In this document: piece after piece, positions 1-64,000 of the stretch | Layout: each line of letters opens with the position of its first letter | Numbering within the stretch: position 1 is the first letter of the stretch | IMG/VR virus record: IMGVR_UViG_3300042294_003246 | From: a virus | Taxonomy: Duplodnaviria > Caudoviricetes | DNA length: 64,000 bases | Direction: 5' to 3' (one strand) | Translations under genes and position numbers: made by a program | The notes under the pieces: model-generated | What the model was told of the DNA's origin: nothing | The model's input: only the letters and a program-made list of their open reading frames with translations | Database searches by the model: none

Positions 1-356
1 TGTTTTATAATTGGGCATTTAATCTCCCACGAAATGGTGAGGAATTAAAGTCAAAATGGGATATGATACCTGAAGACATTGATATTCTAATCACTCACGG
101 TCCAGCTTGGGGGTTTTTGGATGATGTTGAAGGTCGTCGTGGACAACACTTGGGTTGTGAACTACTAACAGAACGAATTAAACAAATCAAACCTAAAATT
201 CATATCTGTGGACACATCCATAGTGGTTATGGACATTATTATGATGGACATACTCATTACTTCAACGCATCAGTATTGAATGAACGATATCTTTATTCTC
301 ATTTACCTTGGAATATAGATTGGGATCCAATTACAAATGAGGTTAAGTTTTTATAA
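1..356 (+). CDS. Metallophosphoesterase (calcineurin-like), 5'-truncated by window edge
   Basis: Frame is open from base 3 (FYNWAFNLPRNGEELKSKWDMIPEDIDILITHGP). Contains the ILITHGP and HICGHIH motifs of calcineurin-like phosphoesterases. Confidence 0.85.
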   Translation, partial: FYNWAFNLPRNGEELKSKWDMIPEDIDILITHGPAWGFLDDVEGRRGQHLGCELLTERIKQIKPKIHICGHIHSGYGHYYDGHTHYFNASVLNERYLYSHLPWNIDWDPITNEVKFL

Positions 357-396
357 CTTAATCTCATTTTGATATATTTATAATAAAATATATATT

Positions 397-909
397 ATGA
401 ATAAGTTTGATTTAACCGAAAAATTGAAAGAAGAATTAAAAAAAAGAAATCTTTGGGAACAAGAAGATGATGAAGATAATGATGATAATGAGTCTGATGA
501 TAATCAAGATGACGAAGATTCAGACGAAGATTCAGAAAATCATAACGAAGATTTCTGTGAAATGGTTTGTCAGTTATTACACTCACAAACACAAATTCAT
601 ATTTTCCATTTAGGGACCAAATCATATGCCGAACATAAAGCATTACAGGGTTATTACGAAGGTATTGATGCTTTAACTGATGGTCTAATTGAATCTTATC
701 AGGGTAAATATGGTCTTTTAACAAATTACAAATCATATAAGAATCAATCATACAAAAACAAAAACCAAGTATTAAAATATTTTACAAGTTTATTAAATAT
801 GATTGAAGAAAAAAGAGAATCGGTTGAGGACTCTTACATCCAAAACCAAATTGATACGGTTCAAGAATTGATTTATTCAACAATGTATAAGTTGAAATTT
901 CTTAACTAA
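397..909 (+). CDS. Ferritin-like four-helix protein (DUF5856-like) with acidic linker and LxE leader
   Basis: QLLHSQTQIHIFHL...SYAEHKALQGYYE...DGLIESYQGKYG pattern; D/E-rich stretch at residues 22-52; TATTTATA at 375-382. Confidence 0.7.
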   Translation: MNKFDLTEKLKEELKKRNLWEQEDDEDNDDNESDDNQDDEDSDEDSENHNEDFCEMVCQLLHSQTQIHIFHLGTKSYAEHKALQGYYEGIDALTDGLIESYQGKYGLLTNYKSYKNQSYKNKNQVLKYFTSLLNMIEEKRESVEDSYIQNQIDTVQELIYSTMYKLKFLN

Positions 910-1724
910 TCTATTTCGTAAATATTATTTATTACATTCAGAGGATCTCCTTCACAATCACCTTCATAATTTCGGCATAGTTGGTCGACTTCAATCTTGT
1001 CGTCAACCTCACTGATATCAAGTAATATTGGTTCTGAATGATATATCATATTAACTTGATCATCGTTCAAGAATGTATCTACAGGTAATGATTTAAGTTC
1101 AGGGTTCAAACCAAAAAAATCAATTTCATCTTCTGTATAGTATTCATCACTTGATTCATAGTCACCATTTCCATCACAATAATCACAATCAACTTGTCCA
1201 TAACCATCACATCTATCACAGCCAAATTCACCTTTACCATCACACCAAGAACATTCAATTTCACCATTTCCTTGACAATCTGAACATGGTTCACCATCTA
1301 CTTCACCAGATCCATCACAGTTTCTACATTCTTCAGTTCCATTTCCTGAACATCTATCACAATCTACATCACCACTACCATCACATGTGCTACAATATTC
1401 AGTTCCTGATCCATCACATTCATGACAAGTTATATCACGATAACCCAAATCTCTATAATGATACATTCCGATGTTTATAAGATTACCACGAACTTTAGAA
1501 AAAGAAGATTCAATATCTTTAGTTCGTGAAAAGAAGTAAACCATAAACGCGATCTCTACTTTTTCTATTCTTTTAACATTCTTCAAAAGAAGTTTCAATA
1601 GTTCATCACTATTGATATGACTCATAATTTGTTGAACATTCATATCATTATCACCATGTTCATCAACTAAATGATTATAAACTTGTTTTGTGAATACTTT
1701 ATATTTTGAAGGTTGTAAGGACAT
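906..1724 (-). CDS. DnaJ-type zinc-finger repeat protein (8 CxxCxGxG repeats, no J domain)
   Basis: Repeats CHECDGSG, CSTCDGSG, CDRCSGNG, CRNCDGSG, CSDCQGNG, CSWCDGKG, CDRCDGYG, CDYCDGNG; minus-strand TATTTATA at 1735-1742. Confidence 0.8.
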   Translation of the reverse strand: MSLQPSKYKVFTKQVYNHLVDEHGDNDMNVQQIMSHINSDELLKLLLKNVKRIEKVEIAFMVYFFSRTKDIESSFSKVRGNLINIGMYHYRDLGYRDITCHECDGSGTEYCSTCDGSGDVDCDRCSGNGTEECRNCDGSGEVDGEPCSDCQGNGEIECSWCDGKGEFGCDRCDGYGQVDCDYCDGNGDYESSDEYYTEDEIDFFGLNPELKSLPVDTFLNDDQVNMIYHSEPILLDISEVDDKIEVDQLCRNYEGDCEGDPLNVINNIYEID

Positions 1725-1761
1725 TATTTAGTTTTATAAATAAATATTGTATTTTTTAGTT

Positions 1762-2046
1762 ATGAACGAATATCCATCAATTAATAAAGATTTATTTTTC
1801 TATTTGGTTAGACACAATAAAGTGTTTTTTCCTCCTAATTCTTTATTTAATTCTAATAAACCCCATGTTGTAGTAGAGGATAGGTTCTTTCAAATTGAGA
1901 ATAATAAAAAGTATTTGAAAAGAAAGATCTATAATCTAATAGAACAAGAAAAACCAGAGTTAGTAGAGGGAAAAGAAAATATTTCAAAAACTAATAAAAC
2001 AATTAAGTATTTTTTACAAGAATCAAATAAAATTAAAAAACTATAA
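1762..2046 (+). CDS. Hypothetical protein
   Basis: ORF track 1747..2046; ATG at 1762 is the likelier start. Confidence 0.55.
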   Translation: MNEYPSINKDLFFYLVRHNKVFFPPNSLFNSNKPHVVVEDRFFQIENNKKYLKRKIYNLIEQEKPELVEGKENISKTNKTIKYFLQESNKIKKL

Positions 2047-2050
2047 AATT

Positions 2051-2404
2051 ATGGCTCACCCGGTGCTTCACGCAAAATCAAATCAAAAAAAATTCGGAGG
2101 AAAATGGGAAGATTATATACATCTTCACGAATGGATGGATTCCACTAAATCGTGGTATGGACATTCATTACATAGAATGTGGAGACACCACAGTGAAGGT
2201 ATATTTGAGGCGGAATCAAAATTTGGGGTTTATTTTACAAATTCTGACGGGAAAGTGGTTTATACAAGATACTGTTTGGAAAGTCATGTCAAAGAAGATT
2301 GTGATGGAATTATACCATCGGCATCAGATTGGATGAGAATTCTAATATCAGGTGAAAGACCAACTTGGGCGACAAGATCAAAAAAGTTAGAGTTTGAAGA
2401 TTAA
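2051..2404 (+). CDS. DUF6915-like His-rich protein
   Basis: MAHPVLHAKS..KKFGGKWEDY..LHEWMD..K...HRMWRHHSEGIF matches my recollection of the DUF6915 consensus. Confidence 0.65.
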   Translation: MAHPVLHAKSNQKKFGGKWEDYIHLHEWMDSTKSWYGHSLHRMWRHHSEGIFEAESKFGVYFTNSDGKVVYTRYCLESHVKEDCDGIIPSASDWMRILISGERPTWATRSKKLEFED

Positions 2405-2427
2405 AAGTATTTATAATAAAAGTTTAG

Positions 2428-3165
2428 ATGGAACTAACAGACAAACAAAAACATGATTTAAGAAGATTTTCTTTGATACTAAATTCCTTGAACATGGAAG
2501 ATGGTGTAGAATGGGTATATAGACATTATGATGACTGGGAAAGTGATTATCCTGACGGACCTTATTATAGAAATAAAAATGTAAAAGGTGAATTAGATTT
2601 TTTACCAGGATCAATAGGACCTTTGTTTGATGAAATAAAAGAAAATTTTGATACTGATCTTTTTTATAATGATTACTACGACAATTACACAGGAGGTCTT
2701 CAGATATTTGTAAACGCCGAAAAGAAAATGTTAATTGTGAAATATTATTATTACACAATGATCACAGAGGATAGCAGAATAGAAAGATCATTCAAAGAAT
2801 TATCTGAAACGACTAATCCATGGAGAAGGGGTGAAAGAGAATTAACCAAACTTACAAATGAAGACTTTTTAAACAGAATGAAAGAAGAATACGGTTCTTA
2901 TGTTGAATTGAAATATGATGGTAGTGGTGATAGTGGGTGGATTGATGATAATGTAGATAGTGATAAAGGAAGTAAAGTTTCAACTAATCAACTTGAAGAT
3001 ATTGCGTATGAGGCTTTAGAATTGTTTCATGCGGGATGGGAAATCAATGAAGGATCAAGCGGGACAATGACATTTAATTTTGAAAATCAAACTTTTACTG
3101 TTGAACACTATCAAAATATTGAAGATGAAGCTGAAGACTTCTATAAATCTTTTTCCTTTGCTTAA
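2428..3165 (+). CDS. Protein with C-terminal DUF6878-like domain
   Basis: YDGSGDSGWID...LEDIAYEALELFHAGWEINEGSSGTMTF; TATTTATA at 2408-2415. Confidence 0.6.
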   Translation: MELTDKQKHDLRRFSLILNSLNMEDGVEWVYRHYDDWESDYPDGPYYRNKNVKGELDFLPGSIGPLFDEIKENFDTDLFYNDYYDNYTGGLQIFVNAEKKMLIVKYYYYTMITEDSRIERSFKELSETTNPWRRGERELTKLTNEDFLNRMKEEYGSYVELKYDGSGDSGWIDDNVDSDKGSKVSTNQLEDIAYEALELFHAGWEINEGSSGTMTFNFENQTFTVEHYQNIEDEAEDFYKSFSFA

Positions 3166-4029
3166 ATGAACAAGTTAATTAAAGAAGAAATACTAAGAAT
3201 AAATGAGTTAATGAATACAAAAATTCTTAACGAATCGGAATATAAAGAATGCTCAAGATTTTCAGATTCTCCACAGAAATTACTTGTTTGTAGAAAAATC
3301 GCATCACTTAAAAGTTGGTTACACAAAGACGATGGATTTGGAATGAAAAATGTTATAAATAATAAAATTGAAGATTTAAAAACCGACATTCCTCAAAACT
3401 TAAAACAACAATTTATTCAAGGGGCAAACTTATTGTATTCACTAAATAAAATAAATGAAAGACAAAGGGATTACTTTATAGATAATAAAGTTAATTCAGC
3501 TAAATTGGTATACATAAACGGTGATTGGCAATTAATTAATAAGTTAAACACAAACTATTCTGATTTGGCAGAAATGTTAACAGATATGATTTATAAAGGT
3601 GGAGATAGGGCTAGACCAATAATTCAAAATATTATTAGAGATCCTAAAGCTGCTTTGTCATCAATACAACCCAAAATAATAGAATTAGTTGATAAGTATT
3701 TTGAGGATCCTAATGTGTTAATTGACTATACAAAAAATATAGAAAGATCAACATCTATAGGTGAAATTGCTGAAAAACAAGTTGAAGATAAGTTAATCAC
3801 AAAAGGTTTTACAACCGATTACGCTGGAGGTAATGGCGATCTAATCGATATGTCTTTTGGGACAGATTTAATCATGACATCACCGGAATACGGGACAAAA
3901 ACAATCCAAGTAAAAAATTCTGAAAAGGCTTGGAATAAGTCTGATGAATATCCTTACGTTGATTGGGTTATAATTTCAAACCCTTTTACCATTTATGATA
4001 ATAAAACAAAGGAAGTTGTTGAATTATGA
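3166..4029 (+). CDS. Leader-bearing protein with C-terminal PD-(D/E)xK nuclease-like motif
   Basis: Leader MNKLIKEEILRINELMNTKILNE; C-terminal FGTDLIMT...TIQVKNS resembles a nuclease D...QxK motif. Confidence 0.5.
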   Translation: MNKLIKEEILRINELMNTKILNESEYKECSRFSDSPQKLLVCRKIASLKSWLHKDDGFGMKNVINNKIEDLKTDIPQNLKQQFIQGANLLYSLNKINERQRDYFIDNKVNSAKLVYINGDWQLINKLNTNYSDLAEMLTDMIYKGGDRARPIIQNIIRDPKAALSSIQPKIIELVDKYFEDPNVLIDYTKNIERSTSIGEIAEKQVEDKLITKGFTTDYAGGNGDLIDMSFGTDLIMTSPEYGTKTIQVKNSEKAWNKSDEYPYVDWVIISNPFTIYDNKTKEVVEL

Positions 4030-4586
4030 AAATAATAATATCAGAACACCAATTTAATTTTCTTAACGAAAGTGATGTTAATAGAAATATTGATGCTATC
4101 AAAAAGTATTGGAAAAGTGAATTGAAAAAAGGAAATCAAATTAGATTTAATAAAGACGAACTTGAATATTGGGGTATTATTAAAACTTCAGATGAAATAC
4201 ATGCTCAATTAGCATTTCAGATATTAGTTGGAGATGAGGAGTTCGCTAAAAAATTCATAAACAAATTATTAAATAAAACATTTTCAACAAAAGACTTTAG
4301 TGATAGAATTGTAGGTGGTTATGATTTTGAATGGATTATTACTCAAATGAATTATCAAGATTTTGATTTCTTTTTGTATGGTCAAACACTACCAGGTGGA
4401 ACTGTTAGTCTAATTATGATGGATGGTAGAAATCTGACTTTACAGGAAGCTTTAGAAGACGAAGATATTGGTTGGGAAATTCAAGAGGAAGTTAACAACG
4501 TTGTTCAGGACTGTATGAACGAAATAATTTTACCGGCCACAGGTTATGATGTAGAAGTTCCGGTTATTTATATTGCAGAAGAATGA
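4026..4586 (+). CDS. MKIIISE-leader family protein
   Basis: N-terminus MKIIISEHQFNFLNES; ATGA overlap with the upstream gene. Confidence 0.75.
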   Translation: MKIIISEHQFNFLNESDVNRNIDAIKKYWKSELKKGNQIRFNKDELEYWGIIKTSDEIHAQLAFQILVGDEEFAKKFINKLLNKTFSTKDFSDRIVGGYDFEWIITQMNYQDFDFFLYGQTLPGGTVSLIMMDGRNLTLQEALEDEDIGWEIQEEVNNVVQDCMNEIILPATGYDVEVPVIYIAEE

Positions 4587-4969
4587 AAATAATAATTTCA
4601 GAACGACAACAAAAGTTATTAACCGAGTCAAAAAAACTTGAGTCGGCACAAAATCTTATTGATCAGGCATTTGAGGAATTAAGAGAAAACTGTGAAAAAA
4701 ATTGGGTTGAACAATATGCTTGTGATCAAATGGAAACCGTTGAAGAGATTAAAGTTGTTGCATCTGAAAAAGGATCAGCGACCACAAGAGGTCAAAAAAC
4801 TAATTTTTGGTTGATTGAAGTTGACATATATTATTCATCATTAGGATATACACCTTTTGAAGATTTTATTTATCAAATCCAATGGGAAGTTAGAGAAATT
4901 GTCGGATCAAGAAATATTATTATAACCATCCGAGGTACTATAAACTCAAACAAAGACCTAAACTGGTAA
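4583..4969 (+). CDS. MKIIISE-leader family protein
   Basis: N-terminus MKIIISERQQKLLTES. Confidence 0.75.
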   Translation: MKIIISERQQKLLTESKKLESAQNLIDQAFEELRENCEKNWVEQYACDQMETVEEIKVVASEKGSATTRGQKTNFWLIEVDIYYSSLGYTPFEDFIYQIQWEVREIVGSRNIIITIRGTINSNKDLNW

Positions 4970-5412
4970 TGAAAATAATAATATCAGAATCACAATATAA
5001 TTTACTTTTAGAATCAAAGTTGAAACAAAATCTTAAACAGGAAATTAAAGATTTTGGAGTAAAAGATACTGCTGAACTTGTTAATGGTTTCGATAATTTA
5101 ATGGAAATTTTAAACATAAATTCTCCGATGGATTTTTTACATTTGTTTGATGACTTGGATGTTGTTCAAAGTGAAATGGACCCTGATTGGACTTTATTTC
5201 GATATAAACCAAAACATAATTTGATGGTTCACAATAGAAAAAATAGAACTGTTTTCATTAATTACGAAGAAATTTGGAAACCTTTATTTGATACTGGTCT
5301 TTTCGATCCTGACATAAAGGAACTTACAAAAGAGTGGTTGTCTAGTGTCTACAACTTAAGGGGAGTCACAACCGAAAGGTTTTATCAAGCTTCTCCATGG
5401 TTAGTTGTCTAG
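4969..5412 (+). CDS. MKIIISE-leader family protein
   Basis: N-terminus MKIIISESQYNLLLES; body similar to ORF 34982. Confidence 0.75.
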   Translation: MKIIISESQYNLLLESKLKQNLKQEIKDFGVKDTAELVNGFDNLMEILNINSPMDFLHLFDDLDVVQSEMDPDWTLFRYKPKHNLMVHNRKNRTVFINYEEIWKPLFDTGLFDPDIKELTKEWLSSVYNLRGVTTERFYQASPWLVV

Positions 5413-5437
5413 TGTCTACAATTTAAAAAAATAGAAT

Positions 5438-5839
5438 ATGAAAATAATAATTACAGAATCACAAGTTAGTCTTCTCAAAGAAAATTCCATTGTGGATATG
5501 GATCTTCAACAACTATATGACAGGGCCATAAAATTAAAAAAAGTGGTTTCTAAAAATGTCCAAAGAGAGTTGGAAGATTATTCTTGGTTTGATGGATTAC
5601 AGGTAAGTATTGATAGAGATTGGGGAGGACTACCTTATTATTTTTTTAACATAAAAACAAATTTGTCCCTAACAGAGGATGAATTTTATAGTCAAGAATT
5701 AGGTGATGAAATTTATGATAAAATTGGTGATGTTTTTGGTCACTTTTTTCCAGAGGTTAATAAAAATACACAATATAACTTAACTGGTGTTTGGGATGCT
5801 TCTATAACAGACAGACATGGTTATGTAACTCACATTTAG
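5438..5839 (+). CDS. MKIIITE-leader family protein
   Basis: N-terminus MKIIITESQVSLLKEN. Confidence 0.75.
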   Translation: MKIIITESQVSLLKENSIVDMDLQQLYDRAIKLKKVVSKNVQRELEDYSWFDGLQVSIDRDWGGLPYYFFNIKTNLSLTEDEFYSQELGDEIYDKIGDVFGHFFPEVNKNTQYNLTGVWDASITDRHGYVTHI

Positions 5840-5854
5840 AACTATTTATTTAAT

Positions 5855-6544
5855 ATGAAAATCATCATTTCAGAAGATCAACAAAAAGTATTACTTGAAT
5901 CAAAACAAATTGATTCAGTTCAAAATCTTGTTGATATGGCGGTTGAAGATTATGTTGAAGGTTGTTCTAGAAGACATGCATTTAGAAATCTTGAACTTGC
6001 ACTTTGTAAAGGGTTCAAGAACGGAACAACAAAACTTAAAGTTTTAGAAGTAAAAAAAATACACGACCATTATGATGTAAAACTTTCTATACACACAGAT
6101 CAAGAATGGTTTCAAAGAGCGGACTTTCAAGATTTTGAAATCACATTAATACTTAAAGTTGCAAATATAATAGGAACACACAAATATGGGTTTGATATTA
6201 AGGACATGGAATTAAATGATCGTGATGAAGAAGTGATTTCTGAAAGTCGTGAAATGAGTACTAAACTAAGACGAAGATTTAGTGAACTTGAAAAAATTGG
6301 AGAGTCAATAGAGTATCAAACTGAAATACAAGATCCATGTGATTTTGAGGATGAGAATGACTATGCTGACTATTGTATTGGACAAGGACTTTATTTTTAT
6401 TACAACGATGATGAAGATGAAGACTATGAATATCCACCAGACGAAATGGTTGAGGTTAGAGATGAGGTAGAAGAATATTTAGAAGAAAAATACCACAATT
6501 ATTTAGTAGATATTTATAATGACTTAGTAGAAAACTGTAACTAA
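5855..6544 (+). CDS. MKIIISE-leader family two-module protein
   Basis: N-terminus MKIIISEDQQKVLLES; internal EVISESRE junction; TATTTAT at 5843-5849. Confidence 0.75.
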   Translation: MKIIISEDQQKVLLESKQIDSVQNLVDMAVEDYVEGCSRRHAFRNLELALCKGFKNGTTKLKVLEVKKIHDHYDVKLSIHTDQEWFQRADFQDFEITLILKVANIIGTHKYGFDIKDMELNDRDEEVISESREMSTKLRRRFSELEKIGESIEYQTEIQDPCDFEDENDYADYCIGQGLYFYYNDDEDEDYEYPPDEMVEVRDEVEEYLEEKYHNYLVDIYNDLVENCN

Positions 6545-6849
6545 TGAAAATACTATTAACAGAAAAACAGGCCGATAGAATATTCAACGAAAAGATTGAA
6601 TGCGAAAAGTGCGAACACTCTTGGAAAAAAGAAAATGATGACAAACATCCATTTCTTTGTCATGATTGTGGGTGGGACCAAAAAAAAGGTCTTTACGATA
6701 AAGAAAACTTATTTAAGTTTTGGAAAGGAAAATTATCTAAAGAACCAATTGAAGAAAAGTGGTCTGAAAAATATAAAAGATCAATCAACTGTAATAACCC
6801 AAAAGGTTTTAGTCAAAAGGCTCATTGTCAAGGGAGAAAGAAAAAATAA
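6544..6849 (+). CDS. Leader-bearing small Zn-ribbon protein with basic C-terminal module
   Basis: MKILLTEKQADRIFNEK; CxxC...CxxC; terminal IEEKWSEKYKRSINCNNPKGFSQKAHCQGRKKK. Confidence 0.7.
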   Translation: MKILLTEKQADRIFNEKIECEKCEHSWKKENDDKHPFLCHDCGWDQKKGLYDKENLFKFWKGKLSKEPIEEKWSEKYKRSINCNNPKGFSQKAHCQGRKKK

Positions 6850-6850
6850 A

Positions 6851-7636
6851 ATGGAGTTTAAACAAGTTAAAATTTCTTCTAATTTATCAGAATTTTTTTC
6901 TGATAATTTCAAAAAAAAATGGAATTTAGTTGATTATTACGATACTAATAAACCGGCAATTTTTTTTGGTTTATACACAAATACAGATAGATTGTTTTTG
7001 CAAAATCATAAAGGAAAAAGTTTGGTAATTTGGGGAGGTTCTGACTTAGATAGACCAAAATCTTTAAGTTTAGTTAAAAACTTAGTAGATATTGGTTCAT
7101 GCTATACTTGGGTTTATCCAGGTTTTTTTTCGGAAGTATTAAGTAAATACAAAATAAAACATAAAAAAATTTTTGTTCCTATAAAAAACTATGACGAGTT
7201 CCAACCAATTGAATGTGGGGATAAAATTTACGTTTATAAAGGAATTTTAGGCAACAGAAAAGATTATTTTAAATGGGACGAGGTAATCCAACCAATAATA
7301 AACCATTTTGGTAAAGATAATATTTTGTATACTCAAAACGAAACAATTGAAACTTTAAAAAATAAATTTTATAAAAATTCTTTTGTGTATATTAAACCAA
7401 ATGAAAAAGGTGGTTGTACTACCATGTTCGAAATGGCTTATATGGGAAGAAAAACAATAGGTTTAGGGTTTGAAAACTGTGAATTTTTTTCTACCTATAA
7501 AAACACTAACAACCTAATCCAACAAATCGAAGATGAATCAAAAAAAATTGGTAAAATAAATTATAAAACTTCAGAGTCTATAAAAAATACCTTTATTTCG
7601 GATAATTCTTGGTTATACTCTAACTATTATGAATAA
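6851..7636 (+). CDS. Putative glycosyltransferase-related protein
   Basis: True start is probably ATG 6851 within track ORF 6596..7636; first gene of the sugar cluster; EKGGCTTMFEMAYMGRKTI resembles the GT-B ExxAxG motif. Confidence 0.5.
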   Translation: MEFKQVKISSNLSEFFSDNFKKKWNLVDYYDTNKPAIFFGLYTNTDRLFLQNHKGKSLVIWGGSDLDRPKSLSLVKNLVDIGSCYTWVYPGFFSEVLSKYKIKHKKIFVPIKNYDEFQPIECGDKIYVYKGILGNRKDYFKWDEVIQPIINHFGKDNILYTQNETIETLKNKFYKNSFVYIKPNEKGGCTTMFEMAYMGRKTIGLGFENCEFFSTYKNTNNLIQQIEDESKKIGKINYKTSESIKNTFISDNSWLYSNYYE

Positions 7637-8393
7637 TGTTTTTTGTGAGGATTTCCGAGTAGGTAAAAATACTTTTATTTCACCTAAGGCAACTATAAAA
7701 GGAATAAATGGTAATGCAAAAAAAATAACAATAGGTGATAATACTTATATCGGCGACAATGTTCAAATAATAATTGATGAATTAGAAATTGGTGATTATT
7801 GTAAAATACACCATCACACAAATATTCATGGTTATTTACCTATGAAAATAGGACATAACGCATGGATTGGACAAGGTTGTATAATTGATTCTATAGGTGG
7901 AGTTACTATTGGAAACAATTGTGGTATTGGTGCCTATTCTCAATTGTGGAGTCATATTAAGTATGGGGATCCTTTAATTGGTTGTAACTACAACGATAAT
8001 AAACCTTTGACAATTGGGAATGATGTTTGGTTTGTTGGTCATTGTATTGTTTCACCAATACACGCAAAAGATAGATCAATGGCCTTGGTTGGTAGTGTAA
8101 TAACAAAAGATATGGAAACAGATCAAGTTTACGCCGGAAGTCCTGCAAAAAATATAACTTCTAAAGTTAAACCACAATTTACCGACATAACTTTACAGGA
8201 GAAATGGGATTTAATAAAAAAAATACCTAAAACTGATGATATTGAAATTGTTGAGTCAAATAGTGAAATTATTTGTAACAAAAAAAGTTATTTTAATATA
8301 AATGAAAGAACCTACACAAAAAAAAATACAGATACTGAAATTGCCTTTATGAAAAAGTTACAATCTCAATTAATAAAATTTGTACCAAAATAA
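7629..8393 (+). CDS. Hexapeptide-repeat (left-handed beta-helix) acyltransferase
   Basis: Repeated IGDNTYIG/IGHNAWIG/IGNNCGIG/IGNDVW; terminal YAGSPAK. Confidence 0.9.
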   Translation: MNNVFCEDFRVGKNTFISPKATIKGINGNAKKITIGDNTYIGDNVQIIIDELEIGDYCKIHHHTNIHGYLPMKIGHNAWIGQGCIIDSIGGVTIGNNCGIGAYSQLWSHIKYGDPLIGCNYNDNKPLTIGNDVWFVGHCIVSPIHAKDRSMALVGSVITKDMETDQVYAGSPAKNITSKVKPQFTDITLQEKWDLIKKIPKTDDIEIVESNSEIICNKKSYFNINERTYTKKNTDTEIAFMKKLQSQLIKFVPK

Positions 8394-8398
8394 AAAAT

Positions 8399-9034
8399 AT
8401 GCCAATAAAAGAACATAACCCATACAAAATAGTAAAAATGTTTGAAGAAGAAATTGCTTCTTACACTGGTGCTAAATATGCAATATCTGTTGATAGTTGT
8501 ACAAATGCCTTATTTTTGATGTGTAAATATCATCAAGTTAAAGAAGTTACGATTCCCTCAAAAACATATTTATCTGTCCCTATGAGTATAATTAATGCTG
8601 GTGGTGAAGTTATTTTTGATAAAAGGGAAATTACAAATCATTGGAGCGGTTTATATCAATTAAAACCATATCCAATTTATGACTCAGCAAAAAGATTAAC
8701 ATCAAACATGTATATTCCTGGTTCTTATATGGGTTTATCTTTCCATATAAAAAAACAACTTGGTATTGGAAAAGGAGGTATGATACTAACGGACGATGAA
8801 GTGGCCGCAAAGTGGTTTAAAAAGGCAAGATATGAGGGTAGAAGTGAAAAGTTTTATAAAGAAGATAATATTGAAACAATTGGTTGGAATATGTATATGA
8901 CACCACAGGAAGCTGCTCATGGACTTTGCCTTTTACAAAATTATCCCGAAAACAATATAGATTTAAATGAAATAAATGGATATAGAGATCTAACTGATTT
9001 CCATATTTTTAAAGATTGTAAAGTAATTAAATAA
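8399..9034 (+). CDS. DegT/DnrJ/EryC1/StrS family PLP aminotransferase (short form)
   Basis: FEEEIASYTGAKYAISVDSCTNAL, DSA, SFHIKKQLGIGKGGMILTDD, GWNMYM. Confidence 0.85.
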   Translation: MPIKEHNPYKIVKMFEEEIASYTGAKYAISVDSCTNALFLMCKYHQVKEVTIPSKTYLSVPMSIINAGGEVIFDKREITNHWSGLYQLKPYPIYDSAKRLTSNMYIPGSYMGLSFHIKKQLGIGKGGMILTDDEVAAKWFKKARYEGRSEKFYKEDNIETIGWNMYMTPQEAAHGLCLLQNYPENNIDLNEINGYRDLTDFHIFKDCKVIK

Positions 9035-9035
9035 A

Positions 9036-9746
9036 ATGAAACATTCTGTAATTGTAACAGGATTCAATTGTGAGTTATATGCCGAAGAGTGTATTCGGTC
9101 AATTCTGAATCAAACATATGATAATTTTGAAATATTAATTTATAATGATGGGAGCGTTGATTCTACCAAAAAAGTTTTAGAGCAATTCAAATCAAATAAA
9201 AATATAAAAATATATAACAATGAAACAAATATGGGTGCATTATATGGTAGGTATAACTTAAATAAATTAGCACAAGGTGAAATTGTTTCTTTTGTTGGTT
9301 TAGATGATAAATTAAGTTTAGATGCTTTGGAAATAGTTACTAATTATTATACACCAGAAATAAAAATGACATACGGCAATTGGGTTGATATGGACACTAA
9401 TGTTGTTTTTGAAGTTGAAGAATACAGTGAAGAAACTTTTGAATTAAAATTATTTAGAAAAACAAAATGGAAAGCTACTGCTTTAAACACTTTTAGAAAA
9501 AGTTTGATTGATACGATACCTGAAACTATTTTAAAAATGGACGGTAATTTTTTTACAAATTGTACAGATTTGGCATACAGTTATCCATGTTTGGAACAGT
9601 GTTCAAAAAAAGAAGTGTCTGTAATAAAAGAACCAATTTATATTTATAGAAAAAATCACCCTAATACTACTTTAAAAAGACTAGGAAGAACAAATAAAAA
9701 TATGGTTAGAGAATATATATCTAAACAAAAAATTTTTAAAATTTAA
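9036..9746 (+). CDS. Glycosyltransferase family 2
   Basis: SVIVTGFN...CIRSILNQTYDNFEILIYNDGSVD. Confidence 0.9.
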   Translation: MKHSVIVTGFNCELYAEECIRSILNQTYDNFEILIYNDGSVDSTKKVLEQFKSNKNIKIYNNETNMGALYGRYNLNKLAQGEIVSFVGLDDKLSLDALEIVTNYYTPEIKMTYGNWVDMDTNVVFEVEEYSEETFELKLFRKTKWKATALNTFRKSLIDTIPETILKMDGNFFTNCTDLAYSYPCLEQCSKKEVSVIKEPIYIYRKNHPNTTLKRLGRTNKNMVREYISKQKIFKI

Positions 9747-9752
9747 TTCTCT

Positions 9753-10454
9753 ATGGGAAACCAAGTATTTGACTACTGCATCATAATCACCACTTTTGAT
9801 AGACAGTTGGCACTAAAAAACCTTTTAAAAAAAATTTTACATCAAAAAGGGGATAAAAAAATTCAAATCGTAGTTTTTGATGACGGAGGTAAAGAAAATC
9901 TTATTAATTACGATGAAAATATAAAATATATAAAATTTTCAAATAATCACGGTAAAAAAAAGTTTTGGTATATAATCGATCAGACTTTTAAATATATAAG
10001 GAATATTGAATCAAAATATTATATATACTTACAAGATGACTTATTAGTGGATGATAATTTTATTTTAGACGTTACAAATTTATATGAGAATTTAAATGAC
10101 CACAAAAAAATTTCTTTGGAGTTTAGAACCGATGTAAGAACAAAAAGACCAAATTGGTCAAACTTTACACCAAACATAATTGACAATTACATTCAAACAC
10201 AATGGGTTGAATTAGATTTTATTGCGGAAAAAAAATTCTTTGAGGTTTTAGATTTCAAAATTAACCCCATTTCAGAAAACAGATGGAACAAAGACCCAAA
10301 TTTAAGTTCAGGGGTTGGATACCAATTAACAAAAAGGTTAAATGATTTAGGTTATACAATGTATCATACCAAAGTATCATTAGTTAAACATGGTTTTGAA
10401 AAATCAAAAATGAACATTAACGAAAGAATGGTTAATGACTTAAATATTTTTTAA
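9753..10454 (+). CDS. Glycosyltransferase family 2-like
   Basis: CIIITTFDR, VVFDDG, YLQDD (DxD-like). Confidence 0.75.
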   Translation: MGNQVFDYCIIITTFDRQLALKNLLKKILHQKGDKKIQIVVFDDGGKENLINYDENIKYIKFSNNHGKKKFWYIIDQTFKYIRNIESKYYIYLQDDLLVDDNFILDVTNLYENLNDHKKISLEFRTDVRTKRPNWSNFTPNIIDNYIQTQWVELDFIAEKKFFEVLDFKINPISENRWNKDPNLSSGVGYQLTKRLNDLGYTMYHTKVSLVKHGFEKSKMNINERMVNDLNIF

Positions 10455-10455
10455 G

Positions 10456-11406
10456 ATGAGTAAAATTGTTGTGAATATATCATCATACAAAAGAAATGAT
10501 GGTTTAGAAAAAGTAATAAATTCGGTAATTGAAGATTGTGACAAAATAAACGTTGCCTTAAATTCTTATGAAGGTGAAATACCAAAATTTCTTTTTGACA
10601 ATAAGATTAATATTTTAATAACTGACAACTCAAAGGGAGATGCTTATAAGTTTTATTTTTTAAATAATACCGAAGATGCTTATTACATTACATTAGACGA
10701 TGATATAATTTACCCTAAAAATTTTATAAAAAAAATCATTCAAAAATGCGACTTTTACGAAAGAAAAAAAGTAATTACTTATCATGGAAGAAATTTTGAA
10801 AATTTCCCTATACAATCATATTACAAATCCAAATCAAAAAGATATCATTTTTTACAAGAGGTCTCGAAAGACACAAAAGTGCAATTTGGAGGAACAGGAT
10901 TGATGTGTTTTCATACCAATTTACTTAAAATACCATTTGAATATTTTATATTTCCAAATATGGCCGATGTTTGGTTAGGAAAATATTGTATGGAAAATAA
11001 AATTGAGATTATTTGTTTGAAACACCTAAAAGGTTATATACAATATATACCACAAAAAACCACAATTTATGATGTAGAATCTAAAAATGATTTTATACAA
11101 ACACAAGTTGTAAATTCTATTTTTAATAAAACGATTAACTTAGAAAATTTAAAAAACTATAATAAAAATAATTCGTTAGAACAAATTCCTAATATATCAA
11201 TTCCGCAACCAACTCCACCACCACATGAACCGGTAAAAATTGAAAAAACTTTAGAAATAAATAAAAAAACAATTGATTACCAAAAAGTTAATAGAATATT
11301 TTCAAATTTACAAAATAATACACAACAAAAACCACAGGTTAATACAAATAATCTGAAACTTAATTCAAAACAAATTTCAACATTTAATAAAAAGAAATTC
11401 AGATGA
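10456..11406 (+). CDS. Glycosyltransferase family 2-like with low-complexity C-terminal tail
   Basis: YYITLDDDIIYP, GGTG, NMADVW; tail ends KKKFR. Confidence 0.75.
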   Translation: MSKIVVNISSYKRNDGLEKVINSVIEDCDKINVALNSYEGEIPKFLFDNKINILITDNSKGDAYKFYFLNNTEDAYYITLDDDIIYPKNFIKKIIQKCDFYERKKVITYHGRNFENFPIQSYYKSKSKRYHFLQEVSKDTKVQFGGTGLMCFHTNLLKIPFEYFIFPNMADVWLGKYCMENKIEIICLKHLKGYIQYIPQKTTIYDVESKNDFIQTQVVNSIFNKTINLENLKNYNKNNSLEQIPNISIPQPTPPPHEPVKIEKTLEINKKTIDYQKVNRIFSNLQNNTQQKPQVNTNNLKLNSKQISTFNKKKFR

Positions 11407-12359
11407 GTTTAAGTGTTATTATACCAACTTATAAAAATGTTATTTTTTTGGATGAACTTTTTTTATCTATAGAAAATAGTAGATATGATAATGAATTTGA
11501 AGTTTTGATTGGAATTGATAATTGTTATGAAACGATCGATTACATTTATAATAAAGAATTTCCAAAAAACTTTAAGTTTTTTTTCTTTTTGGAAAATCAA
11601 GGTCCCTATCTAATTAAAAATACTTTAGTTGAAATAAGTCAGTATAATAAAATTTTGTTCTTTGATTCTGATGATGTTATTCTGCCAAATTTATTTGAGG
11701 AAATTGACAGTCAATTAAACATATATGATTTGATCAAACCAAAATATATTGATTTTGAGGATAAGAACAATCAACGAGAGTTCAAACAACAAAAAAATAC
11801 ATTTGGTGAGGGAGTTTTTGGGATTAAAAAAGACATATTTTTAAGTATTAATGGATTTGAGGGATGGAGAGTTGCCGCAGACTCAGATCTTATGTCTCGA
11901 CTATATAAAATGAATTTAAAAATATTACATACGAATCATATTCTATTTCATAGAAGATTACACAAAAATTCTTTAACAATTCATCCTGAGACAAACTTAT
12001 CATCAAAAATTAGGGCTAAATATTTTTTCATTAGTAAAAATAAACCAAAACATTTTTTAAAATTGGAGGGGCTCAAAACGAGTGAATATAAAGTTGTTGA
12101 TATTGAAAATAAAGAATTTACAAAATCTTTGATTGAGTTAAAAGAAGAACACGAAATAACCGAATATGAGAAAAAAAAGTTGAAACACGAATCTATTTCT
12201 ACGATTTTTTCTAATCAACCAAAAAGAGATATTCCGAAAGAACCAAAAAAAATAAATTATGATGCCATTAACAACAACAGATCGATGTTGTATCATCCTA
12301 ATTTGAACTCTGCCTTAAAAAAGGCAAAACTTGATAATTTGAAAAAAAAATTTAGATAG
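11403..12359 (+). CDS. Glycosyltransferase family 2 with C-terminal tail
   Basis: LSVIIPTY, FFDSDD, AADSDL; tail ends KKKFR. Confidence 0.85.
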   Translation: MSLSVIIPTYKNVIFLDELFLSIENSRYDNEFEVLIGIDNCYETIDYIYNKEFPKNFKFFFFLENQGPYLIKNTLVEISQYNKILFFDSDDVILPNLFEEIDSQLNIYDLIKPKYIDFEDKNNQREFKQQKNTFGEGVFGIKKDIFLSINGFEGWRVAADSDLMSRLYKMNLKILHTNHILFHRRLHKNSLTIHPETNLSSKIRAKYFFISKNKPKHFLKLEGLKTSEYKVVDIENKEFTKSLIELKEEHEITEYEKKKLKHESISTIFSNQPKRDIPKEPKKINYDAINNNRSMLYHPNLNSALKKAKLDNLKKKFR

Positions 12360-12387
12360 AATAATATTTTTTCTTATCTTTGTTTTA

Positions 12388-12750
12388 ATGAAACACCCAA
12401 GAAAGGAAGGAAAGGTAATTAGTGATAAGGACATTAAGTTTGTTAAAAAACTTTTGAAAAAAAATCCTATTATTTTTGAAAGTAATATTCATATTAAAGA
12501 TGATTGCTTGGTTGAAATCACAAATATTAGAAAATATGCGAATAGTTGGTATTATGGTTCTAACGCTAAATTTGTGTATGAAGTGGATGTCAAAGTTAAA
12601 AAAAACGATTCTTCCCGTTGGTGTAACTACACAAACACTAACTATAAAAACAGAAGAATAAGATCTTGGAAAACGGAACAACTATTTCGAGAAGAGTTAT
12701 GTTATTTTAACATTATGGACTTTTGTATATCAAAGATTTCCTACGAATAG
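12388..12750 (+). CDS. Hypothetical protein (host-type promoter)
   Basis: 120-aa ORF preceded by TATCTTTG at 12375-12382. Confidence 0.6.
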   Translation: MKHPRKEGKVISDKDIKFVKKLLKKNPIIFESNIHIKDDCLVEITNIRKYANSWYYGSNAKFVYEVDVKVKKNDSSRWCNYTNTNYKNRRIRSWKTEQLFREELCYFNIMDFCISKISYE

Positions 12751-12771
12751 AATTCGTCTATATTTATAGAC

Positions 12772-13689
12772 ATGAAAGTTTCACTTACAGAAGAACAATT
12801 TCAAAGAATCCAAACTAAATTCGTTTATGAAAGTATTATAGATGACATGGTGTTCAAACTATCATTAATCATAGAGAATGATGGTAAAACCGAACCAGAC
12901 ATGGAATGGGACTTTGAAAATGTTAAAAAGGATATTGATTTAGCAAAATCTTGGGTTCAAACAAAAGAAGATGCCAAAGAGTTTTTACAGACTTTGTCTA
13001 ATAAAATAAAAAACCTACCTTCTCAAATTAAAAGAAAAATTATCAAATATGTGATTTTTTCTTTAATTGGTCTTATTAGTATTGGACAAATAAAAAATTA
13101 TTTAGAACCACCACTTGAAACTGCAGTTAAACAAGAAAAAGAAATTATTAAAAATGTCGTTAAGGATTTAAGGATTAGAAAGTCATCAGACAAATTATTA
13201 AATCATTTAAAATGGGAAGAAGGTTCAATAATCCATAAAGGTGAACCAGTATTAACGGCTTATAATCTTGGTGATGGTGCAAAAACAATTGGTTATGGTC
13301 ATGCTGTGTTTCCTGATGAAGAAGAATCGTTTGAATTTCTTCCAAGATATAATAAAATCATTTCAGGTAAAACCAAAATCACAAAAGAACAAGCAGAAAC
13401 ACTACTTAAAGACGATATTAAAGAGGCAGAAAGTATTATCAATAGAATACTAGATCAGTGGGAAGAACAAGGAATTACGCCACCAATAACTCAAAGTATG
13501 TATGATGCAATGGTGTCTATGGCATACAACATGGGACCTGGTATTAGAACATCCGATTTTATCCAATATGTTAAACGAGGTGATTTGGAAGGGGCAAAAA
13601 AGGAAATACTAAACACAAGTTCTCACATGTTTAACGAATACCCTGGTTTGAAAACAAGACGAGAAAGAGAATATAAAATGTTTGGGTAA
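12772..13689 (+). CDS. Leader-bearing protein with C-terminal GH24 phage-lysozyme domain
   Basis: Leader MKVSLTEEQ...FVYES; EEG...AYNLGDGAKTIGYGH, YDAMVSMAYNMG, GLKTRREREYKMF; TATTTATA at 12761-12768. Confidence 0.85.
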   Translation: MKVSLTEEQFQRIQTKFVYESIIDDMVFKLSLIIENDGKTEPDMEWDFENVKKDIDLAKSWVQTKEDAKEFLQTLSNKIKNLPSQIKRKIIKYVIFSLIGLISIGQIKNYLEPPLETAVKQEKEIIKNVVKDLRIRKSSDKLLNHLKWEEGSIIHKGEPVLTAYNLGDGAKTIGYGHAVFPDEEESFEFLPRYNKIISGKTKITKEQAETLLKDDIKEAESIINRILDQWEEQGITPPITQSMYDAMVSMAYNMGPGIRTSDFIQYVKRGDLEGAKKEILNTSSHMFNEYPGLKTRREREYKMFG

Positions 13690-14345
13690 TGGATAACGAA
13701 AAAATATTAAAACTATTCAAACATTTTGCAGGTGATCCTTTGGACATACATGGTTTGGTTGTTACACCCGTTAAAGTAGAACCATCTGTTAGAAGAAATG
13801 GTAGAACTAACATGTATTTCAGAGTTCAAAACCCGAATGATGTTTCATATTTTTCACCAATTGTTGGGGATTATATTTATGATGAAACAGAAGACTTTGG
13901 GGATTTTGTAAATGAAAAAATTGATGTGTATTTTGTACCAAACTTTAAACAAGGAATTTATTTAAATGAAGAATTAAAATCAAGAATTCAAAAAGTGTTT
14001 AATTCCGTTAAAGAGATTAATTTTACATTAGGAACTCCTTTTATTGGTTATGAAAGATACAAATTATTTATTGAATCAGTTGGTGTATCAACAAGTTATT
14101 GGGATAATGAAAGTTTTGGTTTATACAATAATGTGAAAGTAGTAAGAGCCGAAAAAGATGGTGAGTGGTGGGATCCTAAAGTTGTTGTAAGTGAATATCT
14201 TAATGACTTTCTACCTGACAAAGAAAGTTACTGGGAAACAGAAAATCTTTACCCCCAAATTGACAACATCTTAAACAATTATCCCCTATTTAGGGATCCA
14301 TACGGCAACAATTTAGGTTACTACGATACCAAGTTTATCCAATAA
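13689..14345 (+). CDS. Hypothetical protein
   Basis: 218-aa ORF translationally coupled (TAATG) to the lysozyme gene. Confidence 0.65.
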   Translation: MDNEKILKLFKHFAGDPLDIHGLVVTPVKVEPSVRRNGRTNMYFRVQNPNDVSYFSPIVGDYIYDETEDFGDFVNEKIDVYFVPNFKQGIYLNEELKSRIQKVFNSVKEINFTLGTPFIGYERYKLFIESVGVSTSYWDNESFGLYNNVKVVRAEKDGEWWDPKVVVSEYLNDFLPDKESYWETENLYPQIDNILNNYPLFRDPYGNNLGYYDTKFIQ

Positions 14346-15609
14346 CTTTTTTTGATCTTTTTTTACGGTGAAAAGAAATCACAAATCTGTGAACTTCATT
14401 TTGAACTTCAGCAAGCAAAAATCCAAACTCATTTCGTGGAATATCAAATGACGACCCGTCAGTCAAGTGGATTGTTTGAGATTGGTGTTTGTCGTTTTTG
14501 GAAATAGAAATCAAATCAATACGAGATAACAAACCAAGAGATTCAAATACTTGTTTTGCAACACCCAACTGACCTTTACCACCATCAATAACAACAAGTG
14601 AAGGTAACTCTTGTTTTTCGTTCAAAAGTCTTGTAAAACGACGAGAAAGAACTTCAGTGAATGAAGCGTAGTCATCAGGACCCTCAACAGTTTTGATGTT
14701 AAACTTACGGTAGTTTGACTTATCAGTTTTACCATTCTTGTAACGAACAAGAGCAGACACTTGACAGTCACCACTAGTGTGAGAATTGTCAAACGCCTCA
14801 ATCAAAGTAGGAACATTGATAAGACCCAAAGATTCTTTAAACTGACGAGCAACATCATTATACTTTCTAACACGAAAAGGTTCAAGTTTCTTTTGAAGTG
14901 AATCAACAACAGAGATTTTAGTTTTGAACTCTTGAGCTTTCTCAAACTCCATAGAATCAGAAAAATATTTCATAGACTTTTTCAAACGACTACGAACCTT
15001 GTCAAACTCAAAAGAAAATACTTCTTTCATCTCACTTACAATCTTCTTGTAGGAGAACTTTAGAATGTTTGAAATACAAGGTGCATTACAACGACCAAGA
15101 TGAAACTCCAAACAAGTTTTGAACTTTTCGTTTGAAATGTTTTCTTCAGTCAAGTTGTAAGAACAAGAACGAAGATTGAAGATGTCGTGAACCATTTCAT
15201 AGATCTCATAACAAGAGTTGGAACTTGTAGACTCAAGAAGGATCTGACCTGAAAAGTTAGAAGGATTACAAACTTGTAAACGAGGGAACTCCTCATCACT
15301 CAAAGTAATAAACCAACGACGAGATCTGTCGTCTTTTGCTTTGATGTTGTATTTTGGTTTCAAAGACTTGATAAGTTCGTCCTCCAACAAAAGAGCCTGT
15401 GACTCATCGTTAGTAGTCATGAACTCAACATCACGGATCTCACTCACAAGAGAAGTAGTCTTGATATCCTTGTGATTTTTTTGAAAGTAAGACTTCACTC
15501 GTTTCGGTAAAAACTTTGACTTACCCACATAGATGATCTGACCCTTCTCATTTTTGAAAAGGTAACAACCACTTGATTGGGGAATGTTTGAAAGTTTCTC
15601 TGTAATCAC
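14335..15609 (-). CDS. uvrC: Excinuclease ABC subunit C, lacking the C-terminal HhH domain
   Basis: GIY-YIG (GCYLF...IYVGKS), CLEFHLGRCNAPC, UVR coil, RNaseH-like IEAFDNSH...YRKFNIK...DGGKGQL...EVHRF; likely GTG start at 15609 behind TATATTTG (15614-15621). Confidence 0.92.
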   Translation of the reverse strand: MITEKLSNIPQSSGCYLFKNEKGQIIYVGKSKFLPKRVKSYFQKNHKDIKTTSLVSEIRDVEFMTTNDESQALLLEDELIKSLKPKYNIKAKDDRSRRWFITLSDEEFPRLQVCNPSNFSGQILLESTSSNSCYEIYEMVHDIFNLRSCSYNLTEENISNEKFKTCLEFHLGRCNAPCISNILKFSYKKIVSEMKEVFSFEFDKVRSRLKKSMKYFSDSMEFEKAQEFKTKISVVDSLQKKLEPFRVRKYNDVARQFKESLGLINVPTLIEAFDNSHTSGDCQVSALVRYKNGKTDKSNYRKFNIKTVEGPDDYASFTEVLSRRFTRLLNEKQELPSLVVIDGGKGQLGVAKQVFESLGLLSRIDLISISKNDKHQSQTIHLTDGSSFDIPRNEFGFLLAEVQNEVHRFVISFHRKKRSKKVIG

Positions 15610-15704
15610 AATACAAATATAGTGAAAATCTTTCAAATAATAACATAAACATCATAAACTTTCATTGGCCCAAACCTAATTATTTTTTTGTCGTATTTAT
15701 GTGT

Positions 15705-16760
15705 ATGAAACTAATATCTTTTATAGTATCTATATTTCTATTTTTCATTAGTTTATCACAAACTCAAACCGTAACTTTTAATTATACAGGTGCTGTTCAA
15801 ACATGGGTTGTTCCACCTTGTGTTACTTCTATCAATGTAGTCGCCGCAGGAGCAAAAGGTGGAGGTGCTATTGGAGGAAACGGAGCAAGAATAACCGCAA
15901 CAATAGCCGTAACACCAGGTCAAACTCTGAATATATATGTTGGTGGAATGGGGACATGTGGAAATAATTCAGGAGGATGGAATGGTGGAGGAACAGGATA
16001 TGCTTCTAACCCTGCGAATGTAACATATAATTCTTGTGGTGGTGGAGGTGCAACTGATATTAGAATTGGAGGAACCGCACTTGCAAATAGAGTAATTGTT
16101 GCAGGAGCGGGTGGTGGTAAAGGTGGAGGATCAAACACAAATACACCTGGTGGTGGAGCCTTATGTAATAACGGAGCAAACGGAGGAAATACCTTTGGTG
16201 CTGGCGGTGGAGGAGGAACACAAGTTGCAGGAGGAAATGGTGGTGCTCCTTGGGCAGGAACACCTCCTGGTGGTCAAGCAGGAACATTAGGTCAAGGTGG
16301 AAATGGTGGATTTTGGCAAACGGCATCAGGTGGCGGTGGCGGTGGCGGTCGTTATGGCGGTGGCGGTGGAGGAAATGATGGATGTTGCACTGGTGCTAAC
16401 GGTGGAGGTGGTGGCGGTGGAGGATCTTCACTTGTCCCTGTTGGAGGAACTTGTTTACCCACAAACAACACAGGACACGGATATTTAACAATCACTTACA
16501 CACCCGTTAATTTGGTGGTTAACCCAACCTCAACAAATGTCACATGTTTTGGATTATGTGATGGAACCGCAAACTCAAATGTAACAACACCAGGGGCCAC
16601 TTTTCTTTGGTCACCGGGAGGACAAACAACCCCTTCAATATCAAATCTTTGTCCTGGCACATATACCGTAACGGTAAATATAAGTGGTTGCACAGCAACA
16701 GGATCTGTAACTATAACCCAACCTAATCAAATATTGTTAGGTCCAATAAACCATAATTAA
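15705..16760 (+). CDS. Secreted glycine-rich-domain protein with SprB-like repeat
   Basis: Signal peptide; FNYTGAVQTWVVP...GAKGG...GGGGATDIR glycine-rich domain; VTCFGLCDG...LCPGTYTVTV SprB-like repeat; ends PINHN. Confidence 0.75.
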   Translation: MKLISFIVSIFLFFISLSQTQTVTFNYTGAVQTWVVPPCVTSINVVAAGAKGGGAIGGNGARITATIAVTPGQTLNIYVGGMGTCGNNSGGWNGGGTGYASNPANVTYNSCGGGGATDIRIGGTALANRVIVAGAGGGKGGGSNTNTPGGGALCNNGANGGNTFGAGGGGGTQVAGGNGGAPWAGTPPGGQAGTLGQGGNGGFWQTASGGGGGGGRYGGGGGGNDGCCTGANGGGGGGGGSSLVPVGGTCLPTNNTGHGYLTITYTPVNLVVNPTSTNVTCFGLCDGTANSNVTTPGATFLWSPGGQTTPSISNLCPGTYTVTVNISGCTATGSVTITQPNQILLGPINHN

Positions 16761-16769
16761 AATAAAAAA

Positions 16770-17336
16770 ATGAAAAAATTATTTGTATTACTATTCATGT
16801 TTTTGACTACAACACTTTTTGGTCAATTAACAACAAACAATCCCGACACAATTTGTTTTCAATCAGGAACCCTTTCTCAATACACCGTTACTTCAGTTGG
16901 TAATGGAAACTATAACTGGACAATCCCTGCGTGTGCAACAATCCAATCAGGGCAAGGAACAAATACAATATTTGTCAATTGGTCCAATTGTCCTGCGGGT
17001 CTTATCAATAATGGTGTGTCGGTTACTTATACAAGTCCTCAAGGGTGTTTTTCACCAGCGGTTAACCTAAATGTTTTAATTTATAATGTTGTTCCAACAA
17101 TAACTCAAATTGGACCATTTTGTTCAACAGATCCATGTGTTCCTTTAGTTGGAACTCCTGCGGGTGGGATTTGGTCGGGACCTGGTGTTGTTAATGGTCA
17201 ATTCTGTCCTCAAACTGCGGGAGCAGGAACACACACAATATCTTATTTATATTCAAACGGAGGATGTTCATTTTCAACAACAATAAACGTAGTTGTAAAC
17301 CCATTACCAACATTAACACCAATATCACATAACTAA
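16770..17336 (+). CDS. Secreted PKD-like/Ig-like domain protein
   Basis: Signal peptide; YNWT...SGQGTNTI; GPFC...GGIWSG; ends PISHN. Confidence 0.7.
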   Translation: MKKLFVLLFMFLTTTLFGQLTTNNPDTICFQSGTLSQYTVTSVGNGNYNWTIPACATIQSGQGTNTIFVNWSNCPAGLINNGVSVTYTSPQGCFSPAVNLNVLIYNVVPTITQIGPFCSTDPCVPLVGTPAGGIWSGPGVVNGQFCPQTAGAGTHTISYLYSNGGCSFSTTINVVVNPLPTLTPISHN

Positions 17337-17905
17337 TGAAACAATTATTGTTTTTGTTTTTATTTTTTAGTTTAACTTGTTTTTCACAACAAGAATTTGA
17401 AATATGTGAAAGTTCAAATACCGTGACATATTCAACTTCAATTGATATGAGTGGAACTATTGAATGGTTTTTGAATGGTTTCAGTTTAGGAAACGGAAAC
17501 GATATGAGTATTACATATAGTCAACCTGGTGATTATCAAATAGTGGCGGTTGGTTATAATGATTTAGGATGTCCAGGTCCACCTGTTGTGTATAATGTGA
17601 GTGTAACAAAATGTGATCCCTTAATTTATTGGGTCCCAAATTCTTTTACACCCGATAATAATGAATTTAATCAAACGTGGGGACCAGTAATAACAAGTGG
17701 GATTTCTTTAGAAAACTTTGAACTTACGGTTTATAATAGGTGGGGAAATATTGTTTGGCAAAGTAAAAACGCAAATACAAATTGGGACGGAACATATAAT
17801 GGTAGTTTTGTTCCTGATGGAACATACTCTTGGATTATGAAAATTGACTTATTAGACTCTGATGAATTGAAAGTTATTTCAGGTTTTGTTACTATTATCA
17901 AATAA
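17336..17905 (+). CDS. Gliding-motility-associated C-terminal domain (T9SS type B CTD) protein
   Basis: Signal peptide; WVPNSFTPDNNEFNQTW...VYNRWGNIVW...WDGTYNG...DGTYSW...GFVTIIK. Confidence 0.88.
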   Translation: MKQLLFLFLFFSLTCFSQQEFEICESSNTVTYSTSIDMSGTIEWFLNGFSLGNGNDMSITYSQPGDYQIVAVGYNDLGCPGPPVVYNVSVTKCDPLIYWVPNSFTPDNNEFNQTWGPVITSGISLENFELTVYNRWGNIVWQSKNANTNWDGTYNGSFVPDGTYSWIMKIDLLDSDELKVISGFVTIIK

Positions 17906-17914
17906 AATTGATAT

Positions 17915-18265
17915 ATGGAAATAACTAAAATAAATTATAAAGAAGTTTATGAAAACTTCAAGGAAGTAAAACCAGATCTTTTAGATGAATATGCGACTTA
18001 CTACGGATGTTATATCAAAGACAAGTTAGTTGGAATTGTTTCTTATGTTGAACATGATTCAGTTATTTATTTGTGCCATGCTTATGTTTTAGAAGAGTAT
18101 AGAGATAGGGGAATCTACAAATTACTTTGGAACTATAGAGATTCAAAAATACATGATACAGAAAAAACAATCTATGCTCACTGTAATGTTGATAGTTTGA
18201 AATACTTTATTAACAACGGTTTCTCTATTGAGAAAGCACTTTTCAAAGTTGTTAAAAACAAATAA
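17915..18265 (+). CDS. GNAT family N-acetyltransferase
   Basis: AYVLEEYRDRGIYKLL motif A; YFINNGF. Confidence 0.8.
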   Translation: MEITKINYKEVYENFKEVKPDLLDEYATYYGCYIKDKLVGIVSYVEHDSVIYLCHAYVLEEYRDRGIYKLLWNYRDSKIHDTEKTIYAHCNVDSLKYFINNGFSIEKALFKVVKNK

Positions 18266-18319
18266 AAAAGTTTCAATATTTTCTTTTTTATGTCATTTAC
18301 ATTTACTATATTTTAGTAT

Positions 18320-18637
18320 ATGTTAAGACATCAAAACCCAATTCAAATTAAAGCGACAACAACAGGATTTGCTTCACCAGCAGAAACCTATGTTGATAAA
18401 AGGTTAGATCTAAACGACTTAATTGTTAAAGATCATTATACAACATTTTATTTTAAGTATTCAGGACCAAGTGTGTTTGGAATTAACCAAGGAGATACAA
18501 TTGTAATTGACCGAACTGAGGATCCAAAAGATGGGGATTTGGTAGTTTTAACAGAAAAAACACACTTCAAACTTAGAGAATACAAAGGACAAAAAAACTT
18601 ATGGGGAAAAGTAACATGGATATTAAAGAAAATGTAA
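18320..18637 (+). CDS. umuD: UmuD-like (S24 family) protein
   Basis: GFASPAETYVDKRLDLNDL...SGPSV...GDTIVIDR...DGDLVV; directly upstream of umuC. Confidence 0.85.
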   Translation: MLRHQNPIQIKATTTGFASPAETYVDKRLDLNDLIVKDHYTTFYFKYSGPSVFGINQGDTIVIDRTEDPKDGDLVVLTEKTHFKLREYKGQKNLWGKVTWILKKM

Positions 18638-19833
18638 GAAAGATTGGAATTATTGACTGTAACAACTTTTATGTTAGTTGTGAACGGTTATTTAACCCTG
18701 AGTCAATTGGAAGACCTACCGTTGTATTATCAAACAACGACGGATGTGTGATTGCCAGATCTCAAGAAGCAAAAGATCTTGGAATTAAAATGGGTGAACC
18801 ATTTTTCAAGAGCCGTGAGTTCATGGACCAACATAGATTTTGCGTCTATTCATCAAATTATAACTTGTATGGTGATATCTCAGATCGGGTTATGAAAGTG
18901 ATTGGTGAGTTTGGAAATGACATTGAAGTGTATTCTATTGATGAAGCTTTTGTTGATTTTTCAAACATTCCTCTTGAAGATCTAACAGAAACATTATTGG
19001 GAATCAAAGAAGAAGTAAGAAAGAAAGTTGGAATCCCTGTATCTATCGGTGTTGGTCCGAACAAAACCTTAGCTAAACTAACATCTTATTTAGCTAAACA
19101 ACAGCTAAACTATAATGGTGTGTGTTCATACTGGGACTTACCAAACTTTAGAAATATTTGTTATGGAATTGATGTAGATGAAGTTTGGGGTATTGGTAGA
19201 AAATGGGCAAAAAAATTAAAAAACATCGGTGTTGAATCGGTAGGTCAGTTTATTAACACAAACGAATATACTGTTAGAAAGTTGATGAATATCAATGGTG
19301 TAAAAACACAATTGGAGTTAACAGAGATGTATTGTTTTCCAATTCAAAAAAAATCCAAACCAAAGAAGAATATCGCTTCCACTCGTTCATTTGGAAAAGA
19401 TGTACAGGACTTTGATCAATTGGGTGAAGCGATGTATACCTACATTAAAAACGGTGTAAAAAAACTAAGTCAAAACAAATTGTTTGCAAATAAGGCAACC
19501 ATATTTGTTTCAGGAAACTATCATAAAGGAGATAAGTATCACCATTCTAAAACAATCAAACTACAAACCCCAACAAGAGATCCCGATCTTATTTGGTCTC
19601 AGATTCATGAACAATACAAAGTTCTTTGTAATAAATCTGAAAAATATAAAAAGTGTGGAATTGTTTTTAATGAACTAACTCCCGACACAATTATTCAAAC
19701 CTCTTTATTCAATGATGAGGTCCAAGTTGTTGAAGCACCACAGAATGAAACTCATGAGTGGGAAATGAGACAAGACTATATTACTCAAAAATATACTACA
19801 TCTTGGGATGAACTCCCTTATGTTTTTGTGTAG
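18601..19833 (+). CDS. umuC: Y-family DNA polymerase V catalytic subunit (start may be ATG 18616)
   Basis: IDCNNFYVSCE, VLSNNDGCVIARS, YSIDEAF, GPNKTLAKL, VWGIGR, STRSFG, YKKCGI, WEMRQ...YTTSW. Confidence 0.93.
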   Translation: MGKSNMDIKENVRKIGIIDCNNFYVSCERLFNPESIGRPTVVLSNNDGCVIARSQEAKDLGIKMGEPFFKSREFMDQHRFCVYSSNYNLYGDISDRVMKVIGEFGNDIEVYSIDEAFVDFSNIPLEDLTETLLGIKEEVRKKVGIPVSIGVGPNKTLAKLTSYLAKQQLNYNGVCSYWDLPNFRNICYGIDVDEVWGIGRKWAKKLKNIGVESVGQFINTNEYTVRKLMNINGVKTQLELTEMYCFPIQKKSKPKKNIASTRSFGKDVQDFDQLGEAMYTYIKNGVKKLSQNKLFANKATIFVSGNYHKGDKYHHSKTIKLQTPTRDPDLIWSQIHEQYKVLCNKSEKYKKCGIVFNELTPDTIIQTSLFNDEVQVVEAPQNETHEWEMRQDYITQKYTTSWDELPYVFV

Positions 19834-19996
19834 AAAAGTATTTGAATGTAATTGTAAAACTTATTCGAAAAATCTTGAAGGAAAATGAACCTAGATTACC
19901 CAAAAAATTATGAACCAAAAATCAAAATAAAAGTTGAGAGTAAAAAAACTTATAACAAAGGGAAAAAACTAGCTTATTAAATTACTAATTAAATAG

Positions 19997-20323
19997 TTAC
20001 ATATTTTTTAAAACCATCTCCAAAGTATATATAGACTCTTTATCTTTTTTAGTTTGGATCTTTTTAGATTTCAAATAAGATAGCGAATCCATAATTTCTT
20101 GTTTTTTAGAAGTTGTAGGCTTTACCTCTTTGACGGAAGTTGTGTTTGAGTTCAAAACTTTTTTAACACTCGGAGTTTGTGAAGGTAAATTTGTATTATA
20201 TAACAAATTATAAATCTTCGCCGCAGTCGTAGTGTCCTTAGCAAATAAATAAATGAGAAAAAATTTAAATATCTTATACATCCAAACAAATTTAAAATAA
20301 ACCAATTTCTTCAGCTTCCTCAA
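19997..20323 (-). CDS. Hypothetical protein (start uncertain)
   Basis: ORF track; basic C-terminal half fills the intergenic space. Confidence 0.4.
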   Translation of the reverse strand: MRKLKKLVYFKFVWMYKIFKFFLIYLFAKDTTTAAKIYNLLYNTNLPSQTPSVKKVLNSNTTSVKEVKPTTSKKQEIMDSLSYLKSKKIQTKKDKESIYTLEMVLKNM

Positions 20324-20504
20324 CAGTTAGATTATCCAAACCGATTTTTAACATAGAGAAAAACTCCAAAACGGAAATATCAACACTTTTTTCTTCTTCA
20401 ACTATTTCAACATAATCAGGTTCTTCATCAAACTCAAACATGCTATCTTCAAAACGTGAGTCAATAAACTCATAAATGCGGTCGGTAATTTTGTTCATCT
20501 TCAT
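20292..20504 (-). CDS. Small acidic hypothetical protein
   Basis: ATG 20504 immediately after the host-type TATCTTTG (20509-20516, minus strand). Confidence 0.6.
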   Translation of the reverse strand: MKMNKITDRIYEFIDSRFEDSMFEFDEEPDYVEIVEEEKSVDISVLEFFSMLKIGLDNLTVEEAEEIGLF

Positions 20505-20577
20505 ACAACAAAGATACAATTTTAAATGAAATAAATTACTTTTTTCATAAATAAATTTTCTAAAGTATTTATATGAT

Positions 20578-23415
20578 ATGAGAGATTTAATAATTCAAGT
20601 AATAACTGAAGAATCTAAAAAACTACTTAAAGAAAGTGGTATCAGAGATATTAAAAAACTTTCCAAAAGATATCAAATGGCCAAAATCTATTTTCATCAA
20701 GATTTAGATGGAGTTACCACGGCATTGGCAATGAAAAACTATTTGGAAAACAACGGAATCAAAGTTGTTGATGCCGAAATTATTCAATATGGATCAAAAG
20801 AGTTTGCAATTCATAAACCTGAAGGTGAAGGTGATATAATGCCAGTCTTAGTGGATTTTGCTCACGGTAAACCGATGTTTGTAATTCACACAGATCACCA
20901 CGACACTCAAGCTGGTGTAGAACAGGGAACATCAACAAACTTCAAACCATCAAGATCGAATGTTGAAACAATTTCACAATCAATTTCACCAAGAGATATT
21001 TTTAGTCAAGACGATATCGAAACAATTTCTATGATTGACTCAGCAGATTTTGCAAAACATGATATTACTCCACAACAAGTTTTGAAATATCTATTCCAAG
21101 TGGATAAAACAAAAGGAGTTAAAGAAAATAAAAAAATGATGGGACTTGTTGCTAACAAGTTATTATTAGCGTTTAAAAACAAACCTGGGTTTTTGAAAAA
21201 GTTAGTTATGGATGCAAAACCATCACTTCAGAGTATTTTATTAAATATAAAAGATATAATGGAAAAAGAAGGTTATGCGTCAATAGACCAATTGATAAAA
21301 AACCAAGAGTCCTATATTGAATCAAGAAAAGAAAAAGGTGTTACTTATGAAGATGGTATTATTTCACAATATACATTAGGACCAACGCAAAAATCAGGTG
21401 GATATGATCGTTACACACCATTCATCAATCATCCTGACGCTGAGTTCTTAGTGACAGGACTTCCAATGGGAATGGTTCAAGCATCTTGTAATCCATATAA
21501 AAAAGAAAGAGCGTTAAAGGGTGTTGATTTAGGTGAAATAAAAAATGAGGTATTAGAAAAGTTTAGACCTGAATTAGAAAAACAAAGAATTTCATTTGGA
21601 ACACTTAAAAGAATATCAGAAATGGACTCTGATAAAACTTCAGTTGGATTTACATTTAAAGACTTTTTAGCAATATATGGAAATTCACCATCTTTGAAGA
21701 TTTATGGGACAGAAAAACTTGAAAAATATCTTGATTACATGTCAAAAAAACTTTTCAAATCAATACCTGCGGAAGATAGAAAAGTATTTAACAAGGCTTC
21801 TGTAAATGGTTATGATGTTATTATGGCTAATTCAGGAGGACATAAATGTATTACAAATATTTCTGGTATTAACTATCTATACTCTAATTCTAAGTTCCAA
21901 GAACCTGAACAAAGAGTTAGAGAATCTTATGTTGATTTGTTAAAAGACATTCAGGCTGAGTTTGTAAAAACTTTAAAAGAAAAAATAAAGTCTTCCACCA
22001 AAATACAAGAAAAATACATTACTAAAAAAAAAATATTAAGTAGCCCAACATCAATTCTTCTGAACCCAAAAAACCTAATAAAAGAACAAAAAATTAGTTT
22101 ACCATTAATAATTAAAGATGGATATTCAGCACCCAAAGGGGATGCTGATGCTCTTCACTCATTTGAAAGAAGAAAAAAAGATGGTTTTGGGGGTAAAATG
22201 ACAACAAAAATTGGAGAAAAGTTAAAAGAAATTTACAACGCAGGAATCAATCCCGACGTTGTGAATATAAACATAACAGTAGACTCTAAAAATTATACGG
22301 TTCAGTGGGAAGCAACTTTGGATGAAAGTCAAGATGGAAATGCTTACATGGGAGTTTCAACAAGAGGATCTGCAGGTGGTGGGGCCGATATTAGAGCGTT
22401 GGGTCAAGTAGGACCATTAAAAAAAGAATTAGAAAAAATGGGAGCAAGAAACATTACACAAGTTTTAGACTTTAATAATAAGTCAGGAGTAAAAATCAGA
22501 CAATATTTCTTTAAATACACTTTACCTGAAAAATATCCACCACATGAAACATCAGAAGGTTTATATTCTAAAACGACAGAACCGTCAGTTATTAACTTAT
22601 CCGACGACAAATCTTTAGAAACAAATCAAGGACAACTTGTTGGTGATATTTTAAATTTTGGATCGTTGAAGTCTAATCTTAGTCAAATACTTAAAAACAA
22701 GATTGGTTCGTTGTTTGGATCCAAAGAAACATCAGATGAGGACGATACTAAATCAACACAGACATCAACCGCGACGGTTTCTCAAACATCAGGAAGTGAT
22801 TCAGATTTTATGGAAATCACAAAAAAAGTGATTGCCAATTTTGAGGGCGGATATTGGAACGGATCAACGTCAAAAAATGAGAGCACAAGTAAATTAGGAA
22901 TTTGTAAAAATCACCCGAAGGGAAGTATGGGTTCATCAACAGAAACTATGTTCGGGTTAGATAGATATAACGGTAACATAGAAAGCACCCCTGAGGGTAA
23001 ACAATTTTTTGAAATTATAGACAACCAAAAAGAAGAATTGGGAATGGACGCTTTTTGTAAAAAATGGAAATGGTTATATCGAGGTGGTGAAAACGAAGAG
23101 GAATTAAAAGAATTGGCCGCTAAAATAATGAAAAGATCATTTGATAGAAATATGTCAAATTTTGTTAAAGACCAAGAAGTCAAAGACAAAATTATGAAAA
23201 ACAAAGGGCTTTTGGTTCATATGACTTATGCGTGTTGGAATGGACCTGGTTTCTTCAAAAAGTTTGCAAATGAATTAACCGATGCCGTAAAACAAGGGAA
23301 ATCTGACTCAGAGTTGATAGATGTTGCGATTAATTCAAGGGCAAACACAAAATTGTTAAATAAAGATAAAGTGGCGGCGGCAATTAAAAATCCCGACGGA
23401 ATGAAGACCGCTTAA
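20578..23415 (+). CDS. Leader-bearing multidomain protein: DHH-like phosphoesterase, unknown domain, GH108-like lysozyme
   Basis: Leader MRDLIIQVITEESKKLLKES; HQDLDG...VDFAH...TDHHD; internal NLIKEQ junction; C-terminal FEGGYWN...TMFGLD; TATTTATA at 20566-20573. Confidence 0.7.
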   Translation: MRDLIIQVITEESKKLLKESGIRDIKKLSKRYQMAKIYFHQDLDGVTTALAMKNYLENNGIKVVDAEIIQYGSKEFAIHKPEGEGDIMPVLVDFAHGKPMFVIHTDHHDTQAGVEQGTSTNFKPSRSNVETISQSISPRDIFSQDDIETISMIDSADFAKHDITPQQVLKYLFQVDKTKGVKENKKMMGLVANKLLLAFKNKPGFLKKLVMDAKPSLQSILLNIKDIMEKEGYASIDQLIKNQESYIESRKEKGVTYEDGIISQYTLGPTQKSGGYDRYTPFINHPDAEFLVTGLPMGMVQASCNPYKKERALKGVDLGEIKNEVLEKFRPELEKQRISFGTLKRISEMDSDKTSVGFTFKDFLAIYGNSPSLKIYGTEKLEKYLDYMSKKLFKSIPAEDRKVFNKASVNGYDVIMANSGGHKCITNISGINYLYSNSKFQEPEQRVRESYVDLLKDIQAEFVKTLKEKIKSSTKIQEKYITKKKILSSPTSILLNPKNLIKEQKISLPLIIKDGYSAPKGDADALHSFERRKKDGFGGKMTTKIGEKLKEIYNAGINPDVVNINITVDSKNYTVQWEATLDESQDGNAYMGVSTRGSAGGGADIRALGQVGPLKKELEKMGARNITQVLDFNNKSGVKIRQYFFKYTLPEKYPPHETSEGLYSKTTEPSVINLSDDKSLETNQGQLVGDILNFGSLKSNLSQILKNKIGSLFGSKETSDEDDTKSTQTSTATVSQTSGSDSDFMEITKKVIANFEGGYWNGSTSKNESTSKLGICKNHPKGSMGSSTETMFGLDRYNGNIESTPEGKQFFEIIDNQKEELGMDAFCKKWKWLYRGGENEEELKELAAKIMKRSFDRNMSNFVKDQEVKDKIMKNKGLLVHMTYACWNGPGFFKKFANELTDAVKQGKSDSELIDVAINSRANTKLLNKDKVAAAIKNPDGMKTA

Positions 23416-23429
23416 TTGAATTACAAACA

Positions 23430-23849
23430 ATGAAACAAAAAATTAGAAAAATATTAAAAGAAGAAGACGGGGGACTCAAAGAAAGATTTCTCAGAAATAT
23501 GAAATCACTTGAGTATATTATTCAAAGTAATGTGAATAATGATATTGAAGAAATTGAATTTGTTGATGTTGATTTTTACGAAAGATATAAAGATATCACT
23601 GCAACAATTAAAGTCAAATCTTATTGTGAGGATCCTGACATTTATGAATTATCTACCCAAATGAAAAAAGTTGAAGATCAAATTTACCAAATTATCGGAA
23701 AATACGAATTTTCAAAAAACGGTAAATTGAATAAAGTTGATGGTGATAGTTATCTCATGTTTTTTGCTATTAAAGTAAATTGGGAAAGTAATAATGGTGA
23801 ATTATATATTGAATTTTATTTACACCAAGATGATTATAGAACTGAATAA
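23430..23849 (+). CDS. ILKEE-leader family protein
   Basis: MKQKIRKILKEED. Confidence 0.7.
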   Translation: MKQKIRKILKEEDGGLKERFLRNMKSLEYIIQSNVNNDIEEIEFVDVDFYERYKDITATIKVKSYCEDPDIYELSTQMKKVEDQIYQIIGKYEFSKNGKLNKVDGDSYLMFFAIKVNWESNNGELYIEFYLHQDDYRTE

Positions 23850-24313
23850 TGAGAAATTTAATTAAACAAATATTAAAAGAAGAAACAAGTCCTGACGATA
23901 TTCGTAAAGGAATTGACATTACCGTTATAATGTTAAAAAAACAATATCCTTTTGTTGTGGGTTGGGAATATTCTGATTCACCCGATAAATGGACTTATAA
24001 AATATATATCGACCTTGAAATTGATCACTCGAAAATGATGGAGTTTTATGGTTTGAAACCACACCCAAAATGGTATAATTTTTTGAAAAAGGATATCGAA
24101 ACACGAGAAAAATACCCATATCCGTATTCTCAAACAAATTATGAGGAAGATGAAAACTTTGATACCGATGAATATAGAATATTACAAAATGACTTAGAGA
24201 GTTTTTATGAGGAAATGATACCAAACAAACTCAAAATGAAACGATCACGGGCTGTTTTTAATCAAAATGAACCTAAAGATTTGGGTGTTGATAATTACAT
24301 TTTTGTTAAATGA
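23849..24313 (+). CDS. ILKEE-leader family protein
   Basis: MRNLIKQILKEET. Confidence 0.7.
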   Translation: MRNLIKQILKEETSPDDIRKGIDITVIMLKKQYPFVVGWEYSDSPDKWTYKIYIDLEIDHSKMMEFYGLKPHPKWYNFLKKDIETREKYPYPYSQTNYEEDENFDTDEYRILQNDLESFYEEMIPNKLKMKRSRAVFNQNEPKDLGVDNYIFVK

Positions 24314-25179
24314 GAGAGTTAATTAGATATATCTTAAAAGAGTCTTCAGCACTTTCAAACATACTTGATGTAATTAAAGATGAGGGTATATTTGTTGCTG
24401 CTGAAATGGTTGGTGGAATAAATAATCTTAAAAGAATGATGAAACCATTTCCTGATCTTACGGACATGATAGATTCACTCAAAGGAAAGTTGGATCTTTT
24501 AGGACATTTCAAAAATGATATAATTGAATTCCCATTTGAATTTGAAGTTGTTGGTATTGCTAAAAATATACATGAAACGAACTCTTGGCCAATACTTAAT
24601 TTGATTTATGATGATTCTAACTTAAATGAAAGTGATAAAAAATTGTTGGAGCAATTTATTTACTCCTCAATTGCTGATTTAAACATAGGTAAACTTGATA
24701 TAAAACCTGAAGTAAGAGACATGTACAAAGATGGGTATTATGTTTCTATTGACTTTGTAAATGGAAAAGACTGGGAAAGTTTGGACCACGACATTAGGTA
24801 TAATTACAATGATATTAAAAACTTACATCGTGAGTATTACAATAAAATTAATATGAACGAATCGAAGACACTTCAAGAAAACGAAGAAGACCCAACTCAA
24901 AAGATATTAAACTTTCTTTTAAGAAGATATAAAGTGGAGGAAAGAAATTTTGGTGATGAAGAAAAACCAATAATATTTAAGACAATATTTTTTGATGTTA
25001 ACGGAGAAACATATACCATATCAACATTTCAAAACAAACAAGAACAAAGAATGACAATTATTAAAATGTTGATAGAACATGATGTAATTGAACCCTTCAA
25101 TTTTTATGAAAGACACCTTGACTCTTACGCTCAAAATGTGGTAAGAGCTGTTAAAACATTCTTAAACCAAGTAATGTAA
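24310..25179 (+). CDS. ILKES-leader two-module protein
   Basis: MRELIRYILKESS; internal INMNESKTLQENEE junction. Confidence 0.7.
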   Translation: MRELIRYILKESSALSNILDVIKDEGIFVAAEMVGGINNLKRMMKPFPDLTDMIDSLKGKLDLLGHFKNDIIEFPFEFEVVGIAKNIHETNSWPILNLIYDDSNLNESDKKLLEQFIYSSIADLNIGKLDIKPEVRDMYKDGYYVSIDFVNGKDWESLDHDIRYNYNDIKNLHREYYNKINMNESKTLQENEEDPTQKILNFLLRRYKVEERNFGDEEKPIIFKTIFFDVNGETYTISTFQNKQEQRMTIIKMLIEHDVIEPFNFYERHLDSYAQNVVRAVKTFLNQVM

Positions 25180-25181
25180 TT

Positions 25182-26210
25182 GTGAATCAACTTAGACAAC
25201 ATATTAAAAATGTTCTTGTTGAGGAAAACCAAAACAATAAAGTTAATTTGGTTAAACAAATGATATATGATTTGTTTGATGAGGTTTCTTTTATTGAGCA
25301 ATCCACATATGATGATAAACCACTCCTTAAAATTTACTTTGACTCCGACGATCCTGCCGCAAACATCACATCTTGGTTTGCGGAACACATATCAGACGAA
25401 ATCATGCAAATTACAGGTGGTCATGTTGTTGTTTGTCCTTATTGGGCTTTTCATTGGGATTTTAGACATAAAATTGTTGATGTTTACATTGACACTGAAA
25501 AGTTGAAATATGATAATTTGGGAAATGTTATTAACGAATCTGAAAAAAAGAAAAAATTAGAAAAACCAATTAAATACTTCTACAAAAACTTTTTACATGA
25601 ACAACCAGTTGAATATAAAGGAATAATTTTACAACCAAATTATCACGAAGAATATGATGTTATTACTTGGATTATTGAAAACCCTGAGGATTATTCTTTC
25701 AATGGGGAATTGATTAAAGAAGTGGCGGTTGATGAGTTTAGAGATTTTTGTTCTTTTGTTAATTTAGATTTTTATGGGTTATACAAACAAATGAATGTTA
25801 TAGAAAACATGCCAAACGGTCGGTATTACTTAAACAAAAATGATGAAAACTTTATTGAAACAACATTAAAAAATAAAAAGTATTTAGAATTCGACGCCTA
25901 TAAATCTCAGTATATGTTAAACTTTGAATTTGTAAGATATCAAATTCACATAAACAGTGATACTATTGAAATTACCACAAGGGGATATTTTGAGGGTGTT
26001 AAAATAACTGAAGACGGTAAAGAAGAACAAGTTGACGATAATTTCATTGAAGAAATGACTGACTTTGAGTTCGATGATTTCAGGGAGTATTTTTCATTCA
26101 ATGATTTTTATGGTGAAGTATTAAATCGTTTACGAACAAACCCGAGATTTTATGATCCTCGTATAGATATGTTTGATGTAGAAATAGTGCCATTAAGAAG
26201 TAGGGACTAA
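25182..26210 (+). CDS. Leader-bearing two-module protein
   Basis: (GTG) NQLRQHIKNVLVEEN; internal NVINESE junction. Confidence 0.7.
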   Translation: MNQLRQHIKNVLVEENQNNKVNLVKQMIYDLFDEVSFIEQSTYDDKPLLKIYFDSDDPAANITSWFAEHISDEIMQITGGHVVVCPYWAFHWDFRHKIVDVYIDTEKLKYDNLGNVINESEKKKKLEKPIKYFYKNFLHEQPVEYKGIILQPNYHEEYDVITWIIENPEDYSFNGELIKEVAVDEFRDFCSFVNLDFYGLYKQMNVIENMPNGRYYLNKNDENFIETTLKNKKYLEFDAYKSQYMLNFEFVRYQIHINSDTIEITTRGYFEGVKITEDGKEEQVDDNFIEEMTDFEFDDFREYFSFNDFYGEVLNRLRTNPRFYDPRIDMFDVEIVPLRSRD

Positions 26211-26237
26211 TTGGTTTTTTTTAATATTTATTAAGTA

Positions 26238-27482
26238 ATGGATCTAAAACAACATATCAAAAATATACTCAAAGAAGAAACTAATGAAAGTTTATTAGAT
26301 GATCTTGGTAATTTTTTCAGGTTTAAAAAAAGGGTAGAAGTTGATCCTAGTACAATACAATCAGAAAAAGAAAAATTCACATGCGAAGATTGCGGAGATC
26401 CCAATTATCAAATGTACATGGTCGACGATGATATTTGGCGTGAATTCGGAAACAATACCAATACACTTTGTATGTCTTGTTTAGAAAAACGAATGGGAAG
26501 AAAATTAACCAAACACGATTTTTCTCAACACCGTAGTGCTCCTGTAAATAAACATAATTTAGAAGTTCAGGATATTCTAACAGAATCAGTGAAAGAACAT
26601 GTAAGTGATCTTAAAAAACCTTTCATGAAATATGAAAAACTAATTAACAAGTTAGTTTATGATGTATTTGATGAAGGTATTTGTGGGTTAAGTTGGGATG
26701 TAATCAAACTACATCATAGAGAAGGAATTTCAATAAGGATCATTTTATATTTTACTTATGATAGTTTGAAAGATTTTGGTTATGAAAGATACGGACAATC
26801 TAAACAAGAACTTAAAGGATTAATTGAAGATTATTTACCAAAGTTTGACGGGATATATATTGCTTACGACACAACAAAATGTGATGATACTCATAAAGAA
26901 GAAGAAACCGAAGGTGTTGGTGGTTATGCCGCACCTGCATTTGAAATGAAACCAGATCATGTTCATTTCAAACACCAATATAATGAAGAAACAGAACTTA
27001 CAGAGAAATGTTGGAAAGGATATACTCAAAAAGGTATGAAGACAATGTTTGGTAAGAGATATCCTAATTGTGTTAAAAAGAAAAATAAATCATTAAAAGA
27101 ATATTGGACTCCAAAAGAAGAAGACTATTCCAATATAGAAAGTGCGATCAACAAAATTATACCAAAGAGTTTTTCTTGGTTTAAAGAAATAGAAATAGAT
27201 AATATTAGTTATTCTGAATTTTCCAACACATTAACAATTTACGGAGAATTAAAAGTAGATGAAAAGTGGGGAGCAAAACAATGGAGAGAATATTATGAAT
27301 ATAAACCTTTCCCTTCAAATAGTGGATGGGAAGAAGAAGATCCCGTTAGATTAGGTGATATTATAGGAAAAGGAGAACTTGATGATTTAAACGACGAATT
27401 AGAACTTATAGTATCATCAGTTGGTGGTTACTCAATTATAGATACCATGAGATTAGGACAACTAAAATTATATTTTGTATGA
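26238..27482 (+). CDS. Leader-bearing four-module polyprotein
   Basis: MDLKQHIKNILKEET; Zn-binding CEDC...CMSC module; junctions ILTES, ELTEK, SLKEY; TATTTAT at 26225-26231. Confidence 0.75.
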   Translation: MDLKQHIKNILKEETNESLLDDLGNFFRFKKRVEVDPSTIQSEKEKFTCEDCGDPNYQMYMVDDDIWREFGNNTNTLCMSCLEKRMGRKLTKHDFSQHRSAPVNKHNLEVQDILTESVKEHVSDLKKPFMKYEKLINKLVYDVFDEGICGLSWDVIKLHHREGISIRIILYFTYDSLKDFGYERYGQSKQELKGLIEDYLPKFDGIYIAYDTTKCDDTHKEEETEGVGGYAAPAFEMKPDHVHFKHQYNEETELTEKCWKGYTQKGMKTMFGKRYPNCVKKKNKSLKEYWTPKEEDYSNIESAINKIIPKSFSWFKEIEIDNISYSEFSNTLTIYGELKVDEKWGAKQWREYYEYKPFPSNSGWEEEDPVRLGDIIGKGELDDLNDELELIVSSVGGYSIIDTMRLGQLKLYFV

Positions 27483-27507
27483 TAAAGATAAAAGAACAAA
27501 TAATTTG

Positions 27508-27547
27508 ATCCTCCACTTGTAAAAATGGGGGATTTTTTTTATCTTAG
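27508..27547 (+). terminator. Intrinsic terminator overlapping a host-type promoter
   Basis: ATCCTCCA-CTTGTAAAAA-TGGGGGAT followed by a T run; CTTG (27516-19)-N20-TATCTTAG. Confidence 0.65.
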
Positions 27548-27552
27548 CGTTA

Positions 27553-27804
27553 GTGAAAGATTTATCCAAATATATAGAGTCGTTGCTCGATGATCATATG
27601 CCCGACAAAAAAGTTGAGGTTAAAAAATATAACGATAAGTATTCAATTAAAATCACCATAACTAAGGAGAATTTTAATCCTGAAACACAAGATTCTTACC
27701 AATATATTATGTCGTTTACCACCGACTATACAATAAATGACATTATGAAAACTTTTTTACCTGATAACCAAGTTATGTTTTACACAACTTATATTTTTGT
27801 TTAA
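27553..27804 (+). CDS. Small hypothetical protein (paralog of 27805)
   Basis: MKDLSKYIESLLDD vs MKDLTEYIESLFDD. Confidence 0.6.
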   Translation: MKDLSKYIESLLDDHMPDKKVEVKKYNDKYSIKITITKENFNPETQDSYQYIMSFTTDYTINDIMKTFLPDNQVMFYTTYIFV

Positions 27805-28107
27805 ATGAAAGACTTAACCGAATACATAGAATCTTTGTTTGATGACATTAATTTGCCATTAAAAATTTCTTTACAGGAAGATGGATCATATTTTATTTCT
27901 ATAACAAAAGATTTAAAAGGTAGTCATGTATTCTATAGTATGGCTATTGAAAACGCAGAACCAAACATTAGATACATAAGAAATCAAATAAAAAGATACT
28001 TACCAAATCTTAAAGTCAAATTGTTGGTGGAATATATTAATTACCCGAACATTAATTTAAAACCAATGCTTAAAGAATATAAATACGGAGCATGGAAAAT
28101 AAATTAG
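27805..28107 (+). CDS. Small hypothetical protein (paralog of 27553)
   Basis: Shared N-terminus and IKxxLPxxxVxx C-terminal pattern. Confidence 0.6.
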   Translation: MKDLTEYIESLFDDINLPLKISLQEDGSYFISITKDLKGSHVFYSMAIENAEPNIRYIRNQIKRYLPNLKVKLLVEYINYPNINLKPMLKEYKYGAWKIN

Positions 28108-28349
28108 ATAAACTTATATTGGACTATTTCAAACTGATCATACCACATGATTATGATGATTTAAAATTCAGATATAGTGCAAACAAAAAAATATTTTTCA
28201 TTACTGTGCATTGTGATACGGCCCAAAAGGCACATAAGTTCTTCGGGAGAAAAGGAAGGGATTTAAATATACTAAAACAATTAGAGGAAGATATGTCAAA
28301 TATGTTCCCATTTGATTTTTATATCACTTGCGAATTTAAAGTTTCTTAG
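28092..28349 (+). CDS. Putative KH-domain RNA-binding protein
   Basis: FFGRKGRDLNILKQL resembles the KH GxxG loop. Confidence 0.45.
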   Translation: MENKLDKLILDYFKLIIPHDYDDLKFRYSANKKIFFITVHCDTAQKAHKFFGRKGRDLNILKQLEEDMSNMFPFDFYITCEFKVS

Positions 28350-28362
28350 ATATTTATTAGAT

Positions 28363-28638
28363 ATGAACCTACAAGAACAAATATCAAGAATACAAGAAAT
28401 GATGGGGGTTATTAATGAACAAACCACAGGTGACACAAACACCATCATTAAAAATATAATCAATAAACCAGTAACATTGATGGGTGTTGAGCCCATAAAA
28501 ACTGAAGTTCATAAAGTGGATATATTAAACGATGGGTCTTTAGATATACATTTCAAAAATGGTCAAAACATGAATATATCACAAGAAAGGTTCAGATCAA
28601 TTAATTTAAAAATTCCACTTAAATTTCATTTAAAATAA
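28363..28638 (+). CDS. MNLQEQI-leader family protein
   Basis: True start ATG 28363: MNLQEQISRIQEMMGVINEQ; TATTTAT at 28351-28357. Confidence 0.7.
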   Translation: MNLQEQISRIQEMMGVINEQTTGDTNTIIKNIINKPVTLMGVEPIKTEVHKVDILNDGSLDIHFKNGQNMNISQERFRSINLKIPLKFHLK

Positions 28639-28641
28639 TTT

Positions 28642-28682
28642 AATCCTCCGTTTGTTTTAATGGGGGATTTTTTATATATTTG
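28642..28682 (+). repeat. 37-bp direct repeat, copy 1 (terminator plus host promoter)
   Basis: AATCCTCCGTTTGTTTTAATGGGGGATTTTTTATATA identical to 30267-30303; TTTG (28651-54)-N20-TATATTTG (28675-82). Confidence 0.9.
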
Positions 28683-28700
28683 TGTTAAATAGATAAACAA

Positions 28701-29387
28701 ATGGGTATAAAAAAAGGGGCGTCTCCTGCACAAATAATCGAAATCATAGAAAATTTAATTAATTTAGGTCTGAATATTAATTCACGAGAATTCAAAGACA
28801 AAGTTATTTACGAATATAATAAGATTTTTTCTAAAAATTCCAAAGATACTATTATCGCAAATCTTAGAGAGGATGCTTTAATAAATTTCCAAGAAGACAG
28901 AGTTATTGTTAAATTACCACAGGATACTACTAAAGTCGATTTAATGGCGGTAAAGATCATTGATGGTATTGTTGACATTAGAGTTTCACAACAAAAAGGT
29001 AATGATGCGTCTTTTAACACTTCCTCATTGTATAGCACACTTAAAGGTTTAAATGATTTCATAAATCAAGATAAAGTATCTAATTATTTTCATTTGTTAC
29101 CTAATCATCTTAATCCTAACTTAAATGGATTACCATATAAAGTAGACGTTGTTATTGGCATGATTTTAGCCTGCGGGGATGGTGTTAAAGGTAATGTTAA
29201 TGTGGTCACAAATAATAAATATTTAGAGTATATGGGTATATTAAATACTGATATTTGTGAAGTTGATTATTGGGTTCACAAAGAATTTAAAAAAAGAGAG
29301 CATGCATATTCGGCTATTGATAAATGTCATAATTTTGATATTATTTATAATAAATGTATTGATATTATTTTAAATCATGGAAATTAA
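28701..29387 (+). CDS. Putative restriction endonuclease-like protein
   Basis: KVDLMAV...IRVSQQKGN resembles a PD-(D/E)xK variant; overlaps the MTase start. Confidence 0.45.
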   Translation: MGIKKGASPAQIIEIIENLINLGLNINSREFKDKVIYEYNKIFSKNSKDTIIANLREDALINFQEDRVIVKLPQDTTKVDLMAVKIIDGIVDIRVSQQKGNDASFNTSSLYSTLKGLNDFINQDKVSNYFHLLPNHLNPNLNGLPYKVDVVIGMILACGDGVKGNVNVVTNNKYLEYMGILNTDICEVDYWVHKEFKKREHAYSAIDKCHNFDIIYNKCIDIILNHGN

Positions 29388-30195
29388 TAAAACTTATAAC
29401 GAGAGTTGTTTAAAAACAATGGGTTCTATGGCCAATAATTTTATCGACTTAACAATCACATCACCACCTTATGATGAAATAAGAAATTATAATAAAAAGG
29501 TTGGTAAATTAAGTAATGAATTTAACGGATACTCATTCCCATTCGAAGATATTGCAAATGAGCTGTATAGAGTAACTAAAAAAGGGGGAGTTGTTGTTTG
29601 GGTGGTTAATGATAGCATGATTGATGGTTCAGAATCTTTAAACTCATTTAGACAAGCACTTTATTTCAAAGAGATTGGATTTAAAGTTCATGATACGATG
29701 ATATATAGGAAATTAAACCCTATGCCTAATGCTGGTATAAGATATCAACAGATGTTTGAGTATATGTTTGTCTTCTCTAAAGGCAAACCTAAAACGACTA
29801 ACATAGAATTACGGGAAAGAAGTAATAAATGTAATGACAAACGAGTTTATAGAAAGAAAAAGTTTTCAAGGAATCAAGATGGAGATTTTAATCAAAATGA
29901 TTATTTTGTTAAAGAAATGGTGCCTGATTACAATATATGGGATTTTTATGTTGGTGGTGGAAATAGCACTCATGATAAGGTCGCATTCGAACACCCCGCA
30001 ATATTTCCTGAAGAGTTAGTAAGGAGACACATAATTAGTTGGTCAAATGAAGGTGATTTAATATATGACCCGTTTATGGGTAGTGGAACCACCTCTAAAA
30101 TGTCAATTTTAAACAATAGAAATTATATAGGGTCAGAATTATCTGAAGAGTATTGTGAAATAGAAAGAAAAAGATTATCGTTAATTGGTAAATAA
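29377..30195 (+). CDS. DNA N4-C/N6-A methyltransferase (beta class)
   Basis: ITSPPY precedes HPAIFPEEL and DPFMGSGTT; YIGSELSEEY. Confidence 0.92.
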   Translation: MEINKTYNESCLKTMGSMANNFIDLTITSPPYDEIRNYNKKVGKLSNEFNGYSFPFEDIANELYRVTKKGGVVVWVVNDSMIDGSESLNSFRQALYFKEIGFKVHDTMIYRKLNPMPNAGIRYQQMFEYMFVFSKGKPKTTNIELRERSNKCNDKRVYRKKKFSRNQDGDFNQNDYFVKEMVPDYNIWDFYVGGGNSTHDKVAFEHPAIFPEELVRRHIISWSNEGDLIYDPFMGSGTTSKMSILNNRNYIGSELSEEYCEIERKRLSLIGK

Positions 30196-30266
30196 TACAA
30201 TATATTATGGTATGATACAAAACTAAATGTTGAGTTTTATAATTAAACAAAAAGAATAAATAATTC

Positions 30267-30303
30267 AATCCTCCGTTTGTTTTAATGGGGGATTTTTTAT
30301 ATA
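30267..30303 (+). repeat. 37-bp direct repeat, copy 2 (terminator plus promoter)
   Basis: Identical to 28642-28678. Confidence 0.9.
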
Positions 30304-30311
30304 ATTAAGTT

Positions 30312-31004
30312 ATGAAAGTTTTAGTGTTAGGTAATGGAAAATTAGGTCAAGAGATCATCAACCAAACAGGGTGGGATTTTTTATCAAGAAAGAAAGATAA
30401 TATTGATATCACAACGTTTGATGAATGGATTTATAAACTACAAGGATATGACGTGATTCTTAATTGTATTGCAAACACAAATACATATTCAGATGATTAT
30501 GAATCGGTCATTAAAGACAATTATGAGTTTGTTACGTATTTGGTTACGTTCTGTAATGAAGCGGGATCAAAACTAATTCATATATCAACAGATTATGTTT
30601 ATGCGAGATCACAAAAAAATGCTAACGAGAACAGTGTTCCAGCACCTGACAACACTTGGTATAGTTTATCTAAAGTTTTGGCTGATGAACATATTAGATT
30701 ATTCTCCAAAGATTATTTAATATGTAGATTGTCTCATAAACCAAAACCATTCCCATATGATTCAGCATGGACTGATGTGGTAACAAATGCTGACTACACA
30801 GACGTTATATCTTCATTGGTAATAGAACTAATTAAAAAAGACGCAAAAGGTTTATACAATGTAGGAACGGATCAAAAAACGATATATGATTTAGCCAAAC
30901 AAACAAATCCAAATGTAAAAGAATCATTGGCACCTACACATATACCTAAAAATGTTACAATGGATTTAACAAAGATGAAAAAGTTTTTATCTATGGTAAG
31001 TTAA
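30312..31004 (+). CDS. RmlD-like dTDP-4-dehydrorhamnose reductase / NAD(P)-dependent SDR
   Basis: MKVLVLGNGKLG, LIHISTDYVY, YSLSK, GLYNVG. Confidence 0.8.
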   Translation: MKVLVLGNGKLGQEIINQTGWDFLSRKKDNIDITTFDEWIYKLQGYDVILNCIANTNTYSDDYESVIKDNYEFVTYLVTFCNEAGSKLIHISTDYVYARSQKNANENSVPAPDNTWYSLSKVLADEHIRLFSKDYLICRLSHKPKPFPYDSAWTDVVTNADYTDVISSLVIELIKKDAKGLYNVGTDQKTIYDLAKQTNPNVKESLAPTHIPKNVTMDLTKMKKFLSMVS

Positions 31005-31053
31005 AGAGTGTAGGATAAAGTGGGGGAATATGAGTATCTTTAAATAAAAAACA

Positions 31054-31569
31054 ATGAAAAATCTATTATTGACATTTATCCTTGTTCTTATGTCTTTTAT
31101 GACATTTTCACAAGTTCCTGCAAACATTTATATCTCCAATCAAAATGAATGCCTTTACGGATTAACCAATACTTATGTTTCAGAAGTAGGATCTGGCAGT
31201 ATGATACCTACATCTATTGATAGTATGCAATCTCAAAATGTTCATCATTATATTATTGATGTTCCAGTTTCGAACAATGGAGTTGCGTTTTATCCTATCA
31301 CAGTAACAGTTTGTTTGTATGTAGGTGCAACACAAGAACCATTCCCACCCCAAACACCACAATGTTTTACACAAACAACAAATTTCACAATCTTTATTAA
31401 CTTTGTTGTTGATTGTTCAGTATTAGAACTTAATGAAGTAACGGTAAATAAAAAAGAAATTGTAAAGGTTGTAGATTTTATGGGAAGAGAAACAACTACT
31501 ATGTTTAATCAACCAATGATCTATGTTTATAGTGATGGATCAAAAGAGATAAGGTATATTAACGAGTAA
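31054..31569 (+). CDS. Secreted protein with T9SS type A-like C-terminal domain
   Basis: Signal peptide; C-terminal KEIVKVVDFMGRE...MIYVYSDGSKEIRYINE. Confidence 0.65.
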   Translation: MKNLLLTFILVLMSFMTFSQVPANIYISNQNECLYGLTNTYVSEVGSGSMIPTSIDSMQSQNVHHYIIDVPVSNNGVAFYPITVTVCLYVGATQEPFPPQTPQCFTQTTNFTIFINFVVDCSVLELNEVTVNKKEIVKVVDFMGRETTTMFNQPMIYVYSDGSKEIRYINE

Positions 31570-31594
31570 TAATATAATTCATTCACTCACTACA

Positions 31595-31625
31595 AAAGGG
31601 AGACTCCATACGGGTCTCCTTTTTT
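31595..31625 (+). terminator. Intrinsic terminator
   Basis: GGAGAC-TCCATACGG-GTCTCC followed by TTTTTT. Confidence 0.7.
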
Positions 31626-32384
31626 CATTCATTCATGTATTATATTATTACATTTCTATATAGGATATGTCCCACTAATTACCACATATATTAAACAGTA
31701 ATGTAATCCCCCCACTAAATGAAAGACCCCCATTTATAAGTGACACAATTAAAGAAGACGTTATGGTGATCAGTTTATTGGTGATTTCACAAATGGGGAA
31801 CAAAGTTCCCCCACTTATTACCACCAACTTTAGTAGATCAAAGAGTAATCCTAGATGAGGTGTTCACTACAGATTAATGTTCAGTGGCACTCCACTGGCG
31901 TGTCGGTCTACGATGCTGAACACAGGGAAATAATGAACAGTTAAGTAGATTATTTACAAGTCTAAATAATGTGTCTATTATTAGGGGGTCGAATGTTAAG
32001 TTGGATCTAAGTAAAACACTAAAGTGGTCGTTGAAGTTATATATAATATACCATTCTAACGTCCTAAAGGACTGTCCACGCTTCTTGTTCTTTAACTATA
32101 CTTTTTTAGCTGGAAAATATAAGTAGTTAAAAAAGTGGTCCTGTAGGGGTCAAGAGAGGGGATTTTTTCACTCTCAGTATAGCAACAGGACCAATAATGG
32201 TGGTAGAAAGTGGTAATGAATTGTGGGAGTTTGTGGTATAAAAGTGGGTGAGGGGATTGTGTTGTGAAGCGAGCAAGACTGACTTTTTGTCATTTCCAAA
32301 TTTTTTAACATAAAGTTATTAACAAAAATCCCCTCTGTTGATAACTTAATGAGTATTTATAATATAAAATATTATTAAAAAGTT

Positions 32385-33005
32385 ATGGATAAAATATGCA
32401 CCATATGTGAGTTAAATAAAAATATTGACGAATTTCTCAAGTGTGATCCTTGTAAAGATGGTTATAGAAATCAATGTAAAGATTGTATCAAAAATAGGAA
32501 CATTAAATGGAGAGAGGAAAACCCCGAATACCATAGAGATTGGGTCTCAAACAATAAGGAGAAAGACACACTCAGAAAAAAAATTCATTATGAATTAAAT
32601 AGGGAAAAATACATACAAAATAGTAATGACTATAGAAAGAATAATAAAGATAGAGTAAATAAGGTTGTGTCTGATTACAGGAAAAAAAGATTCACTGAGG
32701 ATGAGGTTTTTAAATTAACATTTACTGTGCGAAGTAGAATACGTAATTTTTTAAAATTATCGGGGGGGATTAAAAAAGACACAACATTTGATTTAATTGG
32801 GTGTTCCCCAACAGAATTAGTAAAACATATTGAGGATAAGTTTACAGATGGGATGACATGGGATAATCATGGTGAATGGCATATCGATCATATAATACCT
32901 TTATCTTCCGCTAAAAATTACGATGAACTTAAAAAACTATCACACTACACTAATCTACAACCATTATGGGCTAAAGATAATTTAACTAAGAGTAATAAAC
33001 TATGA
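32385..33005 (+). CDS. HNH endonuclease with N-terminal Cys4 motif
   Basis: CTIC...CKDC; GMTWDNHGEWHIDHIIPLS...HYTNLQPLWAKDNLTK; TATTTATA at 32354-32361. Confidence 0.85.
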   Translation: MDKICTICELNKNIDEFLKCDPCKDGYRNQCKDCIKNRNIKWREENPEYHRDWVSNNKEKDTLRKKIHYELNREKYIQNSNDYRKNNKDRVNKVVSDYRKKRFTEDEVFKLTFTVRSRIRNFLKLSGGIKKDTTFDLIGCSPTELVKHIEDKFTDGMTWDNHGEWHIDHIIPLSSAKNYDELKKLSHYTNLQPLWAKDNLTKSNKL

Positions 33006-33310
33006 TACAACTAATAGACAAATTCGAAACAACTGTAAGTGAAAATAATGGTTCCATAATGGTCAATTATAGATATGACACTCTGTCACTCGACTCAGAG
33101 TCTCGGTCTGTGACGGGAACTTGTGAATATAGAATAATTGAGGTCAATAACAGGTTTCAACAAAAAGCATGGTTACTTATCAACACAGACATGGCAGACG
33201 TTATTGAATTCATTCATTCCAATTCCCCATTAAGTGATGACGATTTAATGACGGTTAATAAACTTATAAGAGATCACTCACTTCTTAGGGTTCAAGATCT
33301 TCATCGGTAA
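33002..33310 (+). CDS. Hypothetical protein
   Basis: 102-aa ORF overlapping the HNH stop by ATGA-type coupling. Confidence 0.5.
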   Translation: MIQLIDKFETTVSENNGSIMVNYRYDTLSLDSESRSVTGTCEYRIIEVNNRFQQKAWLLINTDMADVIEFIHSNSPLSDDDLMTVNKLIRDHSLLRVQDLHR

Positions 33311-33449
33311 CAATATGTTTTTTCAACCATAGCGAAACCTTTGAGTTGGGGAACTTGGAAACCATAACAATGGAAAAGATCATTCCAATAAAAAGGGGGA
33401 CAAAAAAGATGGAGACAACAATCCCCAAGTAATATAGAATATCAATCAT
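33285..33449 (-). CDS. Small membrane protein (54 aa, below ORF-track cutoff)
   Basis: Manual translation MIDILYYLGIVVSIFFVPLFIGMIFSIVMVSKFPNSKVSLWLKKHIVTDEDLEP; promoter TTTG-N20-TATATTTA at 33457-33488 (minus). Confidence 0.6.
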   Translation of the reverse strand: MIDILYYLGIVVSIFFVPLFIGMIFSIVMVSKFPNSKVSLWLKKHIVTDEDLEP

Positions 33450-33591
33450 AATAATATAAATATACGAATATTATTTCACACCATCAAATTAAATATTGGG
33501 GGATCAATAATAATATATTAGTGCAGATTGGAGTCTACACTCCAAGAGGTGTTTCTCCCCCAGCCCGAATATGTGATCATCACCTTCAATA

Positions 33592-33623
33592 CAAAGATAG
33601 AAATTTATTTTGACATAAACAAA
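33592..33623 (-). promoter_or_regulatory. Bacteroidota primary-sigma promoter
   Basis: TTTG-N20-TATCTTTG on the minus strand. Confidence 0.75.
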
Positions 33624-33917
33624 TAAACCATTGATCTTTTTTAAAAGAATAATATATTTATAATAAGAATCTTATTTTCCCCACAGTTGGGAATTAGTTA
33701 ATCAATGATCCAAGTGACATGTAAAGATTAAGATGAGGTTTAAAACAAATAAGACATACGAACTTCTAACGAGGGGTTCTTTAATCTAATCTCTTTCTAA
33801 TAGGTGGGGAATTTTTTTATGCTTGTATGTTTCTAAACTATAAGGCAGGATGGAGTCTACTCGGTCCCCCTCGTTAATGAAGGTTACAATACTCAACTGA
33901 CGTATCGGTCTATGACA

Positions 33918-33949
33918 CAAAGGTAGTGAAAAAAAATGAGATGATCAAA
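33918..33949 (-). promoter_or_regulatory. Bacteroidota primary-sigma promoter
   Basis: TTTG-N20-TACCTTTG on the minus strand. Confidence 0.75.
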
Positions 33950-34292
33950 TAACGGATCACTTAATTGTCAATTAAAGTTATTAACAAACCACTCCCTCCC
34001 TTCTTCTTTGGCATGGGCCCCTACCTTATTATATACCCCCTCCCCCCTACCGTATTCCCCCCATAAGTGACATTCTGTCAGGGGAAAGGGGGGTTCAATC
34101 CCCTCTATAAAGTATTCGTAAAAAAATTTCTGGAAAAAAATTGATATTTTTCCCTATGTCTTATTAAGGGTGGAGGTTTTCTAAAACACGACCCCCCTTT
34201 TTGAAAAAAGGTCATATATACTAAAAAAAATTTTTAGAATTTTATGGGAAAAATTGACCCCTATTTATGTTATATCTATATATTTAAGTTAT

Positions 34293-34916
34293 ATGGAAAA
34301 TAGAAAATGTGTTGATTGTAAAGAGTCTAAACTTAAATGTGATTTCTATGTTAAGAATATAAAGTCGGGGACATTACAGAGTTATTGTAAAATGTGTTCA
34401 AACATACGAAGAAGAAAAAGAGATAAAATATTTAGATCTAAAAACCTACATAAAAGAACACCAAATAAAATAGAGTGTTTAACGACTTGTAGTTGTTGTG
34501 GTGAAAGAAAAATTACAACTGAAAACTTCCGTATTCAAACAAACGGGATTAATTATGAAAAGGTTTGTAAGTCCTGTAAAAATGTTAAAAGAAAAGAAAG
34601 AATGGATAATGACCCAATCTTTAAATTCAAAATTCGTCTTAGAAAAACAATAAAGGAATCCGTAAAAAGAAGGGGTTATACAAAAAAATCAAAAACCTAT
34701 GATATATTGGGAATTGATTTTATGGGTTTCAGAGCTCACATTGAGAATTTATTCTTGGAGGGGATGACTTGGGATAATCACGGGGAATGGCACTATGATC
34801 ACATTATTCCATTGTCAACTGCCACCACTTATGAGGAGGTCATTAAATTAAATCATTATACTAACTTCCAACCCCTATGGGCTGAAGATAATCTAAAGAA
34901 AGGATCTAAATTTTAA
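34293..34916 (+). CDS. HNH endonuclease, paralog of 32385
   Basis: Two CxxC pairs; GMTWDNHGEWHYDHIIPLS...HYTNFQPLWAEDNLKK; likely start ATG 34293. Confidence 0.85.
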   Translation: MENRKCVDCKESKLKCDFYVKNIKSGTLQSYCKMCSNIRRRKRDKIFRSKNLHKRTPNKIECLTTCSCCGERKITTENFRIQTNGINYEKVCKSCKNVKRKERMDNDPIFKFKIRLRKTIKESVKRRGYTKKSKTYDILGIDFMGFRAHIENLFLEGMTWDNHGEWHYDHIIPLSTATTYEEVIKLNHYTNFQPLWAEDNLKKGSKF

Positions 34917-34981
34917 TTCTCCCTCCTTTTAAAGAGGGGGGGTTTTATTTTATCATATATTTATTACTAAAGAATTTTATT

Positions 34982-35473
34982 ATGAAAAAAATTGTATCTA
35001 TTACTGAATCACAACTAACCAATATAATTAAACAAGTTCTCAAAGAAAATGAAACAAAAGATAGTTTAATTGATATGATCAAAGAAGATGGGTGGAAAGA
35101 ATCATCCGGAATGGTTGGGGGTTCAGATAACTTAAAAAAATTGTCTGGTATTGATACCCCAATGAAATACCTTAGTTTATTCAACGACTTAAATAGTATG
35201 ACCGATGAATTAAGACCTACTTGGAAAATGTTTTTTTATCATGAAAATAAACCAACTATGATGTTAATTTCAAATAAAGAAGAAAACAAGGTCTATATGA
35301 ATATCGGGTTTATGGATCAATTTTTAAGGGCCTTTAATTTAGATCTTAATGAATCTAGAGAATATATTAAAGATTGGTTGTTAAACTCTTATGATTATGA
35401 CGTAGATACTTCAAATATTATTATGAGAAGAGGTTACCCATTTAATAATTTTAGAAGTGAGAGTATGACATAA
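34982..35473 (+). CDS. MKKIV-TESQL leader family protein
   Basis: MKKIVSITESQLTNIIKQVLKEN; TATTTAT at 34958-34964. Confidence 0.75.
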   Translation: MKKIVSITESQLTNIIKQVLKENETKDSLIDMIKEDGWKESSGMVGGSDNLKKLSGIDTPMKYLSLFNDLNSMTDELRPTWKMFFYHENKPTMMLISNKEENKVYMNIGFMDQFLRAFNLDLNESREYIKDWLLNSYDYDVDTSNIIMRRGYPFNNFRSESMT

Positions 35474-35574
35474 TAATATTTTTTTATTTAACTAATAATT
35501 TTTAATCCAAAATAAATTATATCCCCCATCTCTCAACAGTTGGGGTTTTTTATTTTCCATTATATTTATCTAAT

Positions 35575-35994
35575 ATGAAAATCATTATAACTGAAGATCA
35601 ATACGGACAATTAACTAACCTCGTTAAACGAGTGATTCGTGAAAATGACTCTATGTTAGAAAAAAACAAAAAGTTTTTAAAAAACAAGTTGGGTATTGAT
35701 TTTACAAATGTCATTCAACAAATAACCTCAACTTATGATATTCCAATGGAATTTGCTGGATATATTTCACCTGGATTGATTAATCGTTATTTAAACAAAT
35801 ATGGACCTATGTATCTTTTTGAACTTGACGGGAAAAAATATCTTTATTTAGATGTGGGGGATCATGAGAAGTTTATTGATGAGAATGGAAATATATATAT
35901 TGAAAATGAAATACCCGAACAACTTGGAATCGCAATAATGGGTTTAAGATTCTCAGATATTATTGATCTGTATTTTAAAGAAGAGGATTTCTAA
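35575..35994 (+). CDS. Leader family protein (hybrid leader)
   Basis: MKIIITEDQYGQLTNLVKRVIREN; TATTTAT at 35563-35569. Confidence 0.75.
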   Translation: MKIIITEDQYGQLTNLVKRVIRENDSMLEKNKKFLKNKLGIDFTNVIQQITSTYDIPMEFAGYISPGLINRYLNKYGPMYLFELDGKKYLYLDVGDHEKFIDENGNIYIENEIPEQLGIAIMGLRFSDIIDLYFKEEDF

Positions 35995-36097
35995 AACAAG
36001 ACCCCCCTTTTTAAAAAGAACTGAAATCTTAAAAAAAAAATTTTGAAAAAATTTCCCTTAATTTGATTAGTGGATTTATTTAAATTACATTTTTATT

Positions 36098-36682
36098 ATG
36101 AATCACAACTTGAATTTTGAAATGAAACTTAGAGATGAGTATGCTACTCATGTGATGAGTCATACCTATAGTTCTTATTCTGAGTTTAAATTAATACAGG
36201 AGGAAGAAAAACTTAGATACCTTATCCATAGAAAATATCTTAAGTTGTTGGGTAAGTTTATTGAATCTACTTACCCTGGTTTGAAGTTTGATGTTTTTAT
36301 TAGACACCGAGATCCAAAGATTAAAAATCCTCAGTGGTATGGTCAAACCTATATGGAACTTAGAATCTATGATATAATTTCTTTACCCTCTTATGCTCCA
36401 CAAACATTTTCTCAAGTGTATAAAACCCCACATTATAATGGGTATATCGGAGGTGAGGAAATATATAATGAAATTGAGAATTTTATTTCTGAACTAAATA
36501 AACATATTTTAATCACTTTTAGACCTCTTATTTCCCCACATACACCCATTCATAATATTGATATGTTTGATCCTAAACCATTTGAATGTTGGGGGGAATA
36601 TTTTGCTCGTGAATACCATAGAGCCGCAATATCTTCTAGTTACCAAGACAATTGGATCCATCCTGATAGATTTGGTTTGTAG
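36098..36682 (+). CDS. Hypothetical protein
   Basis: 194-aa ORF. Confidence 0.6.
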   Translation: MNHNLNFEMKLRDEYATHVMSHTYSSYSEFKLIQEEEKLRYLIHRKYLKLLGKFIESTYPGLKFDVFIRHRDPKIKNPQWYGQTYMELRIYDIISLPSYAPQTFSQVYKTPHYNGYIGGEEIYNEIENFISELNKHILITFRPLISPHTPIHNIDMFDPKPFECWGEYFAREYHRAAISSSYQDNWIHPDRFGL

Positions 36683-36697
36683 TAGTATTTATAGAGT

Positions 36698-37147
36698 ATG
36701 AAAATAATCATCTCTAAAGATCAGTATAGAAGAGTTCTTTTAAAATTCCTTGATAGTTTTATTAAAGGTTTCGATGTGGATCCTTACGAAGAAGAAAGTT
36801 CGTATAGAAATGTTAAAACTTCTGATGGAGATGACTTTGCAACTCTTTGGCATGATGAGCCAATTACTAAGGGGTGTAAAAGAGAATTATCATTAGATAA
36901 CCAATTTACTAATGATTTTGAAAGTTTTATTCCCATTAATAGAAAAAAAGTTTTTTCAGAAGTAGTTCTTGAATATTTCACATCAAAAACGGGTATCAAA
37001 TGTGATTGTGTTGAGTTTAGTTATTTTACAGGAAAATATAAAGAATTAGAAAGGTATGATGATGATTCAGATGAGGTAATCTCCTATACTGATAAAGAAT
37101 TCGATCACTACCATTATAAAAAACCTAAAAGATCTAAAAAACGATAA
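36698..37147 (+). CDS. MKIIIS-leader family protein
   Basis: MKIIISKDQY; TATTTATA at 36686-36693. Confidence 0.7.
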   Translation: MKIIISKDQYRRVLLKFLDSFIKGFDVDPYEEESSYRNVKTSDGDDFATLWHDEPITKGCKRELSLDNQFTNDFESFIPINRKKVFSEVVLEYFTSKTGIKCDCVEFSYFTGKYKELERYDDDSDEVISYTDKEFDHYHYKKPKRSKKR

Positions 37148-37486
37148 TTCTTCCTTTTAAATGGGGGCCATATACCGCGGATCCCGACTTCGTCGGTTTT
37201 TTTTTACCGACCGAACCCTTCGGGTTTTATTTTGTCTTATATAATGTCTTACTTAATAGATCACTTAAAAAAAGGGTCGGTTTTTATTTGTTGATATATT
37301 TAAAATTGTATGTCAAAAATAATAAACAAACCAAAAATAAGGGAATTCTATTCTTCGGGGATCTCAGAAGATACACTTAAGTTTAAGAAATTCAAAAAAG
37401 TTATTAAACCCTCCGATAAGAAAAATGAGACAACCACAAAATAAACCTTTTTTTTCTTTTGACTATATTTATAATTAAAGTTCATT

Positions 37487-38173
37487 ATGAAAAAAATCGT
37501 TAGATTGAGTGAGTCAGATTTAACAAGAGTAGTTAGACGTGTAATAAACGAAGGGTTTTCAGATATCGATTGGACAAACATTTGGTTAAAATTAAGAAGA
37601 CTTTCTGAAAGTTTTCATTATCCTAATGATGACGGAATCATTTTTTCTTATGGGGGACTAGATTTTGAAATTTCAAAAGATGGGGATAGTTTGCATCTTA
37701 TGGAATTTTATAGAAACCCAAGAGAGTGGGACTCAAAATATAGAGATGGAGAAGAAGTTTTGGAAAATTATTTTAATAAAATAAAAAAATTTGTTGACGA
37801 GTTTAATGATAAATATGATTTCCCTTTTGAACTTATGTTTGAAATGGGACCACGATTTGAAATGATATTCTATTGTAATTTTGAAAATAATCTATATGAG
37901 TCAAATATTACGTCGTCCGTTATTTCGATTTTAAACGAAGATCGTAGTAAAACAATTACAAAACCTAGTGGATTTGATAACTATAATAAAAAATGTAAAA
38001 ATAAAACCAAAGGGATTTTTGACATTGTTTTAAATAAGGTTAGATTTTCATGTATGACAAGTGAGGATAATACAAACTCATTTAATTCACGTGAATCAAA
38101 TCCTTTTACGGGAAAAACCAGAGGAAATTATAATGTTAATGGAAATAATATTACATTATCAACCACCTTATAA
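37487..38173 (+). CDS. MKKIVRLSESDL leader two-module protein
   Basis: MKKIVRLSESDLTRVVRRVINEG; internal NLYES...ILNED; TATTTATA at 37466-37473. Confidence 0.75.
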   Translation: MKKIVRLSESDLTRVVRRVINEGFSDIDWTNIWLKLRRLSESFHYPNDDGIIFSYGGLDFEISKDGDSLHLMEFYRNPREWDSKYRDGEEVLENYFNKIKKFVDEFNDKYDFPFELMFEMGPRFEMIFYCNFENNLYESNITSSVISILNEDRSKTITKPSGFDNYNKKCKNKTKGIFDIVLNKVRFSCMTSEDNTNSFNSRESNPFTGKTRGNYNVNGNNITLSTTL

Positions 38174-38205
38174 TTTATAATAATATTTATAATTAAACAA
38201 TTAGT

Positions 38206-38874
38206 ATGAAACATTTATTAAACGATTTATCTAACGAAGAAAAAAATAGAATTAGAGAACAATACGAAGGTAGTCTGTTAGTGAATACCTCAAGATTTAA
38301 AAAACTTTTGGAATCTCACCTTGGTAATGTTAAACCATTACTAACCGAAAATCCAACAGGTGACACTGGAAATCAAGAAGTCGTTGGTGGAGGAGGTCAA
38401 GGCTCACCACAGGATGTATATTCTGTAACCGCAAGAATCCAAAATCAGTGTAGACCCGAGGCAGTAACTGCCTATAAATCCGAAGCACAACAAGCACCTC
38501 AATTTGCAACAACAAACAAAGCAGGTCTTCCAGTTAAAATTGATGAAAAAACAATTGAGTTTACAAAAAAATTATATGATGGTATGACATATAAAGGAAA
38601 TATAAAATATAGATATAATTGTGTAGATTTGGATAATTCAGCTACCGCAGTTGGGTTGAATGTTAATGCCGCCAAACCTAATGAATTTACCGCAGTTCCT
38701 GCTTGGGTTGGAAATTATAAAACTTCGGTTATAACTCAGGCAAATCCTAAGGGATTTTTAAGATCTTTTTGCGCATATGCTCTTACTGATATACCAACAA
38801 TAAATAATGTGAATAAAAAGTTAGAATATTGTTGTAAGGATGGATCTGGAGCTCAATCAAGTGTTCCTTGTTAA
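38206..38874 (+). CDS. EKNRI-leader family protein
   Basis: MKHLLNDLSNEEKNRIREQYEG...LLES...LLTEN; TATTTATA at 38184-38191. Confidence 0.7.
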   Translation: MKHLLNDLSNEEKNRIREQYEGSLLVNTSRFKKLLESHLGNVKPLLTENPTGDTGNQEVVGGGGQGSPQDVYSVTARIQNQCRPEAVTAYKSEAQQAPQFATTNKAGLPVKIDEKTIEFTKKLYDGMTYKGNIKYRYNCVDLDNSATAVGLNVNAAKPNEFTAVPAWVGNYKTSVITQANPKGFLRSFCAYALTDIPTINNVNKKLEYCCKDGSGAQSSVPC

Positions 38875-38903
38875 AAAAATATTGTGAATTAAAAAATAAT
38901 AAC

Positions 38904-39254
38904 ATGTATCTCAACAAAAGAAAAACACAAAACATACAAAAATCTAATCTTATCTTAGAACAGAGATATTTGAAGGAACAAGCCCCGCCGCCACCTGCAC
39001 CTCCTGCCGCTCCGGCACCTGCCGCTCCAGCGGATTCACCTACCACACCATCTAGTAGTTCAACAAGAACTCCAATTAAACCTATGGTAAAAGCATCAGG
39101 ACCAAAATCAATTAAAGGTAATGATGGTAAAGTTATTGAATGGGAAAAACAGACTGAAGATCAGAAAAAAAATGTTGCAACTAAATGTGGTCACAAATCC
39201 GTGGACGAATATGAAAAGTCTGAATGGAAATGTGCGGTCCAAGAGGTTAAATAA
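38904..39254 (+). CDS. Leader-bearing Pro/Ala-rich protein
   Basis: Likely start ATG 38904: MYLNKRKTQNIQKSNLILEQRYLKEQAPPPP. Confidence 0.65.
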   Translation: MYLNKRKTQNIQKSNLILEQRYLKEQAPPPPAPPAAPAPAAPADSPTTPSSSSTRTPIKPMVKASGPKSIKGNDGKVIEWEKQTEDQKKNVATKCGHKSVDEYEKSEWKCAVQEVK

Positions 39255-39311
39255 TTTTTTCATTATTTAAAGAATTTTACATTTATAAAACTATTTATAA
39301 AAAAAAGTTTT

Positions 39312-40220
39312 ATGAAAAAGAATTTATTTGTATTATCGGAAAATGAAAAAAATCGGATTTTAAACATGCACAAATCCGCAACTAAACAAAATTATGTTTT
39401 TGAACAAGCCGCACCGGTTGTAGATCCCAATAAACCAAATGTAGATGCTGTTACAGGAAACCAAGGAACTCCTGTTGTAGGAGCGGTTACACCTCAATCC
39501 TCAGTGTCTAATATCCCAACACAAACAGCACCAGCGGCAGGAGCGACTCCAGCGGCAGGAGCGACCCCAGCGGCAGGAGCAACACCCGATAAAAAAACAA
39601 TAATGTTACATGATCTTGATTATGATTATAAAAAAGAAGGTGACAAATACTTCTTTAAAATTAAGGCGGACGCTGTATCACCAAATTTACAAAAACTTTT
39701 CAAACAGGGTAAGTTCAAAGATTTTACAGAGGCTAAACCAGGAACTAAATCATTTGACGCCATCAGCAAACTTAATTGGGCTAAAGGAGATAAACTTGAT
39801 GTAAAACCGGCGTCCTCAATGAAAGTATCGTCACCTAGTTTAACCGCATCTCCACAAGGAGGTGCTGCACCCGCAGCCGGATCAAACTCAACAACATTAC
39901 AAGACCCTGTTGGAGAAGCAAAAAAACTTATGCCAAATATTAGTTCATTAGATCCTGCGAAACAAAAAGAAGTTGCCACATGGTCAAAATCACCGGCAGG
40001 AGAGTATATTCTAAAACTTCCGCCAGATCAGAGAGAAAAGGCTTTAGATAATTTAGAAAAGAAAAGTGGTGATCAAACAACAAAGGCATTAAAATCAGAT
40101 ATTAGAACCGCACTTGGAATGGCTGCCGACACGGCATTTCAAAGATTAGGTCAAGGAATAAAAGGAGCGGTTGCTGGATTCAAAGCAGGAGCTCAAGGAC
40201 AACAACCACCAACAGCCTAA
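39312..40220 (+). CDS. EKNRI-leader Ala/Pro-rich protein
   Basis: MKKNLFVLSENEKNRILNMHKSATKQNYVFEQ; AAGATP x3; TATTTATA at 39292-39299. Confidence 0.75.
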   Translation: MKKNLFVLSENEKNRILNMHKSATKQNYVFEQAAPVVDPNKPNVDAVTGNQGTPVVGAVTPQSSVSNIPTQTAPAAGATPAAGATPAAGATPDKKTIMLHDLDYDYKKEGDKYFFKIKADAVSPNLQKLFKQGKFKDFTEAKPGTKSFDAISKLNWAKGDKLDVKPASSMKVSSPSLTASPQGGAAPAAGSNSTTLQDPVGEAKKLMPNISSLDPAKQKEVATWSKSPAGEYILKLPPDQREKALDNLEKKSGDQTTKALKSDIRTALGMAADTAFQRLGQGIKGAVAGFKAGAQGQQPPTA

Positions 40221-40227
40221 TTAGGGT

Positions 40228-40710
40228 ATGAAAAGACTTATAATTACAGAAGACGAAAAAAAAAGAATCAAACTTCTTTATGAGCAATCAACTTTTGTGA
40301 AAGATATGGCAAAAACTTTTAACTCATCTGAGGAATCTTTTTTGCCGTTGGATTGGTCGACTTTGGAAAAAACCGATCCTAAAAGGGCTGAGTATGGTCA
40401 AAATTTATCTAAAGTAAAAACCGCGTTTCAAAACTTCACAAATAAGGCGTGGAATGGTAAAACTGATATTTCAAAAACTATATCATATTTACAAAACTAT
40501 AATATCGATAATAAATACCAAAAACGATGGTTAGATTCCGCAGTTAAAACTTTACAACATTTACAAAACCAAATAAAAAGTAGCGATAACACCCAAAGTA
40601 AAACTAATACTACCACAACAAATACCACAACTAATTCTACAAACGTAACAACACCATCGTTTTCGGATTGGAGATCAAAATTAAATCAACAGTTTGGCAT
40701 AAATTCATAA
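40228..40710 (+). CDS. Leader family protein
   Basis: MKRLIITEDEKKRIKLLYEQ. Confidence 0.7.
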   Translation: MKRLIITEDEKKRIKLLYEQSTFVKDMAKTFNSSEESFLPLDWSTLEKTDPKRAEYGQNLSKVKTAFQNFTNKAWNGKTDISKTISYLQNYNIDNKYQKRWLDSAVKTLQHLQNQIKSSDNTQSKTNTTTTNTTTNSTNVTTPSFSDWRSKLNQQFGINS

Positions 40711-40714
40711 AATA

Positions 40715-41191
40715 ATGTTTACCATCAAAAAAAGAAACTTATTAAATCTCATAAGTGAATCTTCTAATTACGTTTCCGACATTTACACAGAAGAAAAATT
40801 AAGACGAGTTAATAAGATAATTAAAGACATGGTTTTTACTTTCGAAGGTCAACTTTCAATAGGTCTCGATTGGAAAGCAAAATTTGATTATCAGTTTCAA
40901 ATCAAAGGGGTTAGACAAATGATCTCAGTTGGTGAATTATATGATTATTTAATGGTTGATGTTACAATTATTGATGGAGATAAAATGTTTTTGGTTTCTG
41001 CTAAATTGATGGGGTCTTCAATTACTAATGAATATCGACTCAAAAATAATTTATCAACTAGTATATCCGAAGAACTCCAATACTTTTTTGGTTCAGATTA
41101 TGTTAGAGTAACATTAGATAAAGACAAAAGTTCAATAAAACTAAGTGACGAACTAAAGGAAAAAATAGATAACTTTATTTTTGAAAGATAA
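40715..41191 (+). CDS. Hypothetical protein with LISES leader-like N-terminus
   Basis: MFTIKKRNLLNLISESS. Confidence 0.6.
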   Translation: MFTIKKRNLLNLISESSNYVSDIYTEEKLRRVNKIIKDMVFTFEGQLSIGLDWKAKFDYQFQIKGVRQMISVGELYDYLMVDVTIIDGDKMFLVSAKLMGSSITNEYRLKNNLSTSISEELQYFFGSDYVRVTLDKDKSSIKLSDELKEKIDNFIFER

Positions 41192-41214
41192 AAAAAAATG
41201 AAGTATTTATTAAT

Positions 41215-41559
41215 ATGAAAAATAATTTAACAGAATCAGACATCAATAGAATCGTATTTGATGTTATAAATGAATCTGAAGAAGTAAAAGAAGGTTGGTT
41301 TAGTAATTTGTTTAAAGATAAATATACAATTTACTCGGAGGAGCTTGAAGAAATAATGCAAGATTTAATCAAAAACGTTTACTCCGATCGAGATATTATT
41401 TCCAACATCAAAGAACTATATTCCAAAATTCAAAGTTCTGATATGGATAGAAGAGACAAGAGAGAATTACTCGAAATAATGTATGAACTTTATCAGTTGA
41501 TAAATGAAACTCAAACAAAGGTAAATCGATATATTCATAGATTACAACGATTAAGATAA
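41215..41559 (+). CDS. TESDI leader family protein
   Basis: MKNNLTESDINRIVFDVINESEEVKEG; TATTTAT at 41204-41210. Confidence 0.7.
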   Translation: MKNNLTESDINRIVFDVINESEEVKEGWFSNLFKDKYTIYSEELEEIMQDLIKNVYSDRDIISNIKELYSKIQSSDMDRRDKRELLEIMYELYQLINETQTKVNRYIHRLQRLR

Positions 41560-41564
41560 ATATT

Positions 41565-42035
41565 GTGAAACCATATCAAAAATATTCTGATAGAGCACTC
41601 ATACCGATTCTCAAAGACATTATTGAATCTTTAGAATCCAATAATATGTATTTGGAAGATATAGATGATGTTAATCATAACCTTGGAGAGTTGTCAGAAA
41701 TTATAACAGATGAATTAACTTCTTACTTTACAAATGTTGATTTTGAAGATGTGACATTTTTTATGGCACTTATAATAATGAATGATGATTTCGAATCGCC
41801 TCTCAAAAGGCCTGAGTTAAGAACATTTGAAATTACTCATGTTTATCAAAGGGTGGAAACGGTAAATTATACTTATAGAAATGAGATGAAAAGTTTCATA
41901 CCATTAGATAATTCCATTTTAGGTGAATTACAAAGTAGTGGTGAATATGAACCATTTGAAGGTGAATCAATTGACGAAGACACTGTTGATGGTGATTATG
42001 GTGATGATTGGATAGAACATATTGAAGAAATCTAA
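41565..42035 (+). CDS. Acidic hypothetical protein
   Basis: 156-aa ORF, GTG start. Confidence 0.6.
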   Translation: MKPYQKYSDRALIPILKDIIESLESNNMYLEDIDDVNHNLGELSEIITDELTSYFTNVDFEDVTFFMALIIMNDDFESPLKRPELRTFEITHVYQRVETVNYTYRNEMKSFIPLDNSILGELQSSGEYEPFEGESIDEDTVDGDYGDDWIEHIEEI

Positions 42036-42055
42036 AAATTTTCTATATTTGTATT

Positions 42056-42370
42056 GTGAAAAAAGCAAGTTCCAGTTTATTTGATTTGGTCTATGGAGAC
42101 CTTATACCCGTAGAGTCAACGATATTTGGTAAAATGTGTTTTATCTTTTACACGGTGGAGGAGGACTTAAAATCTAAAATCTTATATTACCCCTCCACTA
42201 AAGAAGTTAAGACTCTTAGATCCCTTGAAATTGAGTTCTCAGAGTTTATACCACTTCATAGAGATGAGTTTATAAAACAATTTTCAGAATGGATGAGATC
42301 AAGATACTCTGACGAAATGATTTTTAGAGGGGTTGAGTATGTGGATTTTTTAGAAGAATTACTTGTGTGA
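42056..42370 (+). CDS. Hypothetical protein (host-type promoter)
   Basis: TATATTTG at 42044-42051, just before the GTG start. Confidence 0.55.
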   Translation: MKKASSSLFDLVYGDLIPVESTIFGKMCFIFYTVEEDLKSKILYYPSTKEVKTLRSLEIEFSEFIPLHRDEFIKQFSEWMRSRYSDEMIFRGVEYVDFLEELLV

Positions 42371-42381
42371 TATTTATTTAT

Positions 42382-42723
42382 ATGAAAATCAACGAAGAAT
42401 TAAACCAAATCAAATATCTTTTAGAGTATAAAAGAGGACAAGAAATTAACGAAATGGTTTTTTCTAATTTACCCGGTGTTCAGCCTGATAAAATGGATTA
42501 TAGAAGACCAATACCTGATCCTGATATTATACCTGATTGTTTTACTCAAATGTTAAAATCAGATTTAAACATGGTTTCTTTTGATAAAAACACGTTAAAA
42601 GATGAATCACAAAAAAGAGTTAATGGTGTTGATATGATTTTTAATCCTGATAGTCCATCTGACGAATTGGGTATTACAATAATAAAAGATGGAAAACCTT
42701 TTTGTTTTGTAAAAAAATTTTAA
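42382..42723 (+). CDS. MKINEEL leader family protein
   Basis: Start ATG 42382: MKINEELNQIKYLLEYKRGQEINEM; TATTTAT at 42371-42377. Confidence 0.7.
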   Translation: MKINEELNQIKYLLEYKRGQEINEMVFSNLPGVQPDKMDYRRPIPDPDIIPDCFTQMLKSDLNMVSFDKNTLKDESQKRVNGVDMIFNPDSPSDELGITIIKDGKPFCFVKKF

Positions 42724-42775
42724 AAAAAAATAGTTTTTTATCTGAAATCAAATATTTATAAACAAAACAAAAATT

Positions 42776-43288
42776 ATGGGAAGAAAAATTAGACTTACAG
42801 AATCTGAATTTCATTCTTTAGTAAGAAGACTTGTTCGTGAGGCTGAAGAAGAAATGATGTCAATTACAATGGATGATGAAGAATCCGAAGGAATGTCAAA
42901 AGAAGACACCGTTCATGCGGTTGCTGACTTCTTTAAAAGAAAATTAAGAAGATTAGATAGTGACGAAATCGAAGAACTTGAGGATATGGTTGTTAATTCT
43001 GAAACAGAAGATCTAACTGAAATGTTTTTAAGAGAAGACATTTCTGATAGAAAAAAATCTTTTAAAGAAAAGGCAATGATTCGTGGTGGAATTGGTATGA
43101 TGGGAGCAGGAATACTTGGAATGATTAGTCAAGCAATGGGTTATACTGATGCTGGAGACCTTATGATTGCGGTTCACGATTACGTTGACAAAATGGGTGG
43201 TGGTCCTGTGAGCACCGCAGTATTAATTGCTGGTTTAGTTATGGCACTTAAAGGTGCTGCTGACAGAGGCCTTAGAACAGGAAGATAA
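42776..43288 (+). CDS. TESEF leader protein with C-terminal hydrophobic Gly-rich hairpin
   Basis: MGRKIRLTESEFHSLVRRLVREA; two hydrophobic segments near the C-terminus; TATTTATA at 42753-42760. Confidence 0.7.
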   Translation: MGRKIRLTESEFHSLVRRLVREAEEEMMSITMDDEESEGMSKEDTVHAVADFFKRKLRRLDSDEIEELEDMVVNSETEDLTEMFLREDISDRKKSFKEKAMIRGGIGMMGAGILGMISQAMGYTDAGDLMIAVHDYVDKMGGGPVSTAVLIAGLVMALKGAADRGLRTGR

Positions 43289-43289
43289 T

Positions 43290-43322
43290 AAAATCCCCTC
43301 TATAAAGAGGGGTTTTTTTATT
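43290..43322. terminator. Bidirectional intrinsic terminator
   Basis: AAAATCCCCTCT-ATAA-AGAGGGGTTTTTTT between convergent genes. Confidence 0.75.
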
Positions 43323-43644
43323 TCTTTTCTTTAAGATGTTCTTGTAAGATTTCAATAATCTGATCGATTTCTTCTTTTTCCTTTTTGTCCGAAGACTTAA
43401 AGTTTGTCGTTTTATAAAGTATTTCCCAATAAAAAATGTAATGTAACAGAAACATTATTAACAGGGAATTATACGAAACTCCAAAAAAGAATAAAAAAGT
43501 CCCACCAAAAGTTAAAATCGTATATAAAAAATAATATAACTCTGAGTTTGTAAAAGACAAAAACTTATATTGTCTAATTATTTTTTTTAACTTTTCTTTT
43601 GGTAGGTCTTTGTATAAATCAACCTCTTCTCTTAATTTTGACAT
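43318..43644 (-). CDS. Membrane protein
   Basis: Central hydrophobic hairpin. Confidence 0.55.
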   Translation of the reverse strand: MSKLREEVDLYKDLPKEKLKKIIRQYKFLSFTNSELYYFLYTILTFGGTFLFFFGVSYNSLLIMFLLHYIFYWEILYKTTNFKSSDKKEKEEIDQIIEILQEHLKEKK

Positions 43645-43709
43645 ATCAATAAATATTTTAGTTATCCTGTATTACTACAAAGATAAATAAAAATAATTGA
43701 TATAAAAAA

Positions 43710-44135
43710 TTAATTTACAGAAACAAGTTCTAAATCAAAAATTAATTTTTTTCCTGCCAATGGGTGATTAGCGTCCAAAACAACATTAGTTTCGTTTACT
43801 TCTTTAACCATAACATTCATAGGTCCTTGTTGTGTCATAGTTTGTAACATTTGGCCTACCTCAACATTTTCAGGAACTCTGTCTTTTGGAACCTCAACAA
43901 CTAAATCTTCTCTAAGATCCCCATATGCTTCAGTATGATCCATCTCAATAGTTTTTTTATCACCTTCTTTCATACCCAAAAGACCTTTTTCAAAACCAGG
44001 AATTAAAGAACCTTGACCCAAAGTTGCCGATAATGGTTCACGACCTTCCATTAATGAAGTGTCAAAAACAGATCCATCTTCTAATTTTCCCGTGTAATTA
44101 ACAGTCACGGTGCTGTTTACCTCAACAATTTTCAT
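43710..44135 (-). CDS. FKBP-type peptidyl-prolyl isomerase (SlyD/FkpB-like with IF domain)
   Basis: VTVNYTGKLEDGSVFDTS...GQGSLIPGFEKGL...AYG...LDANHPLAGKKLIFDLE. Confidence 0.93.
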   Translation of the reverse strand: MKIVEVNSTVTVNYTGKLEDGSVFDTSLMEGREPLSATLGQGSLIPGFEKGLLGMKEGDKKTIEMDHTEAYGDLREDLVVEVPKDRVPENVEVGQMLQTMTQQGPMNVMVKEVNETNVVLDANHPLAGKKLIFDLELVSVN

Positions 44136-44195
44136 AAATTTTTTTTTCTAATCATAAAACAAAAAAATGTTTTTGTAAAACTATATTTATAATAT

Positions 44196-44390
44196 ATGTT
44201 AGATTTTTTAAAACATTTATATTTAACTCTTATAAATAAATACGGATCCTTTATGTGGTTTGGAGTCCATATGGGAGTGACACAAGTTGATTGGCATTGG
44301 TTTTTAGAATTTTTTTTGTGCGTGTTGATTAATTCCATGGTTTTACATACAATTTACCTTGAGTGGAAAGATGCGAAGTCCAAAAATTAG
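44196..44390 (+). CDS. Small membrane protein
   Basis: 64 aa, hydrophobic; TATTTATA at 44184-44191. Confidence 0.5.
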   Translation: MLDFLKHLYLTLINKYGSFMWFGVHMGVTQVDWHWFLEFFLCVLINSMVLHTIYLEWKDAKSKN

Positions 44391-44453
44391 CATTTATATT
44401 GATTGGACTTTTATTCAATAACAACTTAACAAGATAAATAACGTATTTAAATT

Positions 44454-46904
44454 ATGAAACACATTTTATTTTTATTTTTATTCCCCCTTTTTATTTATTC
44501 TCAGTATTGTCCTTATATTGGACCTGACTTAACTTTACCTTGTGGTGTAAACTCAACAACGTTAACTGCTGATCCATCACAATGTGGTCAAGGAGCCCTT
44601 CCTCAAGGAACCTCTAATTACGGAGTTACTAACATACCTTATGTTGTACAAGTTAATAACGGAACATTGGTACAACTTAGTGATGATTCACAATCTAATA
44701 CGTTTAATATTGGGTTTACTTTTTGTTTTTACGGTTCTAATTATACACAGTTTCGTATAGGATCAAATGGATGGATTTCGTTGGGTGCTGGAGTTCAACC
44801 AGCCACTTTTGCCACTCAAGCAATACCTTCAGCAAATGCCGCAGTTCCCAAAAATTGTATTATGGGTCCGTGGCAAGATTGGAATCCAAGTTTAGGGGGT
44901 CAAATTAGATATCAAGTACAAGGAACTGCCCCTTGTCGTAAATTAGTAGTCAGTTGGATAGGTGTTCCTATGTTTTCTTGTACAAACCTTCAGGGAACTT
45001 TTCATATTATTCTTTACGAATCAACTAACGTGATTGAAAATCATATTGCAAATAAACCCGCATGTAATCAATGGGCAGGAGGAACCGCAGTTCAGGGTAT
45101 TCACAACCTTTTAGGAAATGCGGCAGTTCCTGTTGCAGGTAGAAACTCAACACAATGGACCACTGTTAACAATGCTTATCGTTGGACGCCAAGTGGAGGT
45201 GTAATTCAGCCAACATGGACTTGGTATCAGGTTGGAAACCCTAACCCAATTGGTACGGGATTGAGTATTACTGTTACTCCTCCAATCGGAGGAGCTTATT
45301 ATACCTGCCAACCAGTGTTCCCTTCTTGTAATGCTGGTTGGTCCTCTTGTAACGCAGGAGTTGGACAAGGTCCTGATACAATTTTAGTAACACCAACACC
45401 AAATTTACCACCTCCCACAATTACTCCAACAGATCCTTTGTGTAATAATGGTTGTAATGGATCAATAGTTGTAACTCCTGTTGGCGGATTAGGTCCTTAT
45501 ATTATCAATTGGTCTAATGGGTCAAACACTCTAACATTAAATAATTTGTGTTCAGGGACATATAATTTCTCTTTGACCGATGCAAATGGGTGTGTATATA
45601 ACGGAACTTCAACTTTATTAAACCCACCACCATTACAATTACCAACAGTAACGTCAACTAACCCAACTTGTTTTGGTTATTGTGACGGATCATCAATTGT
45701 TAATCCTATAGATGGACTTGCACCATACACATATCTTTGGAATGATGGTCAAACCACTCAAACGGCAACTAATTTATGTTCGGGAAACTATTCTGTGACT
45801 GTTACAGACGCAAATAACTGTCCTGTAACTCAAACCACAACGTTAGTTGATCCTCCACTTGTAACAATTAACCCGATTACAGGATCAGACACAGTTTGTT
45901 TTAACTCTACAGGTAATTTATACAACGTCTCAAGTGTTTTTCCTAACCTAAACTACGTATGGACTAACACGATGGGAAATATCTCGTCAGGACAAGGGAC
46001 AAATCAAATAAATTTGGACGTAACTGGTGTGAATGGGGGTCTATATTCCAATACTTTATCAGTTATTGGTGTAAATCAAGTTGGATGTCAGTCACAACCT
46101 CAAACTTTTTCTATTGTTGTATTGAATATACTACCTGTAATTACACCTATCGGTCCGTTTTGTGAATATGACAACTGTATTAACTTAATTGCAACCCCAC
46201 CTAATGGAATTTTCAGTGGATTAAACGTTTGGGGTAATCAATATTGTCCTGACAATGGGTTTATTGGGTTAGATTTTGTAAATTATATGTATTCTCAGTC
46301 AGGATGTTGGTTTGATACGTCAATTAACGTTCAAGTTTATCCACGACCTAACATTTTACCTGTGACAAATGGTGTTGTTGATGAGAATTTAGAGTATCAT
46401 CAAATATGTGAGGGTGATACTGTATCAGATGTGTTTAGTTTATCATCAGTTAGTGGTGGATATAACGAATGGTATGTGTTTGGGGATACAATTACTAACA
46501 ATACGTTAAATATAACGTGGGATATGGACGGTATATTCACTTTTCAGGGAGTAAGATGGGACAATGGGTGTGTTTCTAACCCCCAATCCTTCACCATAAC
46601 CTTAGAATTGTGTCCAAATGAGATATTTTACATCCCAAATGCCTTTACACCCGATGGTGATGAAAGAAATAACATATTAAAACCAATAATCACCTCAGGA
46701 GTGGACATTTTTAACTACTCTTTTGTGGTTTTTAATAGGTGGGGACAGATTGTATGGGAATCTTTTAATACCAATGTGGGTTGGGATGGGACATATAACA
46801 ATATTCCTTGTCAAGATGGGGTTTATACGTGGAAATTAAAATTTAAAAGTCCCAAAACCGATGAAATCAAAGAATTTTACGGTAGTTTTACGCTTATTAA
46901 GTAA
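44454..46904 (+). CDS. T9SS type B-sorted adhesin-like protein (SprB repeats, PKD-like, gliding-motility CTD)
   Basis: Signal peptide; two SprB-like repeats (LCNNGCNG, TCFGYCDG...TVTDANNC); GQGTNQI; C-terminal YIPNAFTPDGDERNN...FNRWG...WDGTY...DGVYTW...GSFTLIK. Confidence 0.88.
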   Translation: MKHILFLFLFPLFIYSQYCPYIGPDLTLPCGVNSTTLTADPSQCGQGALPQGTSNYGVTNIPYVVQVNNGTLVQLSDDSQSNTFNIGFTFCFYGSNYTQFRIGSNGWISLGAGVQPATFATQAIPSANAAVPKNCIMGPWQDWNPSLGGQIRYQVQGTAPCRKLVVSWIGVPMFSCTNLQGTFHIILYESTNVIENHIANKPACNQWAGGTAVQGIHNLLGNAAVPVAGRNSTQWTTVNNAYRWTPSGGVIQPTWTWYQVGNPNPIGTGLSITVTPPIGGAYYTCQPVFPSCNAGWSSCNAGVGQGPDTILVTPTPNLPPPTITPTDPLCNNGCNGSIVVTPVGGLGPYIINWSNGSNTLTLNNLCSGTYNFSLTDANGCVYNGTSTLLNPPPLQLPTVTSTNPTCFGYCDGSSIVNPIDGLAPYTYLWNDGQTTQTATNLCSGNYSVTVTDANNCPVTQTTTLVDPPLVTINPITGSDTVCFNSTGNLYNVSSVFPNLNYVWTNTMGNISSGQGTNQINLDVTGVNGGLYSNTLSVIGVNQVGCQSQPQTFSIVVLNILPVITPIGPFCEYDNCINLIATPPNGIFSGLNVWGNQYCPDNGFIGLDFVNYMYSQSGCWFDTSINVQVYPRPNILPVTNGVVDENLEYHQICEGDTVSDVFSLSSVSGGYNEWYVFGDTITNNTLNITWDMDGIFTFQGVRWDNGCVSNPQSFTITLELCPNEIFYIPNAFTPDGDERNNILKPIITSGVDIFNYSFVVFNRWGQIVWESFNTNVGWDGTYNNIPCQDGVYTWKLKFKSPKTDEIKEFYGSFTLIK

Positions 46905-46919
46905 TAGATATTTATTTAT

Positions 46920-47579
46920 ATGAGTAAAAAGAAAAATCCTGAGTTAAAAGAGGGTGATCGCATTGTTTTAATCTACATGCCAGGTGAAGATATTGATACA
47001 GGAACCAAAGGAAGGGTTAAAAGTATTGGTCAAGCACCATCTTTCGGGGAATCACCTAGTTATATGTATAATGTAGAGTGGTTAGATGACGATGGTAAGG
47101 TAATTAGCACCCTTTCTTTACTTCCTGAGGCCGATTCTTGGATATTAGATCCCGAATTTACTCAAAATGACCTAAATGAGGCCAAAAATCGTGTAATAAC
47201 TGACTTAGATGAGTTAATTAGACGACATGAGTGGTCGAGACTCTTTAAAAAGTCCGATTTGAAGTATATTTTAGACTATTTGGAGGTAATTAGACAGTTA
47301 GGTGTGGTAAATATGTTCCAATCAGGTCAATTTTTAGGTCAAACTAAAGATTATTTAACAAAATACTTTGATTTATACCGAATGCAACGTGAATTAGACG
47401 ATAATGATGAAGAAAAAATAGAAAAAATCTTAGAAATGTCTGAAAACGTAAGAAATATCATGATTTCAGCCGCAATTACCGATTTAGAGCAAAAAAATGT
47501 AGAAATTACAGGTAGATCAGCAACAAATAGGGTAAATAAACTAACAACTGAACTTGTAAAACACTTTATGGGTAGATAA
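46920..47579 (+). CDS. Hypothetical two-module protein
   Basis: SH3-like N-terminal part; internal DLNEAK; TATTTAT at 46909-46915. Confidence 0.6.
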   Translation: MSKKKNPELKEGDRIVLIYMPGEDIDTGTKGRVKSIGQAPSFGESPSYMYNVEWLDDDGKVISTLSLLPEADSWILDPEFTQNDLNEAKNRVITDLDELIRRHEWSRLFKKSDLKYILDYLEVIRQLGVVNMFQSGQFLGQTKDYLTKYFDLYRMQRELDDNDEEKIEKILEMSENVRNIMISAAITDLEQKNVEITGRSATNRVNKLTTELVKHFMGR

Positions 47580-47651
47580 TCGTGTTTTTTTTACCTAAAA
47601 ACTTGATTATATCACAAAAATTGACGATTTTTTCATAAAAACACACATATT

Positions 47652-47945
47652 ATGACATTATTATCAATTTCTTTATTAGTTTTTAGTATTATTATCCTTT
47701 TTACTACCATTTTATTCATTATTTGGTGGAAAAAATACGGAAAATCACTATTTTCTACCCTAAAAGACCTAAAAAACATGCAAAATCCGTCAAATTTCGT
47801 TCAAAATCTTGGAAATTTGGATAATTTAGAGGATTTTTATCAAAATATTGGTAATTTTGGGGGTCAAATGGGTAATTTTAACGAAAATATTACTAAATTT
47901 AACCAAAGAATGAGTGAAATTGGTAAAAAAATGGGTCAAAAGTAG
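47652..47945 (+). CDS. Single-pass membrane protein
   Basis: N-terminal TM followed by an Asn-rich tail. Confidence 0.55.
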   Translation: MTLLSISLLVFSIIILFTTILFIIWWKKYGKSLFSTLKDLKNMQNPSNFVQNLGNLDNLEDFYQNIGNFGGQMGNFNENITKFNQRMSEIGKKMGQK

Positions 47946-48047
47946 ATAAAAACACCGAAAAAAGACCTATTTTAGGTCGTTTTTTGTCTCTATATATACA
48001 AAAAAACCCCCTATTTTGGGGGTTTTTACGTTAAAATAGGGGTATTT

Positions 48048-48296
48048 TTACTCGTTTTCAGGATTATCTTCTTTAAAGAAATTGGTTAAAAACTTACCAA
48101 CAACACCAAATATAATAGACGATACTATCATAGACTTTATTTCTAAGGGTGTAAATATGTCTTTTAAGTTGTCGAATTGCCATAAACCACCTATCGCAAG
48201 AACAGAAGCGATTGCCAATAAAGAATCACCCCATTTTCTCCATTTTTTGGGTGTTGGTTTCCAATAATCACTAGTCATTTTTTTTAACTTTGTCAT
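48048..48296 (-). CDS. Small two-TM membrane protein (holin-like)
   Basis: YWKPTPKKWRKWGDSLLAIA...; two hydrophobic helices. Confidence 0.5.
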   Translation of the reverse strand: MTKLKKMTSDYWKPTPKKWRKWGDSLLAIASVLAIGGLWQFDNLKDIFTPLEIKSMIVSSIIFGVVGKFLTNFFKEDNPENE

Positions 48297-48297
48297 T

Positions 48298-48825
48298 TTA
48301 GATTCCTTTAATAAGGTTTATTGATTGTTTTAGGTATTCTTTAGCTCTTGGGGACGGAGTATATTCATCATCCTTAGTTTGAAGGTTTAAAACCCTTTCA
48401 ATGTCCTTAACTAACTCAGTTCCGTGTTCATTTTCTTTATATAACTCGATGATCTTATCCATGGCTTTATTGCATTCACCTGTAGTCTCGTCATAATAGT
48501 TTTTATTCCTAAACTTATTCAAATGATTCATCATTTCATATGCCAAATGTGTTCCACCGTCTTTAATGTCTTTAAACAAACGGATATTATTCAAAATCCC
48601 TAAAGTATCAACCATAGAGTTAACCCCTGTAATTCTTTTGGTAATCCCTGGTGTGTATTTATCAAATTCACCCGCTCTCCCGACTATTTCGTCTAGAGGC
48701 ATAACATTTTCAGGAATACACTTAGGTTTTTCCTTTTTATTTTTTTTTCCTTCCATTTCGTTTTCTAAAAGAACTTTTCTAATGACTCTATTTAGGTCAC
48801 GGTTATTAAATTGATTTCGTTTCAT
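48298..48825 (-). CDS. Leader family protein
   Basis: MKRNQFNNRDLNRVIRKVLLENE. Confidence 0.65.
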   Translation of the reverse strand: MKRNQFNNRDLNRVIRKVLLENEMEGKKNKKEKPKCIPENVMPLDEIVGRAGEFDKYTPGITKRITGVNSMVDTLGILNNIRLFKDIKDGGTHLAYEMMNHLNKFRNKNYYDETTGECNKAMDKIIELYKENEHGTELVKDIERVLNLQTKDDEYTPSPRAKEYLKQSINLIKGI

Positions 48826-48879
48826 CTTATAATATATTTTAAAAACTTTAAGTATTTATAATAATAAATATTAGATAAT

Positions 48880-49251
48880 ATGAAAAATATTAATGACATT
48901 ATAAGGAAAGTATTGATTGAGTCATTTTTAAGACCTAAGTTTATTTTTGAGGATTTCTATGGGTCGGTTGAAGATGTTGATTTTTTAAATGAAGCCGAAT
49001 ATCAAGGAAGAAAAGTTCAACTTGGTAAAATAATGCAGGGTGACGTAAAAAAGTTTAAGGTTTATGTTAAAAATGACAAAGGTAAAGTTGTTAAAGTTAA
49101 TTTTGGTTTTGGTGGTAAATCAGCAAAAGGGAAAAGAATGGTTATTAAAAAAAATAACCCAGAAAGACGACGATCTTTCAGAGCAAGACACAATTGCGAT
49201 AATCCTGGACCAAGATGGAAACCAAGATATTGGGCTTGTAGAACTTGGTAA
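48880..49251 (+). CDS. Leader-bearing basic Cys-containing protein (DUF6321-like)
   Basis: MKNINDIIRKVLIES...FLNEA then EYQGRKV...KVNFG...RRSFRARHNC...RYWAC; family name from recollection; TATTTATA at 48853-48860. Confidence 0.6.
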   Translation: MKNINDIIRKVLIESFLRPKFIFEDFYGSVEDVDFLNEAEYQGRKVQLGKIMQGDVKKFKVYVKNDKGKVVKVNFGFGGKSAKGKRMVIKKNNPERRRSFRARHNCDNPGPRWKPRYWACRTW

Positions 49252-49315
49252 TAAATAACTAAATTAACACAATTTTATTTTGGGTAATTATTTTTTAGCA
49301 AAAAAAATAGATTTA

Positions 49316-49903
49316 ATGGAGAGTTATAGATATGACTCATTAGTTCGACAGATTATAAAGGATATTGTTCTTATGTATAAAAAAGAATCTGACGGGCATT
49401 TTTATTTACCCTACGATGTTGATGAAGAGTCTGACGAATACGACTTTAAAGACATATTTGTTTCTGTTGAATTAATTTTGGAAGAGTCAAATACGGTTGA
49501 CGATTTTTTATTAAACGCCGATTTTTATCCCGATGATGATACTATTGTTGTAAAAATAGTATATAATCCAGAATTTAAAACTAAAAATATCTACAACATG
49601 GTCGGAGAATTAAACGAACTCATTGCACACGAACTTAGACATAGTCACCAAAAAAATACCGGTCTATTTGATTTGGATTCTGACATGGATGTTGATGAAG
49701 AAAAAGGTTTCGAGTATTATACAAGACCTGAGGAAATTGACGCTCAATATTACGGATTCAAAAGAATGTCAAAAATCACAAAAAAACCTTTCGATGAATT
49801 AGTTAAAAATTGGTTCAAAAAGTATAAGGATGTTCATCAAATGGATGATTCTGAAGTTGAAGAAACTGTATCGATGATATTAAATTACAGACCTAAGATT
49901 TAA
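49316..49903 (+). CDS. Putative zinc metallopeptidase (HExxH)
   Basis: LIAHELRHSHQ and downstream YYTRPEEIDA; likely start ATG 49316. Confidence 0.6.
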   Translation: MESYRYDSLVRQIIKDIVLMYKKESDGHFYLPYDVDEESDEYDFKDIFVSVELILEESNTVDDFLLNADFYPDDDTIVVKIVYNPEFKTKNIYNMVGELNELIAHELRHSHQKNTGLFDLDSDMDVDEEKGFEYYTRPEEIDAQYYGFKRMSKITKKPFDELVKNWFKKYKDVHQMDDSEVEETVSMILNYRPKI

Positions 49904-50513
49904 ACCTATCTATAATCTTTTTGACTAGCATATAAACAATATGTGATGTAAAAATCCCGCCTAAATAGTGTCCTACACCCATCGCTAATAATTTAATTTG
50001 TTTTTCACCTATTGATAAATCTGAAAGATCTTTCAATATTGGAACTAATGGGACCAAAAACGTGTAGGCGATCATATTAGAGACTTTTGAAAAAGTTAAA
50101 TTCAAACTTTCTAAAAAACCGAAAAGAGCATCTCTTAAATCATAGGATTTTGAAAGTGCTCTATCAAAAAACGTAATTAATTTTTTTTCTTTTATTAGTT
50201 CTAACACCTCACGTAATTTTTCCTTATTCGAGGAAAAAAAAGTTAAAATTATACCAAAAGATATTAGGGTTATGTCTGTTTCTGTTAGGTTTGGATATCT
50301 ACCACTCATATATTTTGAAACAGGTCCCACAAATCCCCCTATTACAGAACCCCAAGTTCCCAAAAAAACAAAATCAATTCCAAATTGTTTTTTTACGTCT
50401 TCGATAATTTTTTTTGTAAAGTTTTTCGAATTAGTAAAAATATCCGACATGGCATTTTCTTTAGATTCTTGTAGAACTTTAATGTATTGCGATTCTGTTA
50501 AAATTATATCCAT
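49893..50513 (-). CDS. MDIILTESQ-leader hydrophobic protein
   Basis: MDIILTESQYIKVLQES; several hydrophobic segments. Confidence 0.7.
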   Translation of the reverse strand: MDIILTESQYIKVLQESKENAMSDIFTNSKNFTKKIIEDVKKQFGIDFVFLGTWGSVIGGFVGPVSKYMSGRYPNLTETDITLISFGIILTFFSSNKEKLREVLELIKEKKLITFFDRALSKSYDLRDALFGFLESLNLTFSKVSNMIAYTFLVPLVPILKDLSDLSIGEKQIKLLAMGVGHYLGGIFTSHIVYMLVKKIIDRFKS

Positions 50514-50625
50514 ACTATATGTAAATATCTTTATATGGAATAATAATTTATAAATTATAAACTTAAATTATATTTCTATTTTAATTTATATCGTAGTTGA
50601 GATATTTATATAAAAAAATATAGTT

Positions 50626-51240
50626 ATGAATTCATACTTTTTTAAAATGAACAAACAAGAAAGAGAGAACATCTTGGATCAACATAAACATGTATATGAT
50701 GGTTATGTAACAAAATACAATCAACAATCAAACCAATATCCTCTTTATGTTCAGGATTTGGCAAATGATAAAAATGGTATTACGGTAAATAATAAAGGAT
50801 TGGTTAAGACTTATACTAACGTAGGTATTAATGAAGGTCTTTTAGATATGATTGCCGATGGGCCTATGGACTTAGAAAACGGAACGATAGATATTGATAG
50901 TGTGAGTCAAACAAATTCAATCAATAAAAAAATGTTGGACCAATATTATCCATCACCCAACGAGGAAGAAGAAGAATTTGTAACCTATGGTAAAATCTCA
51001 GATGAAGAGGACATACCAAACACAAGCTTACAAAACTTAGATAGGTTTGAATATGATATTGACGAACTTGAGGACTATTCAGCGAGCAAAGATTATGACA
51101 ATACAGACGAAGAATATTTAACTTACAGTGAAAGACTACAAGATACACTACAAAATGTTGATGAAGAAATACTACCTGAATTAGTTCAACAATTGTATGA
51201 GTCGAGACACATGTTCGAAAGATTCAAAAAATACAACTAA
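50626..51240 (+). CDS. Acidic protein with ERENILDQH leader-like N-terminus
   Basis: MNSYFFKMNKQERENILDQHK; GINEG and LYES junctions; TATTTATA at 50603-50610. Confidence 0.65.
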   Translation: MNSYFFKMNKQERENILDQHKHVYDGYVTKYNQQSNQYPLYVQDLANDKNGITVNNKGLVKTYTNVGINEGLLDMIADGPMDLENGTIDIDSVSQTNSINKKMLDQYYPSPNEEEEEFVTYGKISDEEDIPNTSLQNLDRFEYDIDELEDYSASKDYDNTDEEYLTYSERLQDTLQNVDEEILPELVQQLYESRHMFERFKKYN

Positions 51241-51241
51241 A

Positions 51242-51541
51242 ATGGAAATTCAAGAATTGATTTTTTTTTATCTACACGAAAACACAAACACCATAGAAGT
51301 TCAATTTAGATTAAATGTCGATTCTGAGGATGAAATTAGAATTGATAATATCAATTTAAATGAGGCTTCTGATTTTGGTTATGATTTGATATTAGAGGAA
51401 ATTGAATCATATGACGATGATGACGAAGAAAATTTATATTGGTTTGATTCCCCATCAATTGACGAAGACAATCTAATTAGTTTTCTAAATGAATATTATA
51501 TAGTGAGCCCCGAAAAACTACCAAAACCCGAGTTAATCTAA
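51242..51541 (+). CDS. Acidic hypothetical protein
   Basis: Likely start ATG 51242. Confidence 0.6.
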   Translation: MEIQELIFFYLHENTNTIEVQFRLNVDSEDEIRIDNINLNEASDFGYDLILEEIESYDDDDEENLYWFDSPSIDEDNLISFLNEYYIVSPEKLPKPELI

Positions 51542-52038
51542 GGACCAACTCGAGTTAAAAACATGGTTGTGGTTTCACCACTGCTGTTTGAACCATAATC
51601 ATAGCTTCCTGATGTTCTAATAACAAGACTTTCAGGACCATCATCAATTATTTTCCAAACTCTACGAGTTCCATCGTAATCAAAAACAATATATCCCAAA
51701 TCATATACGTTTCTTTGACCATGAACGTAATATGTGAATTTTTTAGTCCAAGTTGTCCCACCACTGGGTAAATCAATAGGATAGAAATAAATTACAGAAT
51801 AGTCCAAAGCAAGTCTTGTAAACCCAACCTCAATAGAATCCAAAGGTTTTGTTTCACTTTCATTTACGTAAAGCGTTCCGGGGTAAAAAACTTGGTTCAA
51901 CCCTGAATAGTCTCGGTTTTCATAAGTAATTTTATCTATACGATATTCTCCACTTAAACTAAGAAGTGGTGGTTGTGCATACTTTACACAAGAGCTTATA
52001 ACAAGAGATAAAATAAGAATTGATAAAATGTTTTTCAT
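51538..52038 (-). CDS. Lipoprotein (lipocalin-like)
   Basis: Lipobox LVISSC at residues 12-17; LSGEYRI lipocalin-like motif. Confidence 0.65.
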   Translation of the reverse strand: MKNILSILILSLVISSCVKYAQPPLLSLSGEYRIDKITYENRDYSGLNQVFYPGTLYVNESETKPLDSIEVGFTRLALDYSVIYFYPIDLPSGGTTWTKKFTYYVHGQRNVYDLGYIVFDYDGTRRVWKIIDDGPESLVIRTSGSYDYGSNSSGETTTMFLTRVGP

Positions 52039-52101
52039 ATGGTTTTAATTTCTACAAATATAAATATATTTTTTTAATTACAAGGACTATTTATTAAAAA
52101 A

Positions 52102-52335
52102 ATGGAATTAGACGAAATAATTTATTTACTGAAAAGATATACAACAACCGAATCGAAAGATGAGATTGGAGAACAAGATGCTGGAGGATCGGGAGGTGGT
52201 GGCGGAGCTGCTTATCCTACGGTTACAAAATGGGAAACAGGACTAACGAGAAGTGTTGCAAATCAAATAGATTATAAGGCTAAGTGGAAAGATTTGAACA
52301 AACTGACTAGAGGGAAGGCAAATACTTTATTATAA
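52102..52335 (+). CDS. Small leader-bearing protein
   Basis: MELDEIIYLLKRYTTTESKDEIGEQ; TATTTAT at 52088-52094. Confidence 0.6.
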   Translation: MELDEIIYLLKRYTTTESKDEIGEQDAGGSGGGGGAAYPTVTKWETGLTRSVANQIDYKAKWKDLNKLTRGKANTLL

Positions 52336-52365
52336 ACATTTTTTAATGATATTTATAAAAAAACT

Positions 52366-53841
52366 ATGAACTACAATAATTTAAAATTGGTCGGTATATC
52401 TCACGATGTAAAATATATTTTTACAAATGAGGGTATATTAGAGACCAATTCTTTTTTTTCAAATTCCAAAACAAATTTAATCGAATATTCTTACGAAAAC
52501 CTTCACTTAGGTATTCAAATGTTAAAGGAACATTATTCGACATTTTATAAGGCGAATCAAATATCTCTTATAGAGTATTCCAATTCACCTAGAAGATCTT
52601 TATATAGATTACTCGAGATCTTTGAATTGAAAAACTACACAACCATTATAAAGGAATGGGAAGAAGTTTATGGAAACAAATTACTTCTAATCAATGAATC
52701 AGTAGATAAACTACTTGTTGAAAGTAGGGTAAATGATGCTTGGAATAGTATCTCAAACATTTTACATGAAAATATGATTGGGGATTTCTTTAGTGACCCT
52801 ATTGGATCAATCGGTAGAGGTGTAAAAAATGTTGGTAGTTGGGTTTACGATCAAGGAAAAAAGGCCGTTGATTGGACTGTAGATCAGGCAAAACAAATTA
52901 GAGATAAAGGATTTTTTACATGGGCAGGAGAAAAAGTTAGTAACGCTTGGAATTATGTTAAAGATGCGGTTGCAAGGGCATGGAATTGTTTAACAAATAA
53001 TTTCTTTGAGTGTTTAATGGAGGGAATTAGAGACGCATCATTTTCTGCCGTGGGAATGGGAGTTATGACCGCAATTTCATTTATTCCTGGTGTGGGTCAA
53101 GTGGCGGATGTTATAGTATTTGGTAGTTTGTTAATTTGGGACATTTACAAAATGTTGAGCGGTAAATACGAATCAGGTAAATACAAATGGAGTTGGATGG
53201 AAATAATTATCGACGCCATATGTGCCGTGTTACCAGCGTTAGGGTTTTTAGCAAAATCGGCTCTTAGAGGAATCAAGGGATTTGCCGAATTGGGAATTAA
53301 GGCGGCAACTGAAGGAGGTATTTTTAGAAGAGTTCTAAACTTTTTCAAGGGAAGCCTTGGTAAAATATTTTCTGCAATAGGAAAATCTATGAAGTTTGTC
53401 GGAGAAAAATTAGGATTAACATTTCTTGAAAAATACGGAGCAAAGGCCGAAACAATTTTAACAAAAGAAGTTGAGGTTGCTGAAAAGGCAGCACAAACAG
53501 CCGCTAAGGAAGGTGAAAAGGGCGTTGTAGGAACAGCAAAAGATTCACTTAAAAAGGCGGGCGAAGGAGTTAAACAATTTACCAAAGATTTCAAATTTAC
53601 TAAACCAATTCCTGTGGTTTTAAAAAAATCGGGAAAAACAGTATTAGTTACCGCGGCTCTTTGTGCCGCTCTTGGTGTTGATGGGTGGACTTGTCAACAC
53701 AAAATAGAAAATGGTGAGATAAGCGAAGAACAAATTAAAAAAGCGGAAGAAGACTTAAAAGCCGGATTAAAATCAGATAAACTAAAACAAGAAATGTCGA
53801 AATTAACCGTGCAAGATGCTGAAGCACAGGGATTATTTTAA
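52366..53841 (+). CDS. Large helical protein with hydrophobic Gly/Ala segments (candidate ejected virion protein)
   Basis: LINES/LVES/LHEN junctions; W-periodic amphipathic helices; TM-like segments; TATTTATA at 52350-52357. Confidence 0.65.
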   Translation: MNYNNLKLVGISHDVKYIFTNEGILETNSFFSNSKTNLIEYSYENLHLGIQMLKEHYSTFYKANQISLIEYSNSPRRSLYRLLEIFELKNYTTIIKEWEEVYGNKLLLINESVDKLLVESRVNDAWNSISNILHENMIGDFFSDPIGSIGRGVKNVGSWVYDQGKKAVDWTVDQAKQIRDKGFFTWAGEKVSNAWNYVKDAVARAWNCLTNNFFECLMEGIRDASFSAVGMGVMTAISFIPGVGQVADVIVFGSLLIWDIYKMLSGKYESGKYKWSWMEIIIDAICAVLPALGFLAKSALRGIKGFAELGIKAATEGGIFRRVLNFFKGSLGKIFSAIGKSMKFVGEKLGLTFLEKYGAKAETILTKEVEVAEKAAQTAAKEGEKGVVGTAKDSLKKAGEGVKQFTKDFKFTKPIPVVLKKSGKTVLVTAALCAALGVDGWTCQHKIENGEISEEQIKKAEEDLKAGLKSDKLKQEMSKLTVQDAEAQGLF

Positions 53842-53846
53842 ATATT

Positions 53847-55139
53847 ATGGAAAATTTAAAAGAACAACTTAACAGAATCAAATTATTATACAACTATAAT
53901 TTGAACGAAACTTATGAAGAAAACAAAATTAAACAGTCGTCCAAAAACTATTTGAATGAGGCTGCTGCCGAGGCCCTAATCGCAGCCAAGGAGTTGGGGA
54001 ACGCAGAAAGAGCCATCCTACATAATAGTTTAGAAACTGTAGTTGCCGATATAGGTGCAGTCACTATTAAAAATGAGAAAGGAATTTTTTCATCAACAAA
54101 AAATGTCGAAGAAATAGTGTTGGCGATGAAAGAAGGAAGAATTGCGGGTGCTGAGTTAGGTAATATTGGTAAGTCTCTCTTAAAAAGCCCGGCAACAAGC
54201 ACAGAGATTAAATCATTAGCAGCCGAACTGGTAACATCATTTCCATCTTTTGAACAAAAATATGGTATGTTAACAAGAGAACAAGCCGTAAACGAACTAA
54301 TGAATGGTCCTGGAAAATATACAAAAGGTGAAGCAGAAACTCTTATGAATAAGTATAAGTCGAGAAAAAGTCGAGTTGATCCAATCGAGCCCCCTAAGAC
54401 AGGTGAAGGACCGAAACCAAGTGAAGGACCGAAACCAAGTGAAGGACCGAAACCAAGTGAAGGACCTGTAAATCAAAATAATATCAACCTCAATATAACT
54501 AACCAAGTTCAATCCGAGGGATTTAAAATTGCGGAAGAGTATGGACCTCACATGGATGATGCAGCAAGAAAAAGAAAATGGAAAGACTCTCAAGATTGGT
54601 TAAAAAATGACGAAAGAGGGTTTATGGAAGAATATAATAGAGTTAGTAAGGGATCAAGACTTAGAAGAGGTCTTAATTGGGGTCGAAAAATTATGTCTTG
54701 GGGAACTCTTTGGGGAATATTTAAAATTGCGGGAATAGGTCTAACTTTATGGGCCGTATATAGTTTATTTACAGATAGTGGATGGAAAGTTAAAGACGAT
54801 GATAAAATAGATGATGATGACGGCGGAGGCGGCGGCGGAGACGATGACGGAGGAGGTGGAGGATCACCTGATGACGACCAAAACCAAGGAGTGTTGATCG
54901 ACGTTGATGGTAATAAATATATAGAATGCACACCACCTTATTATAAGGGTTGTGTCGCTAAAAAAGGAAATGACGACATAAGAAAGGCTCAAGATTGTTT
55001 GGGTGTAACACCTAATGGTTTCTTTAATAAAGAAACAGAAGACGCATTATATAAAAAAATAAACAAGAAAAGTTTTAGTCCATCAGATATGCCATCGATA
55101 TGTGCGACGAGTTATGGGGCTAGTAGATTCTCTTATTAA
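53847..55139 (+). CDS. MENLKEQL-leader protein with TM segment and C-terminal PG-binding-like domain
   Basis: Leader MENLKEQLNRIKLL...YLNEA; EGPKPS x3; TM; DDIRKAQDCLGVTPNGFFNKETEDAL. Confidence 0.65.
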   Translation: MENLKEQLNRIKLLYNYNLNETYEENKIKQSSKNYLNEAAAEALIAAKELGNAERAILHNSLETVVADIGAVTIKNEKGIFSSTKNVEEIVLAMKEGRIAGAELGNIGKSLLKSPATSTEIKSLAAELVTSFPSFEQKYGMLTREQAVNELMNGPGKYTKGEAETLMNKYKSRKSRVDPIEPPKTGEGPKPSEGPKPSEGPKPSEGPVNQNNINLNITNQVQSEGFKIAEEYGPHMDDAARKRKWKDSQDWLKNDERGFMEEYNRVSKGSRLRRGLNWGRKIMSWGTLWGIFKIAGIGLTLWAVYSLFTDSGWKVKDDDKIDDDDGGGGGGDDDGGGGGSPDDDQNQGVLIDVDGNKYIECTPPYYKGCVAKKGNDDIRKAQDCLGVTPNGFFNKETEDALYKKINKKSFSPSDMPSICATSYGASRFSY

Positions 55140-55153
55140 AAAATATAAAAAAA

Positions 55154-56917
55154 ATGGATATTTCAAAAAAACTAACACAAATCCTATTAGAACAAGAAGC
55201 TAGTAAAGAAACTAAAGGAGTTAATGTCTCCGATACAGGTAAAGTATTGCAAAATACTATTAATTTTTGCCAAGGTATATCTTTTCTAAAAGATAAGGCG
55301 ATTAAGTCTATGAGTAGAACATCACCAAAAGATACAACTAGCGGACAACCATTAATGGCTAAATTCAAAGATGTTTATAACTCGGGTAAAGAAAGTGTTG
55401 CCTTTGCTTCCGGAGACGATGGTAGTGGAAATATTATAGTTGTTTTTGGTATGCAAGATCCGAACTTAACAGATCAAGCATTATTAGGATACAGAGTTAC
55501 AACAGGAGCAGTTGCCGACAGGATAACTGACGGTATTGCAAAAGGGTGTCAATATTTACAAAAAATAGAAGATGTGGGACAAGCACAACTTTCGGCTTAT
55601 GATAGATCTAGACTTGATGCTTTTATTAAAAAACAAGGTGGTTTATTTACCTCAACTGATCCGAAAGATCCGTTGAACTATAGAGAATATAAAATGAAGA
55701 ATCTCAAAGACGCTGACGGATTACCTTTATTACAAAGTCCAGGTGAAGGTATTGTTTGGAAAAAAGTCGAACAAGATCAAGGAACTATGGGTGATGTTGC
55801 AGGTGAAGTTGATGACTTTATGAAAGAACAAGGATTTACAAAAAACAAACCAAAGGCAGGAACCGATGAAGCAAATTATGGGTTTTATCTAAAAGACGTT
55901 CAAGGAGATTTACCATCATTAAGTATTGATCCTGATATCAGAAATACAGGAATATATTTCCCTGACCCAAGTTATACAAGTGAATACGGTGGTTCAGTTT
56001 TGACTCCTGATAGAAAGGCTTGTAAATCTGTAATTAAAAGACTTTACGATTGCAAAACAAAAACAAACAAAGCAGGATGTTCCGCAAATCTATTTAGAGA
56101 TAAGTTTATTGCTCTTTCGTGTGGTGATAAAAACTTTATCGAAGGTCCTTTTGGAAAAGGAGATGAATATAAGGCAATTTTTTCAGATCCAGGTCCATAC
56201 GGATTGGCAAATCTAAACAGAGCAAGAGGTAAAGCGAAGTATTCTTCAATGACAGAATCTCTTAACAAAAAAATCAACAAAAGATTAAACGAAGATTTCA
56301 AAAGACTTTCTTTTAATAAAAAAAAAATTCAATTTGACAATCAACTAGTTGAGTCATTAGCAGATCAGTTGGTTGTAAGTGCATTATTCGACTTACAAAA
56401 AGATTTCAAAAAATTCCAAAGATTGGATGAAAATGCAATAACCGATTTTCTATCTAGTGCTGGAAGTAAAGCTTTAGAAGGCGGAAAAAACTTAGTTAGT
56501 AATTTAGGAAGTAAATTGGGAACGGGTCTAAGTCAAGGATTTAAAGAGACGATCGCAAAAAAAATAATTGGCTGGGCAGGTTTCGACCCAAATGGTTATT
56601 TCGCTCTTTTAATCGCTAATATTTTTGCAAATCTTGAATTTAAGGATTATATGAATTTTATTAGTGATTGTGAAAAGTTTAGTGAAATTATTACAAAATC
56701 AGCGTTAGAGGCGTGGTTAGATAAAGCAGTTGTATCAATGAAAGGTGGTGAAGCTGGAACTATATCAACTTTTGTTTATACGGCCCTAAAAAATACCGTA
56801 ACTGAGGCAGCAGCAAACACACCAGCATTTAGAGCATTAGAAGGGATGGCAACCAAAATTGTTTGTGGAATTATAGAAGGTGTAAAAGAGAGCGGGATTA
56901 TTACAAGTTTTTTCTAA
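55154..56917 (+). CDS. Leader-bearing multi-module protein
   Basis: MDISKKLTQILLEQ; internal MTES...RLNED...LVES...LDENA. Confidence 0.65.
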   Translation: MDISKKLTQILLEQEASKETKGVNVSDTGKVLQNTINFCQGISFLKDKAIKSMSRTSPKDTTSGQPLMAKFKDVYNSGKESVAFASGDDGSGNIIVVFGMQDPNLTDQALLGYRVTTGAVADRITDGIAKGCQYLQKIEDVGQAQLSAYDRSRLDAFIKKQGGLFTSTDPKDPLNYREYKMKNLKDADGLPLLQSPGEGIVWKKVEQDQGTMGDVAGEVDDFMKEQGFTKNKPKAGTDEANYGFYLKDVQGDLPSLSIDPDIRNTGIYFPDPSYTSEYGGSVLTPDRKACKSVIKRLYDCKTKTNKAGCSANLFRDKFIALSCGDKNFIEGPFGKGDEYKAIFSDPGPYGLANLNRARGKAKYSSMTESLNKKINKRLNEDFKRLSFNKKKIQFDNQLVESLADQLVVSALFDLQKDFKKFQRLDENAITDFLSSAGSKALEGGKNLVSNLGSKLGTGLSQGFKETIAKKIIGWAGFDPNGYFALLIANIFANLEFKDYMNFISDCEKFSEIITKSALEAWLDKAVVSMKGGEAGTISTFVYTALKNTVTEAAANTPAFRALEGMATKIVCGIIEGVKESGIITSFF

Positions 56918-56969
56918 TTTTTTTGGTGGTATAGTTTTTTTGTTTATCTTTGTATCAAATAATAGAAAA

Positions 56970-57713
56970 ATGAAAAATCCAATCAAAAGTTTAATTAGTG
57001 TTTTAGTTTTATGTCTAATCGTTTTTTGTCTATTAAATGATAAAATGCAAATTGCCATTTTAGAAAAGGTAGAAAAAATATTCAAAACAGATTTATCCAC
57101 ACTCAAACAAAATATCAAAAACGATGATTTATCGATTGGTGGTGGAAATACGGCCGAACCTTTTGATGAAAACAAATACAAATCTTATTCTGCCGAGTCG
57201 GTCGAGTATTTCAAGGAAATCGCTTTAGGTCGTGAATTTAAAAGTGATAGTGAAGTTCTTAAGCGTTGGGACAAGGACATGAAAATATATGTTGGAGGAA
57301 ACACCAATGAAGTTTTGAATAGTGAGTTGGAACGAATTGTATTGGAATTGAACAACATAATTGATCCCATCAATATCGAAATCGTTTCTGATTCATCATT
57401 ATCCAATATGTATATTTATTTTGGATCTTACAAAGATTTTAGTTTGATTAAACCAAACATTGATTATGGATTACTAAAGTCAAATTGGGGTCTTTTTATA
57501 GTTAAACAAAATTCAGGTTGTATGTATGTTGATATTCATAGGGCTAATGAACTCGAGCAAAAACATTTACTTCGTGAAGAATTAACACAATCTTTAGGTT
57601 TATGTGATGATTCTTACAAATATCCTGAAAGTATTTTTTATCAAGGTTGGACAACAACAACAGAATACGCACCGATTGATAGAGAACTAATTGACATGTT
57701 ATACAATAATTAG
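56970..57713 (+). CDS. DUF2927-like zincin-fold exported protein
   Basis: N-terminal TM; KHLLREELTQSLGL.DDS..YPESIFYQ; promoter TTTG-N19-TATCTTTG at 56922-56952; start ATG 56970. Confidence 0.7.
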   Translation: MKNPIKSLISVLVLCLIVFCLLNDKMQIAILEKVEKIFKTDLSTLKQNIKNDDLSIGGGNTAEPFDENKYKSYSAESVEYFKEIALGREFKSDSEVLKRWDKDMKIYVGGNTNEVLNSELERIVLELNNIIDPINIEIVSDSSLSNMYIYFGSYKDFSLIKPNIDYGLLKSNWGLFIVKQNSGCMYVDIHRANELEQKHLLREELTQSLGLCDDSYKYPESIFYQGWTTTTEYAPIDRELIDMLYNN

Positions 57714-57740
57714 TATATTTATAATAGTTCTTTGAATGTT

Positions 57741-57825
57741 AGAGGAGTGTCAGAGCGGTCGAATGAGGCGGTCTTGAAAACCGTTGATCTTTACGGATCC
57801 GGGGGTTCGAATCCCTCCTCCTCTG
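57741..57825 (+). tRNA. tRNA-Ser(UGA)
   Basis: AGAGGAG/CTCCTCT acceptor, loop CTTGAAA, long variable arm, TTCGAAT, G73. Confidence 0.9.
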
Positions 57826-57840
57826 CAAAATGTGAAATAT

Positions 57841-57912
57841 GGGTCCATAGTTAAACGGATATAACCCTAGCCTTCTAAGCTTGTATTCCTGGTTCGATTC
57901 CAGGTGGACCTA
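57841..57912 (+). tRNA. tRNA-Arg(UCU)
   Basis: GGGTCCA/TGGACCT acceptor, loop CTTCTAA, TTCGATT. Confidence 0.9.
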
Positions 57913-57975
57913 CTACTTTCCCATGAATTTCCCTGTGACAATTAGAACAAACTAAAATATATTTATATTAGTATT

Positions 57976-58089
57976 ATGGAAGACATACATCAACAAATTC
58001 ACGAGGAGTTTATTAACTCTGAAGATTATGATAAGTATCTTTATGATATTTATAATTATGAACCTCAACGAACAGATCCACAGGATTAA
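57976..58089 (+). CDS. Possible small acidic protein (37 aa)
   Basis: Manual translation MEDIHQQIHEEFINSEDYDKYLYDIYNYEPQRTDPQD, preceded by TATTTATA. Confidence 0.35.
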   Translation: MEDIHQQIHEEFINSEDYDKYLYDIYNYEPQRTDPQD

Positions 58090-58528
58090 AAACTTGATGT
58101 ATGAACAACCACAAGTCCAAATTGTATATAAAGGTGATTTAGATGGATACTTTGGAAAAAACATTGAGTTAACGTCTCCTGATAATAATACTATTGGTTT
58201 TATCCATATATCCAAAATGAATGATGGTGAAAATTTAGATCTGAACTTCAATACTTTATATGACGAATCCAAGTTTCAAACCATTCCATTAAATTATGAT
58301 AATTGTCTTTTTATGCACACTTTAGAGGTGGATGAAAACCATAGAAAACAGGGACATGGGTCACACTTATTAGATTTGGCACATGAATTTGCAAAAAATA
58401 ACGGATATAATTATCTATCTTTTATTTCTGATAATGATAATGAAATTGCAAACAACATTTATCAAAAAAGAGGTTATAAGTCATTAAATTCTAATGACAA
58501 TTCTAGTTTTTATTTTGTTGAATTGTAA
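58058..58528 (+). CDS. MNLNEQI-leader GNAT acetyltransferase
   Basis: Start ATG 58058: MNLNEQIHRIKNLMYEQ; LEVDENHRKQGHGSHLL; NEIANNIYQKRGY; TATTTATA at 58047-58054. Confidence 0.8.
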   Translation: MNLNEQIHRIKNLMYEQPQVQIVYKGDLDGYFGKNIELTSPDNNTIGFIHISKMNDGENLDLNFNTLYDESKFQTIPLNYDNCLFMHTLEVDENHRKQGHGSHLLDLAHEFAKNNGYNYLSFISDNDNEIANNIYQKRGYKSLNSNDNSSFYFVEL

Positions 58529-58548
58529 AAATTACTTATCTTTACAGT

Positions 58549-59046
58549 ATGACAAACAAATTACCATACGAAAAAACAGGAAATGCGATTAAAGGATATA
58601 GTGATTCTGCCATCGCCAAAGGAGAAACAAATGATTGTGTTGTTAGAGCATTTGCATCTTCATTCGATGTGTCTTATGATTACGCTCACAAATACGTTGC
58701 AGATGAGTTTGGAAGAAAACCAAGAAAAGGAACTTACGGGACTATAACAACTCTTGTTAAAATGGCCGACAGTTTGATCAAGGTTAACGGTAAAAAAGTT
58801 TGTCCTCTTGGAGTAAGACACAACGATCATTTGTTAAGATCATTAATGTATGATGTTAAAGTAAAAGGTGAGACTAAAAAAAGAAACATGACCGTTGGAA
58901 CATTTGTTAAACAAAACCCAAAAGGAACTTTCTTTGTATTGGTTAGAAGACACGCTTTTACAATCAAAGACGGTGTTGTAATTGGAAACCCTGAAGATTC
59001 AATTAAAACAAAACGACCTATGAGGTGTGCATTTGAGATAAAATAA
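58549..59046 (+). CDS. Conserved phage protein, possible papain-like Cys/His fold
   Basis: NDCVVRAFA...RRHAFTIKDG. Confidence 0.5.
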   Translation: MTNKLPYEKTGNAIKGYSDSAIAKGETNDCVVRAFASSFDVSYDYAHKYVADEFGRKPRKGTYGTITTLVKMADSLIKVNGKKVCPLGVRHNDHLLRSLMYDVKVKGETKKRNMTVGTFVKQNPKGTFFVLVRRHAFTIKDGVVIGNPEDSIKTKRPMRCAFEIK

Positions 59047-59050
59047 TATT

Positions 59051-59431
59051 ATGAAAACAATTTTTATTACTCTTTTATTTTTTACCTTCATTGGTTATTC
59101 TCAACCTTTGATGAGACAATATTCAAATATGGATTATCAGTCAATTGCGGAATCCAACTTTAAAAAAATAACCTTTAAACCAAAAAATGATTATGTTTAT
59201 AAACTTGATTATGGACAATTCCAATTGTCGGTAAGCACCAAATTAAAAAGGGTTCCCTTCCAGGATAAATTCTCTGATCTAACCGTGGACGATATTTTAT
59301 TTGCAGGTTCTTACGACATAAGGGCAAGATTTTACATATCTCCAAATGTTAAGGTGTTTCAACGAGCCTTTATCACAGGATTAAGTAATGGTCAAGTTTT
59401 TCATACGACAGGAGTTATAATAAAATTTTAG
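59051..59431 (+). CDS. Secreted hypothetical protein
   Basis: Signal peptide MKTIFITLLFFTFIGYS; C-terminal F after a beta-strand pattern. Confidence 0.55.
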   Translation: MKTIFITLLFFTFIGYSQPLMRQYSNMDYQSIAESNFKKITFKPKNDYVYKLDYGQFQLSVSTKLKRVPFQDKFSDLTVDDILFAGSYDIRARFYISPNVKVFQRAFITGLSNGQVFHTTGVIIKF

Positions 59432-59438
59432 AAAAAAA

Positions 59439-59469
59439 CTTGTCAATTAAAAAAAGATTACTATATTTG
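59439..59469 (+). promoter_or_regulatory. Host-type promoter of tRNA operon 1
   Basis: CTTG-N19-TATATTTG. Confidence 0.7.
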
Positions 59470-59515
59470 TAAAGAAATTGAAACTTTTTAAAAAAACGAT
59501 ATAATTATAATAAAA

Positions 59516-59620
59516 ATGAAAAATACACTCAAACATATGGTCAATTGTCTACCGAGCAATCAGTGGTCGTTTAGCTATATTACGCGAAATCAGTCGAGGG
59601 TATTTTCACTTATGAGTTAA
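59516..59620 (+). CDS. Putative attenuator leader peptide 1 (34 aa)
   Basis: MKNTLKHMVNCLPSNQWSFSYITRNQSRVFSLMS, between promoter and terminator; rich in GC-ending codons unusual for this genome. Confidence 0.6.
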   Translation: MKNTLKHMVNCLPSNQWSFSYITRNQSRVFSLMS

Positions 59621-59651
59621 AAACGTTTAACTAACATAATAAAAGGAATGT

Positions 59652-59688
59652 AAAACCCGAGACTTAAAAATCTCGGGTTTTTTGTTTT
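59652..59688 (+). terminator. Attenuator-type intrinsic terminator before tRNA operon 1
   Basis: AAAACCCGAGA-CTTAAAAA-TCTCGGGTTTTTTGTTTT. Confidence 0.8.
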
Positions 59689-59693
59689 ATATT

Positions 59694-59766
59694 GGCTCTG
59701 TAAGCATTGATGGCGATGCGTCTGACTTGTAATCAGAAGAAATCAGTTCGAATCTGGTACGGAGCT
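59694..59766 (+). tRNA. tRNA-Thr(UGU)
   Basis: GCTCTGT/ACGGAGC acceptor, TCTGA-CTTGTAA-TCAGA. Confidence 0.8.
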
Positions 59767-59771
59767 CAAAA

Positions 59772-59786
59772 AGGTTCTTTGACATA
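59772..59786 (+). promoter_or_regulatory. boxA-like antitermination element
   Basis: AGGTTCTTTGACATA, identical at 62789-62803; GTTCTTTGA also at 57727 and 63490. Confidence 0.65.
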
Positions 59787-59800
59787 TTGGTTTCATAAAT

Positions 59801-59871
59801 TGTCTCGTAGCCTAAAGGCAGGGCACCGGATTTTGACTCCGGGTGTGTTGGTTCGAGTCCAGCCGAGACAA
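59801..59871 (+). tRNA. tRNA-Gln(UUG)
   Basis: TGTCTCG/CGAGACA acceptor, CCGGA-TTTTGAC-TCCGG. Confidence 0.88.
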
Positions 59872-59878
59872 CGATAAT

Positions 59879-59965
59879 GGAAGAGTAATCACAACGGCTT
59901 GTGACTCCGTCTTGAAAACGGCAGGTACTGAAAGGTATGGGGATCGACACCTCACTCTTCCTCCA
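59879..59965 (+). tRNA. tRNA-Ser(UGA), atypical (ATCGACA T-loop, U73, encoded CCA)
   Basis: GGAAGAG/CTCTTCC acceptor, loop CTTGAAA, long variable arm. Confidence 0.75.
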
Positions 59966-59968
59966 TAT

Positions 59969-60041
59969 AGGGTAGTTGACTAATTGGTAAGTCACCACGT
60001 TTGGGACGTGGACGATGCAAGTTCGAGTCTTGTCTACCCTA
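59969..60041 (+). tRNA. tRNA-Pro(UGG)
   Basis: AGGGTAG/CTACCCT acceptor, CCACG-TTTGGGA-CGTGG. Confidence 0.88.
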
Positions 60042-60101
60042 CTATAAATAAACAAATAAAAAAACAAGTATCATGGAAAGTGACAAGTATGACAAACAAA
60101 A

Positions 60102-60174
60102 CCCCTCGTAGCTTAATCGGGAAAGCACCATACTTTTAATATGGGGAGAGTCGGATCGTAACCGGCCGGGGGGA
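60102..60174 (+). tRNA. tRNA-Lys(UUU), ATCGTAA T-loop
   Basis: CCCCTCG/CGGGGGG acceptor, CCATA-CTTTTAA-TATGG. Confidence 0.8.
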
Positions 60175-60246
60175 CAAAAAAAATTTAGTAAAACTGAGCG
60201 TTCATTACCAAAAAGTGGTTACTTTTGTTCTGAAAAACTAAAACAA

Positions 60247-60320
60247 GCACCTTTAGCTCAGCAGGTAGTAGCGGTTGTTTTACATACAACAGGTCACAGG
60301 TTCGATCCCTGTAGGGTGCA
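60247..60320 (+). tRNA. tRNA-Val(UAC)
   Basis: GCACCTT/AGGGTGC acceptor, GTTGT-TTTACAT-ACAAC. Confidence 0.88.
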
Positions 60321-60383
60321 CGAGGAGACTGTTACTAATTCATAGACCTTATGTGGACGACGGTATCATAGAATTAGATTTTT

Positions 60384-60464
60384 GGGAGAGTTGAGCAATT
60401 GGTTGGCTCAGCAGACTGTAAATCTGTCGCGAAAGCCTTGGGGGTTCGAGTCCCTCCTCTCCCA
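60384..60464 (+). tRNA. tRNA-Tyr(GUA)
   Basis: GGGAGAG/CTCTCCC acceptor, loop CTGTAAA, long variable arm. Confidence 0.9.
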
Positions 60465-60468
60465 CACT

Positions 60469-60540
60469 GGACTGGTAGCTCAGAGGCAGAGCAAAACCCT
60501 GTTAAGGTTGAGGTCGAGATATCGTAATTCTCCCAGTCCG
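60469..60540 (+). tRNA. tRNA-Asn(GUU), ATCGTAA T-loop
   Basis: GGACTGG/CCAGTCC acceptor, loop CTGTTAA, G73. Confidence 0.82.
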
Positions 60541-60550
60541 CAAAAAACTA

Positions 60551-60627
60551 CGGCACATATACCCTCCGTCTGATACGCGGTTGAAAGGTTAATAGGTCCC
60601 ATGTAGGTTCGATTCCTACTGTGCCGA
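60551..60627 (+). tRNA. tRNA-Ile(GAU)-like, D-armless with extended variable region
   Basis: CGGCACA/TGTGCCG acceptor, perfect T arm, CCGT-CTGATAC-GCGG; only 8 nt where the D arm belongs. Confidence 0.6.
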
Positions 60628-60631
60628 CTAC

Positions 60632-60715
60632 GGAAGATAAACCTTGATGGAGATAGGGTCCGCCTGCTAAGCGAGATGTACCTTCGGGTATTTGGTTCGA
60701 TTCCAATGTCTTCCG
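60632..60715 (+). tRNA. tRNA-Ser(GCU)
   Basis: GGAAGAT/GTCTTCC acceptor, loop CTGCTAA, long variable arm, G73. Confidence 0.8.
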
Positions 60716-60740
60716 CAACTTATGACAAAAAATAATTCAT

Positions 60741-61094
60741 ATGAATGACAGATATAAAAAAATAGATGAAAAATCAAAAATAGTTACAGATGGATTGGGT
60801 TGTAAAATTGACGATGGTATAAGAGAGTTAATTGTTTTACTTAATTATAATAACATCGGAACAACACAATCTTGTTGGGGACACAAAAATTGGGGTGAAA
60901 AATTTCCTTGGTTTGACATTAAGAATGAATATCATAAGAATATAGAAAACATTATTTTTGATTTAGAAATTGAATTTGAGAAACTTGGTGATGATACAAT
61001 AAGATTTTACCCAAAGTGTAAAAAATTGATAAAGGGTAGAAAAGAGTTTAACAAGTTAAAAGACAAACTAAAACAAATTAGTAATTTTTTATAA
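60741..61094 (+). CDS. Hypothetical protein inside the tRNA operon
   Basis: 117-aa ORF; TTQSCWGH motif. Confidence 0.6.
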   Translation: MNDRYKKIDEKSKIVTDGLGCKIDDGIRELIVLLNYNNIGTTQSCWGHKNWGEKFPWFDIKNEYHKNIENIIFDLEIEFEKLGDDTIRFYPKCKKLIKGRKEFNKLKDKLKQISNFL

Positions 61095-61097
61095 TCT

Positions 61098-61167
61098 GCC
61101 GATAGGAAAGGTTTCCGGTCCGGGCTCATATCCTGGATGTCATTTGGTTCGATACCCTTTATCGGTA
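61098..61167 (+). tRNA. tRNA(CAU) (Met or Ile2), atypical/degenerate
   Basis: GCCGATA/TATCGGT acceptor, TCCGGG-CTCATAT-CCTGGA; T stem only partly paired. Confidence 0.55.
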
Positions 61168-61173
61168 CTACAT

Positions 61174-61247
61174 GGTGTATGTAGCTCAGTTGGCAGAGTG
61201 CTTGATTGTGGGTCAAGAGGTCATGGGTTCGACCCCCATCATACACA
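61174..61247 (+). tRNA. tRNA-His(GUG)
   Basis: G-1, GTGTATG/CATACAC acceptor, CTTGA-TTGTGGG-TCAAG; discriminator A. Confidence 0.88.
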
Positions 61248-61253
61248 CAAAAT

Positions 61254-61326
61254 ACCTTCGTAGTTCAATTGAAAAGAACCTGTGACTACGGATCACAAGA
61301 TGGGAGTTTGAGTCTCTCCGAAGGTA
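61254..61326 (+). tRNA. tRNA-Arg(ACG)
   Basis: ACCTTCG/CGAAGGT acceptor, TGTGA-CTACGGA-TCACA. Confidence 0.88.
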
Positions 61327-61334
61327 CAATATTT

Positions 61335-61409
61335 GCGTCGTAGCTTATGGAAGCGGCAGGCCTCCAAAACCTCGCATAGACATGGGTTCGATTCCCTGAC
61401 GACGCGCCA
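61335..61409 (+). tRNA. tRNA-Trp(CCA), atypical
   Basis: GCGTCG/CGACGC acceptor, loop CTCCAAA, 4-nt D loop, G73-CCA. Confidence 0.65.
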
Positions 61410-61414
61410 AATAA

Positions 61415-61487
61415 GGACCGGTAGCTCAGTTGGTAGAGCGCTAGACTGAAGATCTAGGCGTGGATGGTTCGATTCCGTCCCGGTCCA
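61415..61487 (+). tRNA. tRNA-Phe(GAA)
   Basis: GGACCGG/CCGGTCC acceptor, CTAGA-CTGAAGA-TCTAG. Confidence 0.92.
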
Positions 61488-61510
61488 CAAACAATTAAAA
61501 AGGAGATAAA

Positions 61511-61966
61511 ATGAACCGAGTATTTAGAAAGGTTGATGGAAATCCAGTTTCTGACATATCAAAACACACTTTGGATATTTTAAATGAATGTCCTTATGTT
61601 GAAATTCATGTTGGAACTGATTCTCAAAACCACAGAAGATCGACTGTATATGTAACCGCAATAGCATATCGGTATGGAAACCGCGGAGTTCACTATATAT
61701 ATCACAAACATAAGGTTAAAAAAATTCGTGATAAGTGGACAAGGTTATGGAATGAAGCCGATTATTCAATTGAGGTTGCAAACTTTTTAACAAGTAAGGT
61801 GAATGTTAAACTTGAGATTGATCTTGATTATAACGCTCAAGAACAACACTTTAGTTCAAAGTTGGTTGGTCCTGCGGTTGGGTGGGTTAATTCTTTGGGT
61901 TATAAGGCGAATATTAAACCTGATAACCAAATTGCAACAAAGGCGGCAGATTTTCATTGTCGTTAA
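61511..61966 (+). CDS. RNase H-like YkuK (DUF458) family protein
   Basis: HVGTDSQ, RLWNEADYSIEVA, EIDLDYN, KAAD; has an AAGGAG Shine-Dalgarno site, rare in this window. Confidence 0.8.
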   Translation: MNRVFRKVDGNPVSDISKHTLDILNECPYVEIHVGTDSQNHRRSTVYVTAIAYRYGNRGVHYIYHKHKVKKIRDKWTRLWNEADYSIEVANFLTSKVNVKLEIDLDYNAQEQHFSSKLVGPAVGWVNSLGYKANIKPDNQIATKAADFHCR

Positions 61967-61968
61967 TT

Positions 61969-62040
61969 GGTCGGGTGTCTGATAGGTAAAGTCCAGATCT
62001 GCAAAATCTCGGTATGTGGGTTCGAATCCCACCCTGACCT
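61969..62040 (+). tRNA. tRNA-Cys(GCA)
   Basis: GGTCGGG/CCTGACC acceptor, loop CTGCAAA, U73. Confidence 0.9.
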
Positions 62041-62048
62041 CAACAAAT

Positions 62049-62122
62049 GCCCCTATGGCGGAATTGGCATACGCATGTGATTTAGGATCACAATTTTGCA
62101 GGTTCGAGTCCTGCTGGGGGCA
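62049..62122 (+). tRNA. tRNA-Leu(UAG) with short variable loop
   Basis: GCCCCTA/TGGGGGC acceptor, TGTGA-TTTAGGA-TCACA, 5-nt variable region. Confidence 0.85.
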
Positions 62123-62194
62123 CAAAAAATAGTATATATACTAAATTTTAGATTTTTTCTAAAATAATAACTTTTTGATCTCATATTTATTAAT

Positions 62195-62584
62195 ATGAAA
62201 AAAATAATAAGAATTACAGAATCTGATTTGACTAACATAGTTAAACGAGTGATTAAAGAAAATGAAAATAATAGATTAGGTAAAGTTTATTTCAATAACG
62301 AGAATTATCCTGGATTTATGTATGTTAAAGAAATATTACCTAAATATCAAATGTATTGGGTTGGGACTATGACAAATGAAGTATTACCTACTGAATTAAT
62401 AAAAGATGATGATATGGATATCTATTGGTTAGAATCACCCGATGGTAAAACATTTGGTTACGAACTTTTTGAAGATGATTTAAAAGGTAAAAAATATTTA
62501 GTTTTAGATTTAGTTGACCCACAAGAAATTGAGAAATATCTAAGAAATGGCGGTGAATGGTTCCCAAGTCACTACGAGGCGTAA
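62195..62584 (+). CDS. MKKIIRITESDL leader family protein
   Basis: MKKIIRITESDLTNIVKRVIKEN; TATTTAT at 62184-62190. Confidence 0.75.
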   Translation: MKKIIRITESDLTNIVKRVIKENENNRLGKVYFNNENYPGFMYVKEILPKYQMYWVGTMTNEVLPTELIKDDDMDIYWLESPDGKTFGYELFEDDLKGKKYLVLDLVDPQEIEKYLRNGGEWFPSHYEA

Positions 62585-62606
62585 ATTAAAAAAATAATCC
62601 ATAAAA

Positions 62607-62639
62607 CTTGACACTTTCAAAAAGTATCATATATTTATA
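62607..62639 (+). promoter_or_regulatory. Composite promoter of tRNA operon 2
   Basis: CTTG-N19-TATATTTA, also containing TATTTATA (62632-62639). Confidence 0.6.
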
Positions 62640-62662
62640 ACTACAAAACTTAAAAAACGCAA

Positions 62663-62731
62663 ATGAAAAATTTACACATATCATTGTTAGGGGGCGATTT
62701 AGCTGAGGCAACTTTCAAGGAGAGGGTGTAA
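62663..62731 (+). CDS. Putative attenuator leader peptide 2 (22 aa)
   Basis: MKNLHISLLGGDLAEATFKERV; Leu codons TTA, TTG, TTA, TTA; directly upstream of terminator and tRNA-Leu(UAA). Confidence 0.6.
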   Translation: MKNLHISLLGGDLAEATFKERV

Positions 62732-62754
62732 TATTTTATACATATAATATTTAG

Positions 62755-62788
62755 AACCCCTCCCCAAAAAGAGGGGTTTTTTTGTTTT
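62755..62788 (+). terminator. Attenuator-type intrinsic terminator before tRNA operon 2
   Basis: AACCCCTC-CCCAAAAA-GAGGGGTT then TTTTTGTTTT. Confidence 0.8.
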
Positions 62789-62814
62789 AGGTTCTTTGAC
62801 ATAATGGTAATAAT

Positions 62815-62899
62815 GGTTCGGTGGTGGAATTGGCGATACACGACAGGTTTAAGCCCTGTTTCCCATTGAGGATTGTGGGTTCGAGTCCCACCCGGACTA
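62815..62899 (+). tRNA. tRNA-Leu(UAA)
   Basis: GGTTCGG/CCGGACT acceptor, ACAGG-TTTAAGC-CCTGT, long variable arm. Confidence 0.88.
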
Positions 62900-62903
62900 C
62901 AAT

Positions 62904-63000
62904 GAAAACACAAAACTTTGGTTCCCACACAGCGGTGAGACGGGCTAAGTTAGATACAATTTCTCGGGGCTGGGAGTAGGAAGCCAAAGAGTGTGTTTTT
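62904..63000 (+). ncRNA. Unidentified structured RNA candidate
   Basis: Closing helices AAAACACA/TGTGTTTT and CTTTGG-TTCC/GGAA-CCAAAG; inner CAGC/GCTG and GAGA/TCTC. Confidence 0.35.
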
Positions 63001-63004
63001 TTTA

Positions 63005-63055
63005 AAAATATTTTACAAAGTGTTTGGCAGATCAAAATAATCTACATATATTTGT
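63005..63055 (+). repeat. 51-bp promoter repeat, copy 1
   Basis: Near-identical to 63380-63430; contains TTTG (63023-26)-N20-TATATTTG (63047-54). Confidence 0.8.
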
Positions 63056-63071
63056 AGAAACAATAAAACAT

Positions 63072-63410
63072 ATGGGAACTTACATTTACACTTACAAGAA
63101 AAAATTAGATAAGAAGGCAACTCTTGATGGACAAGAAGTTATTGTTGGTGAAGCTACTTTTTTATGTAAACAAGATTGGTCAGGAAATTACACACCACAA
63201 GAAAAACGTGAAATGACAAGAGCTACATGTTTACTTGAAAACGATCAACCGGATTATATTACATTCGGTGAAGAAGTTTATAAAAATAATAAGCGTGGTA
63301 TTTGGACTGATGGTAGCGGTTTTTGGACCGGAATCGATTACAAAAAAGACTATGTTGGAAAGTTAGAAAAAATTGGTAGAAAATATTTTATAAAGTGTTT
63401 GGCAAATTAA
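63072..63410 (+). CDS. Hypothetical protein
   Basis: Start ATG 63072 behind the host promoter; C-terminus runs through repeat copy 2. Confidence 0.65.
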   Translation: MGTYIYTYKKKLDKKATLDGQEVIVGEATFLCKQDWSGNYTPQEKREMTRATCLLENDQPDYITFGEEVYKNNKRGIWTDGSGFWTGIDYKKDYVGKLEKIGRKYFIKCLAN

Positions 63411-63430
63411 AATAAACTTCTTATATTTGT
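63380..63430 (+). repeat. 51-bp promoter repeat, copy 2
   Basis: TTTG (63398-401)-N20-TATATTTG (63422-29). Confidence 0.8.
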
Positions 63431-63610
63431 CAAACAAACGGGGGTGAGAAAATGTGATGGTGGACTCACCCCCACACAAAAGGAAGAAAGTTCTTTGATT
63501 TAAGATATTGTGGTTGTAAGCAAGGGGAAACTCGTAAAGTTCATTAACCAGTTGGCTCAAGATGGTGAAACGAGAGTGTGAGTCAACTACTAAATCACAA
63601 ATAAAATATT

Positions 63611-63743
63611 GTCAGGTGGGCGTAATGAGGGATGGTACCCGAGTCCCCAAGACCAATAGTCCCCGACACTTGGGGGTTCTATGGAGTCGTAAGGTTGTCT
63701 ATCCCGTCTAGAACGGTATCCGGTTCGAGTCCGGCCCTGACTA
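63611..63743 (+). ncRNA. Expanded tRNA-like RNA 1 (~133 nt)
   Basis: GTCAGG/CCTGAC acceptor-like stem, CCGG-TTCGAGT-CCGG T arm, internal 11-bp helix. Confidence 0.55.
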
Positions 63744-63749
63744 ACAAAC

Positions 63750-63890
63750 AGGCAAATGGCGGAAGAAGAGTTAACCATACTCGTGGCAGACGTTAAGGTA
63801 TATTTCCCGTAAGAAGTTAACCGAGGCATAGCTGGGAATGTCTATTGAAAATAGATCTATGTCGTACAGGTTCGAGTCCTGTTTTGCCTA
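63750..63890 (+). ncRNA. Expanded tRNA-like RNA 2 (~141 nt), GAA anticodon-like loop
   Basis: AGGCAAA/TTTGCCT acceptor, ACAGG-TTCGAGT-CCTGT T arm, GTCTA-TTGAAAA-TAGAT arm, two insertions. Confidence 0.6.
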
Positions 63891-63897
63891 CAAATAT

Positions 63898-63980
63898 CGC
63901 GGGATAGTAAGTAGTTGGTAGCTGGCGAGGCTCATAACCTCGTGTCTTTGACCCCGGTGGTTCGAGCCCACCTCCCGCAA
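63898..63980 (+). tRNA. Initiator tRNA-fMet(CAU) with enlarged variable region
   Basis: C1-A72 mismatch (CGCGGGA/TCCCGCA), CGAGG-CTCATAA-CCTCG, ~13-nt variable region. Confidence 0.8.
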
Positions 63981-64000
63981 CACAATTTGGTTTGGTAGTC

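Follow-up and report, generated by a model that had tools for sequence, protein, structure and literature searches.

Helical N-terminal leaders of a few kinds open 33 ORFs in the window (the whole 64,000-nucleotide stretch of phage DNA analysed here), and on the evidence of sequence the most likely role of these tags is capsid loading of a large protein set that changes fast. There is about an even chance that the leaders correspond to the capsid-targeting sequence (CTS) of phage T4, expanded here into several classes, and would load proteins into the capsid. This reading had been put forward in a preliminary description of the DNA and is borne out in part: the prerequisites that can be checked by computation (a gp21-type protease with a T4-type head module, in a near-identical strain and in five complete relatives; strictly N-terminal, modular leaders; an upstream signal common to leader and structural genes; and class C leaders within the head module) are all present, but the division into five classes and the wholly unrelated cargos do not stand as described. 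In the proposed mechanism, leader genes would be expressed together with structural genes; the amphipathic N-terminal helix would dock a new protein on the scaffolding core of the prohead during its assembly; a gp21-type (Peptidase_S77) prohead protease would cut behind the Glu that closes the terminal aliphatic-x-Glu, releasing the mature protein inside the head; and at least part of the set, the hypervariable cargo carried by the leaders, may exit together with the DNA when the phage next infects. The leader set makes up 12-17% of ORFs (40-60 proteins per genome, about one in seven phage proteins), a scale that to our knowledge is far above any studied case; no paper describing such a leader expansion was found in the literature.

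The leaders are 11-30 residues long, with the consensus sequences MKIIITE.Q..L.E (class A), MKKI.RLTESDL..IVKRVI.E (class B), M+.LI+.ILKE (class C), MNLQEQI.RI..MM..I.E (class D) and ..EEKNRI...H (class E). All 33 ORFs listed in the preliminary description were checked and exist with the starts claimed, except that two of the genes lie on the minus strand, the listed 48298 and 49893 marking their lower-numbered ends and the true starts being 48825 and 50513. Most of the leaders also have the (I/L/V/F)-x-E end ascribed to them, the exceptions being 36698 and 50626, 2 of the 33, which have no clear h-x-E end. The genes are given below with coordinates, strand, protein length and leader, slashes standing after candidate h-x-E sites.

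3166..4029 (+), 287 aa, class D-like, MNKLIKEEILRINELMNTKILNE/S
4026..4586 (+), 186 aa, class A, MKIIISE/HQFNFLNE/S; heads a run of six tandem class A genes
4583..4969 (+), 128 aa, class A, MKIIISE/RQQKLLTE/S
4969..5412 (+), 147 aa, class A, MKIIISE/SQYNLLLE/S; body paralogous to 34982 (class B)
5438..5839 (+), 133 aa, class A, MKIIITE/SQVSLLKE/N
5855..6544 (+), 229 aa, class A, MKIIISE/DQQKVLLE/S
6544..6849 (+), 101 aa, class A, MKILLTE/KQADRIFNE/K; Cys-rich body related to 26238 (class C)
12772..13689 (+), 305 aa, A-like, MKVSLTE/EQFQRI, then a phage lysozyme domain
20578..23415 (+), 945 aa, MRDLIIQVITE/ESKKLLKE/S; weak DHH match
23430..23849 (+), 139 aa, class C, MKQKIRKILKE/E
23849..24313 (+), 154 aa, class C, MRNLIKQILKE/E
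24310..25179 (+), 289 aa, class C, MRELIRYILKE/S; start of body related to the 34982/4969 family
25182..26210 (+), 342 aa, GTG start, class C, NQLRQHIKNVLVE/E
26238..27482 (+), 414 aa, class C, MDLKQHIKNILKE/E
28363..28638 (+), 91 aa, class D, MNLQEQISRIQEMMGVINE/Q
34982..35473 (+), 163 aa, class B, MKKIVSITE/SQLTNIIKQVLKE/N
35575..35994 (+), 139 aa, hybrid A+B, MKIIITE/DQYGQLTNLVKRVIRE/N
36698..37147 (+), 149 aa, A-like, MKIIISKDQYRRVLLKF, no clear h-x-E end
37487..38173 (+), 228 aa, class B, MKKIVRLSE/SDLTRVVRRVINE/G
38206..38874 (+), 222 aa, class E, ..LSNEEKNRIREQYE..KKLLE/S
39312..40220 (+), 302 aa, class E, MKKNLFVLSE/NEKNRILNMHKSATKQNYVFE/Q, then a Pro/Val-rich linker
40228..40710 (+), 160 aa, hybrid A+E, MKRLIITE/DEKKRIKLLYE/Q
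41215..41559 (+), 114 aa, class B, MKNNLTE/SDINRIVFDVINE/S
42382..42723 (+), 113 aa, class D, MKINEELNQIKYLLE/YKRGQEINE/M
42776..43288 (+), 170 aa, class B, MGRKIRLTE/SEFHSLVRRLVRE/A, then an acidic linker
48298..48825 (-), 175 aa, start 48825, class B, MKRNQFNNRDLNRVIRKVLLE/N
48880..49251 (+), 123 aa, class C, MKNINDIIRKVLIE/S
49893..50513 (-), 206 aa, start 50513, class A, MDIILTE/SQYIKVLQE/S
50626..51240 (+), 204 aa, class E-like, MNSYFFKMNKQERENILDQHK, no clear h-x-E end
53847..55139 (+), 430 aa, class D, MENLKEQLNRIKLLYNYNLNE/T
55154..56917 (+), 587 aa, C-like, MDISKKLTQILLE/Q
58058..58528 (+), 156-aa GNAT acetyltransferase, class D, MNLNEQIHRIKNLMYE/Q
62195..62584 (+), 129 aa, class B, MKKIIRITE/SDLTNIVKRVIKE/N; elsewhere, orthologous bodies follow different leaders

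The starts at 42382 and 58058 are internal ATGs of slightly longer ORFs. Leader HMMs trained on the window, with a cut-off of at least 12 bits, matched 135 of 852 N-termini versus 3 of 2,429 control segments beginning at internal Met residues. The survey of related phages proposed in the preliminary description gave matches in 102 of the 734 ORFs of two independent complete relatives (G003 and G007), always from residue 1. In G007, 137 protein pairs agree at 9 or more of 19 N-terminal residues, and the corresponding count for residues 41-60 is one pair. The bare motif [ILVF]-x-E is weak, being found at approximately 2% of all positions with about twofold enrichment within the first 20 residues, and aliphatic-x-Glu is frequent (1.4-2% of positions) in this Lys/Glu/Ile-rich proteome. 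Within the leaders, the residue two before the terminal Glu is aliphatic, and class B leaders, given the hydrophobic pattern, end in Glu in 28 of 30 cases (the others being one Asp and one Gln). Classes A and B have a second h-x-E at residues 5-9.

Because the record containing the window stops 6 kb past it, the head module was taken from a strain of this giant lake phage of Bacteroidota that shares 99.7% identity with the window across 10.6 kb. Approximately 30 kb downstream, the strain has a T4-type head module comprising TerL, a gp20 portal, a Peptidase_S77 protease, an acidic scaffold-like protein and a gp23 capsid protein. The prohead protease that the preliminary description sought elsewhere in the genome is found in this strain, where it matches the T4 gp21 structure 5JBL (E 2.6e-14) and retains the motifs LNHP, SSRG and D, its catalytic triad being intact, and S77 is present in each of five complete leader-bearing relatives (78-88 bits); G007 additionally has Gp23 and Portal_T4. 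The predicted maturation site of the capsid protein, ...SFLINE/ASSDG, aligns with ...SFLTE/AEIGG of T4 gp23, and conserved genes adjoining the capsid-protein gene open with class C-type leaders (MDRLSKIIKKVVSE/AT, MIERTIKNILKE/AT and MKNLNYIIRKVLLE/T), which compare with the start of T4 gp24, MAKINELLRE/S.

The link to the protease would fit equally well if the leaders were prohead-core propeptides cut by S77 and the tagged proteins were accessory core, scaffold or internal-body parts, not injected effectors, that either remain in the head or, before DNA is packaged, are broken down and expelled. After cleavage, T4 gp22, gp67 and gp68 are for the most part lost from the head (PMC9026906), and many of the bodies are acidic, as is the scaffold-like protein; the leader-protein bodies are not basic, with a median pI of 5.2. 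This alternative is nevertheless unlikely, since the bodies are hypervariable between relatives, as would not be expected of assembly components (bodies common to G003 and G007 make up 12-17% of leader proteins versus 45-53% of other proteins), and some are enzymes, among them the lysozyme, the GNAT protein and an M78 peptidase. The cargo includes lysozyme, LysM and peptidoglycan-binding proteins, GNAT acetyltransferase, an M78-type peptidase, a DHH-like protein and many proteins outside known families, and large proteins (945 and 587 aa) are among the set. A separate holin and VanY-type peptidase cassette is present, so the leader-bearing lysozyme is dispensable as an endolysin. Also against a core role, the AlphaFold2 (AF2) model of 34982, of the commonest family, has a compact, well-folded body (pLDDT approximately 90). 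Of the leader proteins, 3% have TM-like segments versus 10% of others; a hydrophobic core like that of Sec, Tat or lipoprotein signals is missing from the leaders; and one relative's cargo has a PAP2 domain, normally of the membrane type.

It is rather improbable that the leader helix docks proteins on some other common partner, such as the phage's own Hsp70 and ClpB-type chaperones, in place of the prohead. Hsp70 and a ClpB-like AAA+ protein adjoin the head genes, with a class B leader gene directly beside Hsp70; KKIIRL and RIVKRVI, hydrophobic runs with basic flanks, are presumably reminiscent of DnaK-binding and Clp N-terminal recognition motifs; and a modular, strictly N-terminal, structurally independent leader would suit such a tag. 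Chaperone docking leaves unexplained why the terminal Glu hardly varies and has an aliphatic residue two positions ahead of it, as well as the match to the maturation site of the capsid protein and the leaders on head-module genes.

Several observations would suit a leader that is a mere conserved structural or oligomerisation helix, spread by duplication and recombination with no sorting role. The helix has a heptad-like hydrophobic stripe, many of the genes are in tandem, one 148-aa family has at least 12 copies in G003, and several bodies are paralogous within the window (4969/34982/5438/24310; 6544/26238; 20578/53847; and 25182, the C-terminal half of which is paralogous to the leaderless gene 13689-14345). 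The cargos, described earlier as unrelated, are so for the most part but not throughout, and it is the preponderance of unrelated bodies (58 of 120 are singletons) that, together with the exchange of leaders between orthologous bodies at a fixed junction, makes a purely structural helix improbable. A single body family is found under A, B and C leaders or leaderless; orthologues of the 62195 body have differing leaders joined at the same point; and the 20578 protein, two modules fused with an internal leader-like segment, DIQAEFVKTLKE/K, near residue 457 (approximately nt 21940-21990), has a class A leader in its G007 orthologue, while in G003 a gene of its own encodes the C-terminal half, under a tandem class C leader. 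Leaders and bodies freely recombine, and the leaders form a continuum or mosaic of interchangeable short modules: the five classes are recognisable in the window, but they grade into one another through hybrids (A+B at 35575, A+E at 40228, and D+C in relatives). The restriction of the leaders to residue 1 and the hydrophilic or acidic linkers that come after their Glu likewise argue for an independent module, and the helix is not packed against the body in AF2 models: in 34982 it spans residues 9-19 with a kink at KE/NE, the predicted site (leader pLDDT approximately 64), and in 62195 the leader is an isolated helix (pLDDT below 50).

An oriented ATATTTAT motif sits 4-5 or 12-17 nt upstream of the ATG of 52% of leader genes versus 14% of others in the window (p 2e-4), 49% versus 17% in G007 (p 5e-7) and 63% versus 17% in G003 (p 1e-9), and is also found upstream of the TerL, portal, scaffold, protease, sheath-like and fibre genes. 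In G007 the host-type promoter box TAnnTTTG is found before 1 of 59 leader genes and before 30 of 295 others. Identical leader residues have the same codon in 47% of cases versus 40% expected from codon usage; because codons vary freely, leader conservation acts at the amino-acid level. A nucleic-acid signal in the 5' coding sequence, whether a translation-initiation enhancer for SD-less, bS21-modified ribosomes or a cassette-shuffling recombination site, is suggested by the A/U-rich opening codons of class A (AUG AAA AUA AUA AUA), the bS21 encoded by the phage and the upstream motif just 4-5 nt from many start codons, but is very improbable and largely refuted by the codon analysis, as synonymous positions are nearly as free as codon usage predicts and conservation spans 20-30 codons and tracks amino-acid properties, including the invariant Glu.

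The capsid-targeting reading invites comparison with T4, in which internal proteins IPI, IPII, IPIII and Alt have a CTS that is removed by prohead protease gp21 (PMC9026906, PMC3012670), which cleaves after L/I-x-E (PMC9026906), and the internal proteins of T-even phages are diverse, with the CTS alone conserved (PMC3012670). The likeness lies in a short N-terminal tag, ending in aliphatic-x-Glu, on otherwise unrelated, fast-evolving proteins, and in the encoded gp21-type S77 protease, gp20 portal and gp23 capsid protein with an alignable site. The differences are that the host is Bacteroidota; that 33 tagged proteins are found in 64 kb, whereas T4 yields three in the same test; that there are several interchangeable modules of 11-30 residues instead of one decapeptide; that these are more conserved than the T4 CTS, MKTYQEFIAE, to which they have no sequence similarity (less than 10 bits); and that the bodies are not basic, unlike those of T4. 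Besides these differences in scale, leader length and similarity, and charge, several features count against the capsid-targeting reading: the second h-x-E in classes A and B, the frequency of aliphatic-x-Glu in the proteome, the PAP2 domain in one relative's cargo, the large size of some cargos, the two ORFs with no clear cut site, and the reading of the head module from the near-identical strain. The cultured, T4-like Flavobacterium phage vB_FspM_immuto (NC_055915), from the same host phylum, has an annotated S77 protease and gp23 head module and about ten tagged proteins, not fifty: MKKQILSEQFxRMQxLAGIITE/S, clearly akin to class D, on two, MKKSQLRxIIKExL on three and MENFDLKKFLVENKLT on about five. 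The class B leader is absent from immuto, and no assigned function was found for its shared N-termini. Head ejection or inner-body proteins of the phiKZ-like giants (phiKZ, 201phi2-1 and SPN3US) are processed by a diverged gp21 homologue (PMC9026906, PMC10052503). These phages are comparable in having large capsids that hold tens of proteins, with N-terminal propeptides, possibly containing several cut sites, removed after Glu by a gp21-related protease. The phiKZ-like propeptides are long and mutually dissimilar, with the motif S/A/G-x-E, whereas the leaders here are near-identical across cargos and have an aliphatic residue two before Glu. Encapsulin cargo-loading peptides, which are usually C-terminal and uncleaved, and the effector signals of secretion systems involve machinery unlike that proposed for the leaders, and are analogous only in that a short terminal peptide sends diverse cargo to one container or conduit.

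All 33 leader-bearing ORFs named in the preliminary description are present in the window and begin where it placed them, except that 48298 and 49893, taken there as starts, are the ends of minus-strand genes with real starts at 48825 and 50513. The five classes into which the leaders had been sorted do share motifs, as listed here, but are not discrete: the leaders are rather a mosaic of short modules, and hybrids of A and B (35575), of A and E (40228) and also of D and C are present.

Leader modules by class
Class A: MKIIITE.Q..L.E
Class B: MKKI.RLTESDL..IVKRVI.E
Class C: M+.LI+.ILKE
Class D: MNLQEQI.RI..MM..I.E
Class E: ..EEKNRI...H...YL.E

The leaders end in h-x-E, the predicted cut site, with I, L or V two positions before Glu; a clear site is absent in two of the 33, and a second h-x-E lies inside the leader. 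Of 30 sequences selected by the class B hydrophobic pattern alone, 28 end in Glu, one in Asp and one in Gln. Bare h-x-E occurs at approximately 2% of all positions, and its enrichment in the first 20 residues is only twofold. The leaders recur in related phages: with hidden Markov models (HMMs) trained on the window leaders and a threshold of at least 12 bits, matches were found in 59 of 354 ORFs of the complete relative G007 (291,867 bp) and 43 of 380 ORFs of a second, G003 (296,330 bp), and the N-terminal matches in both begin within the first few residues. Across all sets, 135 of 852 N-termini pass, compared to three of 2,429 internal 40-residue segments that begin with Met, and these controls rule out chance arising from AT-rich composition as the source of the leaders. 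By a model-free count in G007, at least nine of 19 N-terminal residues are common to 137 protein pairs, versus one pair for residues 41-60. A tblastn search of phages with a 26-aa leader returned nothing meaningful, and a word-based search limited to residues 1-40 returned three proteins only.

Head genes are absent from the window itself, and the record to which it belongs stops short of the head region. The prohead protease, which was to be sought elsewhere in the genome, was located by following the contigs of a strain 99.7% identical to the window, where a Peptidase_S77 (PF03420) gene lies approximately 30 kb downstream among these genes:

Head region of the 99.7%-identical strain
ClpB-like, Hsp70 and TerL
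gp20-type portal with intein
bS21; GIY-YIG homing endonuclease
Peptidase_S77 protease, 240 aa
scaffold-like protein, acidic, 494 aa
gp23-type capsid protein, 643 aa

On the contigs of this strain (L184/L186), 20-30 kb or so past the window end, the intein-split portal has 922 aa compared to 603 aa in G007, the protease gene is immediately preceded by an inserted GIY-YIG/NUMOD3 homing endonuclease, and the Hsp70 and ClpB-like genes adjoin.

The 240-aa protease matches the structure of T4 gp21 (PDB 5JBL) with an E value of 2.6e-14 and retains the catalytic His, Ser and Asp in its LNHP, SSRG and D motifs. Peptidase_S77 is found in all five of five complete leader-bearing relatives (78-88 bits), and the G007 protease as a query has 7,619 close homologues. 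G007 also encodes Portal_T4 (250 bits) and Gp23 (248 bits), and the near-identical strain has the same families. Directly upstream of the block that can be aligned with T4 gp23, the capsid protein reads NQASFLINE/ASSDG (the slash marks the cut), where T4 has GSFLTE/AEIGG; the predicted site I-N-E/A is the motif that closes many leaders (VINE/, ILKE/, VIKE/). Two conserved genes next to the capsid protein gene open with class C-type leaders, namely MDRLSKIIKKVVSE/AT here and MIERTIKNILKE/AT in G007 for the first and MKNLNYIIRKVLLE/T for the second.

The best-supported explanation, to which we assign about an even chance, is that the leaders are the counterpart here of the T4 capsid-targeting sequence (CTS), expanded and made up of multiple modules. 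Leader proteins would be synthesised late; we infer every step after gene expression, in which the leader would dock the protein to the prohead core, the S77 protease would cut after the terminal Glu, and the freed protein would be released into the head for delivery. Alternatively, the leaders may mark cleaved core components, and the proteins would not be injected. Another candidate role for the leader, given the chaperone genes in the head region, is to address proteins to the Hsp70 and ClpB that the phage itself encodes.

In many genes an oriented motif, ATATTTAT or RTATTTATA, has its end 12-17 nt or, at the main peak, 4-5 nt ahead of the start codon; its reverse complement, used as a control, is rare.

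Upstream motif in leader genes and in other genes (Fisher test)
Window: 17/33 leader genes, 9/64 others, p 2e-4
G007: 29/59 leader genes, 50/295 others, p 5e-7
G003: 27/43 leader genes, 58/337 others, p 1e-9

Examples of the motif in window 20500-62200
20560-20577
35555-35574
58040-58057
62177-62194

The motif also precedes the genes for TerL, portal, scaffold-like protein, protease, sheath-like protein, fibre and other structural proteins, which suggests that leader genes are expressed with structural genes; its sites at the TerL, portal and scaffold genes lie in L186. The Bacteroidota-type box TAnnTTTG in G007 precedes one of 59 leader genes versus 30 of 295 others. Should ATATTTAT act as a -10-like promoter element, many late mRNAs would have little or no 5' untranslated sequence, which is of interest since the phage encodes its own ribosomal protein bS21.

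The Pfam matches of leader proteins in the window are a lysozyme (12772), a GNAT protein (58058) and a weak DHH match (20578), and those among the 97 leader proteins of G003 and G007 are LysM (two), lysozyme, GNAT, Pterin_4a, PAP2 and Peptidase_M78; most cargos match nothing in PHROGs or Pfam. A cassette of a holin and a VanY-type peptidase is located elsewhere, so the tagged lysozyme is predicted to be dispensable for lysis. Transmembrane-like segments occur in 3% of leader proteins versus 10% of others, and leader proteins are not basic (median pI 5.2). Between G003 and G007, a homologous body is found for 12-17% of leader proteins versus 45-53% of other proteins; the leaders themselves, unlike the bodies, are conserved. 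Points against a CTS-like function are the number of tagged proteins, which has no precedent, the length of the leaders and the second h-x-E inside them, the acidic bodies, the one PAP2 cargo, and the commonness of h-x-E in this proteome.

The cargos had been described as unrelated, which holds for most bodies (58 of 120 have no homologue among the three gene sets) but not for some that are related, and related bodies carry differing leaders. The family of 4969, 34982 and 24310 has leader A, B or C, with two leaderless copies in G003, and a Cys-rich body family is found under A, B, C and D leaders. Among the orthologues of the 62195 body, eight clusters have a class B leader and seven have short N-termini of quite another kind; in every case the junction with the conserved body is at the same point. 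The 945-aa protein of the window (20578) begins with MRDLIIQVITEESKKLLKES and its G007 orthologue (57% identical) with MKMVITESQYKRLLNES; in G003 its C-terminal half is a separate gene that opens with a tandem class C leader, which aligns to an internal leader-like segment near residue 457 of the window protein, so each separately encoded polypeptide owns a leader. Rare internal leader copies may be fusions or polyproteins: a class D leader lies at residue 314 of a 423-aa ORF in G003 (117830-119101), before a peptidoglycan-binding-like segment, and two class B matches share one 300-aa open frame in IMGVR_UViG_3300027712_000062 (17425-17949). G003 (L165-L179) also has at least 12 dispersed or tandem copies (e.g., 78977, 116814, 166712, 238754-242671, 283644) of a 148-aa leader-bearing family, the same family as window 4969 and 34982; two copies are leaderless and one is directly upstream of the prohead protease gene. 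An AlphaFold2 (AF2) model of the 34982 family (pLDDT 83) has no significant structural match in the PDB (E at least 0.19), and its matches in AFDB are weak Ulp/SENP-like rows only (TM approximately 0.2).

The leader might also be a plain structural helix. In the AF2 models of 62195 and 34982, the leader helix is separate from the cargo domain: residues 1-30 of 62195 have pLDDT below 50 and are followed by a beta-rich body (overall pLDDT 58), and 34982 has a helix at residues 9-19 (pLDDT approximately 64), a kink at KE/NE and a body at approximately 90. The terminal Glu is usually followed by a hydrophilic or acidic linker. Complex prediction of a leader (62195 residues 1-45) with the 494-aa scaffold-like protein gave a score of 0.00, from poorly folded chains and without controls.

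A nucleic-acid signal is largely excluded by the codon data, and a DNA-level recombination site or RNA signal was rejected: codons at conserved leader residues vary freely (ATA/ATC/ATT, TCA/TCT/AGT, TTA/CTT/CTA, AGA/CGA/CGT), and among 2,315 identical-residue codon pairs from 28 class B leaders, 47% have matching codons, versus 40% predicted by codon usage. Because codons at identical residues vary nearly as codon usage predicts, the constraint is on the peptide, not on DNA or RNA. A Sec, Tat or lipoprotein signal peptide was also rejected, as the leaders are charged and amphipathic and lack the hydrophobic core that would follow a basic N-region; genuine signal peptides of these genomes look different, e.g., MKKLFVLLFMFL at 16770.

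The window is AT-rich (approximately 31% G+C), with a densely coded plus strand, 17 tRNA genes and Bacteroidota-type genes that include a type IX secretion system (T9SS) CHU_C/SprB protein. NCBI metagenome contig JBFDMU010002652.1 (246.5 kb) matches it at 100% identity, and ENA and JGI contigs, up to 297 kb long, do so at 99.7-99.9%; 12 kb of the window had no megablast match among isolated phages. Judging by gene content, size, tRNA number and the phage bS21 gene, its phage belongs to the bS21 phages, which are freshwater Bacteroidota phages of 293-331 kb (PMC9723584). At 62785-64000 the window diverges from all three aligned contigs of near-identical strains (L017, L018, L180); the tRNA region is rearranged among strains. 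A phage DNA-damage gene set occupies 14335-19833:

14335-15636, minus strand, UvrC-like GIY-YIG/RNase H endonuclease
18320-18637, UmuD-like S24 peptidase
18601-19833, Y-family polymerase

An 816-aa SprB/PKD/CHU_C protein with a type IX secretion signal and its paralogous genes lie at 15699-17905 and 44454-46904, the paralogues being three smaller genes that correspond to consecutive parts of the large protein; the phage thus seems to exploit the T9SS export signal of its host.

For the bS21 phages as a group, an abundant freshwater clade of jumbo phages, it is tentatively proposed, with somewhat less than even confidence, that approximately 15% of genes form a combinatorial tag system in which interchangeable leaders load 40-60 hypervariable proteins per virion via a T4-type prohead core. 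If so, the phage would bring along a ready-made, strain-specific arsenal, made up of cell-wall and modifying enzymes as well as probable anti-defence proteins. A new cargo would join it simply by gaining a leader, and the system would be a viral counterpart of bacterial effector-secretion signals. Very common lake phages would then have far more cargo types than any T4-like phage studied, and the cargo would be a natural source of new anti-defence and host-takeover functions. The leaders would permit injected proteins of uncultured phages to be predicted from sequence only, and the tag system offers an explanation for a large share of jumbo-phage ORFans. The modular tags, several of which each occur on unrelated cargos, could carry T4 protein-packaging technology to other hosts.

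When the class B core is written as a degenerate DNA pattern, it matches more than 118 stretches in IMG/VR, many of them on contigs of 270-326 kb. Half of the 945-aa window protein also occurs in the Mahaphage records LR745206 and LR756502, which match S77 only weakly and lack the class B leader. In the T4-like Flavobacterium phage immuto (vB_FspM_immuto, NC_055915), which is cultured on Flavobacterium sp. LMO8 and has an S77 protease, approximately ten proteins fall into three small leader sets, and one set is clearly akin to class D. Approximately five immuto proteins (1803, 103806, 117631, 118632) open with MENFDLKKFLVENKLT, which adds another candidate leader family from a phage in culture; two of these proteins are encoded directly upstream of the terminase gene.

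No paper was found on an expansion this large, on several interchangeable tags, or on their occurrence in Bacteroidota phages. T-even phages have diverse internal proteins with only a CTS in common. Head propeptides of the phiKZ/SPN3US type have an S/A/G-x-E motif and are long and mutually dissimilar, unlike the leaders here, which have I/L/V two before Glu and are near-identical across cargos. T4 gp21 cleaves after L/I-x-E (PMC9026906), and the N-terminal propeptides of T4 internal proteins, 10-19 residues long, serve as capsid-targeting sequences (PMC9026906, PMC3012670). The gp21-type protease and the T4-type prohead proteins (a gp20 portal, and a gp23 capsid protein whose N-terminal propeptide is predicted here) all have counterparts in this group, as does the form of the T4 CTS, a short N-terminal peptide ending in L/I-x-E on otherwise unrelated proteins, although the leaders also have Val two before Glu; the class C-type leaders beside the capsid gene look similar to T4 gp24 (MAKINELLRE/S). 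No homology of the leaders to the T4 CTS (MKTYQEFIAE) was detected, and no T4 N-terminus reaches 10 bits with the leader HMMs, so the likeness lies in form and context, not descent. By the model-free count, T4 has MKTYQEFIAE on two proteins and MKTFKEFIKE on one, plus homing-endonuclease paralogues; thus T4 has approximately three tagged proteins, compared to approximately 50 in these phages.

What the first reader, a model, noticed from the sequence alone, without database searches (positions are those of the whole stretch)
15705..17905. Three-gene split copy of the 816-aa T9SS adhesin, with a shared PIxHN C-terminal motif at the split points
Seen: 15705 (SprB-like repeat at its end), 16770 (PKD-like plus GPFC domain) and 17336 (EICE domain plus type B CTD) align in order with the C-terminal part of 44454 (..TCFGYCDG..; DTVCF..GQGTNQI..GPFC..; QICEG..PNAFTPDG..). 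Each piece has its own signal peptide. The first two end LGPINHN and LTPISHN, at the positions of INPITGS and ILPVTNG in the fused protein, and only the last piece has a CTD. Established: T9SS cargo needs a CTD. Inference: PIxHN is an assembly or hitch-hiking signal (strand donation or covalent linkage) that lets CTD-less subunits join a modular surface fibre.
Basis: partly seen in the sequence, partly recalled or inferred. Interest (0 to 1): 0.75.

Follow-up and report, generated by a model that had tools for sequence, protein, structure and literature searches.

The report
Split phage adhesin joined by tails
A giant lake-water phage of Bacteroidota carries a surface adhesin cut into three separately secreted proteins, and the two pieces that lack an export domain end in a near-invariant Ile-x-His-Asn/Asp tail that most likely plugs, as a missing beta strand, into the next piece, so that one export-tagged protein could carry all three to the cell surface.

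Summary
Genes at 15699-16760, 16770-17336 and 17336-17905 tile in order onto residues 400-816 of the single-chain paralogue at 44454-46904 (38-44% identity). Each has a signal peptide with Gln at +1. [quoted passage not shown]

The first two end in ...L-x-P-I-x-H-N. The tail is conserved: 118 of 120 gene-2 relatives end PI[QS]H[ND], and 23 of 23 CTD-less gene-1 relatives end I-x-H-N on unrelated head domains. His is almost absent at 2,126 equivalent junctions inside single-chain adhesins. Codons vary synonymously, so selection acts on the protein.

The cut is a nick of one peptide bond in the loop after the first strand of the next Ig-like domain. A complex model of products 2 and 3 scored 0.68 against 0.01 for the best control. 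It pairs the tail antiparallel with a strand of the acceptor domain.

Best reading: a docking tag acting by strand complementation. Joint export through the T9SS is inferred, not shown. A covalent link is disfavoured.

One chromosomal bacterial example exists, in a Flavobacteriales MAG. I found no paper describing this. The scan has noted the same cassette on other phage DNA (e1-5339405, e1-5391309, e1-5407565).

The parts
15699..16760 (+). Gene 1 (P0001, 353 aa), the 'tip'. Signal peptide aa 1-20 with Gln21 at +1; glycine-rich head (PF12810, aa 49-245); one SprB-like Ig domain (aa about 277-341); docking tail. It has no CTD. An alternative start lies at 15705.
16722..16757 (+). Tail of gene 1 (aa 342-353, P-N-Q-I-L-L-G-P-I-N-H-N-COOH). 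It aligns with the first-strand segment (…L-V-T-I-N-P-I-T-G-S) of the PKD-like domain in the fused paralogue.
16770..17336 (+). Gene 2 (P0002, 188 aa), the 'stalk'. Signal peptide aa 1-18 with Gln19 at +1; PKD_6-type Ig domain whose first modelled strand starts at aa 26; second Ig domain (GPFC motif) ending at aa 177; docking tail. It has no CTD.
17301..17333 (+). Tail of gene 2 (aa 178-188, P-L-P-T-L-T-P-I-S-H-N-COOH). It is coil in the monomer model. In the complex model it pairs antiparallel with residues 32-38 of product 3.
17336..17905 (+). Gene 3 (P0003, 189 aa), the 'base'. Its start overlaps the stop of gene 2 (TAATG). Signal peptide aa 1-17 with Gln18 at +1; acceptor Ig domain aa 18-95 that begins just after the position of the donated strand; T9SS type B CTD aa 100-189.
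44454..46904 (+). Single-chain paralogue (P0004, 816 aa). Signal peptide, unknown N-terminal domain, two SprB repeats, PKD_6, second Ig, third Ig and type B CTD. It serves as the uncut reference for both cut sites (residues about 470-478 and 632-640).

Best explanation
The three genes encode one modular surface adhesin made of three Sec-exported subunits: a variable tip, a two-Ig stalk, and a base of one Ig domain plus a type B CTD.

Each cut is a nick of a single peptide bond. It lies in the loop that follows the first beta strand of an Ig-like domain. That strand therefore stays on the C-terminus of the upstream protein as a free tail, [LIV]-x-x-I-x-His-Asn/Asp-COOH.

In the periplasm the tail of subunit n inserts into the incomplete N-terminal Ig domain of subunit n+1. 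Its Leu and Ile fill the hydrophobic core, and its backbone pairs antiparallel with the acceptor's first own strand. This is strand complementation and gives an ordered 1:1:1 heterotrimer, not a polymer.

The only T9SS signal, the type B CTD of subunit 3, then takes the folded assembly through the host T9SS and anchors it on a PorP/SprF-type outer-membrane protein.

The His-Asn/Asp-COOH end is a feature of the free end only. It most likely latches the nick non-covalently against the acceptor's new N-terminus.

The split lets phages exchange tips while keeping stalk and base.

Shown here: colinearity, conservation, the specificity of His to free ends, and a control-tested complex model for subunits 2 and 3.

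Inferred: the 1-2 contact, periplasmic assembly, joint export, the role of His, and the benefit to the phage.
For: 1. Colinear tiling on the fused paralogue. In alignment A4, fused I-S-P-D-N-S-F-L-E-L-C faces split I-S-H-N-stop plus Q-Q-E-F-E-I-C with no residue lost.

2. The cassette, in the same gene order, occurs in 12 further phage loci. Tails are kept down to about 54% identity.

3. 118 of 120 gene-2 cluster representatives end L-[STQ]-P-I-[QS]-H-[ND]. The two exceptions are truncated fragments.

4. 23 of 23 CTD-less gene-1 relatives end I-x-H-N. None of the 50 other SprB-repeat hits does, and most of those carry a CTD of their own or are fragments.

5. Gene-1 heads are unrelated to each other: PF12810, three unknown folds, and GEVED in a bacterium. 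They share only the tail.

6. Controls for the His. At 2,126 internal junctions of the same Ig repeat in 150 giant single-chain adhesins, 16 have any His in the equivalent six residues, 2 have H[ND], and none of the 150 proteins ends in H[ND].

7. Codons of Leu, Ile, His and Asn vary synonymously. The spacer to the next ATG varies from a 1-nt overlap to 19 nt.

8. Complex model of P0002 19-188 with P0003 19-189:
- Scores were 0.68, 0.70 and 0.68 in three runs. The best of three controls was 0.01.
- This mark was reached by 58 of 80 solved complexes and 2 of 110 mismatched pairs. These counts hold only roughly, because my own alignments were used.
- The runs agree in at least 97% of contacts, and partner pLDDT is at least 79.
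- The interface is P0002 177-188 (plus 116 and 118-120) with P0003 19, 30-38, 40, 42, 69-86.
- The pairs 181/37, 182/36, 183/35, 185/33 and 186/32 have a constant sum, as in an antiparallel strand.
- L182 and I185 touch several strands, so they sit in the core.

9. Alone, P0002 is modelled with its tail 178-188 as coil and its mature N-terminus 18-25 unstructured.

10. PKD_6 coverage starts at profile position 10 in P0002 but at position 3 in the fused protein.

11. A chromosomal three-gene equivalent exists in a Flavobacteriales MAG (L028), with tails PPIIHY and GPIQHN and homologous acceptor N-termini.

12. From the literature: the T9SS moves folded proteins (review PMC9251779), and type B CTD proteins stay bound to PorP-like proteins (PMC9143113).
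Against: - The complex model reassembles a domain that exists uncut in a paralogue. Part of its score may therefore come from likeness to an intact Ig fold. It shows that the pieces fit, not that they bind in a cell.
- In the model of the fused paralogue, the equivalent segment is only a two-residue bridge next to a low-confidence loop. The donated element may be short.
- No PorP/SprF gene was found in the window ORFs tested or in two related phage records, but that search also found nothing in its control genomes.
- No transport of a CTD-less partner through the T9SS turned up in my literature searches.
- Among the 79 closest bacterial type B CTD loci, none has an upstream ORF with such a tail. 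The arrangement is rare in the likely host family.
Confidence: 0.55

Rival explanations
1. The tail docks as described, but the nick is then sealed or cross-linked covalently. Possible routes are an isopeptide or ester bond involving the terminal Asn/Asp with His as catalyst, or intein-like Asn chemistry.
For: - Asn and Asp are the residues used in Lys-Asn/Asp isopeptide bonds of Gram-positive pilins and of SpyTag (my own knowledge).
- His-Asn is the terminal dipeptide of inteins (my own knowledge).
- His is specific to the free end.
- The donor C-terminus and the acceptor N-terminus are adjacent in the model, with P0003 residue 19 in the interface.
Against: - Neither acceptor domain has an invariant or near-invariant Lys. 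The only invariant Lys in A1 is K2 of the signal peptide.
- The terminal Asn/Asp aligns with an Asp of the uncut paralogues (P-D-N). It therefore looks like an inherited structural residue.
- The bacterial gene A ends in Tyr.
- There is no Hint/intein domain.
- The acceptor's N-terminal Gln is expected to be cyclised to pyroglutamate in Bacteroidota (PMC5837995, PMC10653852), which would block it.
Confidence: 0.1
2. The tail is itself a minimal secretion or sorting signal. A host T9SS shuttle or another exporter reads it, so each CTD-less protein is exported on its own without binding its neighbours.
For: - The motif sits at the extreme C-terminus, as T9SS signals do.
- It is portable across unrelated head domains.
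Against: - It does not resemble the ends of type A or type B CTDs, which are a roughly 80-residue beta-sandwich. None is detected in P0001 or P0002.
- The tail corresponds residue for residue to a strand of the next domain in the uncut protein.
- The complex model places the tail in that domain, with controls at 0.01 or less.
- Gene order and tight coupling to the acceptor genes are invariant.
Confidence: 0.08
3. This is neutral gene fission. The three products act independently or are decaying, and the shared end merely reflects where Ig-domain linkers tolerate a stop codon.
For: Both cuts lie at linker-like P-x-[IL]-x-P-[IV] segments that also occur between domains of the fused protein.
Against: - The three intact ORFs, their signal peptides and the H-[ND] end are conserved in hundreds of 90%-identity clusters (365 hits for gene 2), with synonymous codon turnover.
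- His is nearly absent from equivalent internal junctions.
- Identical DNA is present in 16 lake-water metagenome runs dated 2016-2024. Some of these may be the source sample or one sampling campaign.
Confidence: 0.05
4. The three ORFs are translated as one chain by stop-codon read-through or frameshifting.
For: Genes 1 and 2 of the window are in the same frame and are separated by only 9 nt.
Against: - Gene 3 is in another frame and overlaps gene 2 by one base (TAATG).
- In relatives the gene 1-gene 2 spacer is 2-19 nt, in various frames.
- Every downstream ORF starts with a conserved Lys-rich, hydrophobic signal peptide followed by Gln.
- All stops are TAA, with one TAG.
Confidence: 0.01

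Closest known systems
Type B CTD cargo of the T9SS with PorP/SprF-type anchors (SprB-SprF of Flavobacterium johnsoniae; PG1035-PorP of Porphyromonas gingivalis; PMC9143113, PMC12618676)
   Same: Product 3 and the fused paralogue have a Sec signal peptide and a C-terminal CHU_C/TIGR04131 domain above the curated cut-offs. Their bodies are Ig-like/SprB-type repeat domains, as in gliding adhesins.
   Different: Two of the three subunits have no CTD at all. No cognate PorP/SprF gene was found next to the cassette. The genes are phage-borne. I found no described case of CTD-less proteins riding on a CTD protein.
Donor-strand complementation/exchange in chaperone-usher pili and in type V (FimA/Mfa1) pili of Bacteroidota (PMC4789730 and related papers)
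   Same: An Ig-like fold lacking one strand is completed by a terminal strand of the neighbouring subunit. Subunits are Sec-exported and encoded in one operon.
   Different: There is no chaperone, usher, lipoprotein precursor or protease step. The donor is the C-terminal tail, supplying the acceptor's first strand. Each subunit has at most one donor and one acceptor, so the product is an ordered heterotrimer, not a polymer. Export would be by the T9SS.
Giant single-chain Ig-repeat adhesins of Bacteroidota, including GhpA, the grappling-hook protein of Aureispira (PDB 9fls, 9flp)
   Same: Same domain type. The A1 profile finds 13,493 proteins, the top ones with up to 75 repeat copies. The best TM-scores in the Foldseek PDB search for the P0002 model are to GhpA, 0.53-0.54 at 22-23% identity.
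   Different: Those are single chains, and their inter-repeat junctions lack the His-Asn/Asp end.
Split-domain tag/catcher pairs derived from Gram-positive pilins (SpyTag/SpyCatcher type)
   Same: A terminal strand of an Ig-like domain, separated from the rest, re-docks into it. The reactive residue in those systems is Asp or Asn.
   Different: The acceptors here have no conserved Lys, so isopeptide chemistry is not supported. This split is natural, not engineered.

Membership tests
T9SS type B CTD cargo (PF13585 CHU_C / TIGR04131) | C-terminal type B sorting domain above the curated cut-off | tested here: met
   Met for P0003 (61.3 bits against 27; 48.4 against 35) and for P0004 (47.9 against 27; 41.9 against 35). 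NOT met for P0001 and P0002, which have no CTD hit at E <= 0.1.
T9SS type B CTD cargo (PF13585 CHU_C / TIGR04131) | N-terminal Sec signal peptide (in Bacteroidota usually with Gln at +1) | tested here: met
   Read directly: Lys-rich start, hydrophobic core, then Gln. Gln19 is invariant in A1, and Gln18 is kept in at least 90% of A2. No dedicated signal-peptide predictor was available.
T9SS type B CTD cargo (PF13585 CHU_C / TIGR04131) | Cognate PorP/SprF-like outer-membrane partner, often encoded next to the cargo gene | tested here: inconclusive
   No Pfam hit to PorP_SprF in five window ORFs of 300-350 aa. No PF11751 match in two related phage records, but the control genomes gave no match either. 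The host's own PorP-like proteins may serve.
T9SS type B CTD cargo (PF13585 CHU_C / TIGR04131) | Secretion depends on the T9SS | not testable with these tools
   Needs a secretion assay in a T9SS mutant.
Donor-strand complementation fibres (chaperone-usher, type V pili) | The acceptor subunit has an Ig-like fold that lacks one strand | tested here: met
   A4 tiling shows that mature product 3 begins directly after the strand segment present in the fused forms. The PKD_6 match in P0002 starts at profile position 10, against position 3 in P0004. In the P0002 monomer model, residues 18-25 are unstructured.
Donor-strand complementation fibres (chaperone-usher, type V pili) | A terminal strand of the neighbouring subunit completes that fold | tested here: met
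   By prediction only. The complex model scored 0.68 against a best control of 0.01, with an antiparallel register of tail 181-186 against 32-37. The gene 1-gene 2 pair was not modelled.
Donor-strand complementation fibres (chaperone-usher, type V pili) | Dedicated chaperone/usher, or lipoprotein precursor with proteolytic maturation; homopolymerisation | tested here: not met
   The cassette holds only the three subunit genes in all loci. The signal peptides are of the SPase I type with Gln at +1, not a lipobox. Subunit 1 has a donor only and subunit 3 an acceptor only, so no polymer is expected. It therefore works like, but is not a member of, these pilus families.
Isopeptide-forming tag/catcher domains | Conserved Lys (with a catalytic acid) in the acceptor, facing the Asn/Asp of the donated strand | tested here: not met
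   No invariant or near-invariant Lys in either acceptor domain.
Inteins (terminal His-Asn) | Hint domain with its N-terminal nucleophile and a C-extein Cys/Ser/Thr after the Asn | tested here: not met
   No Hint family in Pfam. A stop codon follows the Asn.

The most novel reading that the evidence does not exclude
[LIV]-x-x-I-x-His-Asn/Asp-COOH is a portable docking tag that lets proteins without any T9SS signal cross the outer membrane as passengers of a small carrier made of one Ig domain and a type B CTD. This would be hitch-hiking of a folded multi-subunit complex through the T9SS. The His-Asx-carboxylate would be a dedicated latch for the nicked domain. Phages of Flavobacteriales would use the system to mount exchangeable tips on the infected cell, and some bacteria would use it too.
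Probability: 0.4. Interest if true: 0.8.

Novelty: new variant of a known kind. Interest (0 to 1): 0.7.

Why it matters
T9SS cargo is defined by its C-terminal domain, and secretome predictions for Bacteroidota rest on that rule. A conserved tag that lets CTD-less proteins assemble onto a CTD-bearing carrier would add a second route to the cell surface. It would explain some CTD-less proteins in T9SS-dependent secretomes. It would also show that the translocon accepts pre-assembled hetero-oligomers.

For phage biology, it points to a widespread auxiliary cassette by which large freshwater phages probably re-dress the surface of infected Flavobacteriales with exchangeable binding tips. Gene 2 alone has hundreds of 90%-identity clusters.

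The tag and acceptor pair is small (about 11 residues and about 80 residues). If it binds as modelled, it could be tried as a natural split-domain tool for surface display.

Tried and rejected
- Whole-genome search: no genome is held for this window. There is no near match in the deposited phage collection.
- PorP/SprF partner: not found, but the search was uninformative because its controls also gave no match.
- Bacterial census by the closest type B CTDs: 79 loci of Crocinitomicaceae, Fluviicola and Lishizhenia have long single-chain proteins (median about 880 aa) and no [ILV]xH[ND]-ended upstream ORF. The bacterial example L028 has no close relative among species representatives.
- A degenerate DNA pattern scan for the tail plus the next start codon was considered and dropped. 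By my estimate it would give on the order of a thousand chance matches.
- The representative search with the gene-2 profile returned only giant multi-repeat adhesins in its top 150. It served as a control, not as a way to find more split forms.
- The first tiling alignment (A3) was mis-aligned by MAFFT and was discarded in favour of A4.
- Expression: contigs of RNA-labelled libraries from relatives (90-99% identical) cover parts of all three genes. One contig, in a run that is probably DNA, bridges the gene 2-gene 3 junction. DNA carry-over cannot be excluded, and contigs give no strand or level. The depth peak at 16266-16419 is cross-matching of the Gly-codon repeats from other organisms. None of this is counted as evidence of transcription.
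- The sigma-70 promoter and terminator scan was not above the shuffled expectation, and Bacteroidota promoters are not covered by that scan.
- Literature: searches combining T9SS with hitchhiking, piggyback or donor strand, and for type B CTD/PorP/SprF, gave no description of such a system. The paper on a lineage of large aquatic phages (PMC12619734) does not mention it.
- Read-through, intein and isopeptide readings were considered and rejected. See the rival explanations.
Full report
**Setting**

The window is AT-rich (31.5% G+C) and densely packed with short, mostly co-oriented genes. No whole genome is held for it. Gene 1 of the finding occurs on 23 contigs, the longest 298,910 bp. The stretch is present letter for letter in 16 lake-water metagenome runs dated 2016-2024; some of these may be the source sample or one sampling campaign. 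Related loci lie on IMG/VR contigs of 150-296 kb, one of them beside tail-sheath genes. The closest bacterial relatives of the CTD are in Crocinitomicaceae, Fluviicola and Lishizhenia. This is therefore a jumbo phage of freshwater Flavobacteriales, as earlier notes of this scan also said.

Three adjacent genes each begin with a Lys-rich, hydrophobic signal peptide followed by Gln. This is the Bacteroidota 'Q-rule' (PMC5837995).
- Gene 1: 15699-16760, 353 aa.
- Gene 2: 16770-17336, 188 aa.
- Gene 3: 17336-17905, 189 aa.

They align in order and without overlap to residues 400-475, 461-639 and 647-816 of the 816-aa protein at 44454-46904. Only gene 3 and the 816-aa protein carry the T9SS type B CTD. 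Genes 1 and 2 end L-G-P-I-N-H-N and L-T-P-I-S-H-N. No other ORF of 50 aa or more in the window ends in HN.

**The tail is conserved far beyond chance, and at the protein level**

- The same three-gene cassette, in the same order, occurs in 12 further phage loci at about 54-93% identity. Every gene 1 and gene 2 ends I-x-H-[N/D].
- Of 120 cluster representatives of gene 2 (365 hits in all), 118 end L-[STQ]-P-I-[QS]-H-[ND]: 107 with Asn and 11 with Asp. The two exceptions are truncated fragments.
- A search with the last domain of gene 1 separated two classes cleanly. Twenty-three CTD-less proteins all end I-x-H-N. None of the 50 other SprB-repeat proteins does; most of them have a CTD of their own or are fragments.
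- The heads of gene-1 proteins are unrelated to each other. They comprise the ALK/LTK-type glycine-rich domain, three folds with no family, and a GEVED domain in a bacterium. The shortest class shares nothing with the window's gene 1 except the tail.
- Codons for Leu, Ile, His (CAT 17, CAC 5) and Asn (AAC 10, AAT 9) vary synonymously. The distance to the next start codon varies from a one-base overlap to 19 nt, in different frames. The conserved object is therefore a peptide, not a DNA or RNA signal, and read-through is excluded.

**The His-Asx end belongs to the free end, not to the domain**

The profile of gene 2 finds 13,493 proteins. The top 150 are single-chain adhesins of 839-6,321 residues with up to 75 copies of the same Ig repeat. 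At 2,126 internal repeat junctions of these proteins, the Pro and the hydrophobic positions of the tail are shared. Only 16 junctions have any His in the six equivalent residues, and only two have H-[ND]. None of the 150 proteins ends in H-[ND].

**Where the cut lies**

In the tiling alignment A4, the uncut paralogues read ...I-S-P-D-N-S-F-L-E-L-C... The split form reads ...I-S-H-N-stop, then (after the signal peptide) Q-Q-E-F-E-I-C..., with no residue missing. The split is thus a nick of one peptide bond in the loop after the first strand of the third Ig domain. That strand stays on gene 2.

At the first junction, the tail of gene 1 aligns with the ...I-N-P-I-T-G-S segment. The Pfam PKD_6 model counts this segment as the start of the domain: the match starts at profile position 3 in the fused protein but at position 10 in gene 2.

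Modelled alone, product 2 is two confident Ig domains (pLDDT 90.5). The best TM-scores in its Foldseek PDB search are to the T9SS grappling-hook protein GhpA. Its tail 178-188 is coil and its mature N-terminus is unstructured.

**Do the pieces fit?**

One complex job was available. I spent it on products 2 and 3, using alignments of 42 and 40 relatives (39 rows used for product 3).
- Scores were 0.68, 0.70 and 0.68. The best of three controls was 0.01.
- That mark was reached by 58 of 80 solved complexes and 2 of 110 mismatched pairs. These counts hold only roughly, because my own alignments were used.
- The runs agree in at least 97% of contacts, and partner pLDDT is at least 79.
- The interface is the tail 177-188 plus the GPFC loop of product 2. 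It meets residues 19, 30-42 and 69-86 of product 3, which is its N-terminal Ig domain and not the CTD.
- The best-defined pairs (181/37, 182/36, 183/35, 185/33, 186/32) have a constant sum, which is the signature of antiparallel pairing.
- The invariant Leu182 and Ile185 touch several strands, so they fill the core.

Caveat: this is a domain that exists uncut in a paralogue, so part of the score may reflect likeness to an intact Ig fold. In the model of the fused form, the equivalent segment is only a short bridge beside a low-confidence loop. The model shows that the pieces fit. It does not show that they bind in a cell.

**Mechanism proposed**

Steps that are shown and steps that are inferred are marked in the Best explanation section. 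In outline:
- Sec export of three subunits.
- Periplasmic assembly, tail into next Ig domain, giving an ordered tip-stalk-base heterotrimer.
- Export of the folded assembly by the host T9SS through the single type B CTD.
- Anchoring on a PorP/SprF-type protein.

The last two steps rest on published properties of the system: folded cargo (PMC9251779) and type B CTD bound to PorP-like proteins (PMC9143113). They are not tested here.

The terminal His-Asx-carboxylate most likely latches the nick. Covalent chemistry is disfavoured for three reasons. The acceptors have no conserved Lys. The Asx is inherited from an Asp of the uncut form. One bacterial tail ends in Tyr.

The pay-off of the split is probably exchange of tips, since stalk and base are kept while heads differ. 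What the phage gains is open. Adhesion of infected cells, or exclusion of other phages by occupying surface anchors, are possibilities.

**Distribution**

The cassette is mainly phage-borne. One chromosomal instance was found in a Flavobacteriales MAG, between guaA-like and ftsK-like genes. It has 440-, 639- and 355-aa proteins, tails PPIIHY and GPIQHN, and acceptor N-termini homologous to those of the phage. None of 79 loci around the closest bacterial type B CTDs has such a tail, and those proteins are single chains with a median of about 880 aa.

**Novelty**

My literature searches found no description of CTD-less proteins docking onto a T9SS cargo, nor of this tail. The principle of strand complementation is known from chaperone-usher and type V pili. 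The family-defining machinery of those systems is absent here, so this works like them without being a member. I class it as a new variant of a known kind.

The scan has noted the same cassette before on other DNA (e1-5339405, e1-5391309, e1-5407565), and analogous split T9SS adhesins in bacteria (e1-1380294 and others). Those are unchecked AI notes and were used only as leads.

Noticed in passing
window 43710-44135 (-): An FKBP-type peptidyl-prolyl isomerase (PF00254, 1.9e-19) with no signal peptide lies about 300 bp upstream of the single-chain adhesin gene, on the opposite strand. The T9SS translocon is known to associate with a PPIase (PMC9251779), but any link here is unexamined.
   Followed up: partly
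window 14335-15636 (-), 18320-18637 (+), 18601-19833 (+): The cassette is flanked by DNA-damage genes. By reading of the sequence only, there is a UvrC-like GIY-YIG protein upstream and a Y-family polymerase-like ORF downstream. A UmuD/LexA-type S24 peptidase (PF00717, 7.7e-09) overlaps the start of the polymerase-like ORF. Together these form a umuDC-like pair in a phage.
   Followed up: partly
window 17915-18265 (+): A small GNAT acetyltransferase (PF13673/PF00583) starts 10 nt after gene 3. It is not part of the cassette in the other loci.
   Followed up: partly
window 10456-12359 (+): Two adjacent family-2 glycosyltransferases (PF00535), a few kb upstream of the cassette.
   Followed up: partly
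window 16770-16826 compared with P0004 residues 461-467: BLASTP extends the gene 2 alignment into its signal peptide: T-T-T-L-F-G-Q aligns with T-T-T-L-V-D-P of the fused protein. This could be a vestige of how the signal peptide arose at the cut. The segment is variable in relatives, so chance is more likely.
   Followed up: partly
L003 2473-4932: In one related phage, an 819-aa signal-peptide protein lies directly upstream of gene 1. Its end resembles a T9SS sorting domain by eye, but it was not scanned.
   Followed up: no
L044 1-2760: In a 157-kb phage contig, the cassette lies downstream of two tail-sheath genes (PF04984/PF17482), separated by one small ORF, so it sits within or next to the structural module there.
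   Followed up: no
window 16266-16419: The Gly-codon-rich part of gene 1 attracts contigs of many other organisms when reads are laid (depth up to 249, with many loose ends). Any depth-based reading of this gene is unreliable.
   Followed up: yes
P0243 (6,321 aa) and other hits: The second Ig domain of gene 2 (GPFC motif) is a tandem repeat found up to 75 times in giant Bacteroidota adhesins. 13,493 proteins match the gene-2 profile at E <= 0.001.
   Followed up: partly

Follow-up and report, generated by a model that had tools for sequence, protein, structure and literature searches.

A candidate leader-peptide attenuator with a codon-matched leader ORF upstream of a giant-phage tRNA array

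Organization of the tRNA locus

The window, i.e., the whole 64,000-nucleotide stretch of DNA analysed here, belongs to a giant phage from lake water. It carries a tRNA array (array 1) preceded by a short open reading frame (ORF) and an intrinsic terminator, and a second module built from the same kinds of parts. The features are as follows.

59440–59469, plus strand: promoter-like site TTG-N19-TAnnTTTG (pattern match)
59516–59620, plus strand: leader ORF, 34 codons and TAA, with 16 different amino acids (ORF list and conservation)
59516–59530, plus strand: segment 1 (anti-antiterminator), start codon region, TGAAAA and ACACTC (predicted pairing)
59592–59608, plus strand: segment 2 (antiterminator), codons 26–31, AGTCGAGGGT then ATTTTCA (predicted pairing)
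59616–59631, plus strand: stop-codon hairpin of 6 bp, GTTAAA-AACG-TTTAAC (RNAalifold, conserved)
59652–59688, plus strand: intrinsic terminator (segments 3 and 4) with T-run, −15.4 kcal/mol
59695–59767, plus strand: tRNA-Thr(UGU), putative first regulated gene (ARAGORN/Rfam)
59774–59786, plus strand: boxA-like motif GTTCTTTGACATA (recurring motif)
59801–62123, plus strand: remainder of tRNA array 1 (ARAGORN, Rfam, relaxed ARAGORN)
60741–61094 and 61511–61966, plus strand: two ORFs embedded in array 1
62608–62900, plus strand: second module (promoter-like site, ORF, terminator, boxA, tRNA-Leu(UAA))
62663–62731, plus strand: leader 2 ORF, 22 codons (24 CDS variants, in-frame indels)
62753–62787, plus strand: leader 2 terminator

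The promoter-like site, the 34-codon ORF, the strong terminator and the array of 17 tRNAs described in an earlier, sequence-only reading of this DNA are all present where that reading had placed them. The promoter motif follows what we take to be the Bacteroidota −33/−7 type consensus and is kept in every aligned relative; as eight such sites occur in the window vs 2.5 expected, the call is a consensus match only. The terminator stem comprises 11 pairs (59652–59662/59671–59681), three of which show compensatory changes, with both sides altered, among relatives, and its T-run extends to 59688. Since tRNA-Thr(UGU) begins at 59695, 6–11 nt past the T-run, there is no space for a promoter between the two, and the ORF is separated from the tRNAs by a terminator with no promoter in between. 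In the interior of array 1 in this window, neither a strict promoter motif nor a strong terminator was found. The boxA-like motif resembles the boxA of rRNA operons and may be a Nus factor (NusB/NusE) antitermination site; boxA-like GTTCTTTGA occurs at 57727, 59774, 62791 and 63490, precedes most tRNA blocks in relatives, and is also present after tRNA-Thr in all of them.

ARAGORN at default settings identifies 13 tRNAs in 59695–62123. Four others pass relaxed thresholds only: Ser(UGA) (59879–59965), Ser(GCU) (60632–60716) and Met(CAU) (61096–61166) are called solely at a relaxed ARAGORN threshold, and Ile(GAU) (60551–60627) scores 28.9 bits in Rfam vs a gathering score of 29. With these four counted, Thr is followed by Gln, Ser, Pro, Lys, Val, Tyr, Asn, Ile, Ser, Met, His, Arg, Trp, Phe, Cys and Leu(UAG), and array 1 serves 16 amino acids, having no tRNA for Ala, Asp, Glu or Gly. 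An Arg(UCU) tRNA, located within the array in relatives, lies upstream in the window, at 57841.

Two contigs from RNA libraries are identical to the window, at 59432–59644 and 59528–59722. The former starts upstream of the promoter-like site and the latter spans the terminator into tRNA-Thr; such contigs may include DNA, and are not informative on transcript ends or levels. No RNA-library contigs were found on the flanking protein genes.

The leader ORF and its codons

The leader peptide is composed of the same 16 amino acids that array 1 serves (four of the tRNAs at relaxed thresholds), and its Leu codons are CTC, CTA and CTT and its Ile codon ATT, all as previously read. Under phage protein composition the exact set has P = 2 × 10−6, other estimates for it run up to about 4 × 10−5, and all estimates of chance fall between about 10−4 and 10−6. 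The sequence-only reading had also raised the question whether random ORFs of equal length match as often; they almost never do: of 27,283 windows of 34 codons without a stop, taken from six frames across the 64 kb, the exact set occurs at just two loci, one of them the leader. Array 1 can decode 32 of 33 leader codons, compared with 66% of phage gene codons (P = 2 × 10−5); AGG, at codon 28, is unread by its Arg(ACG). The putative regulatory codons of leader 1 are hence cognate to the product that they would regulate. Codon choice is also divided between the two leaders of the window: the Leu codons of leader 1, which precedes Leu(UAG), are CTN and those of leader 2, which precedes Leu(UAA), are TTR, and Ile is ATT in the former and mostly ATA in the latter.

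Comparison of 31 leader sequence variants from related IMG/VR phages indicates that the ORF is real and kept under frame-preserving selection. It is maintained as a short 5′ leader ORF of 34–37 codons with start and stop codons retained, its six indel sites are all multiples of three, whereas indels outside are not, and none of the 31 variants has an in-frame stop despite the AT-rich sequence. Conservation of the ORF in relatives, on which the sequence-only reading had staked its case, is thereby confirmed. These observations argue against a non-coding leader RNA, i.e., a processing signal or a small RNA for the tRNA precursor, in which the ORF would be incidental. Strong nucleotide-level conservation, conserved helices, the presence of the leader region in RNA libraries and a weak match to Rfam Thr_leader (33.2 bits) would all suit such an RNA, however, it would account neither for the indel pattern and the lack of stops nor for an ORF that ends 20–35 nt ahead of the terminator in all of the sequence-unrelated modules considered below, and no Rfam family reaches its own threshold at the leader. 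We regard a non-coding role as extremely improbable.

Where residues are conserved, the codons are identical in 87% of cases in the leader ORF vs 53% in the flanking 151-aa gene, and amino-acid identity of the peptide among variants is only about 50%, which suggests a constraint on codons or RNA and not on a protein. Suppressed synonymous change combined with frequent amino-acid change is the reverse of purifying selection on a protein, and it makes it quite unlikely that the ORF is simply a gene for a small protein, equipped with a promoter and terminator of its own; the tRNAs would in that case be transcribed by leakage past the terminator or from promoters elsewhere, and the match in composition would be coincidental. 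Such promoter/small gene/terminator units are frequent in large phages, the peptide motifs KHM, P-S-x-Q-W-S-F and R-A/V-F-S-F/L-M-S are conserved, and a promoter follows the terminator in L123-type contigs; nevertheless, the peptide matches no Pfam family, Cys, Val and Gln are retained across variants by shifting position, the gap between terminator and tRNA-Thr is too short for a promoter, co-variation links the tail of the ORF to the terminator arm, both in the two leaders of the window and in the majority of other modules, and the match in composition (P of 10−4 to 10−6) is replicated elsewhere.

All 16 amino acids of the array are present in 30 of the 31 variants. The exact equality of leader and array sets, claimed for the window and found there, is limited to one clade, because about two thirds of the relatives add Ala (GCA, codon 32); a few contain Asp or Gly. 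These extra codons are confined to the last eight codons, and array 1 is without the corresponding tRNAs.

Alternative pairings of the leader RNA

A pairing between the ORF end and the terminator 5′ arm through tandem GA pairs had been proposed from the sequence alone. The predicted pairing itself stands, and its register is better given as AGTCGAGGGT (59592–59601) with ACCCGAGACT (59655–59664), the latter being the 5′ arm plus the edge of the loop. Two blocks of 4 bp flank the tandem G·A, with a predicted energy of −12.7 kcal/mol (shuffle P = 0.0095; P = 0.19 with a shorter arm), and in a fold omitting the 3′ arm the terminator 5′ arm is paired with a probability of about 1. An antiterminator is predicted in the window and, at −10 to −14 kcal/mol, in clades a and b and in L036, but is weak (−5.2 kcal/mol) in clade c, the largest; the class matrix is not cleanly diagonal.

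A further predicted pairing, absent from the earlier description, is that of segment 1 with 59596–59608, at −9.5 kcal/mol in the window. Native segment 1:2 pairs have a mean of −10.2 kcal/mol vs −8.05 kcal/mol for swapped ones (P < 3 × 10−4; 25 variants, relatedness ignored), and compensatory versions occur (CUUAGAC/GUCUAGG and CUAAUA/UAUUAG). For the window alone the shuffle P is 0.053; the pairing is predicted in all variants, in a register that differs between clades. The stop-codon hairpin also carries compensatory changes (RNAalifold, 29 sequences): 19 sequences have UA and 8 have AU at pair 119–124, and pair 117–126 is AU or GU. With the predicted segment 1:2 helix, the competing helix between segment 2 and the 5′ terminator arm, and the terminator hairpin, the modelled RNA has all four segments expected in an attenuator of the trp type.

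Two known classes of regulatory RNA were considered for the locus. Region 59608–59687, essentially the terminator region, matches Rfam Thr_leader (RF00506) with E = 0.0034, but its 33.2 bits fall below the gathering score of 55. The T-box covariance model (specifier loop and T-box sequence) gave no match at E ≤ 1 in 55000–64000.

Leader 2 is paralogous to leader 1 and shares its design. The codons at its end, GGAGAGGG, duplicate the 3′ arm of the terminator; their co-variation with the 5′ arm is clear, at 7.7 of 8 pairs (permutation P < 2 × 10−4, relatedness ignored) and with at least three independent compensatory changes. Of the 21 codons of leader 2, 4 are TTR, compared with 5% in phage genes.

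Leader/array matches across phages and proposed attenuation

Whether leader content follows the downstream anticodons across relatives was the comparison called for by the sequence-only reading, and its outcome is positive. It extends to 25 sequence-unrelated modules, in which leaders fit their own arrays far better than permuted ones (P < 5 × 10−5, relatedness ignored), with a summed z-score of 49.6 vs −1.7 ± 6.3 and a coverage of 0.96 vs 0.78; pairing between ORF tail and terminator arm is significant in 17 of the 25. L057, whose one array serves all 20 amino acids, has a leader of 47 codons in which all 20 occur; among its codons are TTA, TTG, ATA, GCG, GGC, GAC and GAG, which the leader in the window avoids. 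In L059, the eight tRNAs of the array are cognate to 17 of the 27 leader codons (P = 10−3), and the leader ends in codons that include GGATCCAG, which copies the terminator 3′ arm; this leader and those of L058 and L061 match their own arrays, not permuted arrays. Small arrays provide extreme matches: the 18-residue leader of L238, with five Gln, three Pro and one His, precedes only Pro, His and Gln tRNAs, and the leader of L219, rich in Ser, Arg and Trp, precedes tRNAs for these three.

Switch anatomy by itself requires no particular codons, and leader peptides that respond to stalling in general are known, e.g., that of mef/mel (PMC4335068). A generic translation-coupled attenuator that reports the activity of ribosomes overall (their availability, host shut-off, toxins that target them), with codon identity irrelevant to sensing, would also be in line with the Ala, Asp and Gly codons that have no cognate tRNAs, and with arrays that have lost many tRNAs (L070, L011, L044 and L006) and retain the old leader, the leaders of the first three not following the losses. 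Such a device would, however, leave unexplained why leaders fit their own arrays and not others, the matches of L238 and L219, the 20 amino acids in L057, and the CTN/TTR and ATT/ATA split between the two leaders of the window, and we consider it unlikely.

Another candidate is a threonine-specific attenuator that mainly controls tRNA-Thr(UGU), with transcription of the remaining array driven beyond boxA or by promoters elsewhere. tRNA-Thr(UGU) is the first tRNA behind leader 1 in every relative, Thr-Thr occupies codons 3–4, within segment 1, in most of them, the L059 leader has five Thr among 28 residues, and leader 2, with Leu(UUR) codons before tRNA-Leu(UAA), offers a parallel. On the other hand, the leader in the window has just two Thr codons, coverage of the 16 amino acids is conserved, and tRNA-Thr is not separated from the next tRNAs by any promoter in the window. 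Arrays of other phages begin with other tRNAs, and their leaders are not enriched for that residue (Cys in L124). A response to Thr alone is thus highly improbable.

We consider it likely, on comparative grounds, that a ribosome-mediated leader-peptide transcription attenuator gates the phage tRNA operon and that the leader ORF serves as a codon panel for the downstream tRNAs. Given a codon-matched leader ORF and a switchable terminator in front of the array, the phage probably produces the array tRNAs only if decoding of those codons is slow. The attenuator interpretation had been put forward in the sequence-only reading, and it is supported by ORF conservation together with leader/array co-variation in relatives and unrelated phages. 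Some relatives have promoters within the array or past the terminator, so not every tRNA depends on read-through.

We infer that the ORF is translated, that translation and transcription are kinetically coupled, and that the outcome responds to tRNA supply. Transcription would begin 5′ of the ORF, and a ribosome would load on the A-rich leader and translate the 34 codons, with segment 2 (59592–59608) having segment 1 (59516–59530) and the terminator 5′ arm (59655–59664) as alternative partners. With fast decoding, the ribosome at the last codons or the stop would mask segment 2, the terminator would form, and RNA polymerase would halt about 10 nt short of tRNA-Thr. If any sampled codon were slow, owing to a scarce, cleaved or uncharged tRNA, the ribosome would lag, segment 2 would pair with the terminator 5′ arm, and polymerase would enter tRNA-Thr, pass the boxA-like element and transcribe the entire array. 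A point against this scheme is that a stall in mid-ORF would leave segment 1 free, and segments 1 and 2 might then pair around the ribosome. In the absence of translation, segments 1 and 2 would pair and the terminator would form.

No published description of leader-peptide attenuation for phage tRNA arrays was found. Among enterobacterial leader-peptide attenuators, those of ilvGMEDA (Ile/Val/Leu) and thr (Thr/Ile) are multivalent, and trp, his, leu and pheA are of the same general type. The phage element shares with them a short leader ORF, an intrinsic terminator, predicted mutually exclusive 1:2, 2:3 and 3:4 pairings, putative regulatory codons cognate to the regulated product, and the sampling of more than one amino acid. 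Unlike them, it precedes tRNA genes instead of biosynthetic enzymes, samples 16 amino acids (as many as 20 in relatives), most of them a single time and not in runs of one to three, has the start codon within segment 1, and belongs to a phage with Bacteroidota-type signals; to the thr attenuator it bears no sequence relationship by the Thr_leader score. E. coli pheST, with its pheM leader, is an example of leader-peptide attenuation of phenylalanyl-tRNA synthetase and is closer in that the translation apparatus is regulated and slow decoding raises the supply of a decoding component; however, pheST concerns a synthetase, one amino acid and a cellular gene, whereas the phage element would control a whole tRNA array. 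T-box riboswitches sense the state of a particular tRNA, bind the uncharged tRNA directly and need no ORF. The choice between terminator and antiterminator and the proposed sensing of tRNA state are common to both, but the phage element has a conserved ORF and no T-box match.

The mef(E)/mel leader peptide gates resistance genes by transcription attenuation on ribosome stalling (PMC4335068), and a leader upstream of mexXY is another example of ribosome-stalling attenuation (PMC13041342). A short leader ORF with terminator and antiterminator, and read-through upon stalling, are features that the phage element would have in common with both; in these systems, though, ribosome-bound drugs act via particular nascent peptides, whereas the composition of the phage leader tracks the downstream tRNA set.

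Leader ORF and tRNA array 1

In the window, tRNA array 1 (59695–62123) is preceded by a 34-codon ORF, referred to as leader 1, and a terminator; a second module with a 22-codon ORF, leader 2, follows the array.

Features of the two leader modules
59440–59469, promoter-like site TTG-N19-TAnnTTTG, consensus match
Between the promoter-like site and the ORF, A-rich untranslated stretch
59516–59620, leader ORF, 34 codons
59616–59631, 6-bp hairpin containing the stop codon of the ORF
59652–59662 and 59671–59681, stem of a strong intrinsic terminator, T-run to 59688, -15.4 kcal/mol
From 59695, tRNA-Thr(UGU)
59774, boxA-like GTTCTTTGACATA
Up to 62123, a further 16 tRNAs and two ORFs
62608–62900, second module: promoter-like site, 22-codon ORF, terminator, boxA, tRNA-Leu(UAA)

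Thirteen array tRNAs are called by ARAGORN with default settings; a relaxed threshold is required for Ser(UGA) (59879–59965), Ser(GCU) (60632–60716) and Met(CAU) (61096–61166), and Ile(GAU) (60551–60627) scores 28.9 bits in Rfam, slightly below the gathering score. Relatives have normally called tRNAs at the equivalent positions, and the four may be degenerate or unusual. Counting them, the array serves 16 amino acids, and these are identical to the set in the leader peptide, as proposed from the sequence alone and now borne out with ARAGORN and Rfam. Array-readable codons make up 32 of 33 in the leader versus 66% in the phage genes (P = 2e-5). The exception at the codon level is AGG: tRNA-Arg(UCU) is located upstream in the window, at 57841, but within the array in relatives. 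The tRNAs past base 64000 are deduced solely from close relatives (L003 type). Two protein ORFs, 60741–61094 and 61511–61966, are embedded in the array, and the latter, of 151 residues, is found with 64–98% identity in more than 60 IMG/VR contigs, invariably directly before tRNA-Cys. ORFs inserted in the arrays of relatives are often accompanied by a promoter-like site of their own.

A chance origin of the match is improbable: for a 34-mer with the protein composition of the phage itself, use of exactly these 16 amino acids has P = 2e-6, and among 27,283 stop-free 34-codon windows (six frames, 64 kb) the exact set is found only in the leader and at one other locus. The codon choice noted earlier also holds, in that Leu is encoded only by CTN and Ile only by ATT, unlike in the phage genes, where TTA or TTG accounts for 68% of the Leu codons and ATA for 31% of the Ile codons.

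Conservation and RNA pairing of leader 1

Two protein-anchored scans of IMG/VR yielded 106 loci from one family of lake-water phages of about 270–300 kb, and window DNA is also found in lake-water metagenome runs; a search of GenBank phages returned matches to individual tRNAs only and no relative. DNA identity in the leader region is 72–95% across the 106 loci, all of which retain the ORF, as 31 distinct peptides of 34–37 residues. The conservation on which the sequence-only reading depended is thus present, and the indels at six sites within the ORF are all multiples of three, versus 1, 2, 5 or 6 nt just outside it. Amino-acid identity across the variants is only about 50%; conserved residues use the same codon in 87% of cases, versus 53% in the flanking 151-residue gene at the same loci. 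A protein under purifying selection does not evolve in this way; the pattern is that expected for a translated regulatory ORF in which codons and RNA structure are constrained. The invariant codons include CCG, CAG, TCG and ACG, which are presumably uncommon in a genome this rich in A+T, usage being tabulated for Leu and Ile only. A Pfam search with both leader peptides gave no match.

Three terminator pairs and one pair of the stop-codon hairpin show changes on both sides across relatives. In folds that omit the terminator 3′ arm, the pairing probability of the 5′ arm with AGTCGAGGGT (59592–59601) is about 1. The partner in this predicted antiterminator is ACCCGAGACT (59655–59664), with 4 + 4 bp flanking tandem G·A pairs and an energy of -12.7 kcal/mol. 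This predicted pairing lies close to the antiterminator suggested in the sequence-only reading, but it is shifted and extends into the terminator loop. Its energy is matched in 0.95% of shuffled ORF tails when the test arm includes the 3 loop nt into which the pairing extends; an earlier test, with the arm ending at the stem end, gave P = 0.19. The strength of the antiterminator depends on the clade of leader variants: clades a and b and the L036 group reach -10 to -14 kcal/mol, clade d -7 to -8, and clade c only -5.2. An alternative antiterminator, CCGAG (codons 13–14) with the terminator 3′ arm, was dropped as it is broken in variants.

A further predicted pairing, overlooked in the sequence-only reading, joins the first codons of the ORF (TGAAAA and ACACTC, 59517–59530; segment 1) with its 3′ part at 59596–59608 (within segment 2). 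It is found in all variants, including compensatory versions such as CUUAGAC/GUCUAGG and CUAAUA/UAUUAG, and its native mean energy is -10.2 kcal/mol versus -8.05 kcal/mol after swaps between variants (P < 3e-4); for the window by itself the shuffle P is 0.053. Pairs in the leader-2 terminator and in segment 1 of leader 1 were counted by custom scripts, since the MAFFT columns there are shifted between clades. With the terminator arms as segments 3 and 4, the predicted pairings add up to the four segments known from trp-type attenuators. At the ORF end, a ribosome would cover segment 2 and let the terminator form, a lagging ribosome would leave segment 2 free to capture the terminator 5′ arm, and with no ribosome segment 1 would pair with segment 2 and termination would follow; the kinetics of all three states are those we infer.

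Six RNA runs match a small part of the window, and four metatranscriptome runs (X16, X17, X20 and X21) were compared in detail. Contigs identical to the window cover 59432–59644 (X17) and 59528–59722 (X16), the latter spanning the terminator and extending 34 nt into tRNA-Thr, and near-identical contigs in X20 cover 59570–59683 and 59654–59755, so that three of the four studies compared contain leader-region contigs. X16, X17 and X20 have no contig on the flanking protein genes (59051–59431 and 61511–61966), which is only a hint, and X21 has one contig at 59000–59230, overlapping the upstream gene. The promoter-like site would place the transcription start 44 nt downstream of where the X17 contig begins. 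These contigs, which show neither ends, strand nor levels and may include DNA carry-over, are consistent with a short, abundant leader RNA and a degree of read-through.

Leader content and tRNA arrays beyond the window

Within the family, all 16 amino acids are present in 30 of the 31 variants, and exactly those 16 in nine, including the most divergent ones (L036, L007 and L010), which have less than half of their residues in common with the window's peptide. Cys, Val and Gln are retained among the variants through shifts to other positions. Codon 32 is GCA (Ala) in about two thirds of the variants, and codon 29 encodes Asp or Gly in a few; the exact equality of peptide and array thus stands for the window, but it is clade-specific. 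The extra residues are confined to the last eight codons, which are constrained by pairing, and where a stalled ribosome would mask segment 2 anyway. Four loci (L070, L011, L044 and L006) have arrays that lost tRNAs and kept the old leader.

Leader 2 persists in 24 coding variants, the indels of which keep the reading frame. Its final codons, GGAGAGGG, repeat the sequence of the terminator 3′ arm and show co-variation with the 5′ arm, as seen in the pairs GGAGAGGG/CCCTCTCC, GGAGATGG/CCATCTCC, GAAGATGG/CCATCTTC and GAAGAGGG/CCCTCTTC, with a mean of 7.7 of 8 positions paired (permutation P < 2e-4). TTR codons make up 4 of 21 in leader 2 versus 5% in the phage genes. A role of leader 2 as the complement of leader 1 for Gly, Glu, Asp and Ala is a weaker reading than the Leu(UUR) one, because the downstream tRNAs for these four carry their own promoter and boxA in relatives, with a promoter-like site at 63399 in the window. 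Several relatives have a promoter inserted between the leader-2 terminator and tRNA-Leu, or the tRNA is missing, and in L069 and L071 a leader-2-like terminator lies behind an ordinary gene, without a leader ORF.

The locus L057 (identical in L127) has no second leader; its tRNAs form a single array without interruption that serves all 20 amino acids, Leu(UAA), Ile(UAU), Gly, Ala, Asp and Glu among them, and the tRNA immediately behind the terminator is confirmed by Rfam. Its leader of 47 codons contains all 20 amino acids (P = 0.005 to 0.017 for a 47-mer) and has TTA, TTG, ATA, GCG, GGC, GGG, GAC and GAG. An unrelated 28-codon leader at L058, L059 and L061, the last codons of which contain GGATCCAG, a copy of its own terminator 3′ arm, precedes an array of Thr, Gly, (Ser), Leu, Leu, Arg, Met and Ile(UAU), and 17 of its 27 codons are cognate to this array versus 32% expected (P = 1e-3). 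In the leader-by-array matrix, significance is found on the diagonal only. L124 is uninformative for the match because the contig end cuts its array (9 of 31 codons readable, P = 0.76), and L129 and L130 have no tRNAs. L123 (6467–6740, reverse-complemented; also L108 and L119) has a 30-codon ORF with 18 amino acids, a terminator, a promoter-like site, boxA and a 23-tRNA array, with leader unit and array promoter in series; such modules are uninformative for exclusivity because the promoter follows the terminator and the array is nearly complete.

A scan of IMG/VR with the boxA-like motif added 110 new loci, to which a blind rule was applied: the longest ATG ORF of 13–71 codons ending 5–80 nt before a terminator, followed by a tRNA or by boxA and a tRNA. 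It returned 25 modules without sequence relationship to the window's leaders, among them the probable false positives L225 (ORF within tRNA sequence) and L165, conservatively kept in the statistics. For codons readable by the module's own array the summed z is 49.6, versus -1.7 ± 6.3 for permuted arrays with a maximum of 26.6 (20,000 permutations, which ignore relatedness; the modules differ in sequence and array content). The leader covers on average 0.96 of the array's amino acids versus 0.78 ± 0.03 when permuted, and coverage is complete in 20 of 25. Pairing of the last 36 nt of the ORF with the terminator 5′ arm beats 95% of shuffles in 17 of 25, with a median of -15.1 kcal/mol. The match is most evident where arrays are small. 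The array of L238 has tRNAs for Pro, His and Gln only, and its 18-residue leader includes five Gln, three Pro and one His (P = 3e-6); at L219, where the tRNAs are for Ser (four), Arg (three) and Trp (one), the leader ahead of them is rich in these three residues (P = 7e-6). The leader of L136 is rich in Asp, Glu and Val ahead of tRNAs for Asp, Glu and Val, and at L167 both the 48-residue leader and the 26 tRNAs behind it span all 20 amino acids. The strongest alternative, a translation-coupled attenuator in which codon identity plays no part, would share with a codon-matched one the ORF wired to the terminator; the advantage of own over permuted arrays in the 25 modules, together with the matches at L057 and L059, is the co-variation of leader content with downstream anticodons anticipated by the sequence-only reading. 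Judged from sequence comparisons, the element is probably a codon-matched leader-peptide attenuator of the tRNA array.

Known attenuators and tRNA units without a leader ORF

Multivalent leader-peptide attenuators control the amino-acid operons ilvGMEDA and thr, and another attenuator controls pheST. The phage element resembles them in having an ORF, a terminator, an antiterminator and cognate codons, and differs in its carrier, phages, in the regulated product, tRNA genes, and in sampling 16–20 amino acids, mostly with one or few codons each. Membership in the Rfam family Thr_leader was rejected (33.2 bits versus a threshold of 55, the match being mostly to the terminator region); the element reached none of the Rfam leader families and had no T-box match in Rfam. 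The usual view of phage tRNA genes, whose regulation is little understood, is that they are constitutive passengers, serving to adjust codon usage or to make good the tRNAs lost to host defences; within the incomplete coverage of the full-text literature no account of phage tRNA arrays governed by leader peptides was found.

We lean towards a broader view in which phages with large tRNA sets commonly carry modular codon-panel attenuators, where a mini-ORF sampling the codons of its block is wired to a terminator and antiterminator. Such a self-correcting tRNA homeostat would respond to depletion of host tRNAs, to their cleavage by anticodon-nuclease defences or to phage codon usage that outpaces them by switching the block on, and would switch it off again once decoding recovers; the leader would be rewritten as the array gains or loses tRNAs. 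If the leader reads the decoding speed of array-served codons, these phages would measure tRNA sufficiency and respond to it. Attenuation of the trp/his/ilv type would then extend to tRNA genes, phages and Bacteroidota-type hosts, and from one to three sensed amino acids to 16–20. For each array, the leader would reveal the member tRNAs of the unit and the inducing shortages. Such leaders would be natural sensors of codon-specific translation speed and could be used to study how phage tRNA supply contends with defences that target tRNAs. Leader mini-ORFs and their terminators are worth annotating because they mark tRNA operon boundaries.

The motif GTTCTTTGA(C/A/T), which resembles the boxA of rRNA operons, is found at 57727, 59774, 62791 and 63490, just before or inside tRNA blocks in the window and in relatives, and tRNA units without a leader ORF carry a promoter and this boxA-like motif instead. 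At 63399–63600 a promoter-like site, a G+C-rich hairpin (about 63441–63475), a boxA-like motif and a conserved stretch follow one another, an arrangement that recurs in L069 (12860–13000) and L071 (11110–11260) and looks like a boxB/boxA antitermination region of the rRNA-leader type ahead of tRNAs. Further downstream, at 63611–63890, two stretches, marked as giant tRNA-like RNAs in the sequence-only reading, end in good T-arm-like sequences (GGTTCGAGTCC) and are called as tRNA by neither ARAGORN nor Rfam.
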